NCBI GenBank assembly: GCA_013239625.1
Contig: MU053365.1
Location: 1,646,115 to 1,710,114, forward strand
From: Lama guanicoe
Taxonomy: Eukaryota
DNA: 64,000 nucleotides
Direction: 5' to 3'
Shown here: piece by piece, positions 1-64,000 of the stretch
Numbering within the stretch: position 1 is the stretch's first letter
Layout of the letters: each line of letters opens with the position of its first letter
The notes under the pieces: model-generated
The model's database searches: none
Told to the model about the DNA's origin: nothing
Seen by the model: the letters and a program-made list of their open reading frames with translations, nothing else
Translations under genes and position numbers: made by a program

Positions 1-420
1 TATATTACTCTATTTTTAGTCTTTTGAGGAATCTCCATACTGTTTTCCATAACGTCTGCACCAAACTACATTTCCACCAACAGTGTAGGAGGGTTCCCTT
101 TTCTCCACAGCCTCTCCAGCATTTATTGTTTGTGAACTTTTGAATGATGGCCATTCTAACTGGTGTGAGGTGGTACCTCATTGTAGTTTTTTTTAACATT
201 TTTTATTGATTTATAATCATTTTACAATGTTGTGTCAAATTCCAGTGTTCAGCACAATTTTTCAGTCATTCACGGACATATACACACTCATTGTCACATT
301 TTTTTTTCTCTGTGTAGTTTTTTTTTCTCATTGTAGTTTTGATTTGCATTTCTCTGATAATTAGTGACATTGAACATTTTTTCATGTGCCTACTGGCCAT
401 TTGTATGTCTTCATTGGGGA
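1..420 (-). mobile_element. L1 ORF2 3' fragment with a nested short younger L1 3'-end insertion (~191-326)
   Basis: ORF 5..199(-) reads [30 protein letters not shown], the L1 ORF2 C-terminus. The nested insert is flanked by the direct repeat ctcattgtagtttt (177-190 and 327-340). Confidence 0.9.
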
Positions 421-1435
421 ATTCTTACTTGAATCAGAGTTGAGGCTGAGAGGACATTAAAGGAATCCGAGATGCCATATCAAGCATCACATTGGTCCCT
501 ATGAAAAGAGACCTCCTACATGTTGCTAGGCCCCCTCACTAGGAAACATAACAGGAACCCAGTACTGAATTTTCTTCCTTAAAGATTCATGTGTCAAGGA
601 GCCATTCTCATCTGCACCCTGGATACAAGTGAAAGGTACGTGGATAGTAGACTATTCTACAGAGAAAGATTCCCCTTCTTCTTCCCATTCATTCCTGCAT
701 CTACATCTTCTTTCTGCAGTCTCTGGTTCATCACTCTTTTAGCTGCACCTCTGTTTACCATGGCTCTTATTTTGCTCTGTTTTCCTTCCTTGGAAAAAAA
801 TGTTACAGTATAAAGTTTAAGTTGATAAATGTTGAATTAAGCCATACCTGGGTTCCTCTCCCAACTTTACCATTTACTTAAGAACATGGCCTTGGCAAAT
901 TACCTAACCTGTCTGTGACCCAGTTTATTTTTCTGTAAAGTGGGTATAATGGTAGAGTTGTTGTGAGGCATAAATGAAAAAAGATAAACAAAGTACTCAA
1001 GATATATTGATTTTTGTTATAAGCAGAAGTAGTAGTAGTAGTGGTAGTAGTTGTATTACGTGTGTTAAAAACAAAAAATACTGTATGTAAATCCAGTTCA
1101 TATTTTTCAGACCTCATTTTAATTAACCTTTCAGTCAATTGTGGTAAAGTTTCACTATTGATACACTTGGCATATATGACCTCCACACATTTTTTATTTT
1201 CTTTTTACTTTTCTAGGTTCTTTTCTTTCTTTTTGCTATTCTGATTTATAGGATCATCCTTCACTCCCTGACATTTAAATGTGAGAGTTCCTTGGCGCTC
1301 TGTTCTAGGCCCTCTTCTCACTCTACTCTCTTCCAAGGTGATCTCACCTAGGAGTCTCACTCTTCAAAAAACATCTTCAAATAAATATTTCTAGGCCAGA
1401 CCTCTTCTCTGAGTTCAAGATCCATATTTAGATGC

Positions 1436-3274
1436 TGTTGACCTGAAACCAAGAGACTGCCAGGTATTTCTCCAGCAAATATTGGTTTATTCAAAATCAG
1501 CAGACAATTGCAATTTGGGGTCTGCAACAATAGCAAGCCAAGTGCAAGTCCCTGCACTGCAAGGAAAGGAGAACAGTTTATAAAAAAATGGAAAAAAAAA
1601 AAGAGAGGGAAAAGACGTGAGGAGGGTGGTGATGCTGCTGTAGTAAACAAAGAGCTCATGGCTTTTCATTGGCAGAGTCCTTGTTAGGAAAGAATAGGAA
1701 TCTTTTTTCTTTTGGGGCTTGGCTATTGTCACAGGGTGTGAGAGCTCCCCCTTCTGGCCTCACTACTCTTTTTTTTTTTTAATTGAAGTATAGTCAATTT
1801 ACAATCTTGTGTTAATTTCTGGTGTACATGTATATTCCTTTTCATATTCTTTTTTGTTATAGGCCATTACAAGATATTGAATATTGTTCCCTCTGATATA
1901 CAGTAGGACCTTGTTGTTATATTACCTTGTTGCTACTATGTATCTTTTGTATATAGTAGTTAGTATCTACAAATCCTGAACTCCTAATTTATCCCTCCCT
2001 AACCCCTTTTCCTGGGTAACCATAAGTTTGTTTTCTATGTCTATGAGTCTGTCTCTGTTTTGTAAATAGGTTCATTTGTGTCCTTTTTTTCCCCCTTAGA
2101 TTCCACTATATGTGGTATTTTTCTTTCCCTTTCTGGATTACTTCATTTAGTATGACAATCTCCAGTTTCATCCATGTTGCTGCAAATGGCTATATTTTAT
2201 TCTTTTTTATGACTGAGTAGTATTCCATCTTATATATATACCACAACTTCTTTATCCAGACAGCTGTTGATGGACATTTAGGTTGCTTCCATGTCGTGGT
2301 TGTTGTAAATAAACCCACACACCTACAGTCAATTAATCTTCAACAAAGAAAGCAATGATATACAATGGAGAAAAGACAGTCTGTTCGATGAGTGGTGTTT
2401 GGAAAGCTGGACAGCCACATGTAAATCAGTGAAGTTAGAACCCTTCCTCACACCATACACAAAAATAAACTCAAAATGACTTAAAGACTTAAACATAAGA
2501 CAGGACACCATAACACATCTAGAAGAGAACATAGGCAAAACATTCTGTTATAAATCTTAGCAATGTTCTCCTAGGTCAGTGTACCAAGGCAATAGTAATA
2601 AAATAAAAAATAAACAAATGAGACCTAATAAAACTTAATAACTTTTGCACAGCAAAGGAAACAATAAATAAAATGAGAAAAGACAACCTATGGAATGGGA
2701 GAAAATATTTGCAAACAATGCAACTGACAAGGACTTAATTTCCAGAATATACAAATAGCTCATACAGCTCAATAACAAAACAAACAAGCCAACAACAAAC
2801 AAAAACAACCCAGTCAAAAAACGAGCAGAAGATCTAAACAATTCTCCAGTGAAGACATACAGATGACCAATAGGCACATGAAAAAATGCTCAATATCACT
2901 AATTATCAGAGAAATGCAAATCAAAGCTACAATGAGGTATCACCTCACACCAGTCAGAATGGCCATCATTCAAAAGTCCACAAATGATAAATGCTGGAGA
3001 GGGTGTGGGAAAAAGGGAACCTTCCTACACTGTTGGTGGGAACGTAGGTTGGTTTCAGCCATTATGGAAAACAGTATGGAGATTCCTTAAAAACTGAAAC
3101 TAGACTTATTCTATGATCCATCAACCCCACTCCTGGGCATATATCCGGAGGAAACTCTAATTTGAAAATATACGTGCACCCCAGTGTTCATAGCTGCACT
3201 GTTTGTAATAGCCAAGACAATGAAGGAATCCCTATGCTATTTAATTGCAGTTTCCATTTATTAATTTTTTTACA
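1436..3274 (-). mobile_element. Solo ERV1-type LTR interrupted by an L1 (1769-3220)
   Basis: TG...CA termini (tgttgac at 1436, ..taca at 3274), a 4-bp direct repeat atgc (1432-1435 and 3275-3278), and AATAAA on the minus strand near 1490. Confidence 0.55.
1769..3220. mobile_element. 5'-inverted L1 insertion: minus-strand 3'UTR/polyA (1769-2310) plus a plus-strand ORF2 piece (2311-3220)
   Basis: Poly-T starts at 1769, followed by the L1 3'UTR in reverse. ORF 2863..3090(+) is the L1 ORF2 C-terminus. Both pieces meet at the same L1 position (..atagccaagaca / tggaagcaacc). Confidence 0.85.
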
Positions 3275-5214
3275 ATGCTTATCACATGTTTTCATTTGGA
3301 TATCTAACAGTCATTTGAACCTAAATATGTCTAAAATTGAACCCAGTCTTTCCACCAAACATATCAGCTTCAGCAAATGTGACCACCATCAATCTAGCTA
3401 CATAAATCAGCCACCTAAAGGCAGTACTTGATCCATACCCCTACCCCATTCCCACGTATTCTCCATCAAGTCTTGTCTATTTTACCTTTATAATAGCTAG
3501 AATCTGACCACCCTGTACAATCTGCTACCACCCTGATTCAAGCCACCATCATTTCTGACTCACGTGTTTTCAGTAGCCTCCTATCTATTCTTTGTTTATC
3601 CATACTTATACCCTCTTTATAATCTAATCTTAAAGCATACGTGCAATTTATTTCATTCCATTTTGTTAAAAAATCACAAGTTTTACATTGACCTGTTCTC
3701 TGCATCACTCGGGCCATCCTTGCATCTTCAGGGTCTTCTCTTGCTACTTTTCCCCCTTGTCTCTAGACTGTTTAACTTCATTAAATGTTCAATGCTGCTT
3801 TCTGACTTCTTCACCTTTAGAGATGATTTTTGTTCCACCTGGAATGTTTTATTCACTCTTTTTCCACCCATGTTTGTTTAACTACTCATCCTTTAGTTCT
3901 CAGTTAAATACCCTTTTAAGGAAAGGCCTTCTGTGACCTCAGACTAGATTAGCTCCCTCTACTTTGCACTCTCACAAAACCTCTAATTTCATTCTCAGTT
4001 GAATTATTTCACAATTGAAATAAATGATTGATATAATTATTTCTTTAATGAGCCTATAGCTTGAGACGTAGTAAAGAAATTACAGTTATCATCATCATCA
4101 TTACATTTCATTGTGCACTATTTTGGTTGAGGGTCATAGGGAGGGAAGACTTGTTAGCTATTCATAGTTCTTGATATTGGAAGAGAGAGGAAAATATAGA
4201 TAAAGGGACCCATAAGCATGTTGAAGCAAGGAAAGGTTTCTAACCACAGCCTTGTTCAGGGCATGTAGATTGTTACTAGTTTAACTCTATGTCTACAGGT
4301 ATATATTAAAGAATTTAATAGGTAAACTAGAAGCAGTCAGCTCAAACTTTGTCATTATCTTCAAAAGGAAAACATTAGTTTTCTGTTCTACAAAGCCTTA
4401 CAGTATGACAGTTAAAAAGAGCAGGGATCAAAATAGTTACACCAGTCCTTTGAGAGTGCCTGTGTGCAAATATGGGCCTCTGTAAGCTCCCAGGAATGAT
4501 TATCTTCCAACTTTGCTTTGAGTTTGATTAAAGGCCAATCTTATGAAATGGATCTGATGATTTCACTGTCATGTACAGTAAGCCTATAGTGTGTATTTCT
4601 TCTTTGTAGATTTGTTCCAAAGCCTACACAACTGTCATGGGATTTTAGAGCAAAATCTGATCAGACAAACCCTGTTCATCTCCATGATAATGCAGAGGAA
4701 CTTTCCAGCTGGGAACAAGGAAACTGAGACCAAAGGCAGCAAATGCAAACATTTTAACAGTGAGGGGCTTACCAAGACTCTGAGGCACTTCTGGTTTGTT
4801 TCCTTTTGCTGCTGTTCATTAACAAGTCTTTTCTAATTTATGAAGAATTTTATTTTCAGTTTTGAAAACATTTGTAGATTAAAAAGAATTAAATTCCAAG
4901 TAAATTTAATGTAAACCAAAAATTATTTTCTAAAAATCAAATTAAGAAGGAAAAAACAAAGATTCCTGTTATAGATTACTGAGGTCAACCACCATTATTG
5001 TTGAGTACAGTATAGCTTTCCCTCTTCTGTGTGATCTGTCTGCATCTGCAATACCATAGCATGTCCTGTGTCCACGATGCAATGAAACTTCAGTACAGGT
5101 TATTCAGTGCAGGATATCTTGTGGAATTTTGTATCACTCATGTGCATATGTCTGCAGCAAGAACAATGCTTCCACTATTCTCAGCCTTAAGAGCATGACG
5201 AACCACTAAAGTGT

Positions 5215-5400
5215 TTTTTAAAAATAAACTTTTTTATTGAAATAATTGTAGATCCACCTGCAGTTGTAAGAAATAAGACAGAGACATCCCTGTATACTTT
5301 GCTTAGTTTCCCCAAGTGGTAACATTTTGCAAAACTATAGTAAAACAACCAGGAAATTGATATTAATACAGATCTTATTCAAATTTTGTTTTATTTGTAC

Positions 5401-5435
<35 letters not shown>

Positions 5436-6560
5436 GTTCTCTGCAATTTTATCATTACCTGGTAGGTTCACATATCCACTACTACATTCAAAACACTGAG
5501 TAGTTCCAGCATCACAAGGATCCCTCTTGTTGCCCTTTAATAACCATGAACACCACCCCCTCCACTCCCATCCCTAAACCTAATCCCTAACCCCTAATTA
5601 ATTCATAATCCCATCCACCAATCTGTCTTCTGTCATCTAATTTGTAGCCTTTTGGGACTGTTTTTTTATTCACTCAGCATAACTCAGCTGATCACTCATC
5701 CAGGTGGTTGTATGTTAGCAGCAGTTTAGTCCTTTGCACTGCTGAGTAGTATTCCATGGCATGGATGTACGACAGTTTGTTTAACCAGTCATTTGTTGGA
5801 GGACATCTGGAATGATTCCAGCTTTTGGCTATTACAAATAAAGGTGCTACCTGTACATGTTTTGGGTGAACATGTTTTCATTTTTCTGGTATAAATGCCC
5901 AAGAGTACAGTTGCTGGGTTGTATTGTACTGCATGGTTATTTTAAAAATTGCGAGACTGCTTTCCAGAGTGGCTGTACTGATTTATATTCCCACAAGCAA
6001 TGTACGAATGACTCAGGTTTCTCCACATCTTCCCTTTTGATGTTGTCACTATTTTTTTTTCAAGCTGTTATGGTAAGTGTGTCCTGATATGTCATTGTTA
6101 TTTTAATGTGCAATTCCCTGTCAGCTAATAATGTTGATGAACTGTTCATGTGCTTCGTCGACATCTGTGTATCTTCTTTGGTAAAATGTTCATGTCATTT
6201 TCAAATTTTCTAATTTTTTTCTGTTGAGTTTTGAGAGTTCTTTATATATTGTACATATGAGTACTTTGTTGAATATGTAGTTTGCAAATATTTTCTCTCA
6301 GTTTATGGCTTGTATTTTAATCCTCTTCAAATGTGCTTTCAGAGCAATATTTGATTTAAAAAATTGCTGAAAAAATATTTTATGAGGTAAAGTTTTTAAA
6401 TTTTCCCTTTTATCGATTTTTTTTTATATGAAGCCTATGAATTCTTTGCTATATGTTAAATCCCAAGGATTTTCTTCTATGCTGTTTTCCCCCCAAAGTT
6501 TTATAGTTTTATGTTTAATCCATTGTGAGTTAAATGTGTGAGACATTGGTCAATTTTATT
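5215..6560 (-). mobile_element. Old L1M 3' region
   Basis: Reverse L1 3'UTR/ORF2 motifs (gctgagtagtattccatgg, tttccagagtggctgtac, tttgcaaatattttctc). Confidence 0.8.
5403..5432. repeat. (TG)n microsatellite
   Basis: About 15 TG units seen directly. Confidence 0.95.
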
Positions 6561-6846
6561 TTTGGTCAGATGCTTTTTTAAAAATGGGAAATGACATAAC
6601 CTGATCTTTGAAATAACAGTTCTGAAAACAGGGTAGAGGTTGGACAAAAATGGAGATATACTGATATGGAATCCAATTGGAATCTATTAGGTAAAAGCAA
6701 GAGATGATGGCTTTACATGAATAGCACCCATAGAAATTAGGAAGAGGAAACTAGATCGATGAGGTGTATAACTTTGGAACATGTATATTTAAACAAAGGA
6801 TGAAGAAAAGGAGAACCAATGAAGAGCACTAAAATGGAAACACTGG

Positions 6847-7400
6847 TGTTAGTTATCTATTGTGTGACAATATTACCACAAACTTTGTGGCTTAAATAGC
6901 ACACATTTTTTTGTCTCGCTGTTTCTGAGTCAGGAATCTGGGTACAGCTTAGCTAGGTCATCTCCCTCAGGGTTTCACAAGGCTGAAATCCAGGTGTTGG
7001 CTGGGACTATGGTCGTATTTGAAGCTCAATTGGGGAAGAATTTATCCCTAAGTTCATGTGGATGTTGGTGAAATTCAGCTTCCTGTAAATACTTTTGGAC
7101 TGAGGGCCTCATTTTCTTGATGGCTGTTAGCTGGAAGTCAAACAATTCTTTCAAACATGGGACTCCCCAACATAGCCACTTGCTCCATCAAAGCTAGCAA
7201 GTGAGGCAATCTTGTAACTAGACAGATGCCACTTTCCTATATAGTGTAATCTCAGAACTGGACTAACATCACTTTTACTATATTCCTTTGGTCAGAATCA
7301 AGTCACAGGTCTCACCCACACTCAGAAAGAGTATATCACAAAAGGGCTTGACTGCCAGAGGCAGTGACAACTGGGGATCATCCTTGATTTTGTCCACAAC
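6847..7400 (-). mobile_element. MaLR (MLT1-type) solo LTR
   Basis: Characteristic tgttagttatctattg..ttaccacaaactttgtggcttaaa..caggaatctgggtacagcttagct..aagtcacaggtctcacccacactcag text. Confidence 0.75.
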
Positions 7401-10400
7401 AGTCAGTTAAGAAGAAAATCAAGAGAGTTTTATCTGGTAGATAAGGTTGACTCCATGATTAAGACAGTAGGATAGAAAAATAAACAGTAAGGAGATGCCT
7501 GGAAATGTCACATTAACATGACCCTTTTGTAGGACACTGGGGAATCAAACTCAATCAAGTATTTTGTGAGATGGGTTGGTACATGGAAGATTACATGTAT
7601 AAATGCCTAAGTCAGGGCTTAGCACACAGTAAGATCTCCTTAAATATTTGATTCAGAAGTGGATGCAAAATGAATCATTGAGTAAACAAATCACTGAAAT
7701 TATGGAGTTCAGGCAAGAAGCAGAACTGGTGTTCATTAGTAAAAATATTTGAGGATCAAGTCAATGGCATATTGCATTAAAAGGGACAAAAATATTTTTC
7801 AAAACAAAGATATTTTGTCTTCATAGAAAATTATGTTTTCTGACAGCAAACTAATCAATGGATAAAATCCACTAAAGTAAAAAAGGATATCAAATATATG
7901 TCCAGTTGGAAATATCTGAATGCGGAAATTGAATATACATGGGGTTGTTAAGAATTTCTCATTGATTAGAGGTAATTGTAGTTTCCTGCATAATTCCCAG
8001 GAATGAGCTGAGCATTCCCTATTTCCAAGTACAGATTTATTCTCAGCTATAATCCAGTCTCTTCAAATGTGCTGAGATTTGATTGGCCTTCATCTGAAGC
8101 CCTTTGTTAAATGTTATGTAAATTTATGACTACATTTAGACTTTCTGTCAAAAACAAAAACGACAAAACAAAAAACCTGACTTTCTAACTTGTCTCTTCA
8201 ACTGAAGGGAAAAAAATCAAACGTAATCTTAATTACGTATGTACTACATAATGATACATGATCCCACATCATTGGTTAGGTTGAGTTGCCTCTCATTTCA
8301 TCAAATTGACAATTTTTTAATGAGACTCTATCATGTGCAATGCACTGTGAAAGCTTTAAGTAAATTTTCCTTCAATTTTCTAATGCTCTCCTCTCTTCTG
8401 AAGGGTGTTTAAGTTTGATTTGGGGAAAGTTGGTAGGATAAATAAGCCTTTATGTGACGCTTTGAACTAATTTGCACGTATCTACAACAGTGTTCCCATG
8501 GTACACCTCAGAAAGGATTCACAACCTCTTTTTTTAAATTAGAGAAAATAAAGTTTACCACACGATATATGCTATAAGCCAGGCATGTAGAGATAATTCA
8601 TTCATATTGCTAACATATATCTGTATAAAGTACATAATCATACAAGAACAAGTGCAGATGAAAAGAACCTAAATTCAAGTGATAATATTTAGAGCAGTAA
8701 TAGTTAGAGAATAATCCCTCATTCACACTGTCAGTGTGTTTTTTGTCTGCGTATGTGCACTGACACTGGCTACGTGTCTGTGTCAATGAATTATAACAGA
8801 AGTGAATTTCAGTTAATAAAGTCATAAACATCTGGGCTTTGCAGCACATGATCTGCTGAGTTTTGAATATGAAATGATTTCACTGCCAATAATAAAAGGA
8901 AGCAAGATATCATGAGGTAATTTATGGTATTGTGCTGCCGAGAAGGAAATAGTCCCATTTGCACCATTGTTTACAATCTCTTTTATGTCCACGTACTGTT
9001 CCATGTCTAAGGGAGAGGATATGGTGAGCTTGAAATTGGAGTTGCATCAGTTTCCGGGACAGCGCTTGGCATATGATGGGCACTCAACAATATTTGATGA
9101 AGGAATGAATGCATCGCAGTGAGTAAAGTTTCATGGTCAAAATAAATTGCAATGAATAAAGTTTCATGATCATTTCAGATGAGAGCCCACTTAAGGCAGG
9201 TAAGGACTCTTTATCAACACCATCTTAACATAATCTTACTAGGCACAGATTTGGAAAAGCTTAAACTGACAAAACTGTAAGCAAATCTGGCACTAACCCG
9301 CAAACAGGTAGAGACAAGCCAGAGGGAAAAAGACTGTTTACAATTCTAGTTGCCAAAGCAGGTGCGTGAGAAGTACTGAGGCAGAGGATGGCGGCGTAAA
9401 GCTTACAGTCTGGCAGGGGACACATAGAATTAAACAATCCTGATAGATAACAGTTTCAAGAATCCTGCTGTCCTGTGTATACCTCTGCTTTATCACCAGT
9501 GCCGTGCATGGTATAGGCCCTCAGTAAATATTTGCTATAGATAAATAGATCAGAGAAGTTTCAGAGAAGTGGATGATCTTGTGAAGGTCAAAGGATAGCA
9601 AGGACAGGAATCTTAGAATCCAAGGATGACCAAAGAACTTTGTCTTACACAACTGAATACAGAAATGAACCCACAGGAAGTATGCTGAAGGACAAAAGGG
9701 CATAGGAAGTAGGTCTCTGGCAAACAAAAGAGGCAGTTTCATGGAGAGGACCAAAGTCAACATATTGTTTGCGGTACCAGCGAGGGGAGGAGAGAATTAG
9801 GAAGTATGAATTTCAAAGGAGCATACAGTCCAAAATTTGGTTAGCGGATGATGTGGAAATGGTTTGCACACAGATATTTACCAGGAATTCTTCACATCTA
9901 TTTATAGTGGGTATCATATAATACATATTATCAATTAAAATTCTATGTATGACATTGTAATAAGAGGGATTTTCCTATAATTTGCATAGTGCTAAAATTC
10001 AGGAAAATGGATATATGACTTCCCAATGCAAATTACCCAAGAAAATTCATGAAAATGTGTACAAGTGGAGCTACCACATAAGCATATTCTTGTTGTTTCT
10101 TTATTCAGTCCATTTAAACAGTGTTCTCTATTTAATAAAGAAAATCTTTTGAGGTTTCTCACTTTAACTATTAATACCTCAAATAAACATATTTGGGGAA
10201 AAAATGCAGTACTCTACAAATCAATGGGATTTTGACCAGACAGACCAGGTTTTAAACCTTTTCTCTGCCACTTACCTGACATGTAATGGTGAATAAGTTA
10301 CTCAACTTCCATGAGCTTCAGTTTCCTCACTTAACAATCACATCAAAAATAGCATATATAATATAAGATTGAGTATTTGACCTTTGATTCACTATCTTAT

Positions 10401-12559
10401 AGTGGACACTTAGGAATATGTTGGGGTATTTTGCAGCAAATACTAGCCTAATCAGAGTCTCTATAGTTAGGAGGGGACCAGCGTTATAAAGATCTCCCTC
10501 TTTCTAGGAGATCCTGATAAGATCGTCCCTGCCCCACCTCCCTTCAGCTTAAGCAGTACCTTTGCAGCTGGTGACTCTCACAGGAAGTTCAAAACAAGGA
10601 AAGTGATTCTGTGAAATCATCTCACACACCCCCAGTGATAAATTAATTATAACTTTGAATAAAACAGGTTATGAAACCATTGTGAAGTCTAAATATATTT
10701 CCTTTGCACACACACACCTCTAACCATATCCCCACATACAACCTTCTCATACACGTATGGACACACACACACACACGCACAAATGTGTACAATTACATAC
10801 ACATGCAACAGACCTTCCATCGATAATTTTATTTTCCTTTTTGTATTTCAGTTTGGGGTTTATGTAGAAATTCAGAATTAAGGTAACAAGCTTCAATTAA
10901 AAAATGGTGAAAATATGATGATATTAATGTTAAAGGACTTGATTTACAAAAACCTTTTTAAATAGCGTTTAGCAACTGAAAATTAGCATCCCTGTTGCAA
11001 TTGCAAGCACTAATTTGCAATTTGCTAAATAATTAGTACTTTTTGCCAGCAGGTGTTAATTTGTAACTAAAATGAAAATTCATGAGATCCTTGAGTTAGC
11101 TAGAGTCAGAGTCTTTCATTTCTATACCAGAAATCTTTCCATGGAATGAATTTTCTAAAAGGCTATTAACAGGTTTGGAGAGTAAATCCTGTTTTTATAA
11201 TTTCTGAACTAGAGTTTGCAATTTTTGCTTTCCTACAGAGTCATTATGATGATACCTGTATGAGAAACATTAATCTTCAGAGACAAGCCGAGGCTTGATC
11301 TCTAACTATGAATAATTTCAGTGGTGGTACCAGTCTACTAATATACTTCCACAATTCCCACTGACATACAATAGACTTACAAAAGGTAAATTTCTGTTTA
11401 TCATCATATAATTTCATACTAAATGAAAGTAGAGTCAAATGGAGGGGAAACAAAAAGAGGTTCAAAGCTATTTGAATCAGAATGAGAACCAGATGAGAAC
11501 CAGATAGGGTTATTATAGAGGCTAGGGAATAGAATCTCATGAATCAAGTGGTGGTTGGCTGGTCAGGGACTATGAATTTCCCTTCATTTTTACTGTAGTC
11601 ATGATGTTCTCTGGCTGCTCAGTGGTTCACTGAATGGTTGTTGATGAAAGAGTTAGAGAAAGGTTATTTGGCCCATCATATAGTGAAATGTGCACAGTTA
11701 GATGATACAATGGTTCCCCATAGTCATAATCACACGCACAAAAACAAATGACAGAATAAAATTCAGTTGGATTAGGCTTAAGGAATTGAGGCATCTGTTT
11801 TGAATATTAAACATTAAAAATAGAAAAATGCATGCAGTGATTGGCATTCTCGTGTGAAATTGGGTTTTCTAGTCAAAACATGTGAACATTCATGTTCATT
11901 TCTATTATCTTCCCCTTTCATTCCCTTTACATTATTTATGCCTGCCAAAGCCTTTTCAACTAAAATGGTTACGGTGAATTCACCATTGACAAAACAAATT
12001 TTAACTTAATGGGTCGAGCCCTGAAACTTCCAAGAGACTTAGCTGTGGAATTCCAAAAGATTTTGCTTATAAGAAAAATCTATAACCTTGGGAAATATTA
12101 TTGTACACTAATCATCCTGTTCAAACATTTGTGACATGATTCTGCAATTAAATGGTACTTTTTTTCTGAAAGCCTTACTGTACGTATCAGGAGGCAAATT
12201 GGAAACACAAACCCAGGAAATAGAGGTAACTGTTGAGATAATCTCAGCCAACATTCTGTCTGTTTCCCCTCTCTTGCCCTTTACTCTTTCAGAAACTGTT
12301 TTCTTTATGTGCATTTTGACTCTCTCCTTTGATCATACTTACTAAGTAATCATAGTTACTAAGTGATTGTACAGCGTTAAATCTCATTTTGTCTATGTTT
12401 GAGTGAGGAGCCTTGCAAAATATTGTCAAATCAAGAAAAGTTAATCTGGGATGCTTTAAAGTACAGTTGTACTCTGAAATATATTTAGATATTGTGGGTA
12501 ACTGTCAGTATTTGTAATTTGAATTCTATCTTCTATACTCATTTTTAATTGTTACTAAT

Positions 12560-15225
12560 TTCTCTTGGGTAAGTATAGCTGGCATTTGAATTGCTGAATC
12601 ATAAAGTGGGTGAATATTTAACATTACAAGAAGCTGCCAAATAATATTCTAACATAATTGTACCACTTAAACTTTTACCAGCAATGCACAAGAGTTCCAG
12701 TTGCTTCATATTCTCACTGACACTTGGTCATTGTCAGTCTGTTTAATTTTAGGTTTTCTAATGCACATGCAGTAGTATCTAATTATGGCTATAATATGCA
12801 TTTCTGTGATAATTGATGGTTCTGAGCATCTTTTAAAGTGATTGTTGACTATTTGTTTAATAACAGTGCAAATATGTTGCAAATTTTTATTTAGGTGTTG
12901 ATCTTTTTATTTGAGTTGCAAGAATGCTGTATGTATTCTGTGTACACTCAAAATATTTTATCCTAATACTCGGTGTAACCGTTTATTTCCTAACGATATC
13001 TTCTGATGAGCACAGAATTTAATTTAATTAACATTTTAAATCAATATTTTATCTTATATTTGGTGCTTTTATGTAGTCTGTAAGAAACAACTGCCTACCC
13101 CAAGGTCACAAGAATATTTGCTATGTTTTCTTTTTGAGGCTTTATTGTTTTACTTTAAGGTTTAGGTTTATGATTGATCTTCCAAGAAGACAAGGTTTAT
13201 ATTATTGAGAATATCCAGATCTCACTTTAACATTTATTGTAAAGACTTCACCATTAGGTTGTCTTGCTACCTTTGTCAAAACCAATTGAGCATACAGTTA
13301 AATATACATAGAAGTAAACCTAAACTCTTCTATGCTGTTCCATTGATGAACTCTGTATTCTTCTTGAATACTTTGGCTTTATTGTAAATCTTGAAACTGA
13401 ATAGTGTGACTCCTACAAATACATTTTTTCAGGATTATTTTGGTTATATTTTATTTTCATACAAATTGGATTGATTTCCATAGAAATTTAAGAGTCAACT
13501 GGTAAATTACTACCAAAAAAATAACAGGTGGCAAATTTAATTTACATTTCTTCGGATCTAAAATTGGGGGAAAATTGGTATCTAAACAATATTGAGTCTT
13601 CCAATCTTAGTTCAGAATATACCACTTAATTTTTAAAAAACATGTTTATTTTGGAGTAATTTTAAATTTACAGAGAAGTTTCCAGGTAGTACAGAGATCT
13701 CCCATATGTCCTTCATCCAGCTTCAATTTCCTTTTAATGTTACCAGTTTACATTACTGTGATACATTATTCAAAACTAAGAAACCAACATTAGTATATTG
13801 TTATTAACTACAGTCCAGAATTTATTCTGATTTCACTAGTTTTGTTTCGTTTCACCGCCCTGTTAATGTCCTCTTTCTTTCCCAAGATCCAATACAGCAT
13901 ATCACATTGTATTTAGCCTTCATATCTCCCATATCCTCCAAGCTGTGACAATTTCTCCATGTTTCCTTATTTTTTGTGACTTTCATAGTATTGAGGAATA
14001 CTAGTAAGGTACCATCTTGACTGTCCTCCAGTTTGTTTTTCACTTTTTTATTGAAGTACAGTCAGTTTACAGTGTGTGAATTTCTGGTGTACAACACGAT
14101 GTCCCAGTCATGCATATACACACATATATTTGTTTTCATATTCCTTTTCATTAAAGGTTAGTACAAGATATTGAACATAGTTCCTTGTGCTGTACAGAAG
14201 AAACTTTGTAAAATCTATTTTTACATATAGTGGCTAACATTTATAAATCTCAAACTCCTGAATTTATCCCTTCCCACCCCCTTTCCCTGGTAACTGTAAG
14301 ATTGTTTACTATGTCTTGTGAATCTGTTTCTGTTGTGTAAAGAAGTTTATTTGTCTGTTTTTTTAAAGATTCCACATATAAATGATATAATATGGTATTT
14401 TTATTTCTCTTTCTGGCTTACTTCACTTAGAATAATGATCTCCAGGTCCATCCATGTTACTGCAATTGGCATTATTTCATTCTTTTTATGGCTGAGTAGT
14501 ATTCCATTGCATAAATATACCACAACTTCTTTATCCATTGACTGTCCTCCAATTTGAATTGGTCATGTGGGCTTTTTCCCCTCAAGATTAGACTCAGAAT
14601 GTTGAGTTTTAGGAAAAATGCCACAGAGATGAAGTGCCCTTCCCATCACATCACATCAGGGGGTCCATGACATATTCATGACATCACTGATGACATCAGC
14701 CTCTATCGCTTTTTTATATTAGTGTTTGTCAGATATCTCCACTGAAAAGTTAATATATTTTCCTTTTTTCATTCTTTATTATTTGAAAGTTAGTTACTAA
14801 GTAAAGCCTATACTCCAGGATTGTAGGGGTAGGGGGAAAGTGGGATTAAGTGCCACCTCTGGGAGGGGCATTATATATATTATTTGAAATTATATTATAA
14901 AAAAGATTATATCTTCTCAATTTATTTATTAAGTTTTTTTTTTGTATCAGTATGGACTTAAATGTATTTACTTTGTATTTGGAGTTATAGTCAAACATTG
15001 CAATATTCATTTTATTGCTAATATTGTTCCAGATTTGGCCTTTGGGAACTCTTTCAGGTTGGCTCCTGTGTCCTCTTGATATGGCCCCATCTTTCTGTTT
15101 TTTGAGCTCTCCATAACTTTCTGGCACTATAAGATGCTCCAGGCTTCTCTTGTCATTTCCCTGCCCTATCCGCAAATTTAATCATTTATCCAAGGAGCCC
15201 TGGTCCCTTTTATTGGAGAATATCA
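12560..15225 (-). mobile_element. Composite old L1M fragments with a nested younger L1 3' end (~14040-14537)
   Basis: L1 motifs throughout; the nested piece is flanked by ttgactgtcctcca(g/a)tttg direct repeats. Confidence 0.75.
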
Positions 15226-17082
15226 AGTCTAATGGGGAACTGAGTATTTGCCCCGTCTTCACATCAAAGAGGCAGAAAGAGGTGGAGGGAGGCAGTGCTA
15301 GTTGGCACTCTGCTCTCCTCTGCTCCTTAGAGCAATAGGGCCCAGTGAGGAGCTGAGTGTCCACCCTCACGAAACAGCAGTAAAGCAGGGGAGTTAAGAC
15401 CCATTTCCTTTCTGTCTAGTGAGAGCAGGGCCTGATAGGGAGCTGATTTTACATTCCCAGATTGAGGTAATTAGGCCATGCAGGTTGGTGCCCCAATTTT
15501 TTCTGGAATAATGTCAGTGGGGCTGAGGTGGGGGAGTGGTACTTCTGCCCCACCTGTCTTCAAGGAATCAGTGTCCCACTTTTGCTAGTGTGTTGTGAGC
15601 AAGGCCCAGTAGGAAGCTGAACATACACACTTTACATGCCCCTCAATGGAGAGACTGTTTGCTTAACAAAAAGAATAAATATGATAAGGCATCACAGTAT
15701 ATAATTAATATTCCAAATGTCCATTTTCTGTTTAACAGGAAATCACTTGACATACCAAGAACCAGTAAATAACAACATGAATGAGAGAAGGCAAGCAACA
15801 AATTGACCAGACACCAACACTGAGATAAATCAGGTATTGCCTGAGGGTTAGTGGCTGCTCTATATAATTTTATATAGTGCTATAATGCCACATCTGCTAT
15901 TATGTATCTGGTGTTACTACATCGTTTAAAGTTCTCTTTACTTTATACTATCCAATCCTCATTACTTGAATCTCCTAGTTTACTTACCAACTTGTTATAT
16001 TTTATATTTATTGTTCAAATTACTGTTGTTTTTTCCTTCTTATTGGATCTTGAGTATTAAAGAGGTGAGGAATTGTTGAGTTTCGGCCTTATCTGAGCTT
16101 TTAGGTTCAACTACCCCTGATGTGTCTGGCCGTGGCCATGCCTTCTTTGAAGTTATTATGAAAGAGGAGACAGAGGAAGAGGAAAAAAATGGCACTATGC
16201 CTAGTGGTTGATAAATAGGTATGTTTGTTTTATTGTAAGGTATTTGGTTTCCATTGTGGTGACTGAAGTAGCAGTCCAGGGAAAAACTTTAGGGTATGAG
16301 AGAAGTACATAGAAAGGGAAGGTTGTATGTGTAAATATTGTAGAAGAATATAGCTGTAGCCTCTTTCATTGACCTTAGTAAATTCAATAGAAAGATTTGA
16401 GATATTTTGAATAGTTTTGTTGGCTAAACCATGTTTCCTTGACCATGATCCACTTCTAAGACTAAGAACTGTGATGAAAATATCAAAACAGCCCGGTAGA
16501 CAGACTGGGGCTGGACACAAGAAAGTCTAAGAGGAAGAAACTGCCTTGTTCTCCTAACCGAAGTACATGGCTGTTTCTTCTGCTACTGCAGTTCTGTGTT
16601 CTTGACCAGAGGATGCCCAAGTCAGCCTCATATGCTAGTATAAAGAAATATTCAAGCTGGGAAGAAGGAGAGAGTTCTTTCCTGCTCTCTTCCAATTAGA
16701 GCTTTATCTGGCCAGCAACATGTAGATGTGATGGGTGGGTAGAGTGATCCTTTCCACTTAGCAACTCACTTTTGGGGAATGCAAACTACTTTTTCATGGC
16801 CAGCTATACTAAGTTGAAACTCAGCAGAATAATGCAGGCAAATATTCTAAGTCCCAGAGGTAGAGGTAAAGGGAGGAAAATTTATTCTCTCTCAGTCCTA
16901 GAATTTGTCATATTAGAGGCACTGTAGTTGAAGGGATATACACTCAGAGATGGGTGAAAGAGAGAGGGGAGTTGTTAATTGATTGTTTTCCATGCTTTTC
17001 AGTATATTATTCTGATCCATCATGGACTAAGAGTGTTGGGGTACTGATTGAAATGGCATGGTGATGGGTATTTGAGTATGGG

Positions 17083-17214
17083 TAGGTTGCCAGCTTCAGC
17101 CATTCTGTGTGTAGTACCCCATTCCAGGAAGTGTCATTCATGTGGCTAAAACAATGATTGGCATGTCCTGGAATGAGGTAATGCACAACAGGTACAACAT
17201 TGGTGGTGGTCCTA
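17083..17214 (+). ncRNA. miR-506-family hairpin, miR-507 paralogue (5p arm 17120-17140, 3p arm 17155-17176)
   Basis: CATTCCAGGAAGTGTCATTCA pairs with TGATTGGCATGTCCTGGAATG (first 10 bp perfect, 2 mismatches overall). Apical TGTG is present. The ~0.8-kb flank is paralogous to the 40.9-kb miR-507 copy. Confidence 0.8.
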
Positions 17215-19942
17215 GAGGAGGAGGAATGGCTACCCGGGTCTTCCCTTGAGCCAAGGCACCATGTTTTAAGTGCTAGGCCACATTATATGACCCTTGTATG
17301 TGACTTCTAAGGAGTAAGACATAGGGAGTTAGGGGCCTCTAGGAAAATTTTCATATGTATATTCTTCAGGGATTTAAAAGTTTGTTAAAAAGGGCTGTGC
17401 ATATGAGACCACAGCATTAGGTATAGTTATGATGCTCCTCTGTCTTCCCATTGATATTTCTCTCTGCAAAACCAAATTTCTTCTTTCTTGGATTTGCCTT
17501 CAATAATATTTGAAGCCACCAAAGTACTAGGGGTTAACTATAGTTAAGTTAGCTGAAGCTCTGTCAATCTGATATATAGTTCTCAAGCCTTATTTATTGA
17601 TTTATTATGTGTATACTTGTTCACTTATTTTTTAGTTATTATGTGAAAGATGGATGGGCAAGGAGGAACTACACTGTAGAACTCTTGATAATGATAAAAT
17701 ATTACCTTTTTTTCCCCATCTTATTCACCTTTGGATTTCTATTCTCAACCCCCTGCTCACTGAAGGAGAGAAAGAAGATAGCCAGTAGTTGGAGATCATC
17801 TGCAGAACTGGAGCAGTGCACGGCAAGCCAGTTATACATACATTTTACGTTCTTATGCGGGAAACAGAATCTTGATGATCTGCAAAGGTAAGCCCTCTTT
17901 AACCAAATCAGTGGTTATTGAAAACTAGAGTTTAGGTATTCCTACATCTCAAACAGCCACAGGCCTCACTCCCACTTCAAATCTTGGCAAAAAAAAATTA
18001 GGTTGTGATCCAAAGGGGATTTCTCTATTTGTCTCCTAGCATTATTACCCATGTACAATATGTGTCTACTACTTATGGTATCTTCTTTCCTCCTTCACAT
18101 GATCTAAGGGTTTCTTTACACAGAAAGTCTCATTATTCCAGATATGTACAGGCAGTGACTGTGACACCATTGAAAATTGTTCTCAGATTTATTTGTGTGT
18201 TTATTTTTGAGAAGGTGTGAGAGTTTATATATGAGTATATCTCTGTATAATTGTTCTGGAATTTGTAGGGATTCTTGTTTGACGCGGAGGTGGCCTTGGA
18301 TGGTTTTTGGGAGGAGGTATGTGGAGAAAGCTGATACAAATGATCCATTTCAAACATAGCTACAGTACAGCTTCTAAATAGAAGTAATACGTTCCATGGA
18401 ATATGAAAATGGTACTGCTGCTTTTGGGCTTTGTCATGGATCATAAGTACTTTAACCCGCAAATGACAAATATAATAGACATAGTCTGGTTCTTGTAGAC
18501 ACCATTTGAGAAAGGTCAAAGATGAAAGTTAGGTTCAGCAGTAGGGTTGGGATGTCAGAGTAGGTGCCCCTTGTCTCACAAAGAAAAGAGGACCAGTCAG
18601 CCCAGGGGCTTGGCAACCTGGGAATATATTATTTTCATCTTTCTTCTAGTCTTTAGCAGAACCAATATACTAAAGTTTACTATACAGTTGGGTTCAGTAC
18701 TAAACTACCCACTTCAAAGAACTCTCTGTATTCTTACTCTGCTGCCTAAAAACAAACACAAAGGGATGCAGGTGTTGTTTCTTTGTTCACCAGATGGAAG
18801 CATCCTCTGTGTTCCATTACACTTCCCTTATATAATGATAATCAGCTGCAGGGCATAGCTGAGGTAGAAATAAGTACGCGTCAAAAGACTGTCTGAGCTA
18901 AAAGATGCCATGGGGATTTTGTCCATAACAAACTTCTTATCACAGACCAGATACTTCGATCACGGATGGCTCAGATATATTTATTGAAGATGTGAAAGTT
19001 CTAACAGTTTTGTGAACTGGGAACTATTGAAAATCTATTAGAAAAAAAAGACTTGGGAAAATCCAATTTAAATGCCCCTTTCCTAAGACCTTTTTTTCTC
19101 TATATATAGAAAGTTCTTAGCTAAAAGTGTGTTTCCAAATCCTACTTCCTCTCTGTCTGTAGGGTTGGTATAACATGGCTCTAATAACATGGCTCTTAGA
19201 CTTTGACTGGTTTGTGGTCTCCTGTTACCTTTACATACTCTCATCTTCTATCAGGTTCAGTTGGTCATCGGAAATTCAGAGTGCCAGGCACCTGTGTCAC
19301 AGAATGGAAAATTGGGAAAATATATTATCAACAACCACATCTTTGATCAAGGGCCAAGATAATCTAGAGCTGAGAGTAGGAAAAGGATATCTCTAGGATT
19401 TAAGCTCATCTCTCTCTTGGAATTGAACAGTGATATATTAAATGGTTAGTTTCCTCTCAAGAGATGCAAGAAATGGGATTTCTGCTGTCTCATTATTTGC
19501 ACCTTTGGCTGATTTTCCCTTTCCTTCCTAAGGGTTTTAGTGTGTTTTCACTAATATTATATGGATTTAGAATGAAGGGATTTGGGGGTACCATGGAGTG
19601 TGGGGGTATTGTAAGTATTTAATTACTGTTGTTTTATTGGGATTTGACTAGGTTTACTTTAGGTGAAAGTAGATATTTTCAATACTTAGTTCCTAACAGC
19701 TTGAAAGAATAAAGATATTTCTTAAATGAGAAAGGAAGACCAGGAAGTGGCTTATTCTCTCTTGGGCATGAAAAACACCCAAGGATACATAGAGCAGTTG
19801 GGGGGAAACTTAGAGATGGAATTTAGAGGGCACTAGGGTGGGCAATGCCAAATTCTTACAAAAAAAAATGATGAATGTCATGCCATGGCTGTGGGGATTG
19901 GGCAGGTGTGAGTAGAGCTACGTTAATGTAGAGTGGATTCGG

Positions 19943-20071
19943 CAGAGAAGCCACCTTGAGCCATGCTGTATGCAGTGCCCTATTTAGGAAGACGCCATTC
20001 ACATCCACTATGTTATGAAGTGAGCCTTTCTGAGGAGGGTAATGCTCAAAAGTACAACTTTGTTGGTCACT
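19943..20071 (+). pseudogene. Degenerate miR-506-family hairpin
   Basis: gccaccttgagccatgctgtatgcagtgccctatttaggaag..tgaagtgagcctttctgaggagggtaatgc is clearly homologous, but the arms have about 5 mismatches and several G:U pairs, and the 3' flank is truncated. Confidence 0.65.
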
Positions 20072-21144
20072 AAATTCCCTAAGGAAAATTTGTCCAAAAT
20101 GCGTCATTAAGTGGTCTATACCCCTTTATTATAAAGAGATATGGCCACTGAGAAGGAGGCATGCACTGGGGATATAGCTGTACCTAAATTCTGCTAAATA
20201 AAATTCCCTATTTAGGTAATACCAAGACTCTGTCAAAATGGTGCTCTCTATACTTAGCAATATAATGTCACTCCATCTTCACAGAAGCAACAGGGTTCCC
20301 TGGTGGGCCCTTTGTTAGAATTCCAACATGGTTTTACACAGGGCTTATATAGCACAGGACATCTGAAAACCCCATATTGGGCATGGATGTGGCAGCTGAG
20401 ACTAGATGGAATATCCGCTGATTTTTCAATTGAAAAATTACGAAGTTTACATACAGCACGCCAGCCCATACGTGAGATGCCGCAAATATAGTAGGACAAT
20501 AGGAGAGGCAAAACTTCAAGAAGCTGTTGGTACAAATATGTAATAGCTAGTAAATGAGCAGAATGTGAACTGTGCACAACAGCCCAAAGTACTGTGGAGA
20601 AACAATAAAATATATTGAGAGTTGGGCAGTGCTCCAGAAAGGAGGGGATGTGACAATTTCAAATAGAGTGGTCAGAGAAAGCTTCTCTGAGAAGGCACTA
20701 TTTGAGTAAAGTCCTGTATTAGGTAAGGGATAGAATGAATCTCCAGTTTGTCAATGTTCCAAGGTTTCCTTCTCCCTTGGCAATGGAAGGCCATCCCAGC
20801 TTTTCCTGTTGACCTTTTCTTACTGTCTATACCCACCTCCAGCCCAAATAGTTCCAAGGGATTTTGTGATGCAAATTCATGGAAATATTGAGACACTTTG
20901 GTTTAAGAAGTGAAAAGGAAAGGGGATCTCACAAAGTGGCTGTCAAACTCTGTAATGTATCCCCGAGACAGGAGAATAGGAGTTGATGGAAATAAGAAAA
21001 AAAATGTATTGCCATGATGCTTTATGTAGAGGAGATTTCTCTTCCCTGGGAGGTTTCCAGAAATCACCAGTAAGAAATTGAGTGTATTTTTAAAAAATGA
21101 TATAAGGAAAAAAAATAATTGAGGACTTTTTTTTGATAGCCCCT

Positions 21145-21323
21145 TTGTTTTGTTTTGTTTTGTTTTTTATCATTTGGAATTTCTTTTTATATTTTAGTTT
21201 CCTTTTGAGGGGGTAGGTAATTAGATTGATTGATTGATTTTTTTAAGAGGAGGCAGTGGGGATTGAACCCAGGACCTCTTGCATGCTAAGCATGCACTCT
21301 ACCACTTGAGCTATACCCTCCCC
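21145..21323 (-). mobile_element. tRNA-derived SINE (camelid vic-1-like)
   Basis: The minus strand reads ggggagggtatagctcaagtggtagagtgcatgcttagcatgcaagaggtcctgggttcaatcccc, with Pol III A and B boxes, followed by an A-rich tail. Confidence 0.8.
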
Positions 21324-23934
21324 ACCAAGGCTATTTTATGTGATGGTTTTGCCTGTACTGATTATCCTCGAACGTGAGAAATCCAGATCAGTGACTGAGA
21401 CATCAATTTCTTGGCTTAAAAGAGGTGCAGCTGCCTATTAAACTGGTAGTGCATGTGCACAGGTATGTCTGGGAGTATTAAACTAACTTGCTACACTACT
21501 GACCTAAAACTAGTACATGGCTATGATGGCTAATGCTTGTGCTTCTGCGTTCCTGCTAGATTAAGTTGAGAATGATCTAGCACAAGAAACATGGTGGTAA
21601 AAGAGAAGGTTGAATTGGACAATATATTGCAGTCAAACTCTCTGATAATGGAGCTCATCACATCTGCAGTGTCAATAGGAGAGTGAACCCCCTCTATTAT
21701 AATTTACTTTATTTCCCATGGGAAATAGGGGGGGAAAGTGATATTTCCTCATCTTGGGATAATCTGCACAGAGTAAAAAGAGGCATAAGGTGATCAGTGG
21801 ATCTTAAGACATTCAGTTAGAAGGAGGAGTATTGAGGCTAATAATGTTGAGAAGAGTTAAAGTCTTTTTGGAAATACTGGTACCAATTTTTGATATGCAG
21901 TTTGATGAGATGTACATCCTGGTATACCTGTCACTGTAACTTCCTTTGTTTCTCAAATAACGGTTTATGTATTTCTTTGAAAATATGTTGACTTTAAATT
22001 CTTTATCTGCTAGTATGCTATTTGGAAACTGTCACATGAAGTTTCTTTTGTCTGCTTTTCTCCTGTGTATGGGATGCATTTTTCTTTCCTTTGGCATGTC
22101 TCATGATTTCAGTGAAAGCTGGACATCTTATATGACTAATTGTAGCAACCCTGGATGATGATTTCCCCTCCGTGGGATTATTTTGTTGTTGTTGTTTTCT
22201 GCCAGTTTGTTTATTGTCTTGGCAATTCTATATCAGTGAAGTTTTGTCTGTGGCATGAAACTGTTTTGTGCTTTTCCTATTGGGGCACAGGCTTTGTTAT
22301 GCACACAGTCATTCTGAGAAGACAGTGGTTTTGGTGGAGTTCTCTTCGACTCCTTTTCTTAATGATCTCTCTGTCAGTCTATCTGCCTCCATGTGTACCG
22401 CACCCAGCCCTTAGACTTCCTAACTGCAAGCAGATTATTACGTAGTTTTCAAAATGCTATAGGCAAAAAGTGCTCCAGAGTTTGATCTAAATAATTCCGT
22501 CTCTTTTGCACAGGTAGTTTTGAGGCAAGTCTTTGAGGTTTGTTTAGATAGCACGAGGGCTCTTAGTAGTTCTCTCTCCGCCTGGTTCTCTCTGGCGAGC
22601 AAGCTGGACTGTTTCTCAGCTTATTCCTCGCAGAGTGCTACAACCTCGTTTTATTGACTGATCATCAAAATCTGTCTTGTTTGTGGTGGGTTTAACATAG
22701 CCTACACTCTGTTACAAATAAAGTCTTATTTTTTAGAGAGAGCATTCATATTCTCTGTTATTCAGGGTAGCCTCTCACACTGGGCAAAAATAGTAGAATC
22801 ACTAATCTGGAGCTGTCACTAAAGGCAGGACTGCTTCTCTCAGGGTGACATTTGTGCTATGCAAGCCGGGCGCTTGTCAGTGTCAGTAGATCTTGTTCTT
22901 CTCCACTTGCCTCACCTGATGTGGAGCCAAAGCACAACAATCAGTCTACTGCAAAGTATATTAGAGATCCAGTACTCTTAGACACTGTGCCTGCAGTAGA
23001 ACCTCCAGTCTATGATAGTAAGCGGAGTGGTGGGACAGCGCCCCGAAGTTCTCACCACGTGTGTTTAGAGAAATGCTGGAGGATTGCAACTTCCATGAGT
23101 ACACTGTAGCTCTTGATAGGGAGCTAGAGATAGAGACAATCTAATTTTTACGCCATAGTCACCTTAAAGACTAAAACCCCAGCCTCTGGTCTCCATTTAC
23201 CATATCTGTGTACCTATATTGTGGTGTCTTGGACTCTGATTTTCCAGGGAAATGCAGGCACCATATAGTATATCTCAGAATGAAAATAATGCAATTACAT
23301 GTTTTAAACAATGTCGTTTCAGATAATGACCCAGAAATCCCAAGAGCTAAAGGAACGTAAGGGTGTCCTCCGGTGTCAGGTACATTTTACATCTTGCAGA
23401 TCACTCCTGTTAAGTGCATGGGCTTTGTACACTCTGGGGTCTGAGGAAGAAAAACGATTTCTACTTTTCTCCATCCTACCACCTACTGTTTATTGTCTTT
23501 TTCTTTACATCTAAGATTGTGTGTACTTTCCCTGATTATTCTGTTTCTCTGGAGTTGAGGTAGGTAACTCAGGTACAGGGACTCATACCATGTAAGTCAA
23601 GCATGGATTGGTGGCATGAAGTAAATTTACTGCTTAATTAATGGGTCTGGGGAATACAAACTGCTTGTTAATGCTTTATATACAACAGTGGGAAAAGGAA
23701 TAGGATAAGGCATGCAAGGATATTTCTTCCATAAGCAGCAGAACCTAACAATAAGAATTAATATTTATCAGTTCTGAAAAACTGCCATATGGAATGTCTA
23801 CTATGTAAGTGGCCAGCACCCAGGAGGGGGTATGAGGAAGGACAGTGGAGCTGGTACAGGTCCTATGTACAAATTCCACTGATCACTGAAAATACTAAGG
23901 GACTGCTTCGAAGGCACATTAGTTGTTGTTTAGG

Positions 23935-24067
23935 CAGGGCTGCCATCCGTGGACATGCTGTGTGTGGTACTCGACTGCAGGGAGTGACAATCATATATAA
24001 TTAAAAATGACTGACATCTCTGCTAGGGGAGAAATACCTGACACGTGTGGCTTATGTGATGACACTG
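23935..24067 (+). ncRNA. MIR509: miR-509-like hairpin (5p 23973-23993, 3p 24008-24029)
   Basis: catgctgtgtgtggtactcgactgcagggagtgacaatcatatataattaaaaatgactgacatctctgc closely follows recalled hsa-mir-509, including the TATAATTAAAAATGA loop region. The arms pair, but the lower stem is weaker. Confidence 0.7.
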
Positions 24068-24471
24068 TAGGTGCACCGGGGCTGTTTGGTTACTTGCAGG
24101 GGGATAATTTCCCTTGAGTCCAAGCATGCCGCTCTTACACGCCTTCCATGCCTGTAGTGGATTATTTCAGAGAACTCTTTTCAGGTGCCTTATCAGAGGC
24201 AAGGCCTAAGAACATAAGATTCCCTAAAAGCATCCCACTGAGTTCTTCTGATATTCAATCCAGTTTTCTAAATTTGCTTGCCTGAAATAAGAAGGCTTTT
24301 TGTGCTATTGTGCTGTCCCATTCTGCAGAGCCTATTCTCTACCCTAAGGAACAAATCTGTTCAATTGTTCTATCTATTAGCTTCCCTCCCCATTTTTAAG
24401 CCTTCTCCTTAACCCTCTGAGGCTCAAAATATTACCTATCTCAGGTATGGTGATAATTTTCTGTCTGTATT

Positions 24472-24523
24472 TCTTCCTTCCTTCCTTCCTTCCTTCCTTC
24501 CTTCCTTCCTTCCTTCCTTCCTT
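24472..24523. repeat. (TTCC)n microsatellite
   Basis: About 12 TTCC units seen directly. Confidence 0.95.
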
Positions 24524-25301
24524 GTCTAAAACATGCTTGGTTTTAAAAAAGAATGTTTCAATCCTATGTAAGTCACCAACTTATTAGGGTTTGTGAATCA
24601 TACTGAGAAACTTGTACTCTGTGATATTATTTTTTGTTGTCAGTCTTTAAAAAATTCATGTATCTTTAATCTTTCTGTCACTTTTCTTTTGGTGTCCCTT
24701 CCTAGTGCAGTGAGGAGAGAGAAAAAGCGAAGGCAGAAAAGGGAGAGAGAAGGAGATAATTCTTGGTAAGTGGTCTTTTTTTCACTCCTGGATCTGAGGA
24801 GGAAAAGGGATTTCTACTCTCTCCGTCATACCTACCATGATTATTCTCCCATTCTCCGCTTCTAAGATCCTGTGTATTTTCCCTGCTTATTCTGTGGTTC
24901 AATAGTTGAGATATGTATTCAGGTGGAAAGATTCAGATCTTTGGGTGATAAGCATGGGTTGGTGATACACAGTGTATTTTTTGATAAATGATTGAATTTG
25001 GATAATACAAACTACTTGTTAATGCTTTATATATAACATTGAGAAAACAAACCAGCTAAGGCATCCAAAGTTATTTCTTCCATGAGTAAGAGAAGAACCT
25101 AACTGGAGGGCTTAATGGTTCTTAGTTCTAAAAAGTGTCTTGAGAAAACTCTGAACTATGAGTAGTTAACACTTAGAGAAGGATGGATGGGGAAAGACAG
25201 TTGAGCGAGTGCTATAGTGGTCCTTAGTACAAATGCCAGTGGCCACTCACAGCCTAAAAATACTGAGGGGTTTGCAAAAGGAGCATGAAAGGGTGATTAG
25301 G

Positions 25302-25434
25302 CTGTGTTACCATCATTAGATGTTCTTCTTGTGGTACTCTACTCCAGAGAGCCTCAATCACGTATAATTAGATGTGATTGATACCTCTGTGGGTAGAGTA
25401 ATGCATGACATGTACAACGCAGATGGTGGCACTG
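25302..25434 (+). ncRNA. miR-514/miR-510-like hairpin (5p 25340-25360, 3p 25375-25396)
   Basis: gtggtactctactccagagagcctcaatcacgtataattagatgtgattgatacctctgtgggtagagtaatgcatgac resembles recalled hsa-mir-514/510. The tactctac/gtagagta lower stem and TCAATCAC/GTGATTGA upper stem are perfect. Confidence 0.8.
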
Positions 25435-27466
25435 TGGGTGTATTGGGAGTGTTTAGTTGCAAACAGCAAACGTTTCCCTTAGCACTCTCTCGTCTGTGGG
25501 ACTAGCTCAGAGGCAAGTCCTAGGAACTGAAGGTCCTGGAGAAAGCTTCCCATTGAGTTTCGTCTTGAGTTCCTATCCCTTTTACCAAAGCAGTGTGACT
25601 GAAATGAGAACAAAACCTTTCAGCACTTTCATGGTGTTCCTCACTACTTGTAGGTTTTAGTTTTTTGGTACCTATATCCTACCCCAAACCCCCCAAATGG
25701 TAAAATGTTCTTACCCATTTCTCCCCTTCCCATTTTCAAGACTTTTCTTTAGACAATGGAAAATTACGTTCTGCTTCTCAGGTCCCTAGCCTGTTGAGGC
25801 TTACTTTTTTTTTCTCTTGGGTATTGAAGCACCTTATTTTTTCACAGGACTAGAAGATACCCATTCTTATAAAAATATGTTTAAATCTGGTCTAAGTCAT
25901 CACTTCATCAAGGATTGTACATAGCACCCAATTTTATTCTTTGGTATTATTTTATTTGGTTTATTTTAAAAATTAAGTATCTTTTGCTTTTCTGGAGAGG
26001 GGAGGCTTGGAGATGATAAGCATCATATGCCTGAGTGCCATTGTGTGAACTGGAGAAACATTTTAGGAATAAGAAACTAATTTCACGTTCTTATGTTGTA
26101 CAGAGGGAGGTGATCTAATGCCTCCCTCTAAGTTTGGTCAGGGAGTTGAATTAGAAACAACTCTTTGCAACATTTTGTGACAAATATAAGGAATAAATTG
26201 TATGGATACCCTACCTTAATCCTTTGGGAAATTGTAGTTAAGAAGAATAGAGATACATCTAGATCTGAAGCTGATATATGTTCCCATTTTTACTTAGTTA
26301 CATTTTTATGTGGGTTCAAACTAGAATAACATTCTTCTTGTTGTCTGACATTCAGGCCGTGGCAGTTTGGATCTCAACAAATAGAAAGCCCTCACTTTTC
26401 CCTGGCTTGCTAGAGAGGGAGGCCTACCTTTGACCCTGCCTCTTTCCTTTTACAGTGGATAATGGTAGCTATAAATCGGTACAAATTACTGAAGCCACCA
26501 TAATCTCATTGTTTATATATAAATAGTGGATAAATCTGTAGCTTTTTTGTTAAATCCTCTTCCTGGTGAATTAGATGACTAAGCCAGACCAACATATGAA
26601 TGTAAAGAAAGATTGAGGACATGGGTGGTGGAGACTGAGGTCAAATTTTCTGCTTAACAGTTCTCGAAGACCTTCAGAGTCTATAGATACTGGGAAAATT
26701 TCTTGTCTACTCTGTTTCATCTGATAATATTCCTATTATGAATAAAGAAGAAAGGGCTATGACCACACATAGCAGCCAACTTCAGGGCAAATGATGATTG
26801 GATGAATATAAATATTTTGAGTTTTCTATGTTTATGGATAATGTGGGACTTCCTACAGTTCTGTAAGCTGCAGACTTAACTCATTTTAGGCTAATGAAGC
26901 CAAGATAAGACCCTGAATTCAGGAGGGCTTGGGGAAATTCAGTTTAAGTGTTCCTGACTTCTTAACTTGCTTTCTATCCTCATTGTGAGTAACATGGACA
27001 GGTATGTGTTTTCACAAATTTTCCAATTCCCTAATCCATAAGCTTTTCCATAACCTGGTTTTCATGCTTTTAAAACAAGATTTTTTTTTTTGGTCTTGGA
27101 ATCTATTTGCCTCCTTCCTTCCATGTTATCTTAGAGTGTATGTCCAGGCCAGAAAAATATATACACTTGGAGGCCTGTGGCTCAGAATGGAAAGTTTAGA
27201 AAAAGATCCTCTCTGATAGAAGGCTGATAATTTCAGGGATGAGAGGAAGAACAGGGCATTTCTACACAGTAAGCCCATTTTCTTTCTTGGAAATCAATCC
27301 AGGTAAATTTTATATTTTGTTTCTTCTCTGGGGAAGGGGAAAGAAAAGAAATTTCTGCTTTCTACTTGTTGTCAACTACCAATTCCTCCCTCCTTGTCTC
27401 ACTTGGCATTTATGCACGATTTCTCTGCTTCTTTTGTGGTTCATTAAGGTTTGAAACTCCAAACAA

Positions 27467-28505
27467 GGGTGTATTTATTGTTCAATTGCTATATAGAAAA
27501 TTAATCCACATTAACAACTTAAAAATGCACACTTACTATCCCGTAGTTTCTGTGGGTCAGAAGTGTGTATGTAACTGGGTTCTCAGCTCAAGGTCTCTCT
27601 CACAAGACTGAAATAAAGGTCTCAACTGGAGTTGTGAAATCATCTGAGCTCAAGGTCCTCTTCCTAAACTGGCAAAATTTACTTTCTTTTACCCATAGAA
27701 CTAAGGCTCTCATTTTCTGGAGATCCCCTGCTGTTCCTTGCCATGTGGTGCTGTCTACAACATGGCAGTTTGCTTCTCAAGGCTGCTCTCTCTTGTCTCT
27801 TGTCTCTGTATCATCATTCATCATCTTCTTTTTCTTCTCGTCCTCCTTGTATTTCTTCCTCTTCCTCATCCTCTCCTTCCCCCTGTTCTTCCTCCTCCTT
27901 CTCCTCTTCTCTTCTTTCTCCTCCTCCTTCACCTCCTTCTACCTCCTCTTCTCCTTCTTCTTCTCCCTCTTCTCATTCTCCCTCTTATTCAAGCCAACAC
28001 CTCAATTGTTTCCAACAAGGCTGGGAAAAACATTCAGACAACTCATTAGATCCTTTCATCTAAAAGGAAGTGGAAAGGGGAGGATTAGACACAAATATTT
28101 ACTCTGGTGAAAATCCAGACATGTATTTTCAAGCTAAAGACATTGATAACATATTGGCAAGTTCTTGTCCCCACTTACGTGAACCATACCAGCTACCCAG
28201 AATATCCTAGTGGTAATGAATATGTTCAGAGAGAGATGATAGTGAGAAGATACTATATCCTATTTTAAAGAGCTTACTTAATTAGATCAGGTTCCCTCAG
28301 GATAATCTACCTTTAGAGTACATCACTTCAAAAGATTAATAACCTTAATTACATCTGTAACATCCATTTTGCTATAAAACATAACATAATCAAGTGAATG
28401 ATAACCCATAAAATTAAAAAGCCCTGCTCACACAGAAAGGGAGAAACTTATGCAGGGCATGTCCATGGGGATTCATCTTGTGGAGACCAAGAATTCTGCC
28501 TTCCA
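27467..28505 (-). mobile_element. MLT1-type MaLR LTR pieces split by a pyrimidine low-complexity tract
   Basis: acttactatcccgtagtttctgtgggtcag..caagactgaaataaaggtc and aaccttaattacatctgtaacatccattttgc motifs. Confidence 0.6.
27810..27988. repeat. (CTT/CCT)n degenerate trinucleotide tract
   Basis: Seen directly; it explains the Ser/Leu/Phe-rich spurious ORFs here. Confidence 0.9.
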
Positions 28506-28874
28506 CTAAGGGACGTGGAAATTTGAGGTTGAAGTTTAGGATGTAAAAGGATGTGGCGGGTGTACTGAGGTGAACTTCAACTTTGGAGGAAAACAAATCA
28601 TATATAAACCATAATTTGTAATGACTTTAAATTCAATATTCATCATTCATTCATAGATGAGGCTATATCTTATCCAAGTGAGAGAAGAAAGGATCATTCT
28701 CTCTCAGCCTGAAAACCTGCAAATCAAGCGTGCAGCAGGTGAGGGGATACTAATGCAGGGAGAGATGCAAGAAGGAGGGCATTGGAGTGGGTGTTTCTTA
28801 TACCTTTTTTATAAATCCTGGGGGCCACACATGGCAGCATCAGGTGACTATGAAAGTAGCATGGCTGGGAAGAT

Positions 28875-29011
28875 CTGGGCAGTCACCGCATTTAACCATA
28901 CTTTGTGAAGTGCCCCACTCCAAAGAGTGCCATTCAAGTATACTAAAATATGATTGGCACTTTTTTGAGTGTCGTAATTCACAACATGTACAACCACATG
29001 TGGTGGCCCTG
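28875..29011 (+). ncRNA. miR-506-family hairpin, unassigned (5p 28916-28936, 3p 28951-28972)
   Basis: CACTCCAAAGAGTGCCATTCA pairs with TGATTGGCACTTTTTTGAGTG (2 mismatches, 1 G:U). The lower stem is ttgtgaa/ttcacaa, and the element ends with tggtggccctg. Confidence 0.8.
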
Positions 29012-29699
29012 TGGGAAGATGGTGTGGTTGTCTGTGCACAGCTGCACTCACTTTGGCCAAATCACTAATCTCTCAAAAGACTCAAGTGCTGCTGAAAAGA
29101 CTAGACCTAGGATCTGACGGCACTTGGAAAATCTTCCCATCCAGGTTCTTCAAACATTTACATATGTTTGTCCAAAAAGGACCTGAGACATTGGAACAAG
29201 ATCTGGGTTTGGCCCATCATTCTCTTTCATCCTTTTCTCTCTTCTGTACTAATGCCACTTCTCTTCTAAAGAACCTAGAAGCTCCTTCTTCTTTAATATC
29301 CTCTATATCACTATATCAGCAGCAGTTCAGATGGGACCAGAACTTTTCATTCAGTTAGTCTCTTTGCACATTTTATTTTAATTTTTTGTTTAGTTAATGT
29401 GAAATATAAAGATTTGTTGAAGTGGTGAGAGCTTTCACTTTTCATGCCTTTAGAACTAAAGACATATTGCATAGACTTTTCTCTCTGTTCTTAATGGATC
29501 CTATCTTAATCCAGCTTCTTCAAAGAGAGACTAACAGAGAAAAACAGAGAAAGGTAAAAGATGGCAAACATCACAGCCCTTGGGACCATTTCAGTACTGC
29601 AGCAATTCTTGGGAAACACTTTGTATATTGTACATTTTATGATAGAGAGTTAGTATACCCTGATTCCCCCAGCCTTTGAATCGTTGGCAACTGATGTTT

Positions 29700-30910
29700 G
29701 TCAATATTGCTCTCTGTCTCCAAACAGCCACTTATCTCACTTCACCTCATATCACACATATTAATTAGCTTTTACAAATATATTCAATAATGTGGTTAAC
29801 ACCCACACATTTCTATCAGCCTCCAAAATCCTTCCTGTCCATTTGCAGTTAATCCCTTTCCCTCACTTTTGGACTCTGGAAACAATGAATCTGCATTCTG
29901 TCATTGTAGTTTTGTGTTTTCATAATCTTGGATAAGTGAAATCATACAGAATATGTTAGGCTACTTTCACTTAGCATAATGCACTTAGTAGCCCTGAAGT
30001 TGTTGTGTGTGCTTCTTTTTATTGCTAAGTAGTATTCCATGGTATGGATGTACCACAGTGTTTTGTTTTGTTTTTTTCCCATTTAGCTATTGAAGGACAT
30101 ATGAGTTGTTCCTAATTTGGGGCAATTAAGAATATAACTGCTATAAGTAAGTATATCTTTTTGTGTAAACACAAATTTTAATTTCTCTAGAGTAAATATC
30201 TAGGAGTGGGATCACTGAGCCATATGTGAATGTTTAACTTATAAGAAGCTGCTAAACATTTAAAGTCAATGTACCATTTTGAACTACTGCCAGAAATGTG
30301 TGATATCTCCAGTTGATCCACATCCTACTTCTTAATTCTTATGAGGATCTATTTCTGGGCTCTCTGTTCTATACCATTGATCTATTTCTCTATTCTTTCA
30401 CTAATACTCTGATTACTGTAGCTTTATAGTAAGTGTTGACATCAGACAGTGTTAGTCTTCCAACTTTATATCTATTTTTAAAATTGGTTTGGCTATTCTG
30501 GCTCTTTTGTACTTCCTTATAAATTTTAGAATCAAATTGTTGATATTTATAAAAATTCCTGATGAGATTTTTGATTAGTTTTAAGTTGAATTCATTGATC
30601 CATGTAGAAAGATTTGACATCTTACAACACTAACTCTTCCAATCCATGAGCACAATATGTCTCCATTTGTTTATAGCTACATTTATAATTTTCACTCTAC
30701 ACTAAATGGTGCTATTTTTAAATGTTTAAATCAAAGTTGTTCATTCCTAGTAGATCGAAATGTCATTTATAGTTTGCTGCCCATGTCTCAGGGATCATTG
30801 TCCTTCACTGCCTGATTTCTGGTATCTTATAAACTGTTTCCTACATTTTGGCAGTTTTTCCATTGTTTCAGGTGGGAGGATAAATTTGTTCCCGTAATAT
30901 CGTCTTGGCA
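29700..30910 (-). mobile_element. Old L1M fragments
   Basis: Reverse L1 3'UTR; ORF 30390..30620(-) contains GRLTLSDVNTYYKATVI, matching the L1 ORF2 GGLTLPDFKxYYKATVI motif. Confidence 0.8.
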
Positions 30911-32029
30911 AAACACACACAAATAGGTGGTGGCCCTAAGACTGGCAGGTGTTTATCAGCATTCAGAGAGCTCCTTTCTTTAGAGCCTAGGTACTCTTCC
31001 CCCACTTCAATACTGGGCTACTTCAGAAAACTTTCTTAAGTACCTCCTAAGGTTAAAACCTACAGGCTAAGATTCCATGGGAGAAGCTTCCCACATAGGT
31101 TATTCAGTGATTTAAATTCCTTTGTCTGAAAGTGGCCTGACCAAATGGAAAGAAGACTTGCTAGAATAGCATAACCTTTCTTTCTGTCTTATCACTCTTT
31201 TGCCACTCTGTAGAACCCAATTTTCTCCTTCTCCCCAAACTCTTAACTTTTTTTTTTAACCTATCAATTCCCTTCACTGTTTTCAAAACTTTTTCTTTGT
31301 TACTCTCTAAATTCTCTCCTGCTTCTCAGTTTCCCCACAGTTGGACCAAAACATTATTGAATCTCAGAAACTGAAACCACTTTTTTCTTCATGGACCTAA
31401 ATATTTCCATTCTTTTAGATATACTTTTAAATTATAGATGATATTATCAAATGATCCAAAATTTCCCTCTTTAGACTCTTGTCATTTTTTCCCCTCAAAT
31501 GTATATGTGAAGGGAGAAGGGCAAGAAGGAACCAGTGCTCAGATAGCCTTCTATGATGAAATATTAAGTTGGTTTTTATATCCCACTTTTGATGTCTCTT
31601 CTTAACCTAGCTGGGGAGAGAGCTTCAGAGAGTGAGAGAGTGCTGTCAGCCTTGGGAGTGGAGCAGTGCATGGAAATCAAGCTGTACATTTTATATCTCT
31701 ACATAGGGGCTTCCGGATTCTCCTCTCTTTTAATCCACACTAGAGATTGACTTGACAACTTCTTTTTAGGGAAATTTGCTGCCTACCTTAAACAGAGGAA
31801 TTTAGGTTAAAGGGGAAAGAAGAGGAAAACTCCTCTATTTTATCTATTAGCATTGCTAACTCTGAACAGCATGTGTGTACTTAGGATGGTTTTACTTTGT
31901 ATTGAGGATGTGTGATTTTTTTTTCTTAATTATTTCTTGTTTTAGTTTGGTTTTTTTTTTTTTTGTCGAGGTGCTTATATTTTTCTGGGTGTTATATATT
32001 TGGGATTTTGGGAGGGGAATTTTTGAAAA

Positions 32030-32600
32030 TTGTGGTTAAATATATATAACAAATTTTAACCCTTTTTAAGAGTACAATTCATTGGGATTAAGTACATTCG
32101 CATTGCTGTGCAACCATCACCACCATCCAGATCCAGAACTTTTTCATCTACCCAAACTAAAACTGTGTTCCCATTAAACAGTAACTCTCTGTTGACCCCT
32201 TACCCCTAGCCATTGATAACTTTATTCTACTTTCTGTCTCTATGAATTTACCTATTCTAGGTACGTCATATAATTAGAATAATACATTGTCTCTTTGTGA
32301 TTGGCATACTTTGCTTGGCATAATGTCTTCAAGGTTTATCCATGTTATAGCATGTGTTAGAATTTCATTCCTTTTAAAGGCTGAATAATATTCCATTGTA
32401 TTGTATACCATGTCTCGTATATACATTCATCCACCAATGGACATCTGGGATATTTCCACCTTTTGGCTATTGTGAATAATAATGCTGCTATGAATGTTGA
32501 TGTACAAATATTTGTTCCAGTCTGTTTTCAGTTGTTTTGAGTATATATCCAGAAGTGGAATCGCTGGATCATATGGTAATCTTATTTTCATTTTCTTGAA
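32030..32600 (-). mobile_element. L1M 3' end
   Basis: ORF 32427..32612(-) contains LPYDPAIPLLDIY; typical reverse 3'UTR. Confidence 0.85.
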
Positions 32601-32703
32601 GAAAGGGGACACTCACTCAGGAAGGGTGGGAGAAGGACAGTGAGGCAGTCAGTCACATGCTGGAAATTCAACATTGGATGCAAATCACATGTGTGTATAT
32701 GGG

Positions 32704-32831
32704 CAGGGCCACCAACTTCAGCTGAGTGTAGTGCCCTACTCCAGAGAGTGTCATTCACATACACTACAACATGATTGTCACTTTTTGGAGTAGAGTAATG
32801 CACATCATATGTGAAATATGTGGTGGCTCTG
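32704..32831 (+). ncRNA. MIR508: miR-508 orthologue (5p 32737-32757, 3p 32772-32794)
   Basis: cttcagctgagtgtagtgccctactccagag..catgattgtcactttttggagtagagtaatgcacatca is near-identical to recalled hsa-mir-508. The arms pair with 2 U:U mismatches. The termini cagggccacca / tggtggctctg are inverted repeats (10 of 11 match). Confidence 0.9.
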
Positions 32832-34069
32832 GAGGTGAGTATATGTGTATAGCTGCATATGCATAGCTGCCCTCCCTTGAGTCCAAGAAGCATCTCCCTT
32901 TGCTAGGCTACTTCAATTGACTCTCATAAGCAGGTTTAAGTAAGGCTTAGGGACTGAGGGCTCCTTGGAAAAGTCACCCATGGAGTTTTTCCAAGGATTT
33001 GTATATCCTTGTCCAAAGGAGATGTGCCTACATGGGTGTAAAATTTGTAGTGAGGACGTGGCTTTCCCTCTGTGCGTTCAGAGCTTCTACTGTTTGCAGA
33101 ACCCAAGTACTTTTTACGCCCCTCCAAACCTCTAATCTGTTCTTTCCTAGCTGCATTCTTTATAGTTCCCAAGCTTTTCCCTTTTACTTTGGGGCTTTTC
33201 AAATTCCTTCCTGCTTTCCTTCCATATCCCAAAGCTCTTTACTCTCAAGATTGAAGATAAGTTGTTCCTCAGGGATTTGGATGCACTTCATTACTTGGAA
33301 AACTTTCTTCTAAAGCATATGTACGTCAATATGTTCATATATTTAAGTATTTATTTTAAATTCATGTTTTTGTATAGCTATATCAATTCTTTTGGAATTC
33401 ACCATAACCATAGGGGTTAAGAAGATGCCTAGAACATTTAATTTGGTAGTTCCTTTTACTCTATTTAACATTTTGATTTTTGAATTCTGTGAAAGGATGA
33501 AGAGAAGGAAAGGTACTCATCTCAGACCTCCTGAGAATGAGAATGACACTTTGTCTTTTCCCTTTCATATTCCTTGAGGTGTTCCTTCTTAGCCAGAGTC
33601 TTTGCAAAGAAAGAAAAATCAAGAATCAGAGAAGATAGATGACATCAGACCCCCGGAGACCTTCTTCAGGACTGGAGCAGTGACTGAGAAGCAGGTTGAA
33701 TACACTATTGTTCTGGGAAATGGGAGTGGGGAACTGTCATCCTGATGCCCCCTCCCAGATGAGCTCATATAACCCACATCACATTAGTGCATTGAACGGA
33801 CAAGTAGAAATTTCTAGAATTTTGCCGTCATTTCAAATCAGTTACATGTATTACCCCACTACAAATCTTGGGGGAAATTTATAGTGTGACCAAGAGGAAA
33901 GGAATTCCTCCATTTTATGTCCCAGTATTACTACATTACTACCTATGTACAATCAATGCCTACTGCTTAAAAGGTGTGTTACCCTCTCATGAGCTCTATA
34001 GATTTCCCTGAGCAGAAACTCTTACATCCCCAGATTTGTCCCAGTCAGTGACAGTGATGCTATTGTAGA

Positions 34070-35180
34070 TTGTTCTTAGATTGGATTGTGTGCTTATTTT
34101 TGAGAAGGTGTGAGAGTTTATGAGTGTGTGTTGGTGTTCATGAATTCATTATTTTGTTCATGTACATATTATATTGTTTGAATTTGGTTAGAGCTTTCAG
34201 ATTGTTTTTGCTTAGTAATATTTTTTATTTAGACTTTGGTACCCGATTTTTTATTTATTTTTGTGATTATTCTGTTTCTTATGCTTTCATTTGCAGTCTG
34301 TGTGCAAAGTTAGTGTTTTTTGTTTCTGTTTCAGTATGCATGGCATTTTGGGTTGGTATTATTTGTATGCTTGAAGGAATTTTTTTTTTTGCTAGAATTT
34401 TGACTTGCTTAGTGAATGTTTTAATTTTGGTTTTGTTGGGTGTGTTATTTTTTAATTATTTGTTTTGGGTTCAAGTCTGGGTTTCTTTGGTTTTGATTTG
34501 TTTATGTGTTTTGATTTATTATGAGATGTGCTTTGGAGTTTTAGTTGCGGTTTTGTGTATGTGTGTGTTTATTGTGTGCATTTTCTTTGTGTTTTGAGAT
34601 TTTTAAATTTGTATGATTTTTTAAATGGATCTTGCTATTTTTCCCTTTAATATTTGTGGGTGAGTTCTTTAAGTTTTGTTTTGTGGGTGTTTACCTGTGT
34701 GTGTTGTATTTCAGTTTGGTTTGTGCAAGTTCATTTGGGTTTTGTATGTTTTGCCTCAGTGTCTATATATGCTTGAATGGTTTGGTATTTGCAGTATGTT
34801 TTTTCATTGATATATTCATGTATTGTTTTTGTTTGAACCTTGTTGTAGTTGTTTTATTTATTTTTTTAAATCCTATTTATTGAGCTTGACTTATATAGAG
34901 GATTGTTGGTAGGGATTTTTTCAAAAATCTTATTGATTTTGGTTTATTACTGATTTATTTGTGCCATGTTTTTCTGACTGATTTTTTTATTGTTTATAAA
35001 GGTTTTGGTACATTGGGGTATGAGTTGTTTGGAGGGACGGACTATTTGTGTAGTTGTTTGTTGATTATTTTTTAGCTTATTTTAAGTATTTCTTTTTTGA
35101 ATTGTGTGTATGAGTGTGTATTTTTAATTTGGGGCTTTTTATATTAAGGGATGACTTTATTTTGGGAGATGACTTAATTT
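34070..35180 (+). repeat. Long G/T-rich, C-depleted low-complexity tract
   Basis: Seen directly; no exact tandem unit. Confidence 0.85.
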
Positions 35181-35199
35181 TATTCCATTCCTCTTCATT

Positions 35200-36290
35200 T
35201 CCATTTAAAAAGCATTATTAAAGTATATTTGGCATAATTTAAAGTCTGCAATTTGATACATTCTGCATGTTTATACACCTGTGAAATCATTGCCACAATC
35301 AAAATATGGAACTTTGTCCATTTTCTCCAAAAGATTCCTCCTGCCCCTTGGTGATCCCTCATTCCTTCCCCTCCTCTTACCACTACATGCCAAGGCAACC
35401 ACTCATCTGCATTTAGTCACTACAGATTAGGTTTTATTTTCCAGATTTTTATCAAAATGGAGTCATAGAGTATGTAATCTTTTTTGTCTACTTTATTTCC
35501 CTCAGCATAATTATTTTGAAATTCATACATACTGTTATTGAATCAATAATTCATTTATTTTTATACCTGAATAGTATTCCATTGTGTGGATATACCACAG
35601 GTTTTTTTTTTCCTTAATGCATTCACCTGTTGATTATCATCTGTCTCCAGTTTGGAATGTTTTGGACTTTAACTCTTAGAAATAAAGTAGCTATGAGCTT
35701 CGTGTACAAGTATCTGTATGGAAATATGCTTTAATTCTCTTTGAAAGGCTGGATCATATAATGCAGTAGTCATATAGCTTTCTTTTTAAGAAACTAACAA
35801 CCTGCTTTCCAAAGTGTTTGTACTGTTTTACATTCCTACTACCAGTTTACAAGAGTTTCAGTTGCTCTGCATCTTTGCTGATACTTTTTACTGCTAATCA
35901 TTTTAATTTCAGACATTCAAACAGATGTGTCCTGGTGTTTTTGTTGTGGTCTCAATTTGCATTTCCCTATTTACTAATAATGTAGAACATCTCTTCATGT
36001 GATTAATCCCCATCCCTATACCTATTTTGGTGAAGTGCCTATTTAAATCTTTTATCAGTTTTTAATTTTTTGACTTCTTATTAATGAATATTGAGAGTTC
36101 TTTATAACTGAGTACAAGTTCCTTATCATATATATGATTTGCGAATATTTCTCCCATTCTGTACTATGAGGTCTTTTTATTCTTTTCAACAATATCTTTC
36201 AAATAGCAGAAGAACTTAATTTGGATGAGGTCCAATTTTTCAATTTTTTCTTTTATGGCTCATGCCTTTGATCTAAGAATTATTTCCCCA
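35200..36290 (-). mobile_element. Old L1M 3' region
   Basis: Reverse L1 3'UTR/ORF2 motifs. Confidence 0.8.
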
Positions 36291-36309
36291 ATCAAAATTG
36301 GCAAAATTG

Positions 36310-36452
36310 AAGAGGACCTTTACCAGAACTCAACCATGCTGGCTCCCTGATCTCAGACCTCCAGCCTCCAGAACTGTGAGCAATAATTTCTGTTGTTTAG
36401 AAGCTACCCAGTCTATGGTACTTTGTTAAAGAAGTCTGAGTGGACTAATACA
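36310..36452 (+). mobile_element. MLT1 LTR 3' fragment
   Basis: ctgatctcagacctccagcctccagaactgtgagcaataatttctgttgttt..ctaataca. Confidence 0.8.
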
Positions 36453-36519
36453 AATGAGATGGGTAAGAACTCTGCAACCTCTGTCTTTAGGTGTCCAGTG
36501 AGAAGGTCAGGGCTGTGAT

Positions 36520-37915
36520 GAGAGTGGTAGAATTCATCTGTGAAATCACCTGGTCCTGGACTTTGCTGGAATTTTTTAAATTACTGATTCAATTTCAGTA
36601 CTGGTAATTGGGCTGTTCATATTTTCTATTTCTTCCTAGTTCAGTCTTGGGAGATTGTACCTGTCTAGAATTTGTCCATTTCTTCTAGGTTGTCCATTTT
36701 ATTGGTGTATAGTTGCTTGTAGTAGCTTCTTATGATCCTTTGTATTTCTGTGATGTGGATTGTAACTTCTCTTTTTTCATATCTGATTTTATTGATTTGG
36801 ACCCTCTCCCTTTTTCTTTTGTTGAGTCTGGCTAAAATTTATCAATTTTGTTTATCTTTTCAAAGAACCAGCTTTTAGTTTCATCGATCTTTTCTATTGT
36901 GTTTTTAGCCTCTTTTTCATTTATTTCTGGCCTGATCCTTATGATTTCTTTCCTTCTACTAATTTTGGGTTTTGTTTGTTCTTCTTTCCCTGGTTGCGTT
37001 AGCTGTAAGGTTAGGCTTATTTGAGATTTTTCTTGTTTCCTGAGGTAAGCTTGTATTGTTATAAACTTCCCTGTTAGAACTGCTTTTGCTGTGTCCCATA
37101 GGTTTTGGATCATCATGTTTTCATTTTCATTTGTCTCTAGGTATTTTTTTTATTTCCTCTTTGATTTCTTCAGTGATCCATCGGTTGTTTAGTAGCATAT
37201 TGTTTAGCCTTCATGTATTTCTGTTTTTTTGCAGTTTTTTTCTTGTAGTGGATTTCTAGCCTCATAGCATCATGGTCAGAAAAGATGTATGCTATGCTTT
37301 CAGTTTTCTTAAATTTACTTAGGCTTGTTCTGTGGCCTAACATGTGATCTACCCAGGTGAATGTTCCGTGTGCACTTGAGAAGAATATGTGTTCTACTGC
37401 TTTTGAGTGGAATGCTCTATAAATGTCATTTATGTCCATCTGGTCTAACGTGTCATTTAAAGTCTGTGTTTCCTTGTTGATTTTCTGTCTGGATGTTCTG
37501 TTCATTGATATAAGTGGTGTATTATGGTTCCCCATTATTATTGTGTTACTGTCGATTTCTCCTTTTATGTCTGTTAACAGTTGCCTTATATATTGAGATC
37601 CTCCTATGTTAGGTGTATATATATTTTTACAACTGTTGTATCTTCTTCTTGGATTGATCCTTTGATCATTATGTAGTGTCCTTCCTTGTCTCTTGTAACA
37701 GTCTTTATTTTAAAGTTTATTTTGTCTGATATAAGTATTGCTACTCTAGCTTCCTTTTGATTTCCATTTGTGTGGAATACCTTTTTCCATCTCCTTGGTT
37801 TCAGTCTGTGTGTGTCTCTAGATCTGAAGTGAGTCTCTTGTAAGTGACATATACATGAGTCCTGTTTGTTTTCATCTATTAAGCCATTCTATGTCTTTTG
37901 ATTTGAGCATTTATT
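36520..37915 (-). mobile_element. L1 ORF2 endonuclease region (frameshifted)
   Basis: ORFs 37170..37535 (FFSSAHGTFTWVDHMLGH..FSDHDAMRLEI) and 36832..37116 (NLWDTAKAVLTGKFI..KSWFFEKINKID). Confidence 0.95.
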
Positions 37916-38097
37916 TTTAGAAATTCTTTATCCTAAACTTCATTCTGAGTTTACACAGTTGCATATTGTCATAAGAGTTGAAAACACCTGGAGAAACAGA
38001 ATGGGAAGGTGGTGAAAACGCTCTCAGCAAACAGATCTCATATGAAAGCTTAAAGGTATGAGAGGTTGAATGAAAGCTGCATGAGGCATATCTTGAG

Positions 38098-38230
38098 CAG
38101 GGCTGCCACATTCAGCCACATTGTGTGCAGTGCCCTACTCAAAATGGTATGATTCACACAAACTAAACAATGAAGTTTGCTTTTGAAGTAGAGTAATGTA
38201 CAACATGTACATCTACATGTAGTAGTCCTG
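38098..38230 (+). pseudogene. Degenerate miR-506-family hairpin
   Basis: cagggctgccacattcagcc..gtgcagtgccctactcaaaatgg..tgaagtttgcttttgaagtagagtaatgtacaacatg; the upper half of the stem pairs poorly. Confidence 0.7.
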
Positions 38231-38419
38231 GGTGTGGGGGTGGAGCTTCAGGCACAGAGCTGCCCTCCTGAGTAAGGCACCACCTTCAGTGCTGAGCTAT
38301 TATATGCAGAGGACTCTCAGAAACACATCTTTAGAGGCCAGATCCAACATAGCAGCATCCCTGGGAAAAGCTTCTTATATGCATTATTCAGAGATTTGCA
38401 TCCTATTGTTCTAAAAATG

Positions 38420-38445
38420 CCTTTTTTAATGGTTGAATAAGATTT

Positions 38446-38480
<35 letters not shown>

Positions 38481-39450
38481 CCACATTTTCTTTATATATT
38501 CATCCATAGAGAGACACCATGTAGGCTGTTTCCATATCTTGGCTATTATAAATAATTCTACAGTAAACATGGGGGTGCGGATATCTCTTTGAGATAGTGA
38601 TATTATTTCCTTTAGATAAATACCCAGAAGTGGAATTGCTGGAACATATGATAGTTCTACTTTTAATTTTTCTCAGGATACTCCAAACTGTTTTCCCACC
38701 AAAAATGTACAAAGATTTCCCTTTTTCCATATCCTTGCCAGCATTTATTATTTCTTGTCTTTCTGATAATATTCATTCTAACAGGTATGAGGTGATATCT
38801 CATTGTGGTTTTGATTTGCATTTTCCCTGAGGATTAGTGATATCAAGCACCATTTCATGTAACTGTTGACCATTTGTATGTCTTCTTTGTAAAAATGTTC
38901 ATTCAGGTCCTTTGCCCATTATTAAATTGGACTATTTGAGTTTTTTGCTACTGAGTTGTATGTTTTCCTTATTTATTTAGGATATTGACTCCTTATCAGA
39001 TAATGTGGTTTTCAAATATTTTCTCCCATTTCATAGGTTGCCTTTTCAATTTTTAACTTCCTTTTATGTGCAGAAGCTTTTTAGTTTAGTGTAGTCCCGC
39101 TTGTTTATTTTAACTTGTGTTGCCTCTGCTTTTGGTATCTTATCCAAAAAATCATTACTAAACTACTGTCAAGGAGCTTTTCCCGGTGTTTTTCCCTAGG
39201 AGTTTTACAATTGCAGGTCTTACATTTAAGTTTTTAATCCATTTTAAGTTAATTGTTGTGAGTAGTGTAAGATAGAGGCCCAATTTTATTCTTTTGCATG
39301 TCAATATTCAGTTTTTCCAATGCCATTTATTGAAGAGACTATCCTTTCCCCACTGTCTGTTCTTGGCACTTAGTTGACTATGCATGAATGGGTTTATTTC
39401 CGGTATGTCTATTCTGTTCTTTTGATCTATGTACCTGTCTTTATGCCAGT
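38420..39450 (-). mobile_element. L1 ORF2 3' region with a (TA)n tract
   Basis: Reverse L1 motifs (gatatctcattgtggttttgatttgcat, tgtgcagaagctttttagtt). Confidence 0.9.
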
Positions 39451-39939
39451 TCTTTAGCTCACTTTGAAGTTTTACTCTTAACCCAGAGTTGTCACAGAAG
39501 AGAGGAGGAGAGAGTAAGCACTAGCCCCTGCAGGCCATTACAAGACTGAAGCACAACCTGAGAACCAAGGTGTAAATGTTACATGCCCATATCAAGGAAT
39601 GGGCCATAACCTGATAACCTGATGCCACATCACCTCCCAGAGAAGCTCTTTAAATCAGATCAGGCTGTTGAGAAGGCACCTGATATATGTGGATTTCGTT
39701 GTCTATCTCCAAGTCACCGTGGACCCTAAAAGCCTCACCCAGTGCCATGAGAAAATTTAGGCTGTAGTGAAGAGAAAAGAAATTGTTCTATTCCATCTCT
39801 TAACATTGTTATCAAGGTACCACATCTGTTTACTTCTTACAGTGTCCATTCTTTTATTTTCTTACATGCTCAGCATTTCCCTATGCAGTAGGTGGCATCT
39901 AGCCATAATATGTGCTAGGTTGCAGCAGGACCTTAGAGA

Positions 39940-40400
39940 AGTTTGGTCTCAGGTTTTGTTTGTGTTTATTGAGGAGTAAAGTAATTTTTTGTGTGTATGT
40001 TTTTGGGGCATTGCATTTGTGTGTGTGAGGATATACTCTATATTTTTTTTGGTTTGTTTCCATTTTATTTTTTTTAATTAATTCTTGTTTATGATGTTTT
40101 TGTTTATTAAAATTTAGTTTGTGCATTATTTTTTGTTGCTATTTTATGTGCTTGTTTGCTTCTTTGGTTTGTTTCCTGTGCAGTCTTGTGTATTTGAATT
40201 TGTTGTATTTTGTGCATTCTTTTTACTGCTCTGTTGATTGGTATTTTTAAAATGTGTGTTATTTAGAATTTTCAGTAGTATTTTTAATTTCTTATGTTTG
40301 CACTACACTATTTTTTGTGGATTATCTTTTGGTTTGTTTCATTATCTGCATGTTTATTTGGATGTGTTGCTTTGTCTACATGTTGACTTTCAGACTTTCA
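39940..40400 (+). repeat. G/T-rich, C-poor tract
   Basis: Seen directly. Confidence 0.8.
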
Positions 40401-40933
40401 CATGTGTAATGTTGCTGCTGTTTCTGCTGCTGCAGCCCTCCATGTATGATCAGAGGATGCCAAGCTGAAGCCCACGTGGTGATACAAGGAAGACTCATGG
40501 TGTGAAGAAGAAGATAATTCTCTCAAGCAGTTCCATCCAAGCTCTATCTGGTCTGCAATATCTAAATGCGATGAGTGAGTTGTGTGATTCTTTCTACTAA
40601 ACAACTGACTTTGGGGAGGTACAACGTCATTTTGCATGTGGCAGCTAGGTCAAAATGAAAATAAGCTGAATAATGGAGGCACATATTCTGTGTCCATGAG
40701 GAAGAGGGAAAAGGAAAGGAGGAAGGCTTATTCTCTCTCAGTCCTAAAATCTGTCTCATTAAATGCACAGCAGGGGAGGGGATAAGCAGTCAGGGAAAGG
40801 AAGAAGAGAGAGGAGAGTATGTTGGTTATTTTCTAGATCTTTTGGGTATATTCTGCTGATTACTCATTGGCTGAGTGTTGGGGTATTGATTAAACTGCCA
40901 TAGTGAGGGAAGGTGCTTTTTTTGTGGTTTAGG

Positions 40934-41066
40934 TAGGGTCACCACCTTTAGCTATGCTGTGTGCAGTGCTCCACTTCAGGAAGTGCCATCCATGTGGCTA
41001 GAGATATGATTGGCATCTCCTAGAGTGAAGTAATGCACAACACGTACGATGTCAGTGCTGGCCTTG
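40934..41066 (+). ncRNA. MIR507: miR-507 orthologue (5p 40972-40992, 3p 41007-41028)
   Basis: tgctgtgtgcagtgctccacttcaggaagtgccatccatgtggctagagatatg..gagtgaagtaatgcacaaca follows recalled hsa-mir-507 and lies ~310 bp upstream of the miR-506 copy, a close pairing as in human. Confidence 0.85.
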
Positions 41067-41245
41067 GGAGAGGGGATATGGTCATGTGCTCATAGGTATC
41101 ATTTTTTGAATCTTGGAACCACCCACCTAGTGCTGGTTCAACTCATGGGACCCTTTAAGAGCCTTCTATAACCTAGAGAAGGAGGGTCCCGGAAAAATGC
41201 TCACCTACAGGTTCTCCAGGGTTTTATATTGCTGTTAAAAAAGGT

Positions 41246-41375
41246 CAGGGCTGCCACCTTCAGCTACTGTGTTCAGTGCCCTACTCAGGAAGGTGTTGTT
41301 TACATAGATTGATATGTGAATGGCACCTTATGAGTAGAGCAATGTATAATGTGGACAACATTTGTGGTGGCATTA
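41246..41375 (+). ncRNA. MIR506: miR-506 orthologue (5p 41282-41302, 3p 41317-41338)
   Basis: tactcaggaaggtgtt..atagattgatatgtgaatggcaccttatgagtagag..tggacaacatttgtggtggc; the 3' tail matches recalled hsa-mir-506 and the arms pair. Confidence 0.85.
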
Positions 41376-41884
41376 GTAGTGGTGGGTGGATATTTAGTTC
41401 CAGAGCTGCACTCCCTCGAGTCTGGGTACCCACCTTTAAGTGATGGGTCGCCTCCTAATACTCTCTGAAACACCTCTTAAAACACCTGATCCAGAATTTG
41501 AGGGCCCCTGGGAAAAGTCTCCCATGTGGGATCTTCAGGTATTTATAGCTCTTTGTCCACAAAAGGACTGACCACAGTTAGAACAGTATTTGGGGTATGA
41601 ACATGAACCTTTATCTCTTGTATTTCTTAGCCTTTCCTCCCTGTGCAACCCAAATACACTTACTACTTTCAAAACTCCTGAAGAGTTTACACCTAATTGC
41701 TTTCCTCATAATAATCAAGCTTTCTTTTTTGGCAGCCAGAACACCCTCCTGCCCTTCCCTGCTGAACCCCAAACTCCTTTAACCCTCTTATGGAGTGTTG
41801 CTAGCTCTCTCTTCAAGGTTTAGATGCTCCACAATTCCTTTGAATATTCCTGTATACCCTTGATGATTTTATCACATTAGTAAT

Positions 41885-43110
41885 ACACACACACACACAC
41901 ACACACACACCCCTATTAAAGAAAGAGAGATTGAGATTGGTTTGTTACAAAGAATTGGCTCACTTTATTAGAGAGTCTAAGTCCCAAGTTGTTAATTTCC
42001 AAGATCTGCAGGGTGAGCTAGTAAGCTGGAGACCCAGAGTAACTAACCCAGGTTCCAGTCTGAAAGCTGGCAGAGTTGAGACTCAGGAAGAATTAATGTT
42101 TTAGTTCAAGTCCAAAGGCAGGAAGAAACTTATGTCTCAGCTCAAAGGCAGTCAGGCAGGAGGGATTCTCTCTTACTCAGTGATGGTGAGCCTTTTTGTT
42201 CTATTCAAGCCTTCAACTGATTTGATGAGGCCCAAAATTAAGGAGAGCAATCTGCTTTACTCCATCTACCAATTTGATGTTAATTTCACCCCAAAACACC
42301 CTTACAGGAGCACTCAGAATATGTTTTTACCAAATATCTGGACACACTGTGGCCCAATCAAATTGACACATAAAATTAAACATCAAAAAATCCACCCCTT
42401 GTCAACTTGGAGCCCATATGCATCTCCTGAACGCTTACTTAATCTCCAAATGAAGGCAATAACATGGTCATAATTCTTCCTAACATGATAAAACTATCTT
42501 GTGTACAACTGCAAATGCACTAACCCCTTCCCCGTAAGAGGAAGTAAAGTCCTTGAGTGATGTTTACTCTTCTCCTTGATATCCCATGACTGAAATACTA
42601 TGATGTAAAGGTTAAAATATTTAATTACCATGATTTAAAGTCAATGCATCTTATGTTACAGGATAATGAGACAACAGAGAGAAGGAAGCAAGCAGATTTG
42701 CTGTATAGTATACACAAATACATTCATAACAAAGTAAGTTGGAAATACGACAATTACACATTTCTGTAACTGGTTATGTGATTGTAACTGTCATTTATAA
42801 TTACCTCTTCCACTACCCATTCTGTATTTTCTCTGTCTTCAGCAGGCACTTCAGCTGATCATGATTCTTTACTTGGTAGGGTGATCCAAACCTTCTTTCC
42901 TGAAGATTCTGGGCCATCTGTAGTCCTGCCTGGAATGGATTGTTGTGGGTTTTCATTTATCTTAGTCACAGGTCCAGTAATACTAAGAGATGTCCTAAAG
43001 GATCTCCTATATTCCAGACATAATCTTCTTACTTCCATTGTAGAGTATAAATCCAGTTTCCTCTTGGTAGTCTTGATCAATCACCCTAACTCCCTTCTCA
43101 GACCTTTTGA
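41885..43110 (-). mobile_element. ERV-L 3' internal fragment (42390-43110) plus MLT2 3' LTR (~41910-42384), with a (CA)n tract at its left edge
   Basis: The minus-strand LTR start tgatgtttaattttatgtgtcaatttg is preceded by the PPT-like aaggggtgga. ORF 42859..43080 (PQQSIPGRTTDGPESSGKKVWITLP) matches the ERV-L pol C-terminal region. Confidence 0.85.
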
Positions 43111-43534
43111 AAATCAGGAAATATTGCATTGGCTTTTCTTTCTCCATGTTTTAAGGGTATCTCTTCTTAAGCCACAGCTGTCATGAGACACACACACAGA
43201 AATGAAATAGTTACCTAATTTACATTGCTGTATTAGGAAATGTGGAGTATCCTGATGCCTTCTTCCAGGAAAATTCCTTTAAATTACAATCAAGCATTGG
43301 TAAATGATGATTAGGGGATTTGCACCCCATGTCTCTCCTCACCTCAAGGTGTTGGGGGATGTATAGGTTATAATGAAATGGAAGGAAATTACTTTCTTTC
43401 TTAATAACATTATGTTGTACCACATCTGTCTACTGTTCATAGTGTCTGTTCCCATCCTTTCTGCACTCCAAAGGTTTCTCCAAGGGCTGGATCTTGTTAC
43501 CCCAGTCTTTTCTTGTTGGTAACAGTGACTCTTT

Positions 43535-44080
43535 GACATTTGTTCTAAAGCTTTTTTTGTGTGATTATATTGTGGTGGGAGGTGTCGTATATGTGTTTGT
43601 GTATACCTTGGTGTGTGTATCCACACATCTGTGTGTGCATGGGGCATGTTGTATGGGGATTTTGTTATGTAGTTTCTGGAGTTTGGAGTTTGGTTTTTGT
43701 TATACTTTTACTATTCCTACCAGTTTGTTTTATGTGTAGGGTTTTGCTTTGTTTGATTTTTACTTCTTTTGAATTTTGTGAGTTTAAATTTATTTTTAGA
43801 CTTCACATGCTCTTTCTTATTGGTATTCTGGTTGGTATTTTTTAATGCATGTTGATTGGAATTTTGTATTTTTTTGTTATTATTTTTGTTTCACTGTGTT
43901 ATTTGTTGTGTTTTTATTTGTATATTGATTTGTGCATATGTTATTTGTTTGGACTTTGAATTGTGTGTTGCTAGAGTTCTTCTGATGACTTATCAGTTTG
44001 ACTTGTTTTGCTTGTAAGGTTTTATTGTTTGTTTTAGATTATTATGCGATTAGATGTGTCTGTGCATCTGTGTGTAGCTT
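43535..44080 (+). repeat. G/T-rich, C-poor tract
   Basis: Seen directly. Confidence 0.8.
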
Positions 44081-45871
44081 CATGGTGTAATGGGTCTTAG
44101 AATCTCCTACTATGTGCTAGGTTGCTACAAAGACTTCTCTGAAGCTACTACTGATGGGTGGGTGAAATAGAGGAGAAGAAATTGTACTCATGCTAATGAT
44201 TGAAGGAAAGTTTAGAGTTGTTATTCTTTCCGCTTAAGAAGTTTAAGGAGGCATGTCAAGAGCTCAAATACTTCAAGGAAGATAGAATTGGACAAAAGAG
44301 AAATTGATCTATGTAAATGTTTCTGTGTAATCTGACTTTGGTTACTTTTCATGAATTTTAATAAATTTAAAGAAAGGATCAAGATACTTAGAATCATTTT
44401 ATTCTCTGAAATATGTTTCATTGACCATGACCAAGCCCTGGGACTGAGCTGTATACTGCCCTGTCTTTTGGGAGTTATAGATATTTAGTAGACTGATGGG
44501 AATGATGCACAGGAACACCTGAGACAACGAATCTCCATTATTTTCCCATACCAATTTAAAATAAGTACATGGCTACTGTGAAAGATGCTTCTAATCATTC
44601 AGTCTTATTAAACTAAATGCAGAATAATCCAGCCCAGTACCATGTGTTGGAAAGGAAGGAATTCTATCCAGTTCCCCATCAACACAGTTTCATTATATCT
44701 ATAGTATCCAAATTAGATGGGGCATCTCTCTACTGTATTCTATTATTTCTATTAGAATTGCTTTGGAAAATTAGAAAGAAAGTAATATATCTTGAGTTGG
44801 GGCTAGGAAGAAACAAAACAGAGTCTAGGTGGCCTGTTTCAGTTGGAAATTTCCCTTGAGAGCATGAATTTATGGTCATAGGCTATCATAAGTCTTTCTG
44901 TATTACACACAAATATTAGGGAATGTGTGATGTTTCTTACATTTAAAGAAGATAACTAGTTTTATGGACATTTGAAAAAACAAGGGAACAGATGCAGACA
45001 GGAAGACAAGGAGGCATCCAGATTACATTTTCCTCACTCTTATATTACCGTATATTTCAAAAGTAAGAAATGTAGCTGATATATATTTACACAAATGCTC
45101 TTATATCTCTTTTCACAAGAACTTCCAGAACCCATTTTTCATATTTTTAAATCAACCCTGTGTTTGTTCTGGTATTATCCCTTATATTTCCCTCTAACTT
45201 GTTCCAGGCTCAGTTTGTCAAGGAAATGCAGGCACCTAGTAGCATATCACAGAATGTAAAAATGTGGAAATGTGCTAATAACAACCATGCATCCAAAGAA
45301 AAGTTCAGAAAACTCAGGAGCTAAGAGGATGAGGCACCAAGAATATTCTCTGTCTTGTTGACAACTCCTGATAAGTAACTCTTTTATTCATTCCAGAGTC
45401 TAAGAAGGGAAAGAGTCCTCTACTCTCTCCATCCCACCAGCTACTGATTATTCTTCCATTCTTTGCTTCTAAGATCCTGCGTTTTACCTGCTTATTTTGT
45501 GTCTCAGGAGGTGAGGTAAGCAACTTAGGTAGAGGGACTCAGATCTTTAGGTGACAAGGGAAGAGTTAGTGTGATGGAATATATTTTCTGCCTAAATATT
45601 GAATCTGGGAAATGCAAATTACTTGTTAATAAACATATATAACAGTGGGAAAAGAATCAAGATAAGACTTGTGAAGATATTTCTTCTATGAGCAGGAGCA
45701 CTTAAGAGGAGGTATTAATGGTTCTCAGTTCCTATAACTGTCATGTGAAAACCTCAACATGTGAGAGGATAGCACTCAGGGATGGATGGAAGAGAAAAGT
45801 CAGCAGTGTGGGTGCTATAGAGTTCCTTTGGACAAATGCTGGTGGCCACTCACAGCCTGAAAACATGAGGA

Positions 45872-46295
45872 TGTATCTGTTTCCTAGGACACCCATAAGA
45901 AAGTACTACAAACTGTGTGGCTTTACCCAAAAGAAATCTATTGTTTCATAGTTCTGAAGGCTAGAATTCCAAAATCAAGGTGTTGGCAGAGGCATGCTCT
46001 CTGAAACTTGTAGGAGAATCCTTCCTTGCCTATTCCTGCCTTCTGGTGGTTTGCCAGCTATCTTTGGAATCCCTTGGCTTACAGATGAATAACTCCAGTC
46101 CTCCAACATCTTCACACCTTTCTACCCGTGTCTCTGTCTGTGCCTGTTCATCTGTTACAAGAATGTCAGTCACATTGGGTTGGATTAGGGACCCATCCTA
46201 CTCCAGAATGACCACATCATAACTGCATCTGCAATGACCCCATTTCCATATAAGGTCACATTCTTGGGGGTTAGGACTTCAGCATACCTTTTTGT
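45872..46295 (-). mobile_element. MLT1 MaLR LTR
   Basis: tgtatctgtttcctagg..aaactgtgtggcttt..gttctgaaggctagaattccaaaatcaaggtgttggcag..taaggtcacattct. Confidence 0.85.
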
Positions 46296-46299
46296 GTAT

Positions 46300-48139
46300 G
46301 AGGAACTTAGCAAATCATCTCCCCCAAAAGGTAACAATGAAACAGGACAAAATTATCAAAGATGACCATTTAAGTCCCTGGAAACTGACCAAATACCAAA
46401 CAGATGCAACAAAGTTAGAAACACTTATTCAAGAAAATCTGCTGAATTACAGTAAGGTCAGTTGAAGTTTGTGGCATTTTAGCCAGGGGCTATTCCCATC
46501 ACACACCCCAGGGCTGTGGTGCATAAATTCTACCCTAGATAGTAAGACAGGCTGTAAGGACTGGCATCTCACTCTGTCCACCCTCTAAATTCAGCTCCAT
46601 GACACAAAAGTTCTACCCAAAGACAAGTGCTATAGGACACTGAGACTGTCATCTCTGTGGTTCTGCCTGAAGTGGTTGACTTCATTCAGAGCAGATCATG
46701 GAAAAATCAGTTCCCAGAGACATCGTACAAAACAACAGAGATCTCATTGTTAAAGAGTCAGGGAAAGCTAACATCCCAGTGATACTACATGAGGTGGAGT
46801 TAAAAATGGCAGAGTAGCCAGAAATTTTACTGGGTAATCCTGTAAAAGAAGCTGCCAAAAACAGTTGTACTGTGGTCAGATTCTGCATGTATGGGTGAAA
46901 ATAAAAAGATAGAAAAATACATGCAATACAAATAGCAACCATAAGAGAGCTAAAGTACCTGTACTAATATCAGATGAAGTAGAAATAGAAAGAAAAAATA
47001 TTTCTAAAGAAAATGAGAAATAATTTATAATGGTAAATGATCAATTAATCAGGAATAAATAGTGTTTATAAACATGCACATCTAACAAAAGAGACCCATA
47101 ATACAAAAAAAAATTAGGAGAAGAAACAGGTAATTTAACAATAATAGACAAAATTCATATGATCATCGCAATAGATGTAGAAAAAGCATTTGACAAAATT
47201 CAACCACATTGCTTGATAAAAGCCATCAACAAATTAGGAATTAGGAATAGAAGAAAACTTCCTCACTCTAATAAAACTCATCTATGAAAAACCTATAGCT
47301 AGCATCATTCTTAATGGTGAAAAATTGAAAATTTTCCCTTTAGGATTGGGAATTTTAAAAAGTCCACTTTTACCACTTTTTTTTTAACATTGTACTCGAG
47401 ATTAAAACCAAGACAATTAGGAAGAAAAATAAAAGACATCCAGCCTGAGAAGGAAGTAATGGAACCATACTCATTCACAAACAACATGAACTTGTGGAAA
47501 ATCCTAAAAAAAAATCCAAAAGCTAATATAATTAACAGATTCATCAAGATCAATATTTACAAATCATTGTGTATATATATACTAACAATAAACAATCTGA
47601 AATGAAATGAGGAGAACAATTCTAATTATAGAGAATCAAAAACAATAAAATATCTAGGAAAAATTTAACAGTGCAAGATTTGTAAACTGAAAAATGTGTA
47701 GAAATTTGGTAAAAGAAATTAAAGGAGACTTAAATAAATTTAAAGATAGACTGTGTTCATGGATTGGAAGACTTAATATGGCTAAGATAGTAATTGACCA
47801 GGTTGATACAACAATTTTAAATATATAGGCACTCAATATAAGTGTACCTAAATGTAAAAGGTAAATATTCACCGAAGTAAAGGGAGAAATAGACAACAAT
47901 AAAATAATAGAAGGGGACTTCAATATTCCACTTTCCACGATAAATAGAATATCCAGACGGAAAATCAGTAAGGCAATAGTGGACTTGAACAATACTATAG
48001 ATCAACTGACCCTAATAGACATACACAGAATGTATATTCTGCTCACATTCTTTTAAAGCAATATGGAACACGGTCCAGGAGAGATCATATGTTAGGTGGC
48101 AAAACATATCTCAGCAAATTTAAGAAGATTGAAATCACT
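46300..48139 (+). mobile_element. Jumbled L1M fragments (5' region, endonuclease and RT pieces)
   Basis: atagatgtagaaaaagcatttgacaaaattcaa ([10 protein letters not shown]) and gggacttcaatattccactttcc (GDFNxPLS). Confidence 0.8.
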
Positions 48140-48422
48140 TTAGAGGTGGTCCACAGCCTAGCCTTGGTGGGCAGCACAGAGGGGTGCCTCTGTTGCCCAG
48201 GTATGAGGCAGTTCACTAGAGACTGTATGTTCCTGAGGCTGATGGCACCTCACGTAGCCTGAGCAGCATGCTCTGCCCCTCCCCACCAGCCTCCTTCTGT
48301 GCCTGGGGCCCATTGTACCTGCCCCACTACCTGACCAGAGCTCTTTGTGTCCCTTGGCCTAGAGAACAGCATGTCGCCTGGTGACTTCTGACACTGCCTG
48401 CCAGCCATTATCTAGATTCAAG

Positions 48423-48999
48423 GGGAATAATCATCAAGTTACATTGTGTGGTGAAGTGTGTGAGTCCTGTGTTTCAGGATGCCGTAAGAATGATATTCTT
48501 CTAATCTTGAAGGAAAGAGATGAAGATGCTCATTACCCAGTTGTGGTTAATGTCATGACCTTTTTAGAAACCAACCTGAAAACTGGGGAATGTTTCAACA
48601 TATTTCCCAATGAAGGACTATTTTTGAAGATCAGCCTTGACAGTTCTCTACAAACTCGTGGTTGCCAGAGGGGAGGGGGATGGAAAGGGACAGACTGGGA
48701 GTTTGAAATTTGTAGATGATGAGAGGTATATATAGAATAAATAAACAAGTTTATACTATATAGCAAAGGGAAATATATACAAGATCTTGTAGTAGCTCAT
48801 GGTGAAAAATAATATGAAAATGAATATATGTACATTCATGTATGACTGAAAAATTGTGCTGTACACCAGAAATTGACACAACATTGTAATCTGACTATAA
48901 TTCAATAAAATTTAAAAAAAAAACCTTGACAATTCTCTCTAGTCTCTTTCTCAGTCTGAGGGTGTCTCCATAAAGCAAGTCTTCATGCCGAAATATTAG
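48423..48999 (+). pseudogene. MCM9: MCM9 pseudogene fragment (about codons 1-101), start codon lost, interrupted by L1
   Basis: The translation [64 protein letters not shown] matches the recalled human MCM9 N-terminus [64 protein letters not shown]. After the insert it resumes as SLSQSEGVSIKQ..LHA, with stops and frameshifts. Confidence 0.9.
48650..48923 (+). mobile_element. 5'-truncated young L1 3' end
   Basis: L1 3'UTR ending in aataaaa plus poly-A, with a 15-bp TSD ccttgaca(g/a)ttctct at 48635-48649 and 48924-48938. Confidence 0.9.
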
Positions 49000-50279
49000 G
49001 TGAATCACTTAAGGATTTTACTGCCCTGTTATTCTCTAGGAAGATGCCGAGAAATTATAACGCACTGGAATCAGAGCAATGAGATATAATTGACATTTAT
49101 ACTTAAAATGTATCCATCATATAGTTGATAATCCCTTCGTTTAAAGCAGAATAATGATTTTATACTGTTTTCTCTGGACATTTGGAAGGCTAGGATCCTA
49201 GCCATGCCAACTGAGGGGAGGGAATATGTATGGAGACAACAGTATACTTGTATGCCTATATATTTCTGTGTGTATATAAAATTATAATCCAAAGCAGCTT
49301 TATGAGCTTTGGTGACTACTAACAATAAAGGAATTGATAATACAAAGAATTAGAAAAGTGGTAGATGCTACCCAGGGATCTTCAAAACTATCTTAGGAAA
49401 TTCATTATTTTTATAAGTCAAGATTAGCATTGTGCTGGCCATCTGTTTGTCACTCAATATCTTTTTGTTGAATGAATGACAGATTAATCATCTTAATTTT
49501 AAAGAAGCCACAGTAGAACAATCAGCAACTTGTGGTGGCAAATCTATGTCTTTGAATTTCTGCAATCTATGATTAAGTTGGAGAACACACATACCTTTTT
49601 GTTTAATAATAAACACTTTTTAGAAAGTGGGGATTTATAATCAACAAAAACCATGTATTGATTCCAAAAAGGTTGGGAGTCACTATAGTAGAATTTCTTG
49701 GAAACAAATTAAGATTCCAAAATAGACCATACACTTAAGTGAAAAGTAATATCTGAAATTATACTTACTAGAATACAATTATTAAAATAATTAATTTTAT
49801 GTACTAGGACACTAGATTATCTCTTGCTAGGATTAATAAGAAATGTTCCCTTCTAATAAGGTTGCAAAAGTATTGTTAAATGGTGCCTTAGTTAATATTG
49901 TTAAAATTATTTTTAAGAAATGGTTTTCGGCAGTCTTTACATTTAGATAACTTTCCATACTTACTTTAAATACTACTTAAGTGACCCTATTGATTTCAGG
50001 TGAATTTAGCCTATTTTTTCAATTCTTCTCTAAAAAAGTAAATTATAAATTATTTTACTACCATGGCAATGTTCATTCTAGAAATATATCATGTGTGGGC
50101 ATTTGCTAGACTCTTGGGATACCAAAAAAATATGATATAGCCCCTAATCTAAAGGAAGTCGAGTATAGAGAGGAGACAGAAATATACTCAAGTATTTGCC
50201 AAATGTTATATATGTATGCCTACAGATACATGCATGTGTGAATTTAAACATTATTGTAAAATATATTAATGGCAACTTT

Positions 50280-51780
50280 TGTGTTCTATCTCTGTAGATT
50301 TTCCTATTCTAGACATTTCATATAAATATAATCATACAATTTGTGGTCTTTTGTGACCAGCTTCTTTTACTTAGAAAAATGTACTCAGGGTCATGCTTTG
50401 GTATGTGTCAGTACATCATTCCTTTTTATGGCCAAATGATATTCCATTTTTTATATATACATATACATGTATATGTATGTACTTCATTAAATTTATCCAT
50501 TTAACAATTGGAAACTTGAGCTGTTCCCAGATTTTTGCTATTATGTGTAATGCTACCATAAACATTTGTATTCAAGTTTGTTTGTGGAAAAATGTTTTCA
50601 ATTCTCTACATTATAAACTAAAGTAGAATTGCTGCATCATGTGGTATTCTATATTTAATCTTTTGGAATAAGATCTGTATACCTTTTTTTCTTGTTTAAT
50701 TACACTGGCTACAACCTCCATTACAATATTGAATAGAAGTGATGGAAGTGGACAGCTTTATCTTGTTCCTGATCGTATCAGAAAGGCTTCAGTTTGCACC
50801 TCGTGTGTGATATTTTCTGTGAATTTTTCATAGATGCCCTTTGTCAGATTGAGGAAATTCCATTCTATTTTTAGTTTGATGATTGTTTTTATTGTGCAAT
50901 GGTGTTAGATTTTGTTAAATGCTTTTCGTCTGTTTAGATGATCATATTTTTTTTCCTTTATTCTATTAAAATGATGTGTTACGTTGATTGATACACATAT
51001 GTTGAATGAACTTTGCATACTTTGGATAAATCCCACTTGTGTGGTGTATAATCCTTTTTCTATGTTGCTGTATTCAGTTTGCTAGTATTTTTTTTTTGAA
51101 GGTGTTTATATTTGATAATATCACCTAGGTGATATTGGTCTGTAGTCTTTGTTCTGTGGTGTATTTTCTGCCTTTGGTATCTGGATAATACTGGCCATAT
51201 AGAATGAGTTGGAAACTATCCCCTCCTCTTCTGTATTTTGAAAAATTTGTGAAGGACTAGCATTTATTCCTGTATTAACATTTGGTAGAATTCAGCAGTG
51301 AAGTTAAGCTATCTTGTCTTGAGATTTTCTTTGTGAAAAGGTTTTTGATGACTAATTCAATCTCTTTGCCTATAGGTTATGTTCAGATTTTCTACTTTTT
51401 CTTGAGTTAGTTTTAGTAGTTTGTATCTTCCTAGTAATTTTTGTTGACATATAGTGGTTTATAGTATCTCCTTATAATCCTTATTTCTGTAAAGTCAATA
51501 GGAATGTCCATTTTTTTCATTCTTGATTTTAGCAATTTGAATCTTCTCTTATTTTACTGGTCAGGTTAGCTTAATTTTTTCAATTTTGTTGAACTTTTCT
51601 AAGAACAACTTTGGTTTCATTGATTTTATCTGTTGTTTTTCTATTCTATAATTCATTTATTTCTACTGTAATCTTATTAGCTCCTTTCTTCTGTTTGTTT
51701 TGAGTTTCATTTCTCTTCTGTTTCTAGTTTATTATGTTGGAAAGTTAGGTTACTGACTTGAGATCTTCTTTTTTTTTTTT
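50280..51780 (-). mobile_element. Old L1M fragments
   Basis: Reverse L1 3'UTR and ORF2 motifs (ttttggtttcattgatttt-like, tggtagaattcagcagtgaag). Confidence 0.8.
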
Positions 51781-53799
51781 TTGAAGAAAATTTTTAAAAT
51801 GAAATGAGTTTGAAGGTCTATAGTTTGGGCAGAGATGGTGTAGCTAGTATGCCTGAAGGAATAATTCTGAGGGACTCTGAGGATTTTAGTATTTAACAGT
51901 TCTTTTGAAAATATCTGTTAGTCAGCTGAAAAAGTTTTGAACCATTAATTTGATTATTAGTCATCTATCTGTGATCACGTGGGTAGTAATGTGTAAAAAC
52001 CCTCTTTCCTGGCACTATGTTTAGGATACTATATTACATGGTCTCTGCTGGTGGGGGTGTAAATGGGAAAGACCTTCTGAAAACCCATAAGAAAAGATAT
52101 CACAAAAATGGCTGGTAGGTAGTTCTTTAGAAAGTGGGAGGGAGGGTCAGACTAAGAGACATAGTGTTGTGACCACGTCAAATTTGCGTTATTCACTCTC
52201 TCTTTCCATGTCCCCAGATTTCACTGATCTTACTATGTAATTTGGATAGACTATCACTAATTAAAACTCAATTACAACTCATTGATTTGAAGTAGAGTCT
52301 TTTTGTTGTTGTTGGCTTATGTACAGTTTCTTTATTTCTCTATCTCTAATGCTCTTTGCATGAAGCACTAAAAAACACCAAGGAAGTTTTTTTTAATTTT
52401 AATTTTAATTTTTTTCATTTTTTTCAGTTCTATTATGTAGAATTATTACAGCTTGATGGCACTTGCACATGATATTGCGTGTAAATACATATATACAGTA
52501 TACTGCACTTTTTTTAGTTTACATATATGTACTAATTATTGTTTCTAAGAACAGATTATATCTTTAGCTTTTTAAACTTGCATAGTTATCAAAGAAATAA
52601 AGCCAACTACAAAATAAGAAACAACAGAATGCAGTAATCCAGTCATAAAGAACTGTCAAATGTGCTTACACATATTCAAGAAATCAAAATAATAATTAGT
52701 TCATGTCCTTATTATTATTGTTATTATTTTTAGATTCTTCATATAAATGATGTCATATGGCATTTTTCTTTCTCTTTTCGACCCACTTGGGATGTACTTC
52801 CATGGTAGGGACATAACAGGACTTAACAAGGGAACATAGATCAGATGCTGGTCTTTTCTATATATCCAAAATAAGTGCTTTTTTAGTGTTACAAATAGGT
52901 TTCTAGATAAGTGTCCAGCAATTTTAGGAAGACTGGATCATATTTGTACCATATTTGTACCATATTTTTCCCTTTACAGATCTAAAGGCATTTATAAAAT
53001 GTCTCTAATGTGCAGGTTTTTGTTATGAGGTGATATATAGTTGAACAAGAACTGTACCTGCCTTCAAGGAACTTGTGGTTATGTCAGAGAGGAAGAGACA
53101 TGTAAATGAAAAAGTAAAATAAATAGAGGACAGTTGCCTCTCCCTTGGTAAAGATGAAAGTAAATTCTCCAACAGTGTTCATATTGATCAGATCTCAGGA
53201 CTTGAGATCCTCCAGTTCTTCATCTCATGCAAAGCTCACCACTTTACTGCCATTTAGTTTCTCAGACACTCCAGAATTAGACATTCTGTCACAGTTTGGG
53301 GGAGGTACTTTTGGGCAACAGGTTAAAAGACTGTGCTTGGTGCTGTGAAGCTACAGTAAATTCTGAGTTGAAGACTTCATACCCTCTTTCTTAGGTTCTA
53401 ATTATGCACAGTCTCAGGGTAGCTCTTTACCCTAGAAAGTAGGTTAGTCACAGCTGGGCTGTGAAAACAAATAAATGGTCCATGCTTTCCCAAAGCTCAC
53501 TTTGTAGTTATGGTTCTGGAAGCTACATATAATATACAGACAATATCCATTCTCAGTGTACAAACAATGGTACCAGGTAAGGAACCTGTCTTGTTCTCAG
53601 AAAATCAATTTTATTCATATACTCAAGTGTCCTTCTATAGAATTGCTCAAATTCTGTCCTTACACAGAAAACTCCATCTGAATACCAAATTCCTTTACCT
53701 TCTAACTCATTTATTCTACCTCCCTTCTCAGAACCTAGAATTGTGCCAGTGGTTAGAAACTCCCCTCTGATGTCACCATATAAGTAGAGATTAAGATGG

Positions 53800-54850
53800 T
53801 ACTATCAACAAAGCAAAAAGCCTGTGGAATGGGAGGTAATACTTGCAAATGATGTGACTTACAAGGGGTTAATATCCAAAATATACAAACGGCTCATACA
53901 ACTTAATATCACAAAAACAAAGAACCCAATCAAGAAATGGGCAGAAGATCTAAACAGACATTTTTCCAAAGAAGACATACAGATGGCCAACAGGCACATG
54001 AAAAGATCCTCAACATCACTAATTATTAGAGAAATGCAAATGAAAACAATGAAGTATCACCTCACACCTGTCAGAATGGCTATCATCAAAAAGTCGACAA
54101 ATAAATGCTGGAAAGGGTGTGGAGAAAAGGGAACACTTATACACTTTCAATGGGAATGTAAATTGGTACAGCCACTATGGAGAACGGTATGGAGATTCCT
54201 CAAAAAACTAAAAATAGACTTACCATATGATTCAGTAATCTCACTCCTGAGCATATATCTGGAGGAAAATATCATTCGAGAAGACACATGCACCCCAATG
54301 TTCACAGCAACCCTATTTACAATAGCCAAGACATGGAAACAACCTAAGTGTCCATCAACAGATGAATGTATAAACAAGATGTAGTATACATATACAATGG
54401 AATGTTAATCAGCTGTGAAAAAGGATGAAATTCTACCATTTGAAGCAACGTGGATGGACCTAGAGAATATTATGCCTAGTAAAATGAGTCAGATAGAGAG
54501 ACAAATATTGTATGTATCACTTATCTGTGGAATCTAAAAAATAATACAAACAAATGTATATATATAAAACAGAAACAGAGTCACACATATAGAAAACAAA
54601 CTTGTGATTGCCAAAGGGAAGAGAAAAGGGGAAGGACAAATCAGAGGTATGGGATTAAGAGATACAAACTACTATGTACAAAATAGATAAGCAACAAGGA
54701 TATATTGTATAGCACAGGAAATTGTAGGCATTATCTTGTAATAACTTTTAATGAAGTATAATCTGAAAAAATTCTGAATCATTATTCTGTACACCTGAAA
54801 TGAATATAATATTGTAAATCAACTATACAACAATTAAAAAAGAAATAAAA
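53800..54850 (+). mobile_element. 5'-truncated L1 (ORF2 C-terminus, 3'UTR, A tail)
   Basis: ORF 53824..54384 contains [47 protein letters not shown]. Confidence 0.95.
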
Positions 54851-56169
54851 TCATTGGGTACAAAACATCTATAATTAACAAAAAAATTTTAGACAGTTAA
54901 CAAAATTTTATTTGAAGATAATCAACTTTAAGCATTGGTTATTAGAACACAATAAATGACTTGAATTGTTAAGAGAAAGCAAAAAGATGATACCCAGAAC
55001 TTTTCATTCAGTTCATCTCTTTACAATTTTATTTTATTTTATTTTATTTTTGGCTTGCTTTATTTTTTGATTGTTTATTTTTTTTTACTGAATTATTGTT
55101 GATTTACAATGGTGTGTTAGTTTCTGATGTACAGCATACTGATTCAGTTACATATAACTGAAAGTATAACTACAATGAGAAGTCTCCTTACAATTTTAAT
55201 GTCAACTTTTAAAAATATTACGTGTGAAAGAATGAAGTGACAAAAGGATTACTTGAGTCTCAATAAATATTGCAGCCCTTGTTAAGTGTGAATAAATAAT
55301 GCATTAGATTTCCCCCCTAATTTTTCTACAGTTGTTCCTTGTTAACACAGAAGTAAGTGAGAGAGAAGGAGAATAGAGAAAGAGTATAACAAAAACCATA
55401 CTTGGACATGGTCACAGGACTGGAGCTGTGCCTGAAGGGTAAATTGTGAATTTTACATTGTTCTTTTAGGAAATGGGATAGAAACTGGTGTAATCTCTGA
55501 TATAAGCTTGTTCAAACCATTTTAGGGTTGAGTTGAAAATTGTGTTTGTGAATTTTTGTGCTTAAATCTAATAACCATACAGCTTACCCCATTCCAAGCT
55601 GTGGGGAGAAATTTAGTTTGAATTTTAAAGTAGACAAATTTTTCTTTATCACCTAACGTTGTAGGGAAGGTACCTCACATGACTGCTGCTGCTGTTAACT
55701 TACGTGCTCCTTCCTGAAATCCCAGCATATTCTATGTGCTTGCCTGTGATAGTGACTACTCTGAGTGAGCTTTTCCTTGTTTTTGAATGTGTCTTTGGGT
55801 TAGGATTTTAATTTTATGTGGTTGTGCTTATGTTGTGTGGATATTTTCATGGGGTTGGTTTTGATAGTTTGTGGACTTTATTCTTTATATTTTCTAGTAT
55901 TATTATTGTATACAAGTTTGTTTTTAATATGCTATTGGATTCAGTTTGCTAGTATCTTGTTGAGTATTTGATTAGAACTCTTGAGACTGAGGAGATTTTA
56001 CATTGGCTTCATTTACTCTTTTATGGGTGTCCATAGTCACATCAGGGCCTCAGAAGGCAGAAACTGAGAAGCAGGTTATTATATATTTTATGTATGTATG
56101 TTAGGAAGTGTAATATATCCTGCTGCTCCCTCCCCCTAAGATGATCCCCTTAAACCACATCAGTATGTT

Positions 56170-59100
56170 GCCTTGGCAACTACTATTTGCTATGCTTTTC
56201 TTTTCAGAAAGTTGTATAACTCTTTTTGCCTAGCCTCTTTCATCAGCATTATTATTTAGAGATTCATCCAAGTTCTTGTGTATATTAATGATTCAAATAT
56301 TTTTATGCCTAAGTGGTATTCCAATACATGTATAGACCGTATTTTGCTTATCTATATACCTATTGATAAACATTTGGGTTGTTTCAAGTTTTTGGCTATT
56401 ATGAGTAATGCTGCAGTAAACATTGATGTACAAATTTTTGTGTGAACATTTGTTTTGGAATAGCAAGATCATATAGTAGGTATATGTTCAACCTTTTGAG
56501 AAACTGATAATCTGTTTCCCAAATTGGTTGTACTGTTTTACATTTCCAAATTTCCGGTTCCTCTGTATCCTTAACAACATTTAGCATAGTTAATCCTTTT
56601 AATTTTAGCCATCCTAGTGGGAGTCAAGTGCTACCTCATTATGGTCTTATTTTGCATTTCCCTAGTAACTAATGATGCTGAGCATTTTTATGTGCTTACT
56701 TGCCATTTGTATATGGTTTTTAGAAAACTTTATTTGTAAAGGTGAAAAAACTGGAATACTACTCAACAATAATAAGAAATGTACCATTGACATATACAGC
56801 AGTTAGGTTGAATCTCAAAGACATTTTGCTGATTAAAAGAAGCCATTCTCAAAAGTTTGCATACTGCATGATTCCATTTGTATGACATTCTTAAAAAGAT
56901 AAACATATATTCATGAAAAGTAGGTGAATAATTTTCAGGGTTTAGGAGTGGAGGATGGTGTAACTATAAAACAATAATACAAGGAAAGTATCTAAGGTGA
57001 TGGAACTATTCTTTATCTTGATAGTGATGATGTTTACTCAAATCTATTACATGTGTTAAAATCATAGGTCTATGTACATTAAAAAATTCAGTTTTACTAC
57101 ACATTTTTTCATCTTTATGCTCTTGCTATATGCAATTTTGGTTTTTTTTTTAATTTTAAAGGCTTTTTTAAGAGGAGTTTTAGGTTCACAGCAAAATTGA
57201 GAGGAAGGTGCAGAGATTTCCCATATACCTCCCTGTTCCAACACATGCATTGCCTCCCCCATTATCATCATCACTCTTCAGAGTGGTACATTTCTTACAA
57301 TTGATGAACCTACACTGACACATAATTAACAGCTAAAGTCTATAGTTTACCTTAGTACATTATTTTTTCTTGGTCTCAGCTTTTTTTTTTTTGTAAGTAG
57401 GATATCTCATTTCTCCTATAATTACAATGCATAGTAAGTAATTCACCAAGAAAACTTTATCTATTGATTGACTGGCAATATTCCTAAAAAAATTTTAATC
57501 TGTTATGCTTAGAAGATAAATTTAGCAATAATGGGAACTTCACCAAATGGCTACTTAATACACTATTTCATAGAGCTTCTCCAATTGTTAGGTTCTGGTT
57601 TCTCATGGACTATAGATCTCCTATGGAACATCGTGGTCTCTCTTATTTTATAACATCTTTCTATGTATTCTTTTTACTTCAGCAGCCTGATATTAGCCCA
57701 GCCCATATATTTACAGGCAGGATGTTACTCTTGTTATTTTTAGTTTGTGCCAATCTACTTGGTAAGTCTATTGAATGACTGACTGATGTATTGATTGTCC
57801 TTGAGCCTTTCTTGGACAAAAAACCATTGATGGTGTGAGAAGTGGGGGCTTAATACATTTTTAATTGAAGTATAATTGACATCCAATATTATATTAGATT
57901 CAGGTATACAACATAGTGATTTGATATTTATATACATTATGAAATAATCAGTACTATAAGCCTAGTTACCTCCTGTCACCATAAAAAGTTATCATAATAT
58001 TGTTGACTATATTCCCTCTACTGTACATAAGCATCTTTTATGTCTACAGAGCTTCTCTGCTGCACATCCTTATACCATGTCTCAGTCTTAATTGGTCAAG
58101 GTAAATAGTCCCTGGAACATAGTTCTCAGAATGTAAATAGGAGAAAATATTATCTCAAAAATTATAGTCTAGATCTTAGGTTTTATATCTGATTCTCTAA
58201 TAAGAGGAACCTGGAGTCCTTAGAGCAATGGTTGATCCTAGTGCTGGGGCAGGTTAAATACAAGATGAGTCTTGAGCAATCTGGAGTACCAGAAGTTAAG
58301 GAAGTATTCCCTAAAAAGGATAGAGCATGGCAAATTACCCAACTTGAAAGAACTTCAAATTGCCAAAGCTGAACAATTTCATCAGCAAAATCAGTAACAC
58401 TAGTATTTGATTCAAAAACAAATAATAAAATAAACATCCATGAATCCATACTGATATAAATAAATTATTGAATGAGTAAATATATGTGAGAGAAGGTACA
58501 AAACTTCTTTACAAAGAATTCTAAATAATATATGTAGATACTTCCCTCTCTAAGAGATGCACCTTAATGCCTCTTTGCTTGAATGTGGGCTTAGTGACTC
58601 ACTTTCAAAGAGTAGTGTATGGAAGGTGAAAAATAGCAACTTTACAGTACAGAAATCTGACAGACAAATACTATCTTAACCAAGAATTTAAGGTTAATAC
58701 TACCAGTGATAAGTTATATGGATATACCTCCTGATAAGAGGCAAGGAGAAGGGCACTTCATCTCTGTGGCATTTCTCTCAACCTCAAAACCCCACCCAGT
58801 CTAATCAAAGGAAAACATCAGAAAAACTCAATTTGAGAGACATTCTAGAAAATGGCTGACCAGTACTCTTCAAAACTGTAAACAGCATGAAAAACAAAAA
58901 AAGGACTGGGAAATTTTACTTATCAGAGAACCAGAAAATGACATTAGTGGGAAAAGTGATGAAATACAAATAATGTCTGTAGTTTTGTTAATATTATTGT
59001 GCCACTGTTAATTTCTGAGTTTTTATTAATGTACTGTGGTTATCTAAAATGGGATGCTTATGGGAAGCTGTGTGATGGGTGCATGAACATTCACTATACT

Positions 59101-60231
59101 CTATTTACACACAAAAATAAATCTAAATCTAAAATTATTCCAAAATGTATGTAAGAGAAACCAGGAAAAAACAACTGAAAAGTGTACATCGAATTCTGCT
59201 TCTGCCTTGTATACAAAACAATGAAAGATGTGGATTTCAACATAATAACATGAGAAAGTCAGATAAACACCAAACTCATAATTTTTCTTGAACACCTTAG
59301 AGATCTATGGTCATAGATCTATAAAGTAGCTTGATTTTAAGAAAAGATAGCCCCTCCCAGAAGAAATAGGATGCAGGTACTGGCTTATCAGTGACAGAGA
59401 AATTGAAGTAACTGTATTGGCTTAGCAAGGACCCAAGTCACAAGCAACAGCACCACTGGGAAAGGGGTAGGGACCTGGAGAGAGATCACTATGTGATTTA
59501 GGTGTGATGGATGTCAGAGGTCAATGAACAAAGTAAAAGCACTGAGAAAAGTCCTCTGAAATCCAGACATCACCCTAAGCACAAAACAATGCTAGACAAA
59601 TGTAAACCCTGTACTGAGTTTAAGCTAAGCATCACAACAATAAATCCCAATCCCAAATTCATAACTGACAACATTGACTCAACTGCCCTATCACATGAGA
59701 AAAGCCTGACAGAAAAAGTGGTGTGTTCATTTCCAGATGCAAATATTATTTACCTCATTTTCTACTATTCTGTACATGATATTCAGCATCAAATAAAAGT
59801 TTTAAAATACACACTCGAAAGACAAGGAAACCTACTATCAAGAGACAAAGAAATCAATAAAACAAGATTCAGAGATCATCTATCAGACAGAGACTTTATC
59901 ATAACTATGATTAACGTATTTAAGTATCTAGTGGAAAAGTAGACATCTTGCATGAGCCGCTGGGGAACTTTAGCACAGAGATAGAAACTATAAGAAAGAG
60001 TTAAATGGAAATGCTACAAATATAGAAAAAACAACATGCTTCTTTCAGAGATAAAGATTTACTTTGGTGTGTCAGTAATTATCTCAGTGCCTTGCAAAGG
60101 CAGAAATCTGTGAAGGCTTGAATAAAAGCATTTCCACATAATCTTTCTTACGGTTTCTCTGTGCTAAAATTCCCCGTCTGCTCATATGAGGTGTCTACTT
60201 TTTCCACCAAATATTAAATATGTTAATCATA
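56170..60231. mobile_element. Patchwork of L1M fragments in both orientations
   Basis: Several L1 3'UTR pieces (56170-56725 -, 56740-57105 +, 57150-57355 -, 57858-58030 -, 58185-59140 +) and L1 5'-type sequence to ~60230. Confidence 0.65.
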
Positions 60232-60237
60232 TTTGGG

Positions 60238-60370
60238 TTGGGCTGCCACACTGAGCCATTCAGTGTGCAGTGCCTTTCACAAGAAGGTGTCATTCATGTG
60301 GACTAAAATATGAATGGTGCCTTTTTGAGAAGAGTAATGTACAACATGCAGGGCATGCGTGGTGGCCCTG
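60238..60370 (+). ncRNA. MIR513: miR-513 orthologue (5p 60276-60297, 3p 60311-60332)
   Basis: gccacactgagccattcagtgtgcagtgcctttcacaagaaggtgtcattcatgtggactaaaatat follows recalled hsa-mir-513. The 5p arm TTCACAAGAAGGTGTCATTCAT differs from recalled miR-513b-5p at 2 positions. The stem has one true mismatch. Confidence 0.9.
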
Positions 60371-60779
60371 GGGTCGGTTGGTAGCTGTGAGCACAGATGC
60401 CTTTTTTGGAGCCAAGGCACCCACTCTTCAGTGCTCGGCTACCTCAAGAACTTCTTCTGCCTTCTAAGGAATGTACGTGGGAAGCATGGGCTCCTGGGAA
60501 AGCACTACCACTTAGGTTCTTCAAGAATTTATATACTTTTGCCAAATGAGGTGTGACAAAAAAATGGGAAAAAACATTGTATTGAGAACATAGTCCTCCT
60601 TCTTTGTCAGCTGAGCATCTGTCCCCTATATTGCCAAATTCCCTAAACTTTTTTCACCTGTCAGCTTTTCATTTGCAAAGCTTCACTTTTAGAGCTCCCC
60701 AAATATTCTCCTGCCCCTCAGACTTCTCAACTGCTGAACCCCAAAGTCCATTTTTCTCTCAGAGACTGAAATGTTTTCT

Positions 60780-61240
60780 TATTTTTCCCAGCTTTATTGA
60801 AGCATGATTGACAAATACAACTTGTGTATATTTAGGTAGGACGATGTGATTTTTTTAAGGTATACAGTATGATGGTTTGAAATACCTATAAAATTGTGAA
60901 ATGATTACCACAGTCAAGTTAATTAACGCATCCATCATTTCCTATGGTTACCTCTTGTGTGTGTGATGAGAACATCTAAGATCTATTCTCAGCAGATTTC
61001 AAGTATATGACACAGCATTATTAACTATATTAACTATAGCCACTATGCAGTACATTAGACTCCTAGGACTTATAACTGAAAATTTGTACCCTTTGACTAA
61101 CATCTCCTCATTTCTCCCCAACTCTCCAGCCCCTAGAAACCACCCTTCTGTTCTCTGGTTCTATGAATTTGACAATTTACACTCCACATATAAGTGAAAT
61201 CATAGAGTATTTTTCTTTTTCTGTCTCATTTATTTCACTA
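60780..61240 (-). mobile_element. L1 3' end
   Basis: Reverse 3'UTR (cagctttattgaagcatgattgaca..ccacatataagtgaaatcata). Confidence 0.85.
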
Positions 61241-61334
61241 TTTGGATGGCTACCTCCATTGTTTCCAAGTTTATGAATTTTCTTTGTTATGTTCTTATTA
61301 ATTGACTTTAATAATACCCTTTAAACATTTGTCA

Positions 61335-62200
61335 TCAACTATTAGAGTAAAACATAGTCTCCCAAGGACATCTGGAAGGATGGAAGGGGACACCTGGAGT
61401 AATCAACAGCTGCCAGAGCAGGGGAGGAGGCTGGGGATGTGACCAGAGACAGTGGAGCCCTTTCCTTTTCTGGAGGAAAGCAAGGTACAGAGCTGTCTGG
61501 AGATTGGCTGCAAATCTGCACAAATCCCAACTGCCAGTAAAACTCCCTGATGCAGTGTAAGGAAGCATATCTGGGTAGGAGAATCATTGCATCCCCAATT
61601 CCCAACACAGGGTTGTGAAGCACAACACCTGCTTCCCAGACTGGAAGGGCTGCTGTGCCCTGCCATAGATGCTCTCCAGGGTCCTGAGCTTTGCATGTTC
61701 TCTCTCTCTCTCTCCCCCTCTCCGCCCGCCTCACCACAATTGGAAAGGGAAAGATAAAATGGCATTTCCCCATTTTTCAGGAGGTCTGACCTACCTCCCT
61801 TCCCTTCATTCCTTCACATGACATATAGAGAAAAGACAAAGTGAACATGATGACAACTATTCACTAAGTGTGTGTCCTGGGCAGGAAGGGCCACCTCACT
61901 CACATGGTGACAACAGAGCTGTATAGGCTGCTTTCAGTGTGTCAGTGGACATCAGAATTTCTTTAAAAACCTGGCCAAGCCAATACCACCTACCTCTCTC
62001 TTCCACCCTACGTAGTGTGGGTATCCCCTCATCTACCCTGAATACAATCAGAAAGGATAAGATGTCCTCCTTTCTCATCCCCAAGGCAGGGATACCCTTT
62101 GTTGATGATTTTCACAGGAGGGTTAGATGCCCACTTAAGTGGGGTTGCCTATGTCTTAATTCAATTGGAATGAAGTCTGTTCAAAAGAGAAAGAGACTCC
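61335..62200 (-). mobile_element. Highly decayed Ty3/Gypsy-type pol (reverse transcriptase) remnant
   Basis: Ordered minus-strand motifs: PALGMRKEDILSFLIVFR (cf. PxxxVRKKDGxLRFCIDYR), PTLRRVEE (PLPRIEE), VFKEILM..YTALLSP (FxQIPM..TAFxTP), VVIMFT (DIIIFS), GKCHF (KCxF), IREFYWQLGF (VRSFLGxxGY). Confidence 0.55.
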
Positions 62201-64000
62201 AAGCAGTGTCCTTTTCCAGAATCATTTACCTGAACTCCAAACCAGGAGTAATGCCAGCACCTCTTAGGAAGCAGGAGGCAGGGAAAGCAGAGGATGCAGG
62301 GTTGCAGGATGGAGAAGTCAGGAATGCTATTCCTACTCAGCCCCTGGATGGAAAAGTGCCCTGCCCACCCCACCCCATTCCAACCCATACAATTCTATCC
62401 TGCTCCTGCTGGGATCAGCCTCGGAGTGGCCACAAGCATTCCTTTGAGGACCTGGGCTTTACCCTGTCTCCTCCATCCCTGCCTGAGTGAATGCTCCCTT
62501 CCCCTGCTGCAGGTCAACACAGGGAATTTCAGGCCTGAGAGGGAGCATGGACCCTCAGACTCACATACCACAGCCCTGCACCTCCCAACCCTTTCTAAGA
62601 GGTACCCACCTCACCTCCAGGCCCAGTGAATAATCTGAGTATGTGCAGGAACTGGGAGACAGAAGGGGAACCATTCAGGAGGTGGTGAATCTTCTTGTGG
62701 ATACTCCCAGAGAGAACTGTCCAAGGAATTAACCATCAGAGGCTAAGGAGTGGGAGGAGTCTACTCTGGAGCTGCCCCAGGGCATGCATTCCAAACTTCT
62801 CAGTATCCAGAAGGAACTTCTTGTTCCCTTAGGTAGCACAGGTCTAGGGTTTCCTAAAACAAGGAGAGCCCCTCCCTTCCCTCTGATGCTGGATTTCCCA
62901 GACATCCCTCAGAAATCCATTCATTAAGAGGGCTCTTTCATACCATTTCATTCCAATGCACCCACCTCCTTTCCTGGATTACAGAGCAATTAACTGGTTA
63001 ATGTGTTAAGAGAAGGGGAAGAAATGCTAAGGAGCTATTCCCAGGACTGACAGGAGGCTTGTTGGAGGAGCCTCCACAGCTCAACATGCCCCGAAGTGGC
63101 TGCCACAAGCAGTAGTTGCCACTGTCACATCAACCCCTGAGAGGGCATGTCCAGGCTTCTCCATTTGCCCCACATGCCATTTGTTTCCTTCTTCCTCTAC
63201 CTCCTTGTCCCTCCTTGTGGAGATGACTGCTCCCCTCTGAGCATGTCTCCCTTCAGGCTCTTTCTGTCCAACCTCTGGCTCCTCAGCCTTCCTTGGAGAT
63301 TGCATCACAAAACCAAGTGCTGATGGAACTTTGCGGATGGACATGGGAAGTTGAAAGACTTAAAAACGCAAAGTTGGAATGATGGGATCATTTAACAAAT
63401 GCGGATCCAGCACTCATTTCTCTAGGACAGGGGCTGTGCTATGTGCTGGGCGTATACACATCAGCACTCTCAGAGGTCCTTCGCTCCTCTCAGGGATAGT
63501 CAGAAAATAAGCCAAGACTAGAAGGACAAGAATATTTATTGGGGTCATCAATATGATGGGAAAATATAACTACTTAAGATGAAATGAGTGACTGACTGGG
63601 AATAGGTGGATCCAGAAATACCTACTTTCTCTTTTCTTTTAAGAACAATGCAAAAGGAAGATACATGGATAATTATAAATTAAAGTTTCAAAACAACTAA
63701 AACAATAATGTCTTAAAAGATTTACATTATATATAGAAGTAAATTATAGGACAAAAATGGAAGAGAAAACAGGAAGGAATAAAGGAAGATAAACTCTTTC
63801 TAGGTACTTTCCACTTGTGGTAAAAGTATTAGCTTAAGTTAAACTGTAATAAGTCACTGTCACATATTTTAACCACTAGGGAAACCATAAAATAATAACA
63901 TAAGAGCATGAAAATTGAAAGCAGATAGAGAAAAAATGGAATAATGGAAAAAATATTTGGTTAGTCCAAAAGCAGGCAGGATAGGAGGAATCAATTGGCA

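What the first reader, a model, noticed from the sequence alone, without database searches (positions are those of the whole stretch)
16560..17400. Ancient ~0.85-kb duplicate of the miR-507 unit with the stem conserved by compensation
Seen: 16560-17400 aligns with 40410-41245 (e.g. accagaggatgcccaag / atcagaggatgccaag, ttattctctctcagtccta in both, gagtgttggggta(c/t)tgatt). The flanks are heavily diverged, yet both 3p arms begin TGATTGGCAT, and the base of the stem switches from CAC..GTG to CAT..ATG. The 17-kb copy pairs better than the syntenic miR-507 and has no adjacent 506-like partner. Inference: a second functional miR-507-type gene with the same seed.
Basis: partly seen in the sequence, partly recalled or inferred. 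Interest (0 to 1): 0.7.

Follow-up and report, generated by a model that had tools for sequence, protein, structure and literature searches.

The report
Old upstream miR-507 paralog, testis cluster
This is a real, very old second copy of the microRNA gene miR-507 in the X-linked, testis-expressed miR-506 cluster; its product was already sequenced in alpaca and its counterparts are listed in pig, cat, rabbit and horse, so it is an ordinary member of a known family.

Summary
The duplicate is real: 16570-17195 aligns with 40414-41047 at 71% (E 7e-79). The hairpin at 17107-17188 folds better than miR-507 at 40959 (-46.5 vs -42.5 kcal/mol). It is not new. A 21-nt small RNA sequenced from alpaca skin (Alpaca-novel-31, PMC3508611) matches 17157-17177 exactly and ends at the predicted Drosha cut. 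Probable orthologs are listed as ssc-mir-507-7, fca-mir-507-7 and ocu-mir-507-11 (PMC6445303; each the most upstream cluster member) and eca-mir-514b (PMC10312769), so the duplication probably predates the rabbit-camelid split. (2) The one reported product starts two bases later than proposed (seed UUGGCAU), while miR-507a orthologs are listed with GAUUGGC, so 'same seed' is unproven. (3) The CAC..GTG to CAT..ATG switch passed through a U-G wobble still present in pig, horse and rabbit. (4) The 3' flank is family-wide, not miR-507-specific. The scan earlier identified the neighbouring 28.9-kb hairpin as mir-507b; it had no note on this sequence elsewhere.

The parts
16570..17106 (+). 5' flank duplicated together with the hairpin; homologous to 40414-40958
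   Evidence: 73% identity, K2P distance 0.34 on 16571-17068
17085..17213 (+). Family repeat unit that carries the hairpin (MER91C-type by the literature; no repeat library was available to test this)
   Evidence: aligns with the units at 60241-60369 and 28896-29010; alignment of 10 copies; the probable horse ortholog is listed as MER91C
17107..17188 (+). miR-507-type hairpin (Rfam RF04282, 78.1 bits, gathering score 79, E 7e-16)
17106..17107 (+). basal UG motif, 14 nt before the predicted 5' Drosha cut
   Evidence: motif definition recalled
17120..17177 (+). predicted 58-nt pre-miRNA; 5p arm from 17120 (seed AUUCCAG), 2-nt 3' overhang at 17176-17177
   Evidence: register taken from the dog and cat miR-507a precursors; duplex
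17141..17144 (+). apical UGUG motif
17157..17177 (+). mature 3p RNA, identical to Alpaca-novel-31 and -73 (21 nt, seed UUGGCAU)
   Evidence: one copy in the window, next best site has 4 mismatches
17195..17198 (+). CNNC motif 18 nt after the 3' cut; absent from the 41-kb copy
17194..17461 (+). 3' flank shared by several family members, best match to the flanks of miR-506 and miR-508
40414..41040 (+). sister unit: syntenic miR-507 (507a), hairpin 40959-41040
   Evidence: 76 of 80 identical by eye to eca-mir-507a
41269..41349 (+). miR-506, 310 bp after miR-507a; 41317-41338 equals Alpaca-novel-32
19966..20052 (+). weakly folding family hairpin 2.8 kb downstream; resembles dog cfa-mir-506-10 and horse eca-mir-8908n by eye
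   Evidence: (z -1.1)
28903..28984 (+). third miR-507-type hairpin (507b)
   Evidence: dog and cat 507b rows compared by eye

Best explanation
An old segmental duplicate of the miR-507 unit (about 540 bp of 5' flank plus hairpin) at the upstream end of the Fmr1-proximal miR-506~514 cluster on the X chromosome of a camelid. It is transcribed on the + strand with the cluster (inferred), cropped by Drosha/DGCR8 at 17120 and 17177 (motifs shown, cut inferred, 3' end matched by a published read) and diced to a 21-nt 3p RNA with seed UUGGCAU (reported in alpaca skin). Selection has kept the stem paired, through wobble steps and repair of mismatches, while letters drifted. Like its family it most likely acts in male germ cells as one of several redundant tuners of shared mRNA targets (inferred from the family; not tested). 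The same gene is listed as ssc-mir-507-7, fca-mir-507-7, ocu-mir-507-11 and probably eca-mir-514b, and appears to be decaying in cat and rabbit.
For: Homology and fold. Sister to the 41-kb hairpin, 97/94, and 65 of 80 identical against 44-56 of 80 for five other hairpins. Of 11 differences in stem columns none breaks a pair of the 41-kb stem; chance 1.2e-4 at the flank's transition share and 0.015 if all changes were transitions (100,000 draws each); 4 of 3000 randomly mutated hairpins fold as well. The weak family copies at 20 kb and 38 kb show what drift does (z -1.1 and -0.8). UG, UGUG and CNNC are all present, in this copy alone among the 7 hairpins tabulated. Exact 21-nt alpaca small RNA, listed twice. 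Pig, cat and rabbit each list a 507-type precursor as the most upstream member beyond the 509/510/514-like genes, as here; pig lists both arms. By eye, pig, cat and horse rows share the 17-kb states at hairpin positions 9, 11, 15 and 17 (position 1 = 17108), rabbit at 9, 11 and 15.
Against: No camelid testis small-RNA data were seen; the alpaca evidence is one 2012 skin study with no counts shown and no 5p partner found. The 21-mer's uniqueness was checked only within the window. Ortholog comparisons were made by eye on 70-80 nt, without flanks; overall the horse row is as close to the 41-kb copy (68 of 80) as to the 17-kb copy (67 of 80) and its position was not seen. Only two of the four shared states (9, 15) are derived; 11 and 17 are the family consensus. 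The cat copy is absent from the feline miRNA table and no dog or cow row was found, so the gene is dispensable in some lineages. The simulation starts from a present-day copy, not the ancestor, and cannot say when selection acted. Rfam score is 0.9 bit under the gathering score.
Confidence: 0.85

Rival explanations
1. A dosage duplicate with the same seed as miR-507a: both hairpins are diced at the same register, or give the same mixture of UGA- and AUU-start isoforms, and repress the same targets.
For: The first 10 nt of the 3p arms are identical, so seeds are equal in either register if both copies use the same one. The pig ortholog ssc-mir-507-7 is listed with the UGA start, like ssc-mir-507-3.
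Against: The alpaca read starts at 17157; 507a orthologs are listed with the UGA start in dog, cat, pig and rabbit and with the 5p arm in cow; 5p seeds differ; the pairing next to the Dicer site differs (U-A here, C-A mismatch at 41 kb).
Confidence: 0.35
2. A processed but functionally idle transposon-derived hairpin: the stem persists because the element began as a palindrome and arm-to-arm repair restores pairing; the small RNA is a by-product.
For: The family derives from the palindromic MER91C element, which yields small RNAs when overexpressed (PMC10312769 passages). Arm identity is not significantly above 5' flank identity (p 0.10). Orthologs look decayed in cat and rabbit. No excess conservation could be shown against a relative about 3.5% diverged (1.6 changes expected in 44 nt, P(0) 0.21).
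Against: The U-G intermediate in pig, horse and rabbit shows stepwise change, not one-step copying between arms. The four unpaired positions typical of the family are kept rather than repaired. Motifs outside the stem (UG, CNNC) are kept. Neighbouring copies of the same element did decay.
Confidence: 0.1
3. A younger, camelid- or artiodactyl-specific duplicate of miR-507a, with the pig, cat, horse and rabbit upstream copies arising independently.
For: Both camelid copies share T at position 57 and C at 61, where both pig and both cat copies have C and T (by eye). Lineage-specific duplication is frequent in the family (PMC6445303 passages).
Against: K2P distance 0.34 in the flank is about ten times the distance to the relative laid. 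Same position and shared states in four other orders or suborders. Position 57 flips often (T also in rabbit 507-4, shrew 507-3 and horse 514b).
Confidence: 0.04

Closest known systems
Alpaca-novel-31 / -73 (PMC3508611, Table 3 and Additional file 3)
   Same: 21 of 21 nt identical to 17157-17177
   Different: In the passages and supplements seen, the paper treats it as a novel miRNA without homologs and gives no locus or family; reads were mapped to alpaca and bovine genomes combined, so nothing follows for cattle.
ssc-mir-507-7 (pig chrX:137237106-137237176, PMC6445303 Data S4)
   Same: Most upstream cluster member; 59 of 70 identical by eye; carries the 17-kb state at 8 of 14 positions that separate the two camelid copies; both arms listed
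   Different: Keeps the U-G wobble at pair 15-66 and the C-A mismatch at 11-70; 3p listed with the UGA start (seed GAUUGGC).
eca-mir-514b (horse, PMC10312769 Table S2)
   Same: 67 of 80 identical by eye; shares states at 9, 11, 15, 17, 46, 70, including the C-G pair at 11-70; same 7 letters UUGGCAU in the AUU register
   Different: Named as a miR-514; upper stem differs; genomic position and mature ends not seen.
miR-507a / MirGeneDB Mir-506-P2 (cfa-mir-507a = P2d, Bta-P2f, hsa-mir-507), here 40959-41040
   Same: Sister hairpin, shared 5' flank, same first 10 nt of the 3p arm
   Different: Lies 310 bp before miR-506; lacks the CNNC here; 5p seed differs; listed 3p start differs.
fca-mir-507-7 and ocu-mir-507-11 (PMC6445303 Data S4)
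   Same: Same upstream position and early derived states
   Different: Poorer predicted stems, no mature arms listed (no cat row lists any); the cat locus is absent from the feline miRNA table searched.

Membership tests
Rfam RF04282 mir-507 | score at or above the gathering score of 79 bits | tested here: not met
   78.1 bits, E 7.1e-16, full model length; best family for this hairpin. A narrow miss, so it is not filed as an Rfam gathering-level member.
MIR-506 family (FmiR / spermiR-R) | sequence homology to the family's precursors | tested here: met
MIR-506 family (FmiR / spermiR-R) | lies in the cluster, same strand and order as 509-507b-508-507a-506-513 | tested here: met
   against coordinates
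MIR-506 family (FmiR / spermiR-R) | located on X between Slitrk2 and Fmr1 | not testable with these tools
   no genome is held; inferred from the cluster
MIR-506 family (FmiR / spermiR-R) | derived from MER91C | not testable with these tools
   no repeat library; the probable horse ortholog is annotated MER91C
MIR-506 family (FmiR / spermiR-R) | testis-predominant expression | not testable with these tools
   no camelid testis small-RNA data found; the only read is from skin
bona fide miRNA gene | stable unbranched hairpin of about 58 nt with lower stem | tested here: met
bona fide miRNA gene | Microprocessor motifs (basal UG, apical UGUG, CNNC) | tested here: met
   definitions recalled
bona fide miRNA gene | 20-26 nt reads from both arms with 2-nt offsets | tested here: inconclusive
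   3p only in alpaca, its 3' end at the predicted overhang; both arms listed for pig
bona fide miRNA gene | homogeneous 5' ends | not testable with these tools
   no raw small-RNA reads were offered
ortholog of human miR-507 (Mir-506-P2 next to miR-506) | lies about 300 bp upstream of miR-506 | tested here: not met
   that position is held by 40959-41040; nothing 506-like 310 bp after the 17-kb copy. It is a paralog.

The most novel reading that the evidence does not exclude
The upstream copy is a distinct, unrecognised placental-wide paralog hidden under several names. Armadillo dno-mir-507 (MirGeneDB Dno-Mir-506-P2) would be this gene and not the ortholog of human miR-507: it lies upstream of the 509-like genes and miR-508, is not beside miR-506, and has the same seed UUGGCAU as the alpaca read. 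The gene would then date from the placental root, survive in camelids, pig, horse and armadillo, decay in cat and rabbit, and differ from miR-507a by a 2-nt Dicer shift that gives a different seed from identical letters, with the stem repaired independently in horse and camelids.
Probability: 0.4. Interest if true: 0.3.

Novelty: already known. Interest (0 to 1): 0.15.

Why it matters
Modestly. It ties an orphan alpaca small RNA to a locus and family, and lines up entries named differently in pig, cat, rabbit, horse and perhaps armadillo as one old paralog, which would tidy the orthology of a fast-evolving X-linked fertility cluster. It also offers a clean natural example of a base pair moving from C-G through U-G to U-A, and a testable case of two paralogs with identical letters but possibly different seeds. 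It does not reveal a new kind of gene or mechanism.

Tried and rejected
No genome is held, so copy number and X location were not tested. Two metagenome scans for mammalian orthologs found 0 matches each. Sequencing runs: 24 listed, no small-RNA library among them by description. I laid 4 of the 24 (3 RNA, 1 DNA). The RNA contigs come from a relative about 3.5% diverged and all break in or around the hairpin, resuming at 17184, 17228 and 17192, 7-51 nt after the predicted 3' cut, while the DNA contig spans it. This fits cropping but is only a weak hint: contigs only, one break has a loose end, one run has other gaps, DNA may be in the libraries, and no silent control stretch was laid. The same data cannot show conservation (P(0)=0.21; 6 difference rows were not shown). 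I first inferred that cattle carry the same 21-mer, and dropped this when the methods showed a combined alpaca and bovine reference. A first statistic 'no pair broken' on the full folded structure did not hold strictly (2 loop-side pairs differ) and was redone on the 34-position register; the reverse-direction count of total pairs was not significant at high transition shares (0.04-0.29). Gene conversion between the two camelid copies (shared T57 and C61) was considered: the longest identical flank run is 19 nt, the same as in the 24/25-kb pair, so there is no support; about 15-20% by judgement. The 20-kb hairpin as a displaced miR-506 partner was rejected: it has its own 5' flank and none of the 507-506 spacer. 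Paper searches for eca-mir-514b/8908n, alpaca testis miR-507 and gene conversion in the cluster returned 0 papers; three further hits were seen as listings only and look unrelated. Cat terms were camelid spellings and could not have matched; one search repeated the search by cat letters and coordinate.
Full report
Setting. Rfam finds six miR-506-clan hairpins at gathering level on the + strand (23960, 25327, 28903, 32724, 40959, 60263) and four more below it (17107, 19966, 38123, 41269). Their order matches the Fmr1-proximal half of the X-linked miR-506 cluster in pig, cat and dog (coordinates). Two published alpaca small RNAs match the window exactly, so the animal is most likely a camelid (inference). 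No genome is held.

The observation. 16570-17195 aligns with 40414-41047 at 71.2% (E 6.65e-79), and homology ends upstream at about 16570. Identity is 67 of 82 in the hairpin, 385 of 526 in the 5' flank and 127 of 198 in the 3' flank. The hairpin's excess over the 5' flank is not significant (p 0.10); over the 3' flank it is (p 0.004). The 3' flank is not specific to miR-507: it scores 84, 83 and 74 against the flanks of miR-506, miR-508 and miR-513 and 58 against the short miR-507 spacer. The specific duplicate is thus about 0.62 kb. Its 5' flank distance is K2P 0.34, like the 24/25-kb pair (0.34). A tree of the window's 10 hairpins joins the 17-kb and 41-kb copies at 97/94.

The hairpin. It folds at -46.5 kcal/mol (z -8.0) against -42.5 (z -5.0) for the 41-kb copy. 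With position 1 = 17108, the copies differ at 15 of 80 positions, 11 in stem columns. Two pairs differ on both sides (15-66: U-A vs C-G; 11-70: C-G vs U-A), four on one side with pairing kept, two are paired here and mismatched at 41 kb, and one difference lies in a mismatch. None breaks a pair of the 41-kb stem. Random placement of 11 changes does that with probability 1.2e-4 at the flank's transition share, 0.006 at 90% transitions and 0.015 at 100%; two or more two-sided changes arise with probability 0.02-0.12. So preserved pairing, not compensation or arm identity, is the signal. The simulation starts from a present-day copy and cannot date the selection. The basal UG (17106), apical UGUG (17141) and CNNC (17195) are all present; the 41-kb copy lacks the CNNC (motif definitions recalled).

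Expression. A full-text search with arm words hit one paper: Table 3 of PMC3508611 lists Alpaca-novel-31, identical to 17157-17177, and Additional file 3 lists it twice. It occurs once in the window; the 41-kb arm differs at 4 of 21. Its 3' end falls on the 2-nt overhang predicted from the dog and cat miR-507a precursors. The 5p arm and the 41-kb arms were not found in those supplements (4 of 5 files readable), which says little because known miRNAs were filtered from that list. Reads were mapped to alpaca and bovine genomes combined. RNA-seq contigs of a relative break around the hairpin, a weak hint only.

Orthologs. Data S4 of PMC6445303 lists a 507-type precursor as the most upstream member in pig (ssc-mir-507-7, both arms listed), cat (fca-mir-507-7) and rabbit (ocu-mir-507-11), beyond the 509/510/514-like genes, as here. 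Table S2 of PMC10312769 gives horse eca-mir-514b. All comparisons that follow are by eye. At the positions separating the two camelid copies, pig 507-7 has the 17-kb state at 8 of 14, cat 507-7 at 6 of 14 and horse 514b at 6 of 15, always including 9, 11, 15 and 17; pig 507-3, 313 bp from miR-506, has the 41-kb state at 11 of 14, and horse 507a matches the 41-kb copy at 76 of 80. Only 9 and 15 are derived against the family consensus, so position carries much of the argument, and the horse position was not seen. No dog or cow row was found among those shown, and the cat locus is missing from the feline miRNA table while 507a, 507b, 508 and 514 are present. The duplication thus probably predates the split of rabbits from laurasiatherians, with decay in some lineages.

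How the stem changed. Pair 15-66 is C-G in the family consensus and in miR-507a, U-G in pig, horse and rabbit upstream copies, and U-A in the camelid: true compensation through a wobble, completed after the split from pig. Pair 11-70 is a C-A mismatch in the consensus and in pig, cat and rabbit; miR-507a repaired it to U-A, horse and camelid upstream copies to C-G. It looks two-sided only when the two camelid copies are compared (inference).

Seed. The first 10 nt of both 3p arms are the same, so seeds agree if the Dicer register agrees. miR-507a orthologs are listed with the UGA start (GAUUGGC) in dog, cat, pig and rabbit and with the 5p arm in cow; 507b orthologs with the AUU start. The alpaca read uses the AUU start, but pig 507-7 is listed with UGA. 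The question is open; different dominant seeds in camelids seem somewhat more likely than the same.

Mechanism. Shown: homology, fold, motifs, an exactly matching published small RNA. Inferred: co-transcription with the cluster, Drosha and Dicer cuts, Argonaute loading, testis expression and function. The family is reported as MER91C-derived, testis-enriched and redundant, with subfertility and weaker sperm competition only after multi-cluster knockouts of the Slitrk2-proximal genes in mice (PMC10312769 passages; PMC6445303 passages). A redundant tuner of germ-cell mRNAs is the best reading.

What was seen of each paper. PMC3508611: passages including Table 3, and a search of its supplements (file 4 unreadable). 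PMC10312769: passages, part 1 of 2 of file 2, part 1 of file 3, supplement searches. PMC6445303: passages, parts 29 and 30 of 193 of its supplement, one search. PMC5569061: supplement searches only. I found no paper that links these entries as one gene, but miRBase and current MirGeneDB could not be consulted.

Verdict. Observation confirmed with two qualifications; interpretation partly supported; already known; interest 0.15. The boldest reading left is a placental-wide paralog that includes armadillo dno-mir-507 (position and seed only; sequence not seen), probability 0.4, interest 0.3.

Noticed in passing
window 19966-20052: Weakly folding family hairpin (z -1.1) that resembles dog cfa-mir-506-10, horse eca-mir-8908n and the 3p arm of guinea pig Cpo-Mir-506-P1 by eye; the guinea pig gene also lies at the upstream end of its cluster, so it may be this gene's ortholog and not that of miR-506.
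   Followed up: partly
window 38123-38203: Decayed family hairpin (54.9 bits, z -0.8) between miR-508 and miR-507a, aligning with the miR-506 unit at 70%.
   Followed up: no
window 45360-45870: Copy of the 5' flank of the miR-509 units (74% to 24755-25268) with no hairpin after it: a truncated duplicate.
   Followed up: partly
window 23424-24091 and 24777-25458: Tandem duplicate of the miR-509 unit with the same flank distance as the 17/41-kb pair (K2P 0.34); the first hairpin folds less well (z -3.4).
   Followed up: partly
window 41317-41338: 3p arm of miR-506 equals Alpaca-novel-32 of PMC3508611, also reported there as novel.
   Followed up: yes
window 21248-21320 (-): tRNA-like Rfam hit (36.5 bits) with an A-rich tail, probably a tRNA-derived SINE; resemblance to the camelid SINE is recalled, not tested; single copy in the window.
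   Followed up: partly
window 18040-18228 and 33934-34121: Further pair of similar stretches (73%, E 2e-22), each about 1 kb after a hairpin (17-kb copy and miR-508); may be an interspersed repeat or part of a larger old duplication.
   Followed up: no
window 17150-17155: An RNA contig of a relative ends here with a 12-nt loose end that suggests a small change in the hairpin loop of that species.
   Followed up: no
armadillo JH564535:655807-655864: Dno-Mir-506-P2 lies upstream of the P7 genes and of miR-508 and on a different scaffold from miR-506, the position of the 17-kb copy rather than of miR-507a.
   Followed up: partly

Follow-up and report, generated by a model that had tools for sequence, protein, structure and literature searches.

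The window analyzed here is a 64,000-nt stretch of the Lama guanicoe genome (contig C722:1646115-1710114, + strand; the assembly amounts to 2.05 Gb). It contains ten homologous fold-back elements, all on the + strand and all present where the initial annotation had put them. Covariance-model matches give unit lengths of 133-138 nt (n = 10); nine of the start coordinates are identical to those first noted, and the tenth shifts from 28875 to 28880. Pairwise identity among the units is 50-76%, and their mutual homology is borne out by a 147-column alignment with a mean column identity of 71%. A covariance model built from the ten units (R1) was run with filters off over both strands of the entire window and returned the same ten, all on the + strand, with scores of 102.6-132.3 bits (E = 7e-27 to 3e-35), a recovery that is circular because the ten are its training set. 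The best further non-overlapping + strand match attains 13 bits (E = 0.2), and the window therefore holds no eleventh copy. A search of 100 kb of flank on each side (200 kb in total, default filters) yielded zero extra copies with R1.

Family assignment and paralogue placement

The miR-506 cluster is well known, evolves rapidly, is linked to the testis and adjoins the fragile-X gene. The initial annotation had proposed that the ten hairpins belong to this family, and Rfam agrees, placing all ten in the mir-506/507/509/513 group (mir-506, RF04302; mir-507, RF04282; mir-509, RF04216; mir-513, RF04286; clans CL00136/CL00140). Six of the ten reach the Rfam gathering score, and the four that miss it have E-values of 7.9e-17 to 2.6e-9. 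Seeds were compared as exact 7-nt matches to the ten-species MirGeneDB table in supplementary file 1 of PMC11031087. By this measure, seven hairpins share a seed with FMR1-side MIR-506 loci (P1, P2, P3, P6 or P7).

Hairpin 10 (60238-60375; predicted pre-miRNA 60276-60333) is the single-copy mir-513 (P6) orthologue. It matches Rfam mir-513 at 60263 with 99.0 bits (E = 1.3e-21, above cut-off), and its 5p seed UCACAAG is that of P6 in guinea pig, rabbit, rat and tenrec and of Hsa-P6b. The mir-506 (P1) orthologue is hairpin 9 (41246-41380; predicted pre-miRNA 41282-41338), which scores 80.5 bits with Rfam mir-506 at 41269, under the gathering score of 84.5, and carries the seeds ACUCAGG (5p, as in Dno-P1) and GAAUGGC (3p, as in Cfa-P1). 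Hairpin 8 (40934-41071; predicted pre-miRNA 40972-41029), the mir-507 (P2) orthologue, sits 312 bp upstream of hairpin 9; table coordinates put the P2-P1 distance of five other mammals (human, cow, dog, mouse and rat) at 249-299 bp. Its mir-507 match at 40959 (83.9 bits) is above cut-off, its 5p seed ACUUCAG is that of Bta-P2f/P2g, and its possible 3p seeds, GAUUGGC or UUGGCAU, are those of Cfa-P2d and Dno-P2. Hairpin 6 (32704-32836; predicted pre-miRNA 32737-32794) is the mir-508 (P3) orthologue; it matches the mir-507 model at 32724 (91.5 bits, above cut-off) and shares its 5p seed ACUCCAG with Bta-P3 and its 3p seeds, GAUUGUC or UUGUCAC, with Dno-P3 and Ocu-P3.

Further P2-type copies are found at hairpins 5 and 1. 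Hairpin 5 (28880-29016; predicted pre-miRNA 28916-28973) scores 91.3 bits with mir-507 at 28903, above cut-off, and has the seeds ACUCCAA (5p) and GAUUGGC or UUGGCAC (3p), the last being that of Cfa-P2e, Ocu-P2 and Cpo-P2b. Hairpin 1 (17083-17219; predicted pre-miRNA 17120-17177), a mir-507-like duplicate that opens the cluster, falls narrowly under the mir-507 gathering score (78.1 bits at 17107 vs 79). Its 5p seed is AUUCCAG, and its 3p seeds, GAUUGGC or UUGGCAU, equal those of Cfa-Mir-506-P2d and Dno-Mir-506-P2. Hairpin 4 (25302-25439; predicted pre-miRNA 25340-25397) is mir-509-like and of the MirGeneDB P7/P4 type, with 86.8 bits for mir-509 at 25327 (above cut-off), the 5p seed ACUCCAG of Cfa-, Mmu- and Rno-Mir-506-P7, and the 3p seed GAUUGAU.

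The remaining three hairpins are marginal or decayed. Hairpin 3 (23935-24072; predicted pre-miRNA 23973-24030), a marginal mir-509-like copy, scores 68.8 bits with mir-509 at 23960 against a gathering score of 64.5, and its seeds, ACUGCAG (5p) and GACUGAC (3p), have no match in the MirGeneDB table. The same is true of the seeds of hairpin 2 (19943-20079; predicted pre-miRNA 19981-20038), a decayed copy whose best Rfam match at 19966 is mir-8908 (57.7 bits, under the gathering score of 74). Hairpin 7 (38098-38235; predicted pre-miRNA 38136-38192), likewise decayed, scores 54.9 bits with mir-507 at 38123, under the gathering score of 79, and its seed matches P9 only, a locus of unrelated position. 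Seeds, order and spacing thus give a place in the MirGeneDB scheme, as P2-type and P7/P4-type duplicates, to members that could not initially be placed in the human set, and no new subfamily is therefore called for.

Folding, covariation and processing signals

The 138-nt units were folded against 200 shuffles each. Seven of the ten have z-scores of about -3.6 or below, namely hairpins 1 (-5.41), 4 (-6.07), 5 (-6.64), 6 (-6.28), 8 (-3.57), 9 (-4.37) and 10 (-5.23). In the other three, folding exceeds that of the shuffles slightly or not at all: hairpin 3 has z = -1.84, hairpin 7 has z = -2.24, and for hairpin 2 (z = -0.50) 60 of the 200 shuffles fold equally well. The predicted pre-miRNAs divide in the same way. 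Those of the seven strong folders are about 58 nt long and, set in the register of the family, end in a 2-nt 3' overhang; their energies range from -28.9 kcal/mol (hairpin 1) through -28.2 (hairpin 9), -26.0 (hairpin 8), -24.9 (hairpin 5) and -24.4 (hairpins 4 and 10) to -23.1 kcal/mol (hairpin 6). Hairpins 3, 2 and 7 yield -13.8, -9.9 and -7.0 kcal/mol, and the upper stem of the last is open. The original estimate of about eight plausible and two decayed members was close; folding gives seven strong, one marginal (23935) and two decayed (19943, 38098).

Pairing of the units has been kept through compensatory changes. Over all ten units, 88.8% of the cells pair, and two-sided changes occur in 14 of 37 pairs, compared with 7.0 +/- 1.9 in shuffles (0 of 500 as high) and with 4-8 pairs in a slid-partner control. 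Processing motifs are less uniform: the basal UG at -14 is present in seven hairpins and missing from three, and CNNC at +17/+18 is present in six (at +18 in 25302, 28880 and 41246) and missing from four, with no CNNC found in hairpin 23935. None of the ten has a full UGUG within the loop, as the loop is defined here.

Each unit is probably what remains, as a palindrome of ~138 nt, of a non-autonomous DNA transposon (MER91C in the literature), with the inner stem serving as a ~58-nt pre-miRNA and the terminal inverted repeats lengthening the basal stem. If the published biology of the family holds here, Drosha/DGCR8 and then Dicer would cut the seven hairpins that fold well, with 23935 as a possible eighth, to produce 5p and 3p miRNAs. 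These would be made mainly in male germ cells, where they would fine-tune spermatogenic mRNAs; 19943 and 38098 would be dead copies.

Genomic setting and transcription

The initial annotation expected the fragile-X synteny of the family, with the cluster between SLITRK2 and FMR1. The FMR1 side is in place. FXMRP1_C_core exons at C722:1184189-1186090 (-) mark an FMR1-type gene 477 kb from the cluster, on the opposite strand and head to head with it, and an AF-4 family (AFF2-type) gene follows beyond it at C722:387933-655631 (-). On the other side, the contig ends at 2,413,483, 703 kb past the window and short of SLITRK2. The two genes are named as FMR1- and AFF2-type because of their Pfam domain matches (FXMRP1_C_core, AF-4 family) and their linkage; the Tudor_FRX1 model finds no exon on this contig and detects the two other FXR-type genes. 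The head-to-head layout with FMR1 is the published arrangement, described in PMC11031087 (section 5) and in a passage of PMC6362356. We infer from the FMR1- and AFF2-type neighbors that the contig is X-linked. With a probability of roughly 0.93, the ten elements are the 'FmiRs' of a eutherian mammal, the FMR1-proximal half of its X-linked microRNA family MIR-506.

The hairpins are co-oriented, and no gene lies between them. No protein-coding content was found in the window: the longest ORF is at most 186 aa, and none of the seven ORFs scanned, out of nine of at least 120 aa, matched Pfam. In four RNA-Seq runs from one study ('reproductive system'), the share of sampled words found for 32600-42599 is 0.46-0.49, and this 10-kb interval takes in four hairpins with the spacers between them; these are unaligned word shares, with possible DNA carry-over, and the contigs carry neither strand nor continuity. 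Small word shares in runs X5-X12 and X21-X24 are not counted as evidence. Co-orientation and the RNA-Seq word shares are compatible with long primary transcripts, either a single one or a few, which would run from left to right.

Several independent transcription units, for example 17083-25439, 28880-41380 and 60238-60375, might replace a single pri-miRNA, and we rate this at somewhat below even odds. It is favored by the 19-kb gap ahead of hairpin 10, by the two dead copies between live ones, and by CpG observed/expected values of at most 0.31 per 2 kb across the window, where no CpG-rich promoter is seen. For mouse and human, too, a passage of PMC6362356 goes no further than to call a single primary transcript 'a possibility'. 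The shared orientation, the lack of an intervening gene or Pfam-bearing ORF, and a word share of about one half (unaligned) over the 10-kb interval weigh against a division into separate units.

Origin, duplication and comparison with other mammals

The initial annotation described the hairpins as transposon-derived, and the units do behave as full-length transposon-type elements, since dispersed copies elsewhere match the entire 138-nt model. Such copies, on three other contigs, reach 50.7 bits (E = 1.6e-12); those on contigs C2832 and C55221 are among the full-length matches. They were located by genome-wide Rfam family searches followed by cmsearch of the fetched flanks. When a single unit was compared with the genome by BLAST, it recovered only itself and 38098; BLAST is too insensitive for dispersed copies. 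Like MER91C and mir-652, the window units are palindromes of ~130-140 nt with paired termini. The dispersed copies match the Rfam mir-507 and mir-652 models with 39-48 bits, as opposed to 55-99 bits for the window copies, and form a sister group to the latter in the tree (99/99 support). Unlike the dispersed MER91C-type copies, those of the window are a separate group, tandemly amplified together with their flanks, and have miRNA-grade stems. A MER91C origin of the family has been argued in PMC11031087 (section 6), and the element name used here comes from that paper, not from a repeat library. The units may be MER91C relics, and the dispersed full-length copies fit a mobile-element origin.

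Hairpins 17083 and 40934 are sisters (97/91 support) and have a 513-bp upstream flank in common at 71% identity. Similarly, 23935 is a tandem duplicate of 25302 (98/96 support), the flanks being 68% identical over ~510 bp. Judged from the sequences, local duplications, both segmental and tandem, have enlarged the cluster and taken flanking DNA with them; because the flanks were duplicated with the units, the units did not arrive by separate insertions. No convincing 8-bp target-site duplications are seen in the immediate flanks, where homology runs a few bases past the units ('..gg' before most), as expected if the copies arose by segmental duplication.

It is very improbable that decaying MER91-type copies have simply accumulated at this locus, folding by virtue of their palindromic sequence and yielding no miRNAs in this species: dispersed copies likewise match the unit model and the mir-507 and mir-652 models, and three of the ten window copies fold poorly, but the window copies score higher on curated miRNA models, seven retain clean 57-58-nt hairpins despite their divergence, with compensatory changes at twice expectation, exact seeds recur in expressed orthologues of other mammals, the ten have one strand in common at the syntenic position, and flanks were duplicated along with the units.

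Within the preferred assignment to the MIR-506 family, a bolder and rather unlikely proposal is that the head of the cluster was rebuilt in this lineage. A P2 unit and its 513-bp flank would have been copied from the 507/506 pair to 17083, at the FMR1-proximal end, where the hairpin folds as well as any member. Private seeds would then occur there (AUUCCAG, in no locus of the MirGeneDB table), at 23935 (ACUGCAG) and at 28880 (ACUCCAA), and the whole would be expressed as one >43-kb primary transcript, present in the reproductive-tissue RNA-Seq. If true, the private seeds would mean private germ-line targets for the species.

The cluster seems to be unannotated in this mammal. The species is absent from the ten-species MirGeneDB table of PMC11031087, neither table nor paper includes a camelid, and 'camel' and 'alpaca' have 0 occurrences in its main text; a search for literature on miR-506 in camel testis, judged by titles and abstracts, found nothing relevant. 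Our analysis annotates the FMR1-proximal MIR-506 cluster at the level of coordinates and predicts seven of its hairpins to be live, with one marginal and two dead. A further data point on cluster turnover is thereby gained, in which units were duplicated in tandem along with their flanks, seeds drifted and the basal stem was conserved. Conceptually nothing changes, as earlier publications cover the family, its origin from a transposon, its synteny and the part it plays in sperm competitiveness.

In human, the FX-MIR/FmiR set comprises MIR514A1-3, 510, 509-1/2/3, 514B, 508, 507, 506 and 513A1/A2/B/C in the SLITRK2-FMR1 interval of chrX, corresponding to Mir-506-P1 to P8 and P29 in MirGeneDB (PMC11031087, supplementary file 1). 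The human order cited initially (509, 514b, 508, 507, 506, 513; minus strand) is borne out by hg38 coordinates given in the same file. The present cluster resembles that of human in its Rfam covariance-model families, in its orientation relative to FMR1, in the order of its 509-like, 508, 507, 506 and 513 members, and in the close spacing of 507 and 506 (312 bp in this cluster, 249 bp in human). It differs in having ten loci over 43 kb rather than 16 over ~95 kb, one mir-513 rather than four, two 509-like copies rather than three, and two decayed loci. P2-type copies occupy the human 514a/510 and 514b positions, the latter being that of hairpin 28880.

The locus order agrees with that of cow (Bta-P2h, P3, P2g, P2f, P1, P6) and with that of dog (Cfa-P7, P2e, P3a/b, P2d, P1; both from the MirGeneDB table, PMC11031087 supplementary file 1). 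Seeds identical to those found here occur in Bta-P3, Bta-P2f/g, Cfa-P2d, Cfa-P2e, Cfa-P1 and Cfa-P7. The last six hairpins correspond to those of cow one to one and in order (P2-type, P3, P2-type, P2, P1, P6), with 28880 at the P2h position and spacings of 3.8, 5.4, 2.8, 0.31 and 19.0 kb, compared with 5.2, 17.1, 3.7, 0.29 and 14.3 kb in cow. Unlike in cow, hairpin 38098, at the P2g position, is decayed, and the upstream hairpins 17083, 19943, 23935 and 25302 are without a listed cow counterpart. Two seeds also differ, with ACUCAGG in place of cow ACUUAGG at P1 and UCACAAG in place of UCAUAGG at P6.

A ten-member cluster of the miR-506 family

The presence of ten homologous fold-backs on the + strand, reported in the initial annotation, is confirmed. 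They start at window positions 17083, 19943, 23935, 25302, 28880, 32704, 38098, 40934, 41246 and 60238; nine of the starts were given correctly, and one was 5 bp off (28880, not 28875). Their alignment has a mean column identity of 71% over 147 columns, with pairwise identities of 50-76%. A covariance model made from the ten units (R1; 138 positions, 37 pairs) recovers all of them when run with filters off on both strands of the window, with scores of 102.6-132.3 bits that follow by construction from its having been made from the same units. The reverse strands of the units score 10.6-53.3 bits, and all other matches in the window stay at or below 13.1 bits (E 0.19). Neither the 100 kb upstream nor the 100 kb downstream of the window contains a match at E <0.7 (20 loci, default filters). 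Since no further copy was found in the window or these flanks, the ten units make up the whole cluster, all of it inside the window.

All ten units fall in the mir-506/507/509/513 group of curated Rfam models (clans CL00136 and CL00140), in agreement with the proposed family membership. The gathering score is reached by six of the ten, all on the + strand: mir-513 at 60263 (99.0 bits), mir-507 at 32724, 28903 and 40959 (91.5, 91.3 and 83.9 bits), and mir-509 at 25327 and 23960 (86.8 and 68.8 bits). The remaining + strand matches are below the cut-off, with E-values from 7.9e-17 to 2.6e-9: mir-506 at 41269 (80.5 bits vs 84.5), mir-507 at 17107 (78.1 vs 79) and 38123 (54.9 vs 79), and mir-8908 at 19966 (57.7 vs 74). 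Apart from small RNAs, a single transcript, SLITRK2 and the X chromosome by name, and camelid origin, the first reading of the cluster is supported. The find is a further case of a well-known system.

The window corresponds to 1646115-1710114 (+) of contig MU053365.1 (2,413,483 bp), in an assembly of 2.05 Gb and 55,231 contigs. Pfam FXMRP1_C_core matches occur on three contigs, the number expected from FMR1, FXR1 and FXR2, and one of them lies on this contig at 1184189-1186090 (-). AF-4 family matches occur on four contigs, including this one at 387933-655631 (-). FMR1 and AFF2 (Xq27-28) are the only pair among the FXR and AFF genes known to be linked, so the order would read AFF2 (-), FMR1 (-), miRNAs (+), with FMR1-type and AFF2-type genes as the predicted neighbours of the cluster. 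The Tudor_FRX1 model identifies no exon on the contig. SLITRK2 and FMR1 share one strand and the MIR-506 family occupies the other (PMC11031087, section 5), and a passage of PMC6362356 places FMR1 and the cluster head to head. This order is the published arrangement viewed from the opposite strand, which supports the FMR1 side of the synteny anticipated in the initial annotation.

Folding and paralogue placement

Pre-miRNAs were predicted in the register of the family, running from alignment column 42 (5p start) to two bases beyond the pairing partner of that column (3p end), which gives 57-58 nt. Their fold energies indicate seven strong hairpins: 17083 (138-nt unit z -5.41; predicted pre-miRNA 17120-17177, -28.9 kcal/mol), 25302 (z -6.07; 25340-25397, -24.4), 28880 (z -6.64; 28916-28973, -24.9), 32704 (z -6.28; 32737-32794, -23.1), 40934 (z -3.57; 40972-41029, -26.0), 41246 (z -4.37; 41282-41338, -28.2) and 60238 (z -5.23; 60276-60333, -24.4). 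Hairpin 23935 is marginal (z -1.84; -13.8 kcal/mol), and 19943 (z -0.50; 19981-20038, -9.9) and 38098 (z -2.24; 38136-38192, -7.0) are decayed. The earlier count of about eight plausible and two decayed members was close to this.

Across paralogues, pairing is kept in 88.8% of cells over the 37 pairs. Both sides have changed in 14 of these pairs, vs 7.0 +/- 1.9 in shuffles (0/500 as high) and 4-8 in a slid-partner control. Seven of the ten units carry the basal UG at -14, and six have CNNC at +17/+18; a complete UGUG is found in none of the ten loops as delimited in this analysis. Conservation among paralogues is highest in the basal stem, beneath the Drosha cut (alignment columns 30-41 and 100-109; 72-76% identity), followed by the mature arms (59-66%) and the loop (49-52%), a pattern expected if a processing scaffold were kept while seeds drifted.

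Putative paralogue assignments, based on seeds and order, were made against the MirGeneDB table of ten species, none a camelid (supplementary file 1 of PMC11031087), whose hg38 coordinates agree with the human order quoted in the initial annotation. The predicted seed of 60238, UCACAAG, is that of P6 (mir-513). Those of 41246 (ACUCAGG, GAAUGGC) equal Dno-P1 and Cfa-P1 (mir-506); those of 40934 (ACUUCAG; GAUUGGC or UUGGCAU) equal Bta-P2f/g, Cfa-P2d and Dno-P2 (mir-507); and those of 32704 (ACUCCAG; GAUUGUC or UUGUCAC) equal Bta-P3, Dno-P3 and Ocu-P3 (mir-508). Hairpin 28880 (UUGGCAC) matches Cfa-P2e, Ocu-P2 and Cpo-P2b, 25302 (ACUCCAG) matches Cfa-, Mmu- and Rno-P7, and 17083 (GAUUGGC or UUGGCAU) is P2-type. 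Hairpins 23935 and 19943 have no exact seed match in the table; the sole match of 38098, to P9, was judged a seed coincidence. In cow, six loci (P2h, P3, P2g, P2f, P1, P6) follow the order of the last six window hairpins with similar spacing, the 507-506 pair being 312 bp apart in the window vs 293 bp in cow. By seeds and cow order, the members unplaced in the human set are thus P2-type and P7/P4-type paralogues. A new subfamily for them is rejected, as both types are already named in other laurasiatherians.

Growth of the cluster and its proposed mobile-element origin

Hairpins 17083 and 40934 share 513 bp of upstream flank at 71% identity, and for 23935 and 25302 the common flank is about 510 bp long (68%); shorter stretches of matching flank join 28880 with 40934 and 32704 with 41246. 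The first two pairs are also grouped in a maximum-likelihood tree of 19 units, with support of 97/91 and 98/96, respectively. From these duplicated flanks and tree pairs, local segmental duplication, and not repeated insertion, is the source of the window copies. In the same tree, all X-linked copies have as their sister group (99/99) three dispersed full-length R1 matches on other contigs (50.7, 36.0 and 25.3 bits); a fourth locus, on contig C4751, matches only the R1 core (positions 29-104). The sister copies appear to fit the published origin of the family from MER91C (PMC11031087, section 6), from which the element's name is taken.

The flank upstream of the mir-509-like copies (24755-25268, 23460-23824) recurs at 45360-45870 with 73% identity. 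This segment has no adjoining hairpin and no R1 match; it represents either an interspersed repeat or what is left of a duplicate whose hairpin has been lost. A (CTTC)n microsatellite, perfect over its 12.8 copies (24473-24523), separates the two mir-509-like hairpins.

Transcription and additional features

A run search covered 32600-42599, which contains four hairpins and their spacers. Of the words sampled from this stretch, 0.46-0.49 occur in four RNA-Seq runs that come from a single study and carry the label 'reproductive system', and 0.74-0.78 occur in DNA-type runs; the RNA-Seq shares hint at long transcripts across the spacers. The passage of PMC6362356 treats a single primary transcript as a possibility for mouse and human. 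The window (1-64000; GC 36.7%) contains no CpG island, with CpG observed/expected at or below 0.31 per 2-kb bin, and no CpG-type promoter of the cluster.

A mir-8908-like relative lies at 2412168-2412279 (+) of the same contig, about 706 kb past the tenth hairpin and 1.2 kb from the contig end. Three small contigs of 808-1002 bp carry one or two GC-rich (0.6) copies each (L042:269-404; L043:113-253 and 625-756 (-); L044:219-356 and 859-972); the copies are spaced 510-640 bp apart and alternate between two types. They group together in the maximum-likelihood tree (100/98) and have the look of SLITRK2-side ('SmiR'-like) MIR-506 relatives in a tandem array at which the assembly broke. The tRNA model gives only 36.5 bits to a tRNA-Ala(AGC)-like sequence at 21247-21320 (-), in the interval from hairpin 2 to hairpin 3, which probably represents a pseudogene or a repeat of tRNA origin.

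Follow-up and report, generated by a model that had tools for sequence, protein, structure and literature searches.

A probable ortholog of dog and cat mir-507b in the miR-506-family cluster of the guanaco genome

The segment 28903-28984 on the plus strand of the guanaco DNA analysed here is, with high probability, the pre-miRNA of the guanaco ortholog of mir-507b, a paralogue in the X-linked, FMR1-proximal MIR-506 family. It lies in a stretch of 64,000 nucleotides of Lama guanicoe contig MU053365.1 (referred to as the window, with positions counted from its first letter). The original prediction had described the hairpin as unassigned and as the best novel miRNA candidate of the region. Neither description held, since 28903-28984 matches the Rfam family mir-507 (RF04282, clan CL00136) over its full model (positions 1-82 of 82) with a score of 91.3 bits, above the cut-off of 79 (E 1.4e-19), and cfa-mir-507b of dog and fca-mir-507b of cat are already catalogued with a near-identical mature sequence. 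The prediction had itself stated that an identical annotated miRNA would remove the novelty, and this is essentially what the dog and cat annotations do. Its alternative wording, a lineage-retained member of the family, was correct. The hairpin is thus a correct structural observation of a miRNA gene that is known in other species. The features are collected in Table 1.

Table 1. Features of the candidate locus and of the miR-506-family cluster in the window
Feature	Position	Strand	Basis or Rfam score
Extended palindrome, pri-miRNA stem, MER91C-like element	28875..29011	+	Fold; outer stem recurs in paralogues
Pre-miRNA hairpin with lower stem	28903..28984	+	Rfam mir-507 (RF04282) match
Inferred 5p arm, probable passenger	28916..28936	+	2-nt overhang relative to 3p; cat precursor start
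Inferred mature 3p guide, seed UUGGCAC	28953..28973	+	Dog primer, cat mature 3p, MirGeneDB seed
Lower-stem pair, 5' side: A here; C in dog and in 5/10 paralogues	28908	+	
Lower-stem pair, 3' side: T here and in dog; G in 8/10 paralogues	28979	+	
CNNC motif CAAC	28991..28994	+	+18 from inferred Drosha cut after 28973
mir-507	start 17107	+	78.1 bits
mir-8908-like	start about 19966	+	57.7 bits
mir-509	start 23960	+	68.8 bits
mir-509	start 25327	+	86.8 bits
mir-507, the candidate	start 28903	+	91.3 bits
mir-507 by Rfam, mir-508-like by position; nearest in-window paralogue	32724..32805	+	91.5 bits
mir-507	start 38123	+	54.9 bits
mir-507(a) copy, 310 nt upstream of the mir-506 hairpin	40959..41040	+	83.9 bits
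mir-506	41269..41349	+	80.5 bits
mir-513	start 60263	+	99 bits

The region 28875-29011 folds as one long hairpin at -54.1 kcal/mol, and none of 200 dinucleotide shuffles was as stable (mean -29.75, sd 3.55, z -6.86). Sequence and fold bear out the predicted arm duplex of 21 positions with 19 pairs, two mismatches and one G:U. It joins 28916-36 to 28951-71 and runs as 5 bp, C.U (28921/28966), 11 bp, U.U (28933/28954) and 3 bp, with the G.U pair 28925/28962 inside the 11-bp run. Criteria of the MirGeneDB type ask of a bona fide miRNA that 16 or more positions pair between its arms; the candidate has 19 pairs over 21 arm positions. The lower stem consists of 7 bp between TTGTGAA (28903-09) and TTCACAA (28978-84), above which follow a G/A mismatch, 3 bp and a 2x2 internal loop (28914-15 / 28972-73). 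Further out, 28877-80 and 28884-91 pair with 28998-29009, and the internal loops are 28892-98 and 28991-97. Across the ten family copies in the window, the 8-pair helix of this outer stem is paired in 77.5% of cases and the outermost 4-pair helix in just 32.5%. The CAAC motif proposed as a CNNC element was also confirmed, 19 nt past the predicted 3p end at 28972 and at +18 counted from 28973, and falls within an unpaired 7-nt stretch. Six of the ten copies carry a CNNC at the homologous +17/+18 position, which argues that the motif was inherited by the family. The hairpin lacks both a basal UG at -14 and an apical UGU, in agreement with the MirGeneDB table of PMC11031087, where cfa-mir-507b is marked as having a CNNC and its UG and UGUG columns are blank.

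Membership of the miR-506~514 family, which had been proposed from the sequence, is supported by the RF04282 match and by a same-strand cluster of family members around the candidate. Ten miR-506-family hairpins, all on the plus strand, lie from 17107 to 60344, within 43 kb. An antisense reading of the candidate was rejected, the minus strand scoring 54.6 bits with RF04282 against 91.3 for the plus strand. The candidate is a single copy across the 2.05-Gb assembly. A search of the whole assembly with RF04282 gave 23 matches at E <= 0.01, comprising 14 on the candidate's contig (the ten loci and four minus-strand echoes) and nine dispersed over other contigs at 35.5-47.8 bits each; the latter are plausibly ordinary transposons of the MER91 type that lie away from the cluster.

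The cluster members differ in condition. Three appear to have decayed, their cores folding at -20.3 (38123-38203), -24.9 (19966-20052) and -21.9 kcal/mol (23960-24041), against -34.8 to -42.6 kcal/mol for the other seven. The copies at 38123 (54.9 bits) and 19966 (57.7 bits) score far under any family cut-off, the mir-509 hairpin at 23960 barely passes (68.8 against 64.5), and 17107-17188 falls narrowly below the mir-507 cut-off (78.1 against 79). The mir-506 hairpin at 41269-41349 folds at -36.9 kcal/mol and, at 80.5 bits under the Rfam mir-506 cut-off of 84.5, would be overlooked by annotation at gathering thresholds. The two mir-509 hairpins belong to a duplication unit of ~1.35 kb whose upstream part is present at 23421-23774 and 24755-25268, and a third copy of this part lies at 45360-45870 on the plus strand (73.7% over 520 nt). 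This third copy, which has the appearance of a truncated duplicate, is followed by no hairpin, and Rfam gave no match there at E <= 1. Inside the cluster, 21248-21320 on the minus strand matches the Rfam tRNA family at 36.5 bits (cut-off 29), and may represent a tRNA gene, a pseudogene or a repeat derived from a tRNA.

The candidate's contig also carries an FXR-family gene, 460 kb away and on the opposite strand. It was seen as two exons with an RGG box (contig positions 1184189-1186090, minus strand) that match Pfam FXMRP1_C_core at 84.5 and 67.9 bits, and the genome has two further loci of this kind. From the RGG-box exon we take this gene to be FMR1, which is probably correct and would anchor the synteny of the cluster. 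The Tudor_FRX1 profile matched solely at the two other FXR loci and not at the gene near the cluster, and a PDB search with the RGG-box exon gave no match. The MIR-506 family is described as sitting in the X-linked SLITRK2-FMR1 interval, beside FMR1 (PMC11031087), and the FXR-family gene on the candidate's contig fits this position.

The assignment to mir-507b draws on comparison with dog, for which we aligned the window by eye with the genomic insert of cfa-mir-507b and its 21-nt 3p primer (PMC11031087, supplementary file 8). The dog gene is Cfa-Mir-506-P2e in MirGeneDB (MIMAT0034416, chrX:115665393-115665450, minus strand, seed UUGGCAC; PMC11031087). Its 82-nt core is identical to the candidate at 75/82 positions (by eye), against at most 64/82 for any in-window paralogue, and its precursor spans 58 nt, as does 28916-28973 of the window. 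The dog flanks align with those of the candidate on both sides, with 60/67 identities over 28732-28798 (by eye), and a downstream flank block with CACTTTGGCCAAATCAC is common to the insert and the window. The differences comprise seven core substitutions and a 2-nt indel in the outer stem. Six of the 41 positions in the 5' half of the core differ and one of the 41 in the 3' half (28973, C here and G in dog); about five of the seven lie in or near the 5p arm, and the loop matches except for a difference at 28937 that we counted as loop. Those at 28918, 28925 and 28926 are merely exchanges between Watson-Crick and wobble pairs. Two positions that pair in dog, 28914/28973 and 28921/28966, have lost pairing in guanaco; the C at 28973, where dog and cat have G, places a C.C at the inferred Drosha cut, the sole departure from standard pairing in the Rfam consensus structure. 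Over 28953-28973 the dog 3p primer agrees with the window at 20/21 positions, 28973 being the only difference.

Gene order agrees as well. In the direction of transcription, cfa-mir-507b lies upstream of cfa-mir-508b and 508a, followed by 507a and 506 (PMC11031087), and the candidate likewise precedes the 508-type copy at 32724. The distance from the candidate to 507a is 12,056 nt in the window and 12,672 nt in dog, and that from 507a to mir-506 is 310 nt and 296 nt, respectively. The cat gene fca-mir-507b (chrX:119364814-119364873, minus strand; PMC5569061, supplementary file 2) shares with the candidate the 3p start AUUGGCAC and the 5p start CACUC (by eye), and its 3p is otherwise the same but has a single additional U in the U-run. 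Over the 59-nt cat precursor, cat and guanaco differ by eight substitutions (by eye), and over the 58-nt precursor there are six differences between the window and dog and four between dog and cat (by eye). In cat, fca-mir-507b is clustered with fca-mir-508, and fca-mir-507a with fca-mir-506 (PMC5569061).

Cattle bta-mir-507b was considered as a third ortholog and rejected, its miRBase mature sequence being different from the candidate. Cattle Bta-Mir-506-P2h (seed ACCCCAA) suits the hairpin at 17107 better, and the 3p arm of 17107-17188 matches the miRBase mature bta-miR-507-3p given in a cattle supplement at about 19/21 (by eye). The likeness of 17107 to bta-miR-507-3p and the mismatch of bta-miR-507b indicate that the names '507' and '507b' are used inconsistently with orthology across species. 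A degenerate pattern of the candidate's 3p arm, searched in metagenome contigs for host orthologs from other mammals, matched 0 contigs.

Two relatives within the window offer further points of comparison. The mir-507/507a copy at 40959-41040 (RF04282; human hsa-mir-507 is Hsa-Mir-506-P2) has the same Rfam family and hairpin architecture and a 3p arm that likewise begins with ATGATTGGCA, but the rest of its 3p differs, its core is 58/82 identical, and it adjoins mir-506 whereas the candidate lies 12 kb upstream. The mir-508-type copy at 32724 is nearer in its core (64/82), but its flanks differ and its 3p arm has TGATTGTCAC where the candidate has TGATTGGCAC.

The original prediction had also named a mature 3p, placed at 28951-28972, which would give the seed GAUUGGC. 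The arm stood, as the dog precursor contains this 22-nt sequence at 22/22, but its register is probably 2 nt off: the dog and cat annotations start at the homologue of 28953, which gives the seed UUGGCAC. A locus that is mir-507b and nevertheless releases its main product from 28951, with the GAUUGGC seed that it would share with the copies at 17107 and 40959, is unlikely but deserves to be weighed. That start is used by cat fca-miR-507a-3p and dog cfa-mir-507a, GATTGGC occurs in three of the ten 3p arms of the window (UUGGCAC in one), and the G-to-C change at 28973 could move the Drosha cut. Against it, 507b starts 2 nt later in both dog and cat. For the 28953-28973 register the lower stem comes to 11 nt (3' strand) or 13 nt (5' strand) and the CNNC lies at +18; a lower stem of about 11 with a CNNC at +18 fits canonical miRNA spacing.

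With the register of the dog and cat annotations, and on general rules of miRNA biogenesis, the candidate would be transcribed on the plus strand with its neighbouring hairpins in testis. Drosha/DGCR8 would cut on the 5' side of 28916 and the 3' side of 28973, some 11 bp above the basal junction, assisted by the CNNC at +18, and Dicer would take off the loop. The 3p strand 28953-28973, with a seed unique among the ten window copies, would then be loaded into Argonaute and, by a function carried over from the family, may repress spermatogenic mRNAs jointly and partly redundantly with other family members. In mice, simultaneous loss of 19 miR-506-family members lowers sperm competitiveness (PMC11031087).

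Orthologs of the candidate are expressed. In cat, fca-mir-507b is dominated by its 3p arm and has 74 reads, of which two testis libraries supplied 34 and 33, against 10,997 for fca-mir-507a (PMC5569061). In dog, testis small-RNA peaks are reported for miR-506-family members, and synthesized MER91C inserts, namely human MIR513A1, dog MIR507B and horse MIR514A, are reported as yielding miRNAs in HEK293T cells (PMC11031087). We also looked for sampled words of 27800-29330 in sequencing runs. Six runs of unrecorded kind contained 0.95-0.98 of them, and in four RNA-seq runs that come from a single study and bear the label 'reproductive system metagenome' the figure was 0.32-0.36 of 148 words, a share that may exclude the hairpin.

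The structure has been kept while the sequence changed. Between the candidate's 82-nt core and those of the other nine copies, identity is only 59.8-78.0%, highest for 32724. The original prediction was right in that pairing has been kept, here at 22-40% divergence from each in-window paralogue. Compared with the consensus of the other nine copies, the candidate differs at 15/82 positions, 11 of them paired and each leaving a standard pair; two pairs, 28908/28979 and 28916/28971, are altered on both sides. All 31 pairs are retained, which is true by construction because the structure used was the candidate's own fold; when 15 random substitutions were placed in the consensus, none of 3000 simulations retained 31 pairs (mean 20.95) and 0.33% reached the candidate's -34.8 kcal/mol. 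In the alignment of the ten paralogues, the hairpin proper has 31 pairs; 14 of these vary on both sides, and the paired share of cells is 85.1%. Taken over all 46 pairs of the structure, this share is 78.9%, against 29.7-49.9% in slid-partner controls, and 18 of the 46 pairs changed on both sides, a count matched by 2 of 500 shuffles. This pairing pattern is the expectation for a known structure-constrained miRNA family.

The original prediction had put particular weight on one of these pairs. The double change in the lower stem is real: 28908/28979 is A-U in the candidate, and the copy at 40959 has TGTGCA/TGCACA. Over the ten paralogues the pair is C-G in five, U-G in three, U-A in one and A-U in the candidate only. 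As evidence of function it is weaker than had been claimed, since the dog ortholog carries C opposite U there, a C.U mismatch. Given the dog mismatch and C-G as the commonest state in the family, the most parsimonious history would have two steps, a G-to-U change in the common 507b lineage followed by a C-to-A change in the guanaco lineage that brought the pairing back. If the dog insert yields the miRNA, the C.U mismatch would be tolerated and the pair would not be strictly needed for processing.

It is also conceivable, though we give it only a small chance, that the locus is a mir-507b ortholog that is no longer transcribed or processed in the guanaco lineage and persists by slow decay. The loss of the dog pairs 28914/28973 and 28921/28966 is compatible with such silence, as are the already minor abundance of the cat ortholog and the decay of other copies in the window (38123 and 19966, with cores of -20 to -25 kcal/mol). 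The distribution of changes speaks against it. The 3' half differs from dog at 1/41 positions, the 5' half at 6/41 and the flanks at roughly 10-25% (by eye), which is the pattern of a constrained guide strand. Moreover, the candidate folds like the strong copies, at -34.8 kcal/mol, and has retained its CNNC.

The origin of the family supplies a further alternative. The miR-506 family is reported to derive from the palindromic, non-autonomous DNA transposon MER91C (PMC11031087), and the candidate bears indirect signs of such an origin, namely its ~137-nt palindrome, an outer stem that reaches past the pre-miRNA and dispersed weak copies in the genome. The hairpin could accordingly be the palindrome of a plain MER91C relic with no role as a miRNA; the palindromy of the entire 137-nt element, the 8-bp outer-stem helix common to the paralogues and the nine weaker matches on other contigs would suit such a reading, which we nevertheless regard as very unlikely because the candidate sits within the FMR1-linked tandem cluster and on its strand, outscores the dispersed copies (91.3 bits; none of them above 47.8), and has a 3p arm conserved with expressed miRNAs of dog and cat. 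In the cluster, flanks of paralogues are 71-75% similar over 70-120 nt and out to ~220 nt on either side of the hairpins. Similarity beyond the ~137-nt palindrome indicates that the cluster grew by tandem duplication of larger units and not by transposition alone. Examples of such likeness are 28680-28749 with 40714-40784, and 29092-29207 with both 41476-41594 and 32948-33017.

That the locus is an uncatalogued and possibly lineage-specific miRNA of the cluster, as originally proposed, is scarcely credible: the statement that no human miRNA lies between 514b and 508 was right, as no human member of the family stands between hsa-mir-514b and hsa-mir-508 in the MirGeneDB table of PMC11031087, and a 19-nt DNA string of the 3p arm occurred in 0 papers in a search of main texts, but the Rfam assignment, the 3p arm shared with dog and cat mir-507b and the matching dog flanks and gene order all speak against it.

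The assignment to mir-507b bears on the age of the gene. The MirGeneDB table scores mir-507b as originating in C. familiaris (PMC11031087). The flanks have diverged from dog by ~10-25% (by eye), more than a close relative of dog would show. The presence of the gene in guanaco suggests that a dog-specific origin node is too young. Primate mir-514b lies upstream of mir-508, as the candidate lies upstream of the 508-type copy, and a macaque seed in the same table, UUGACAC, is one base off UUGGCAC (PMC11031087). We therefore raise, as a tentative reading that is quite possible but on balance doubtful, that mir-507b is an older locus whose 3p has been under purifying selection in dog, cat and guanaco, whose lower-stem pair passed from C-G through C.U to A-U, and of which primate mir-514b may be the positional counterpart. 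The C.U of dog beside the A-U of guanaco would in that case illustrate, on a small scale, how compensatory change can proceed step by step in the lower stem of a pri-miRNA. The value of the result lies mainly in annotation: mir-507b (Mir-506-P2 type) can serve as the name of the guanaco locus, which adds one more species to a rapidly evolving miRNA family that is linked to sperm competition.
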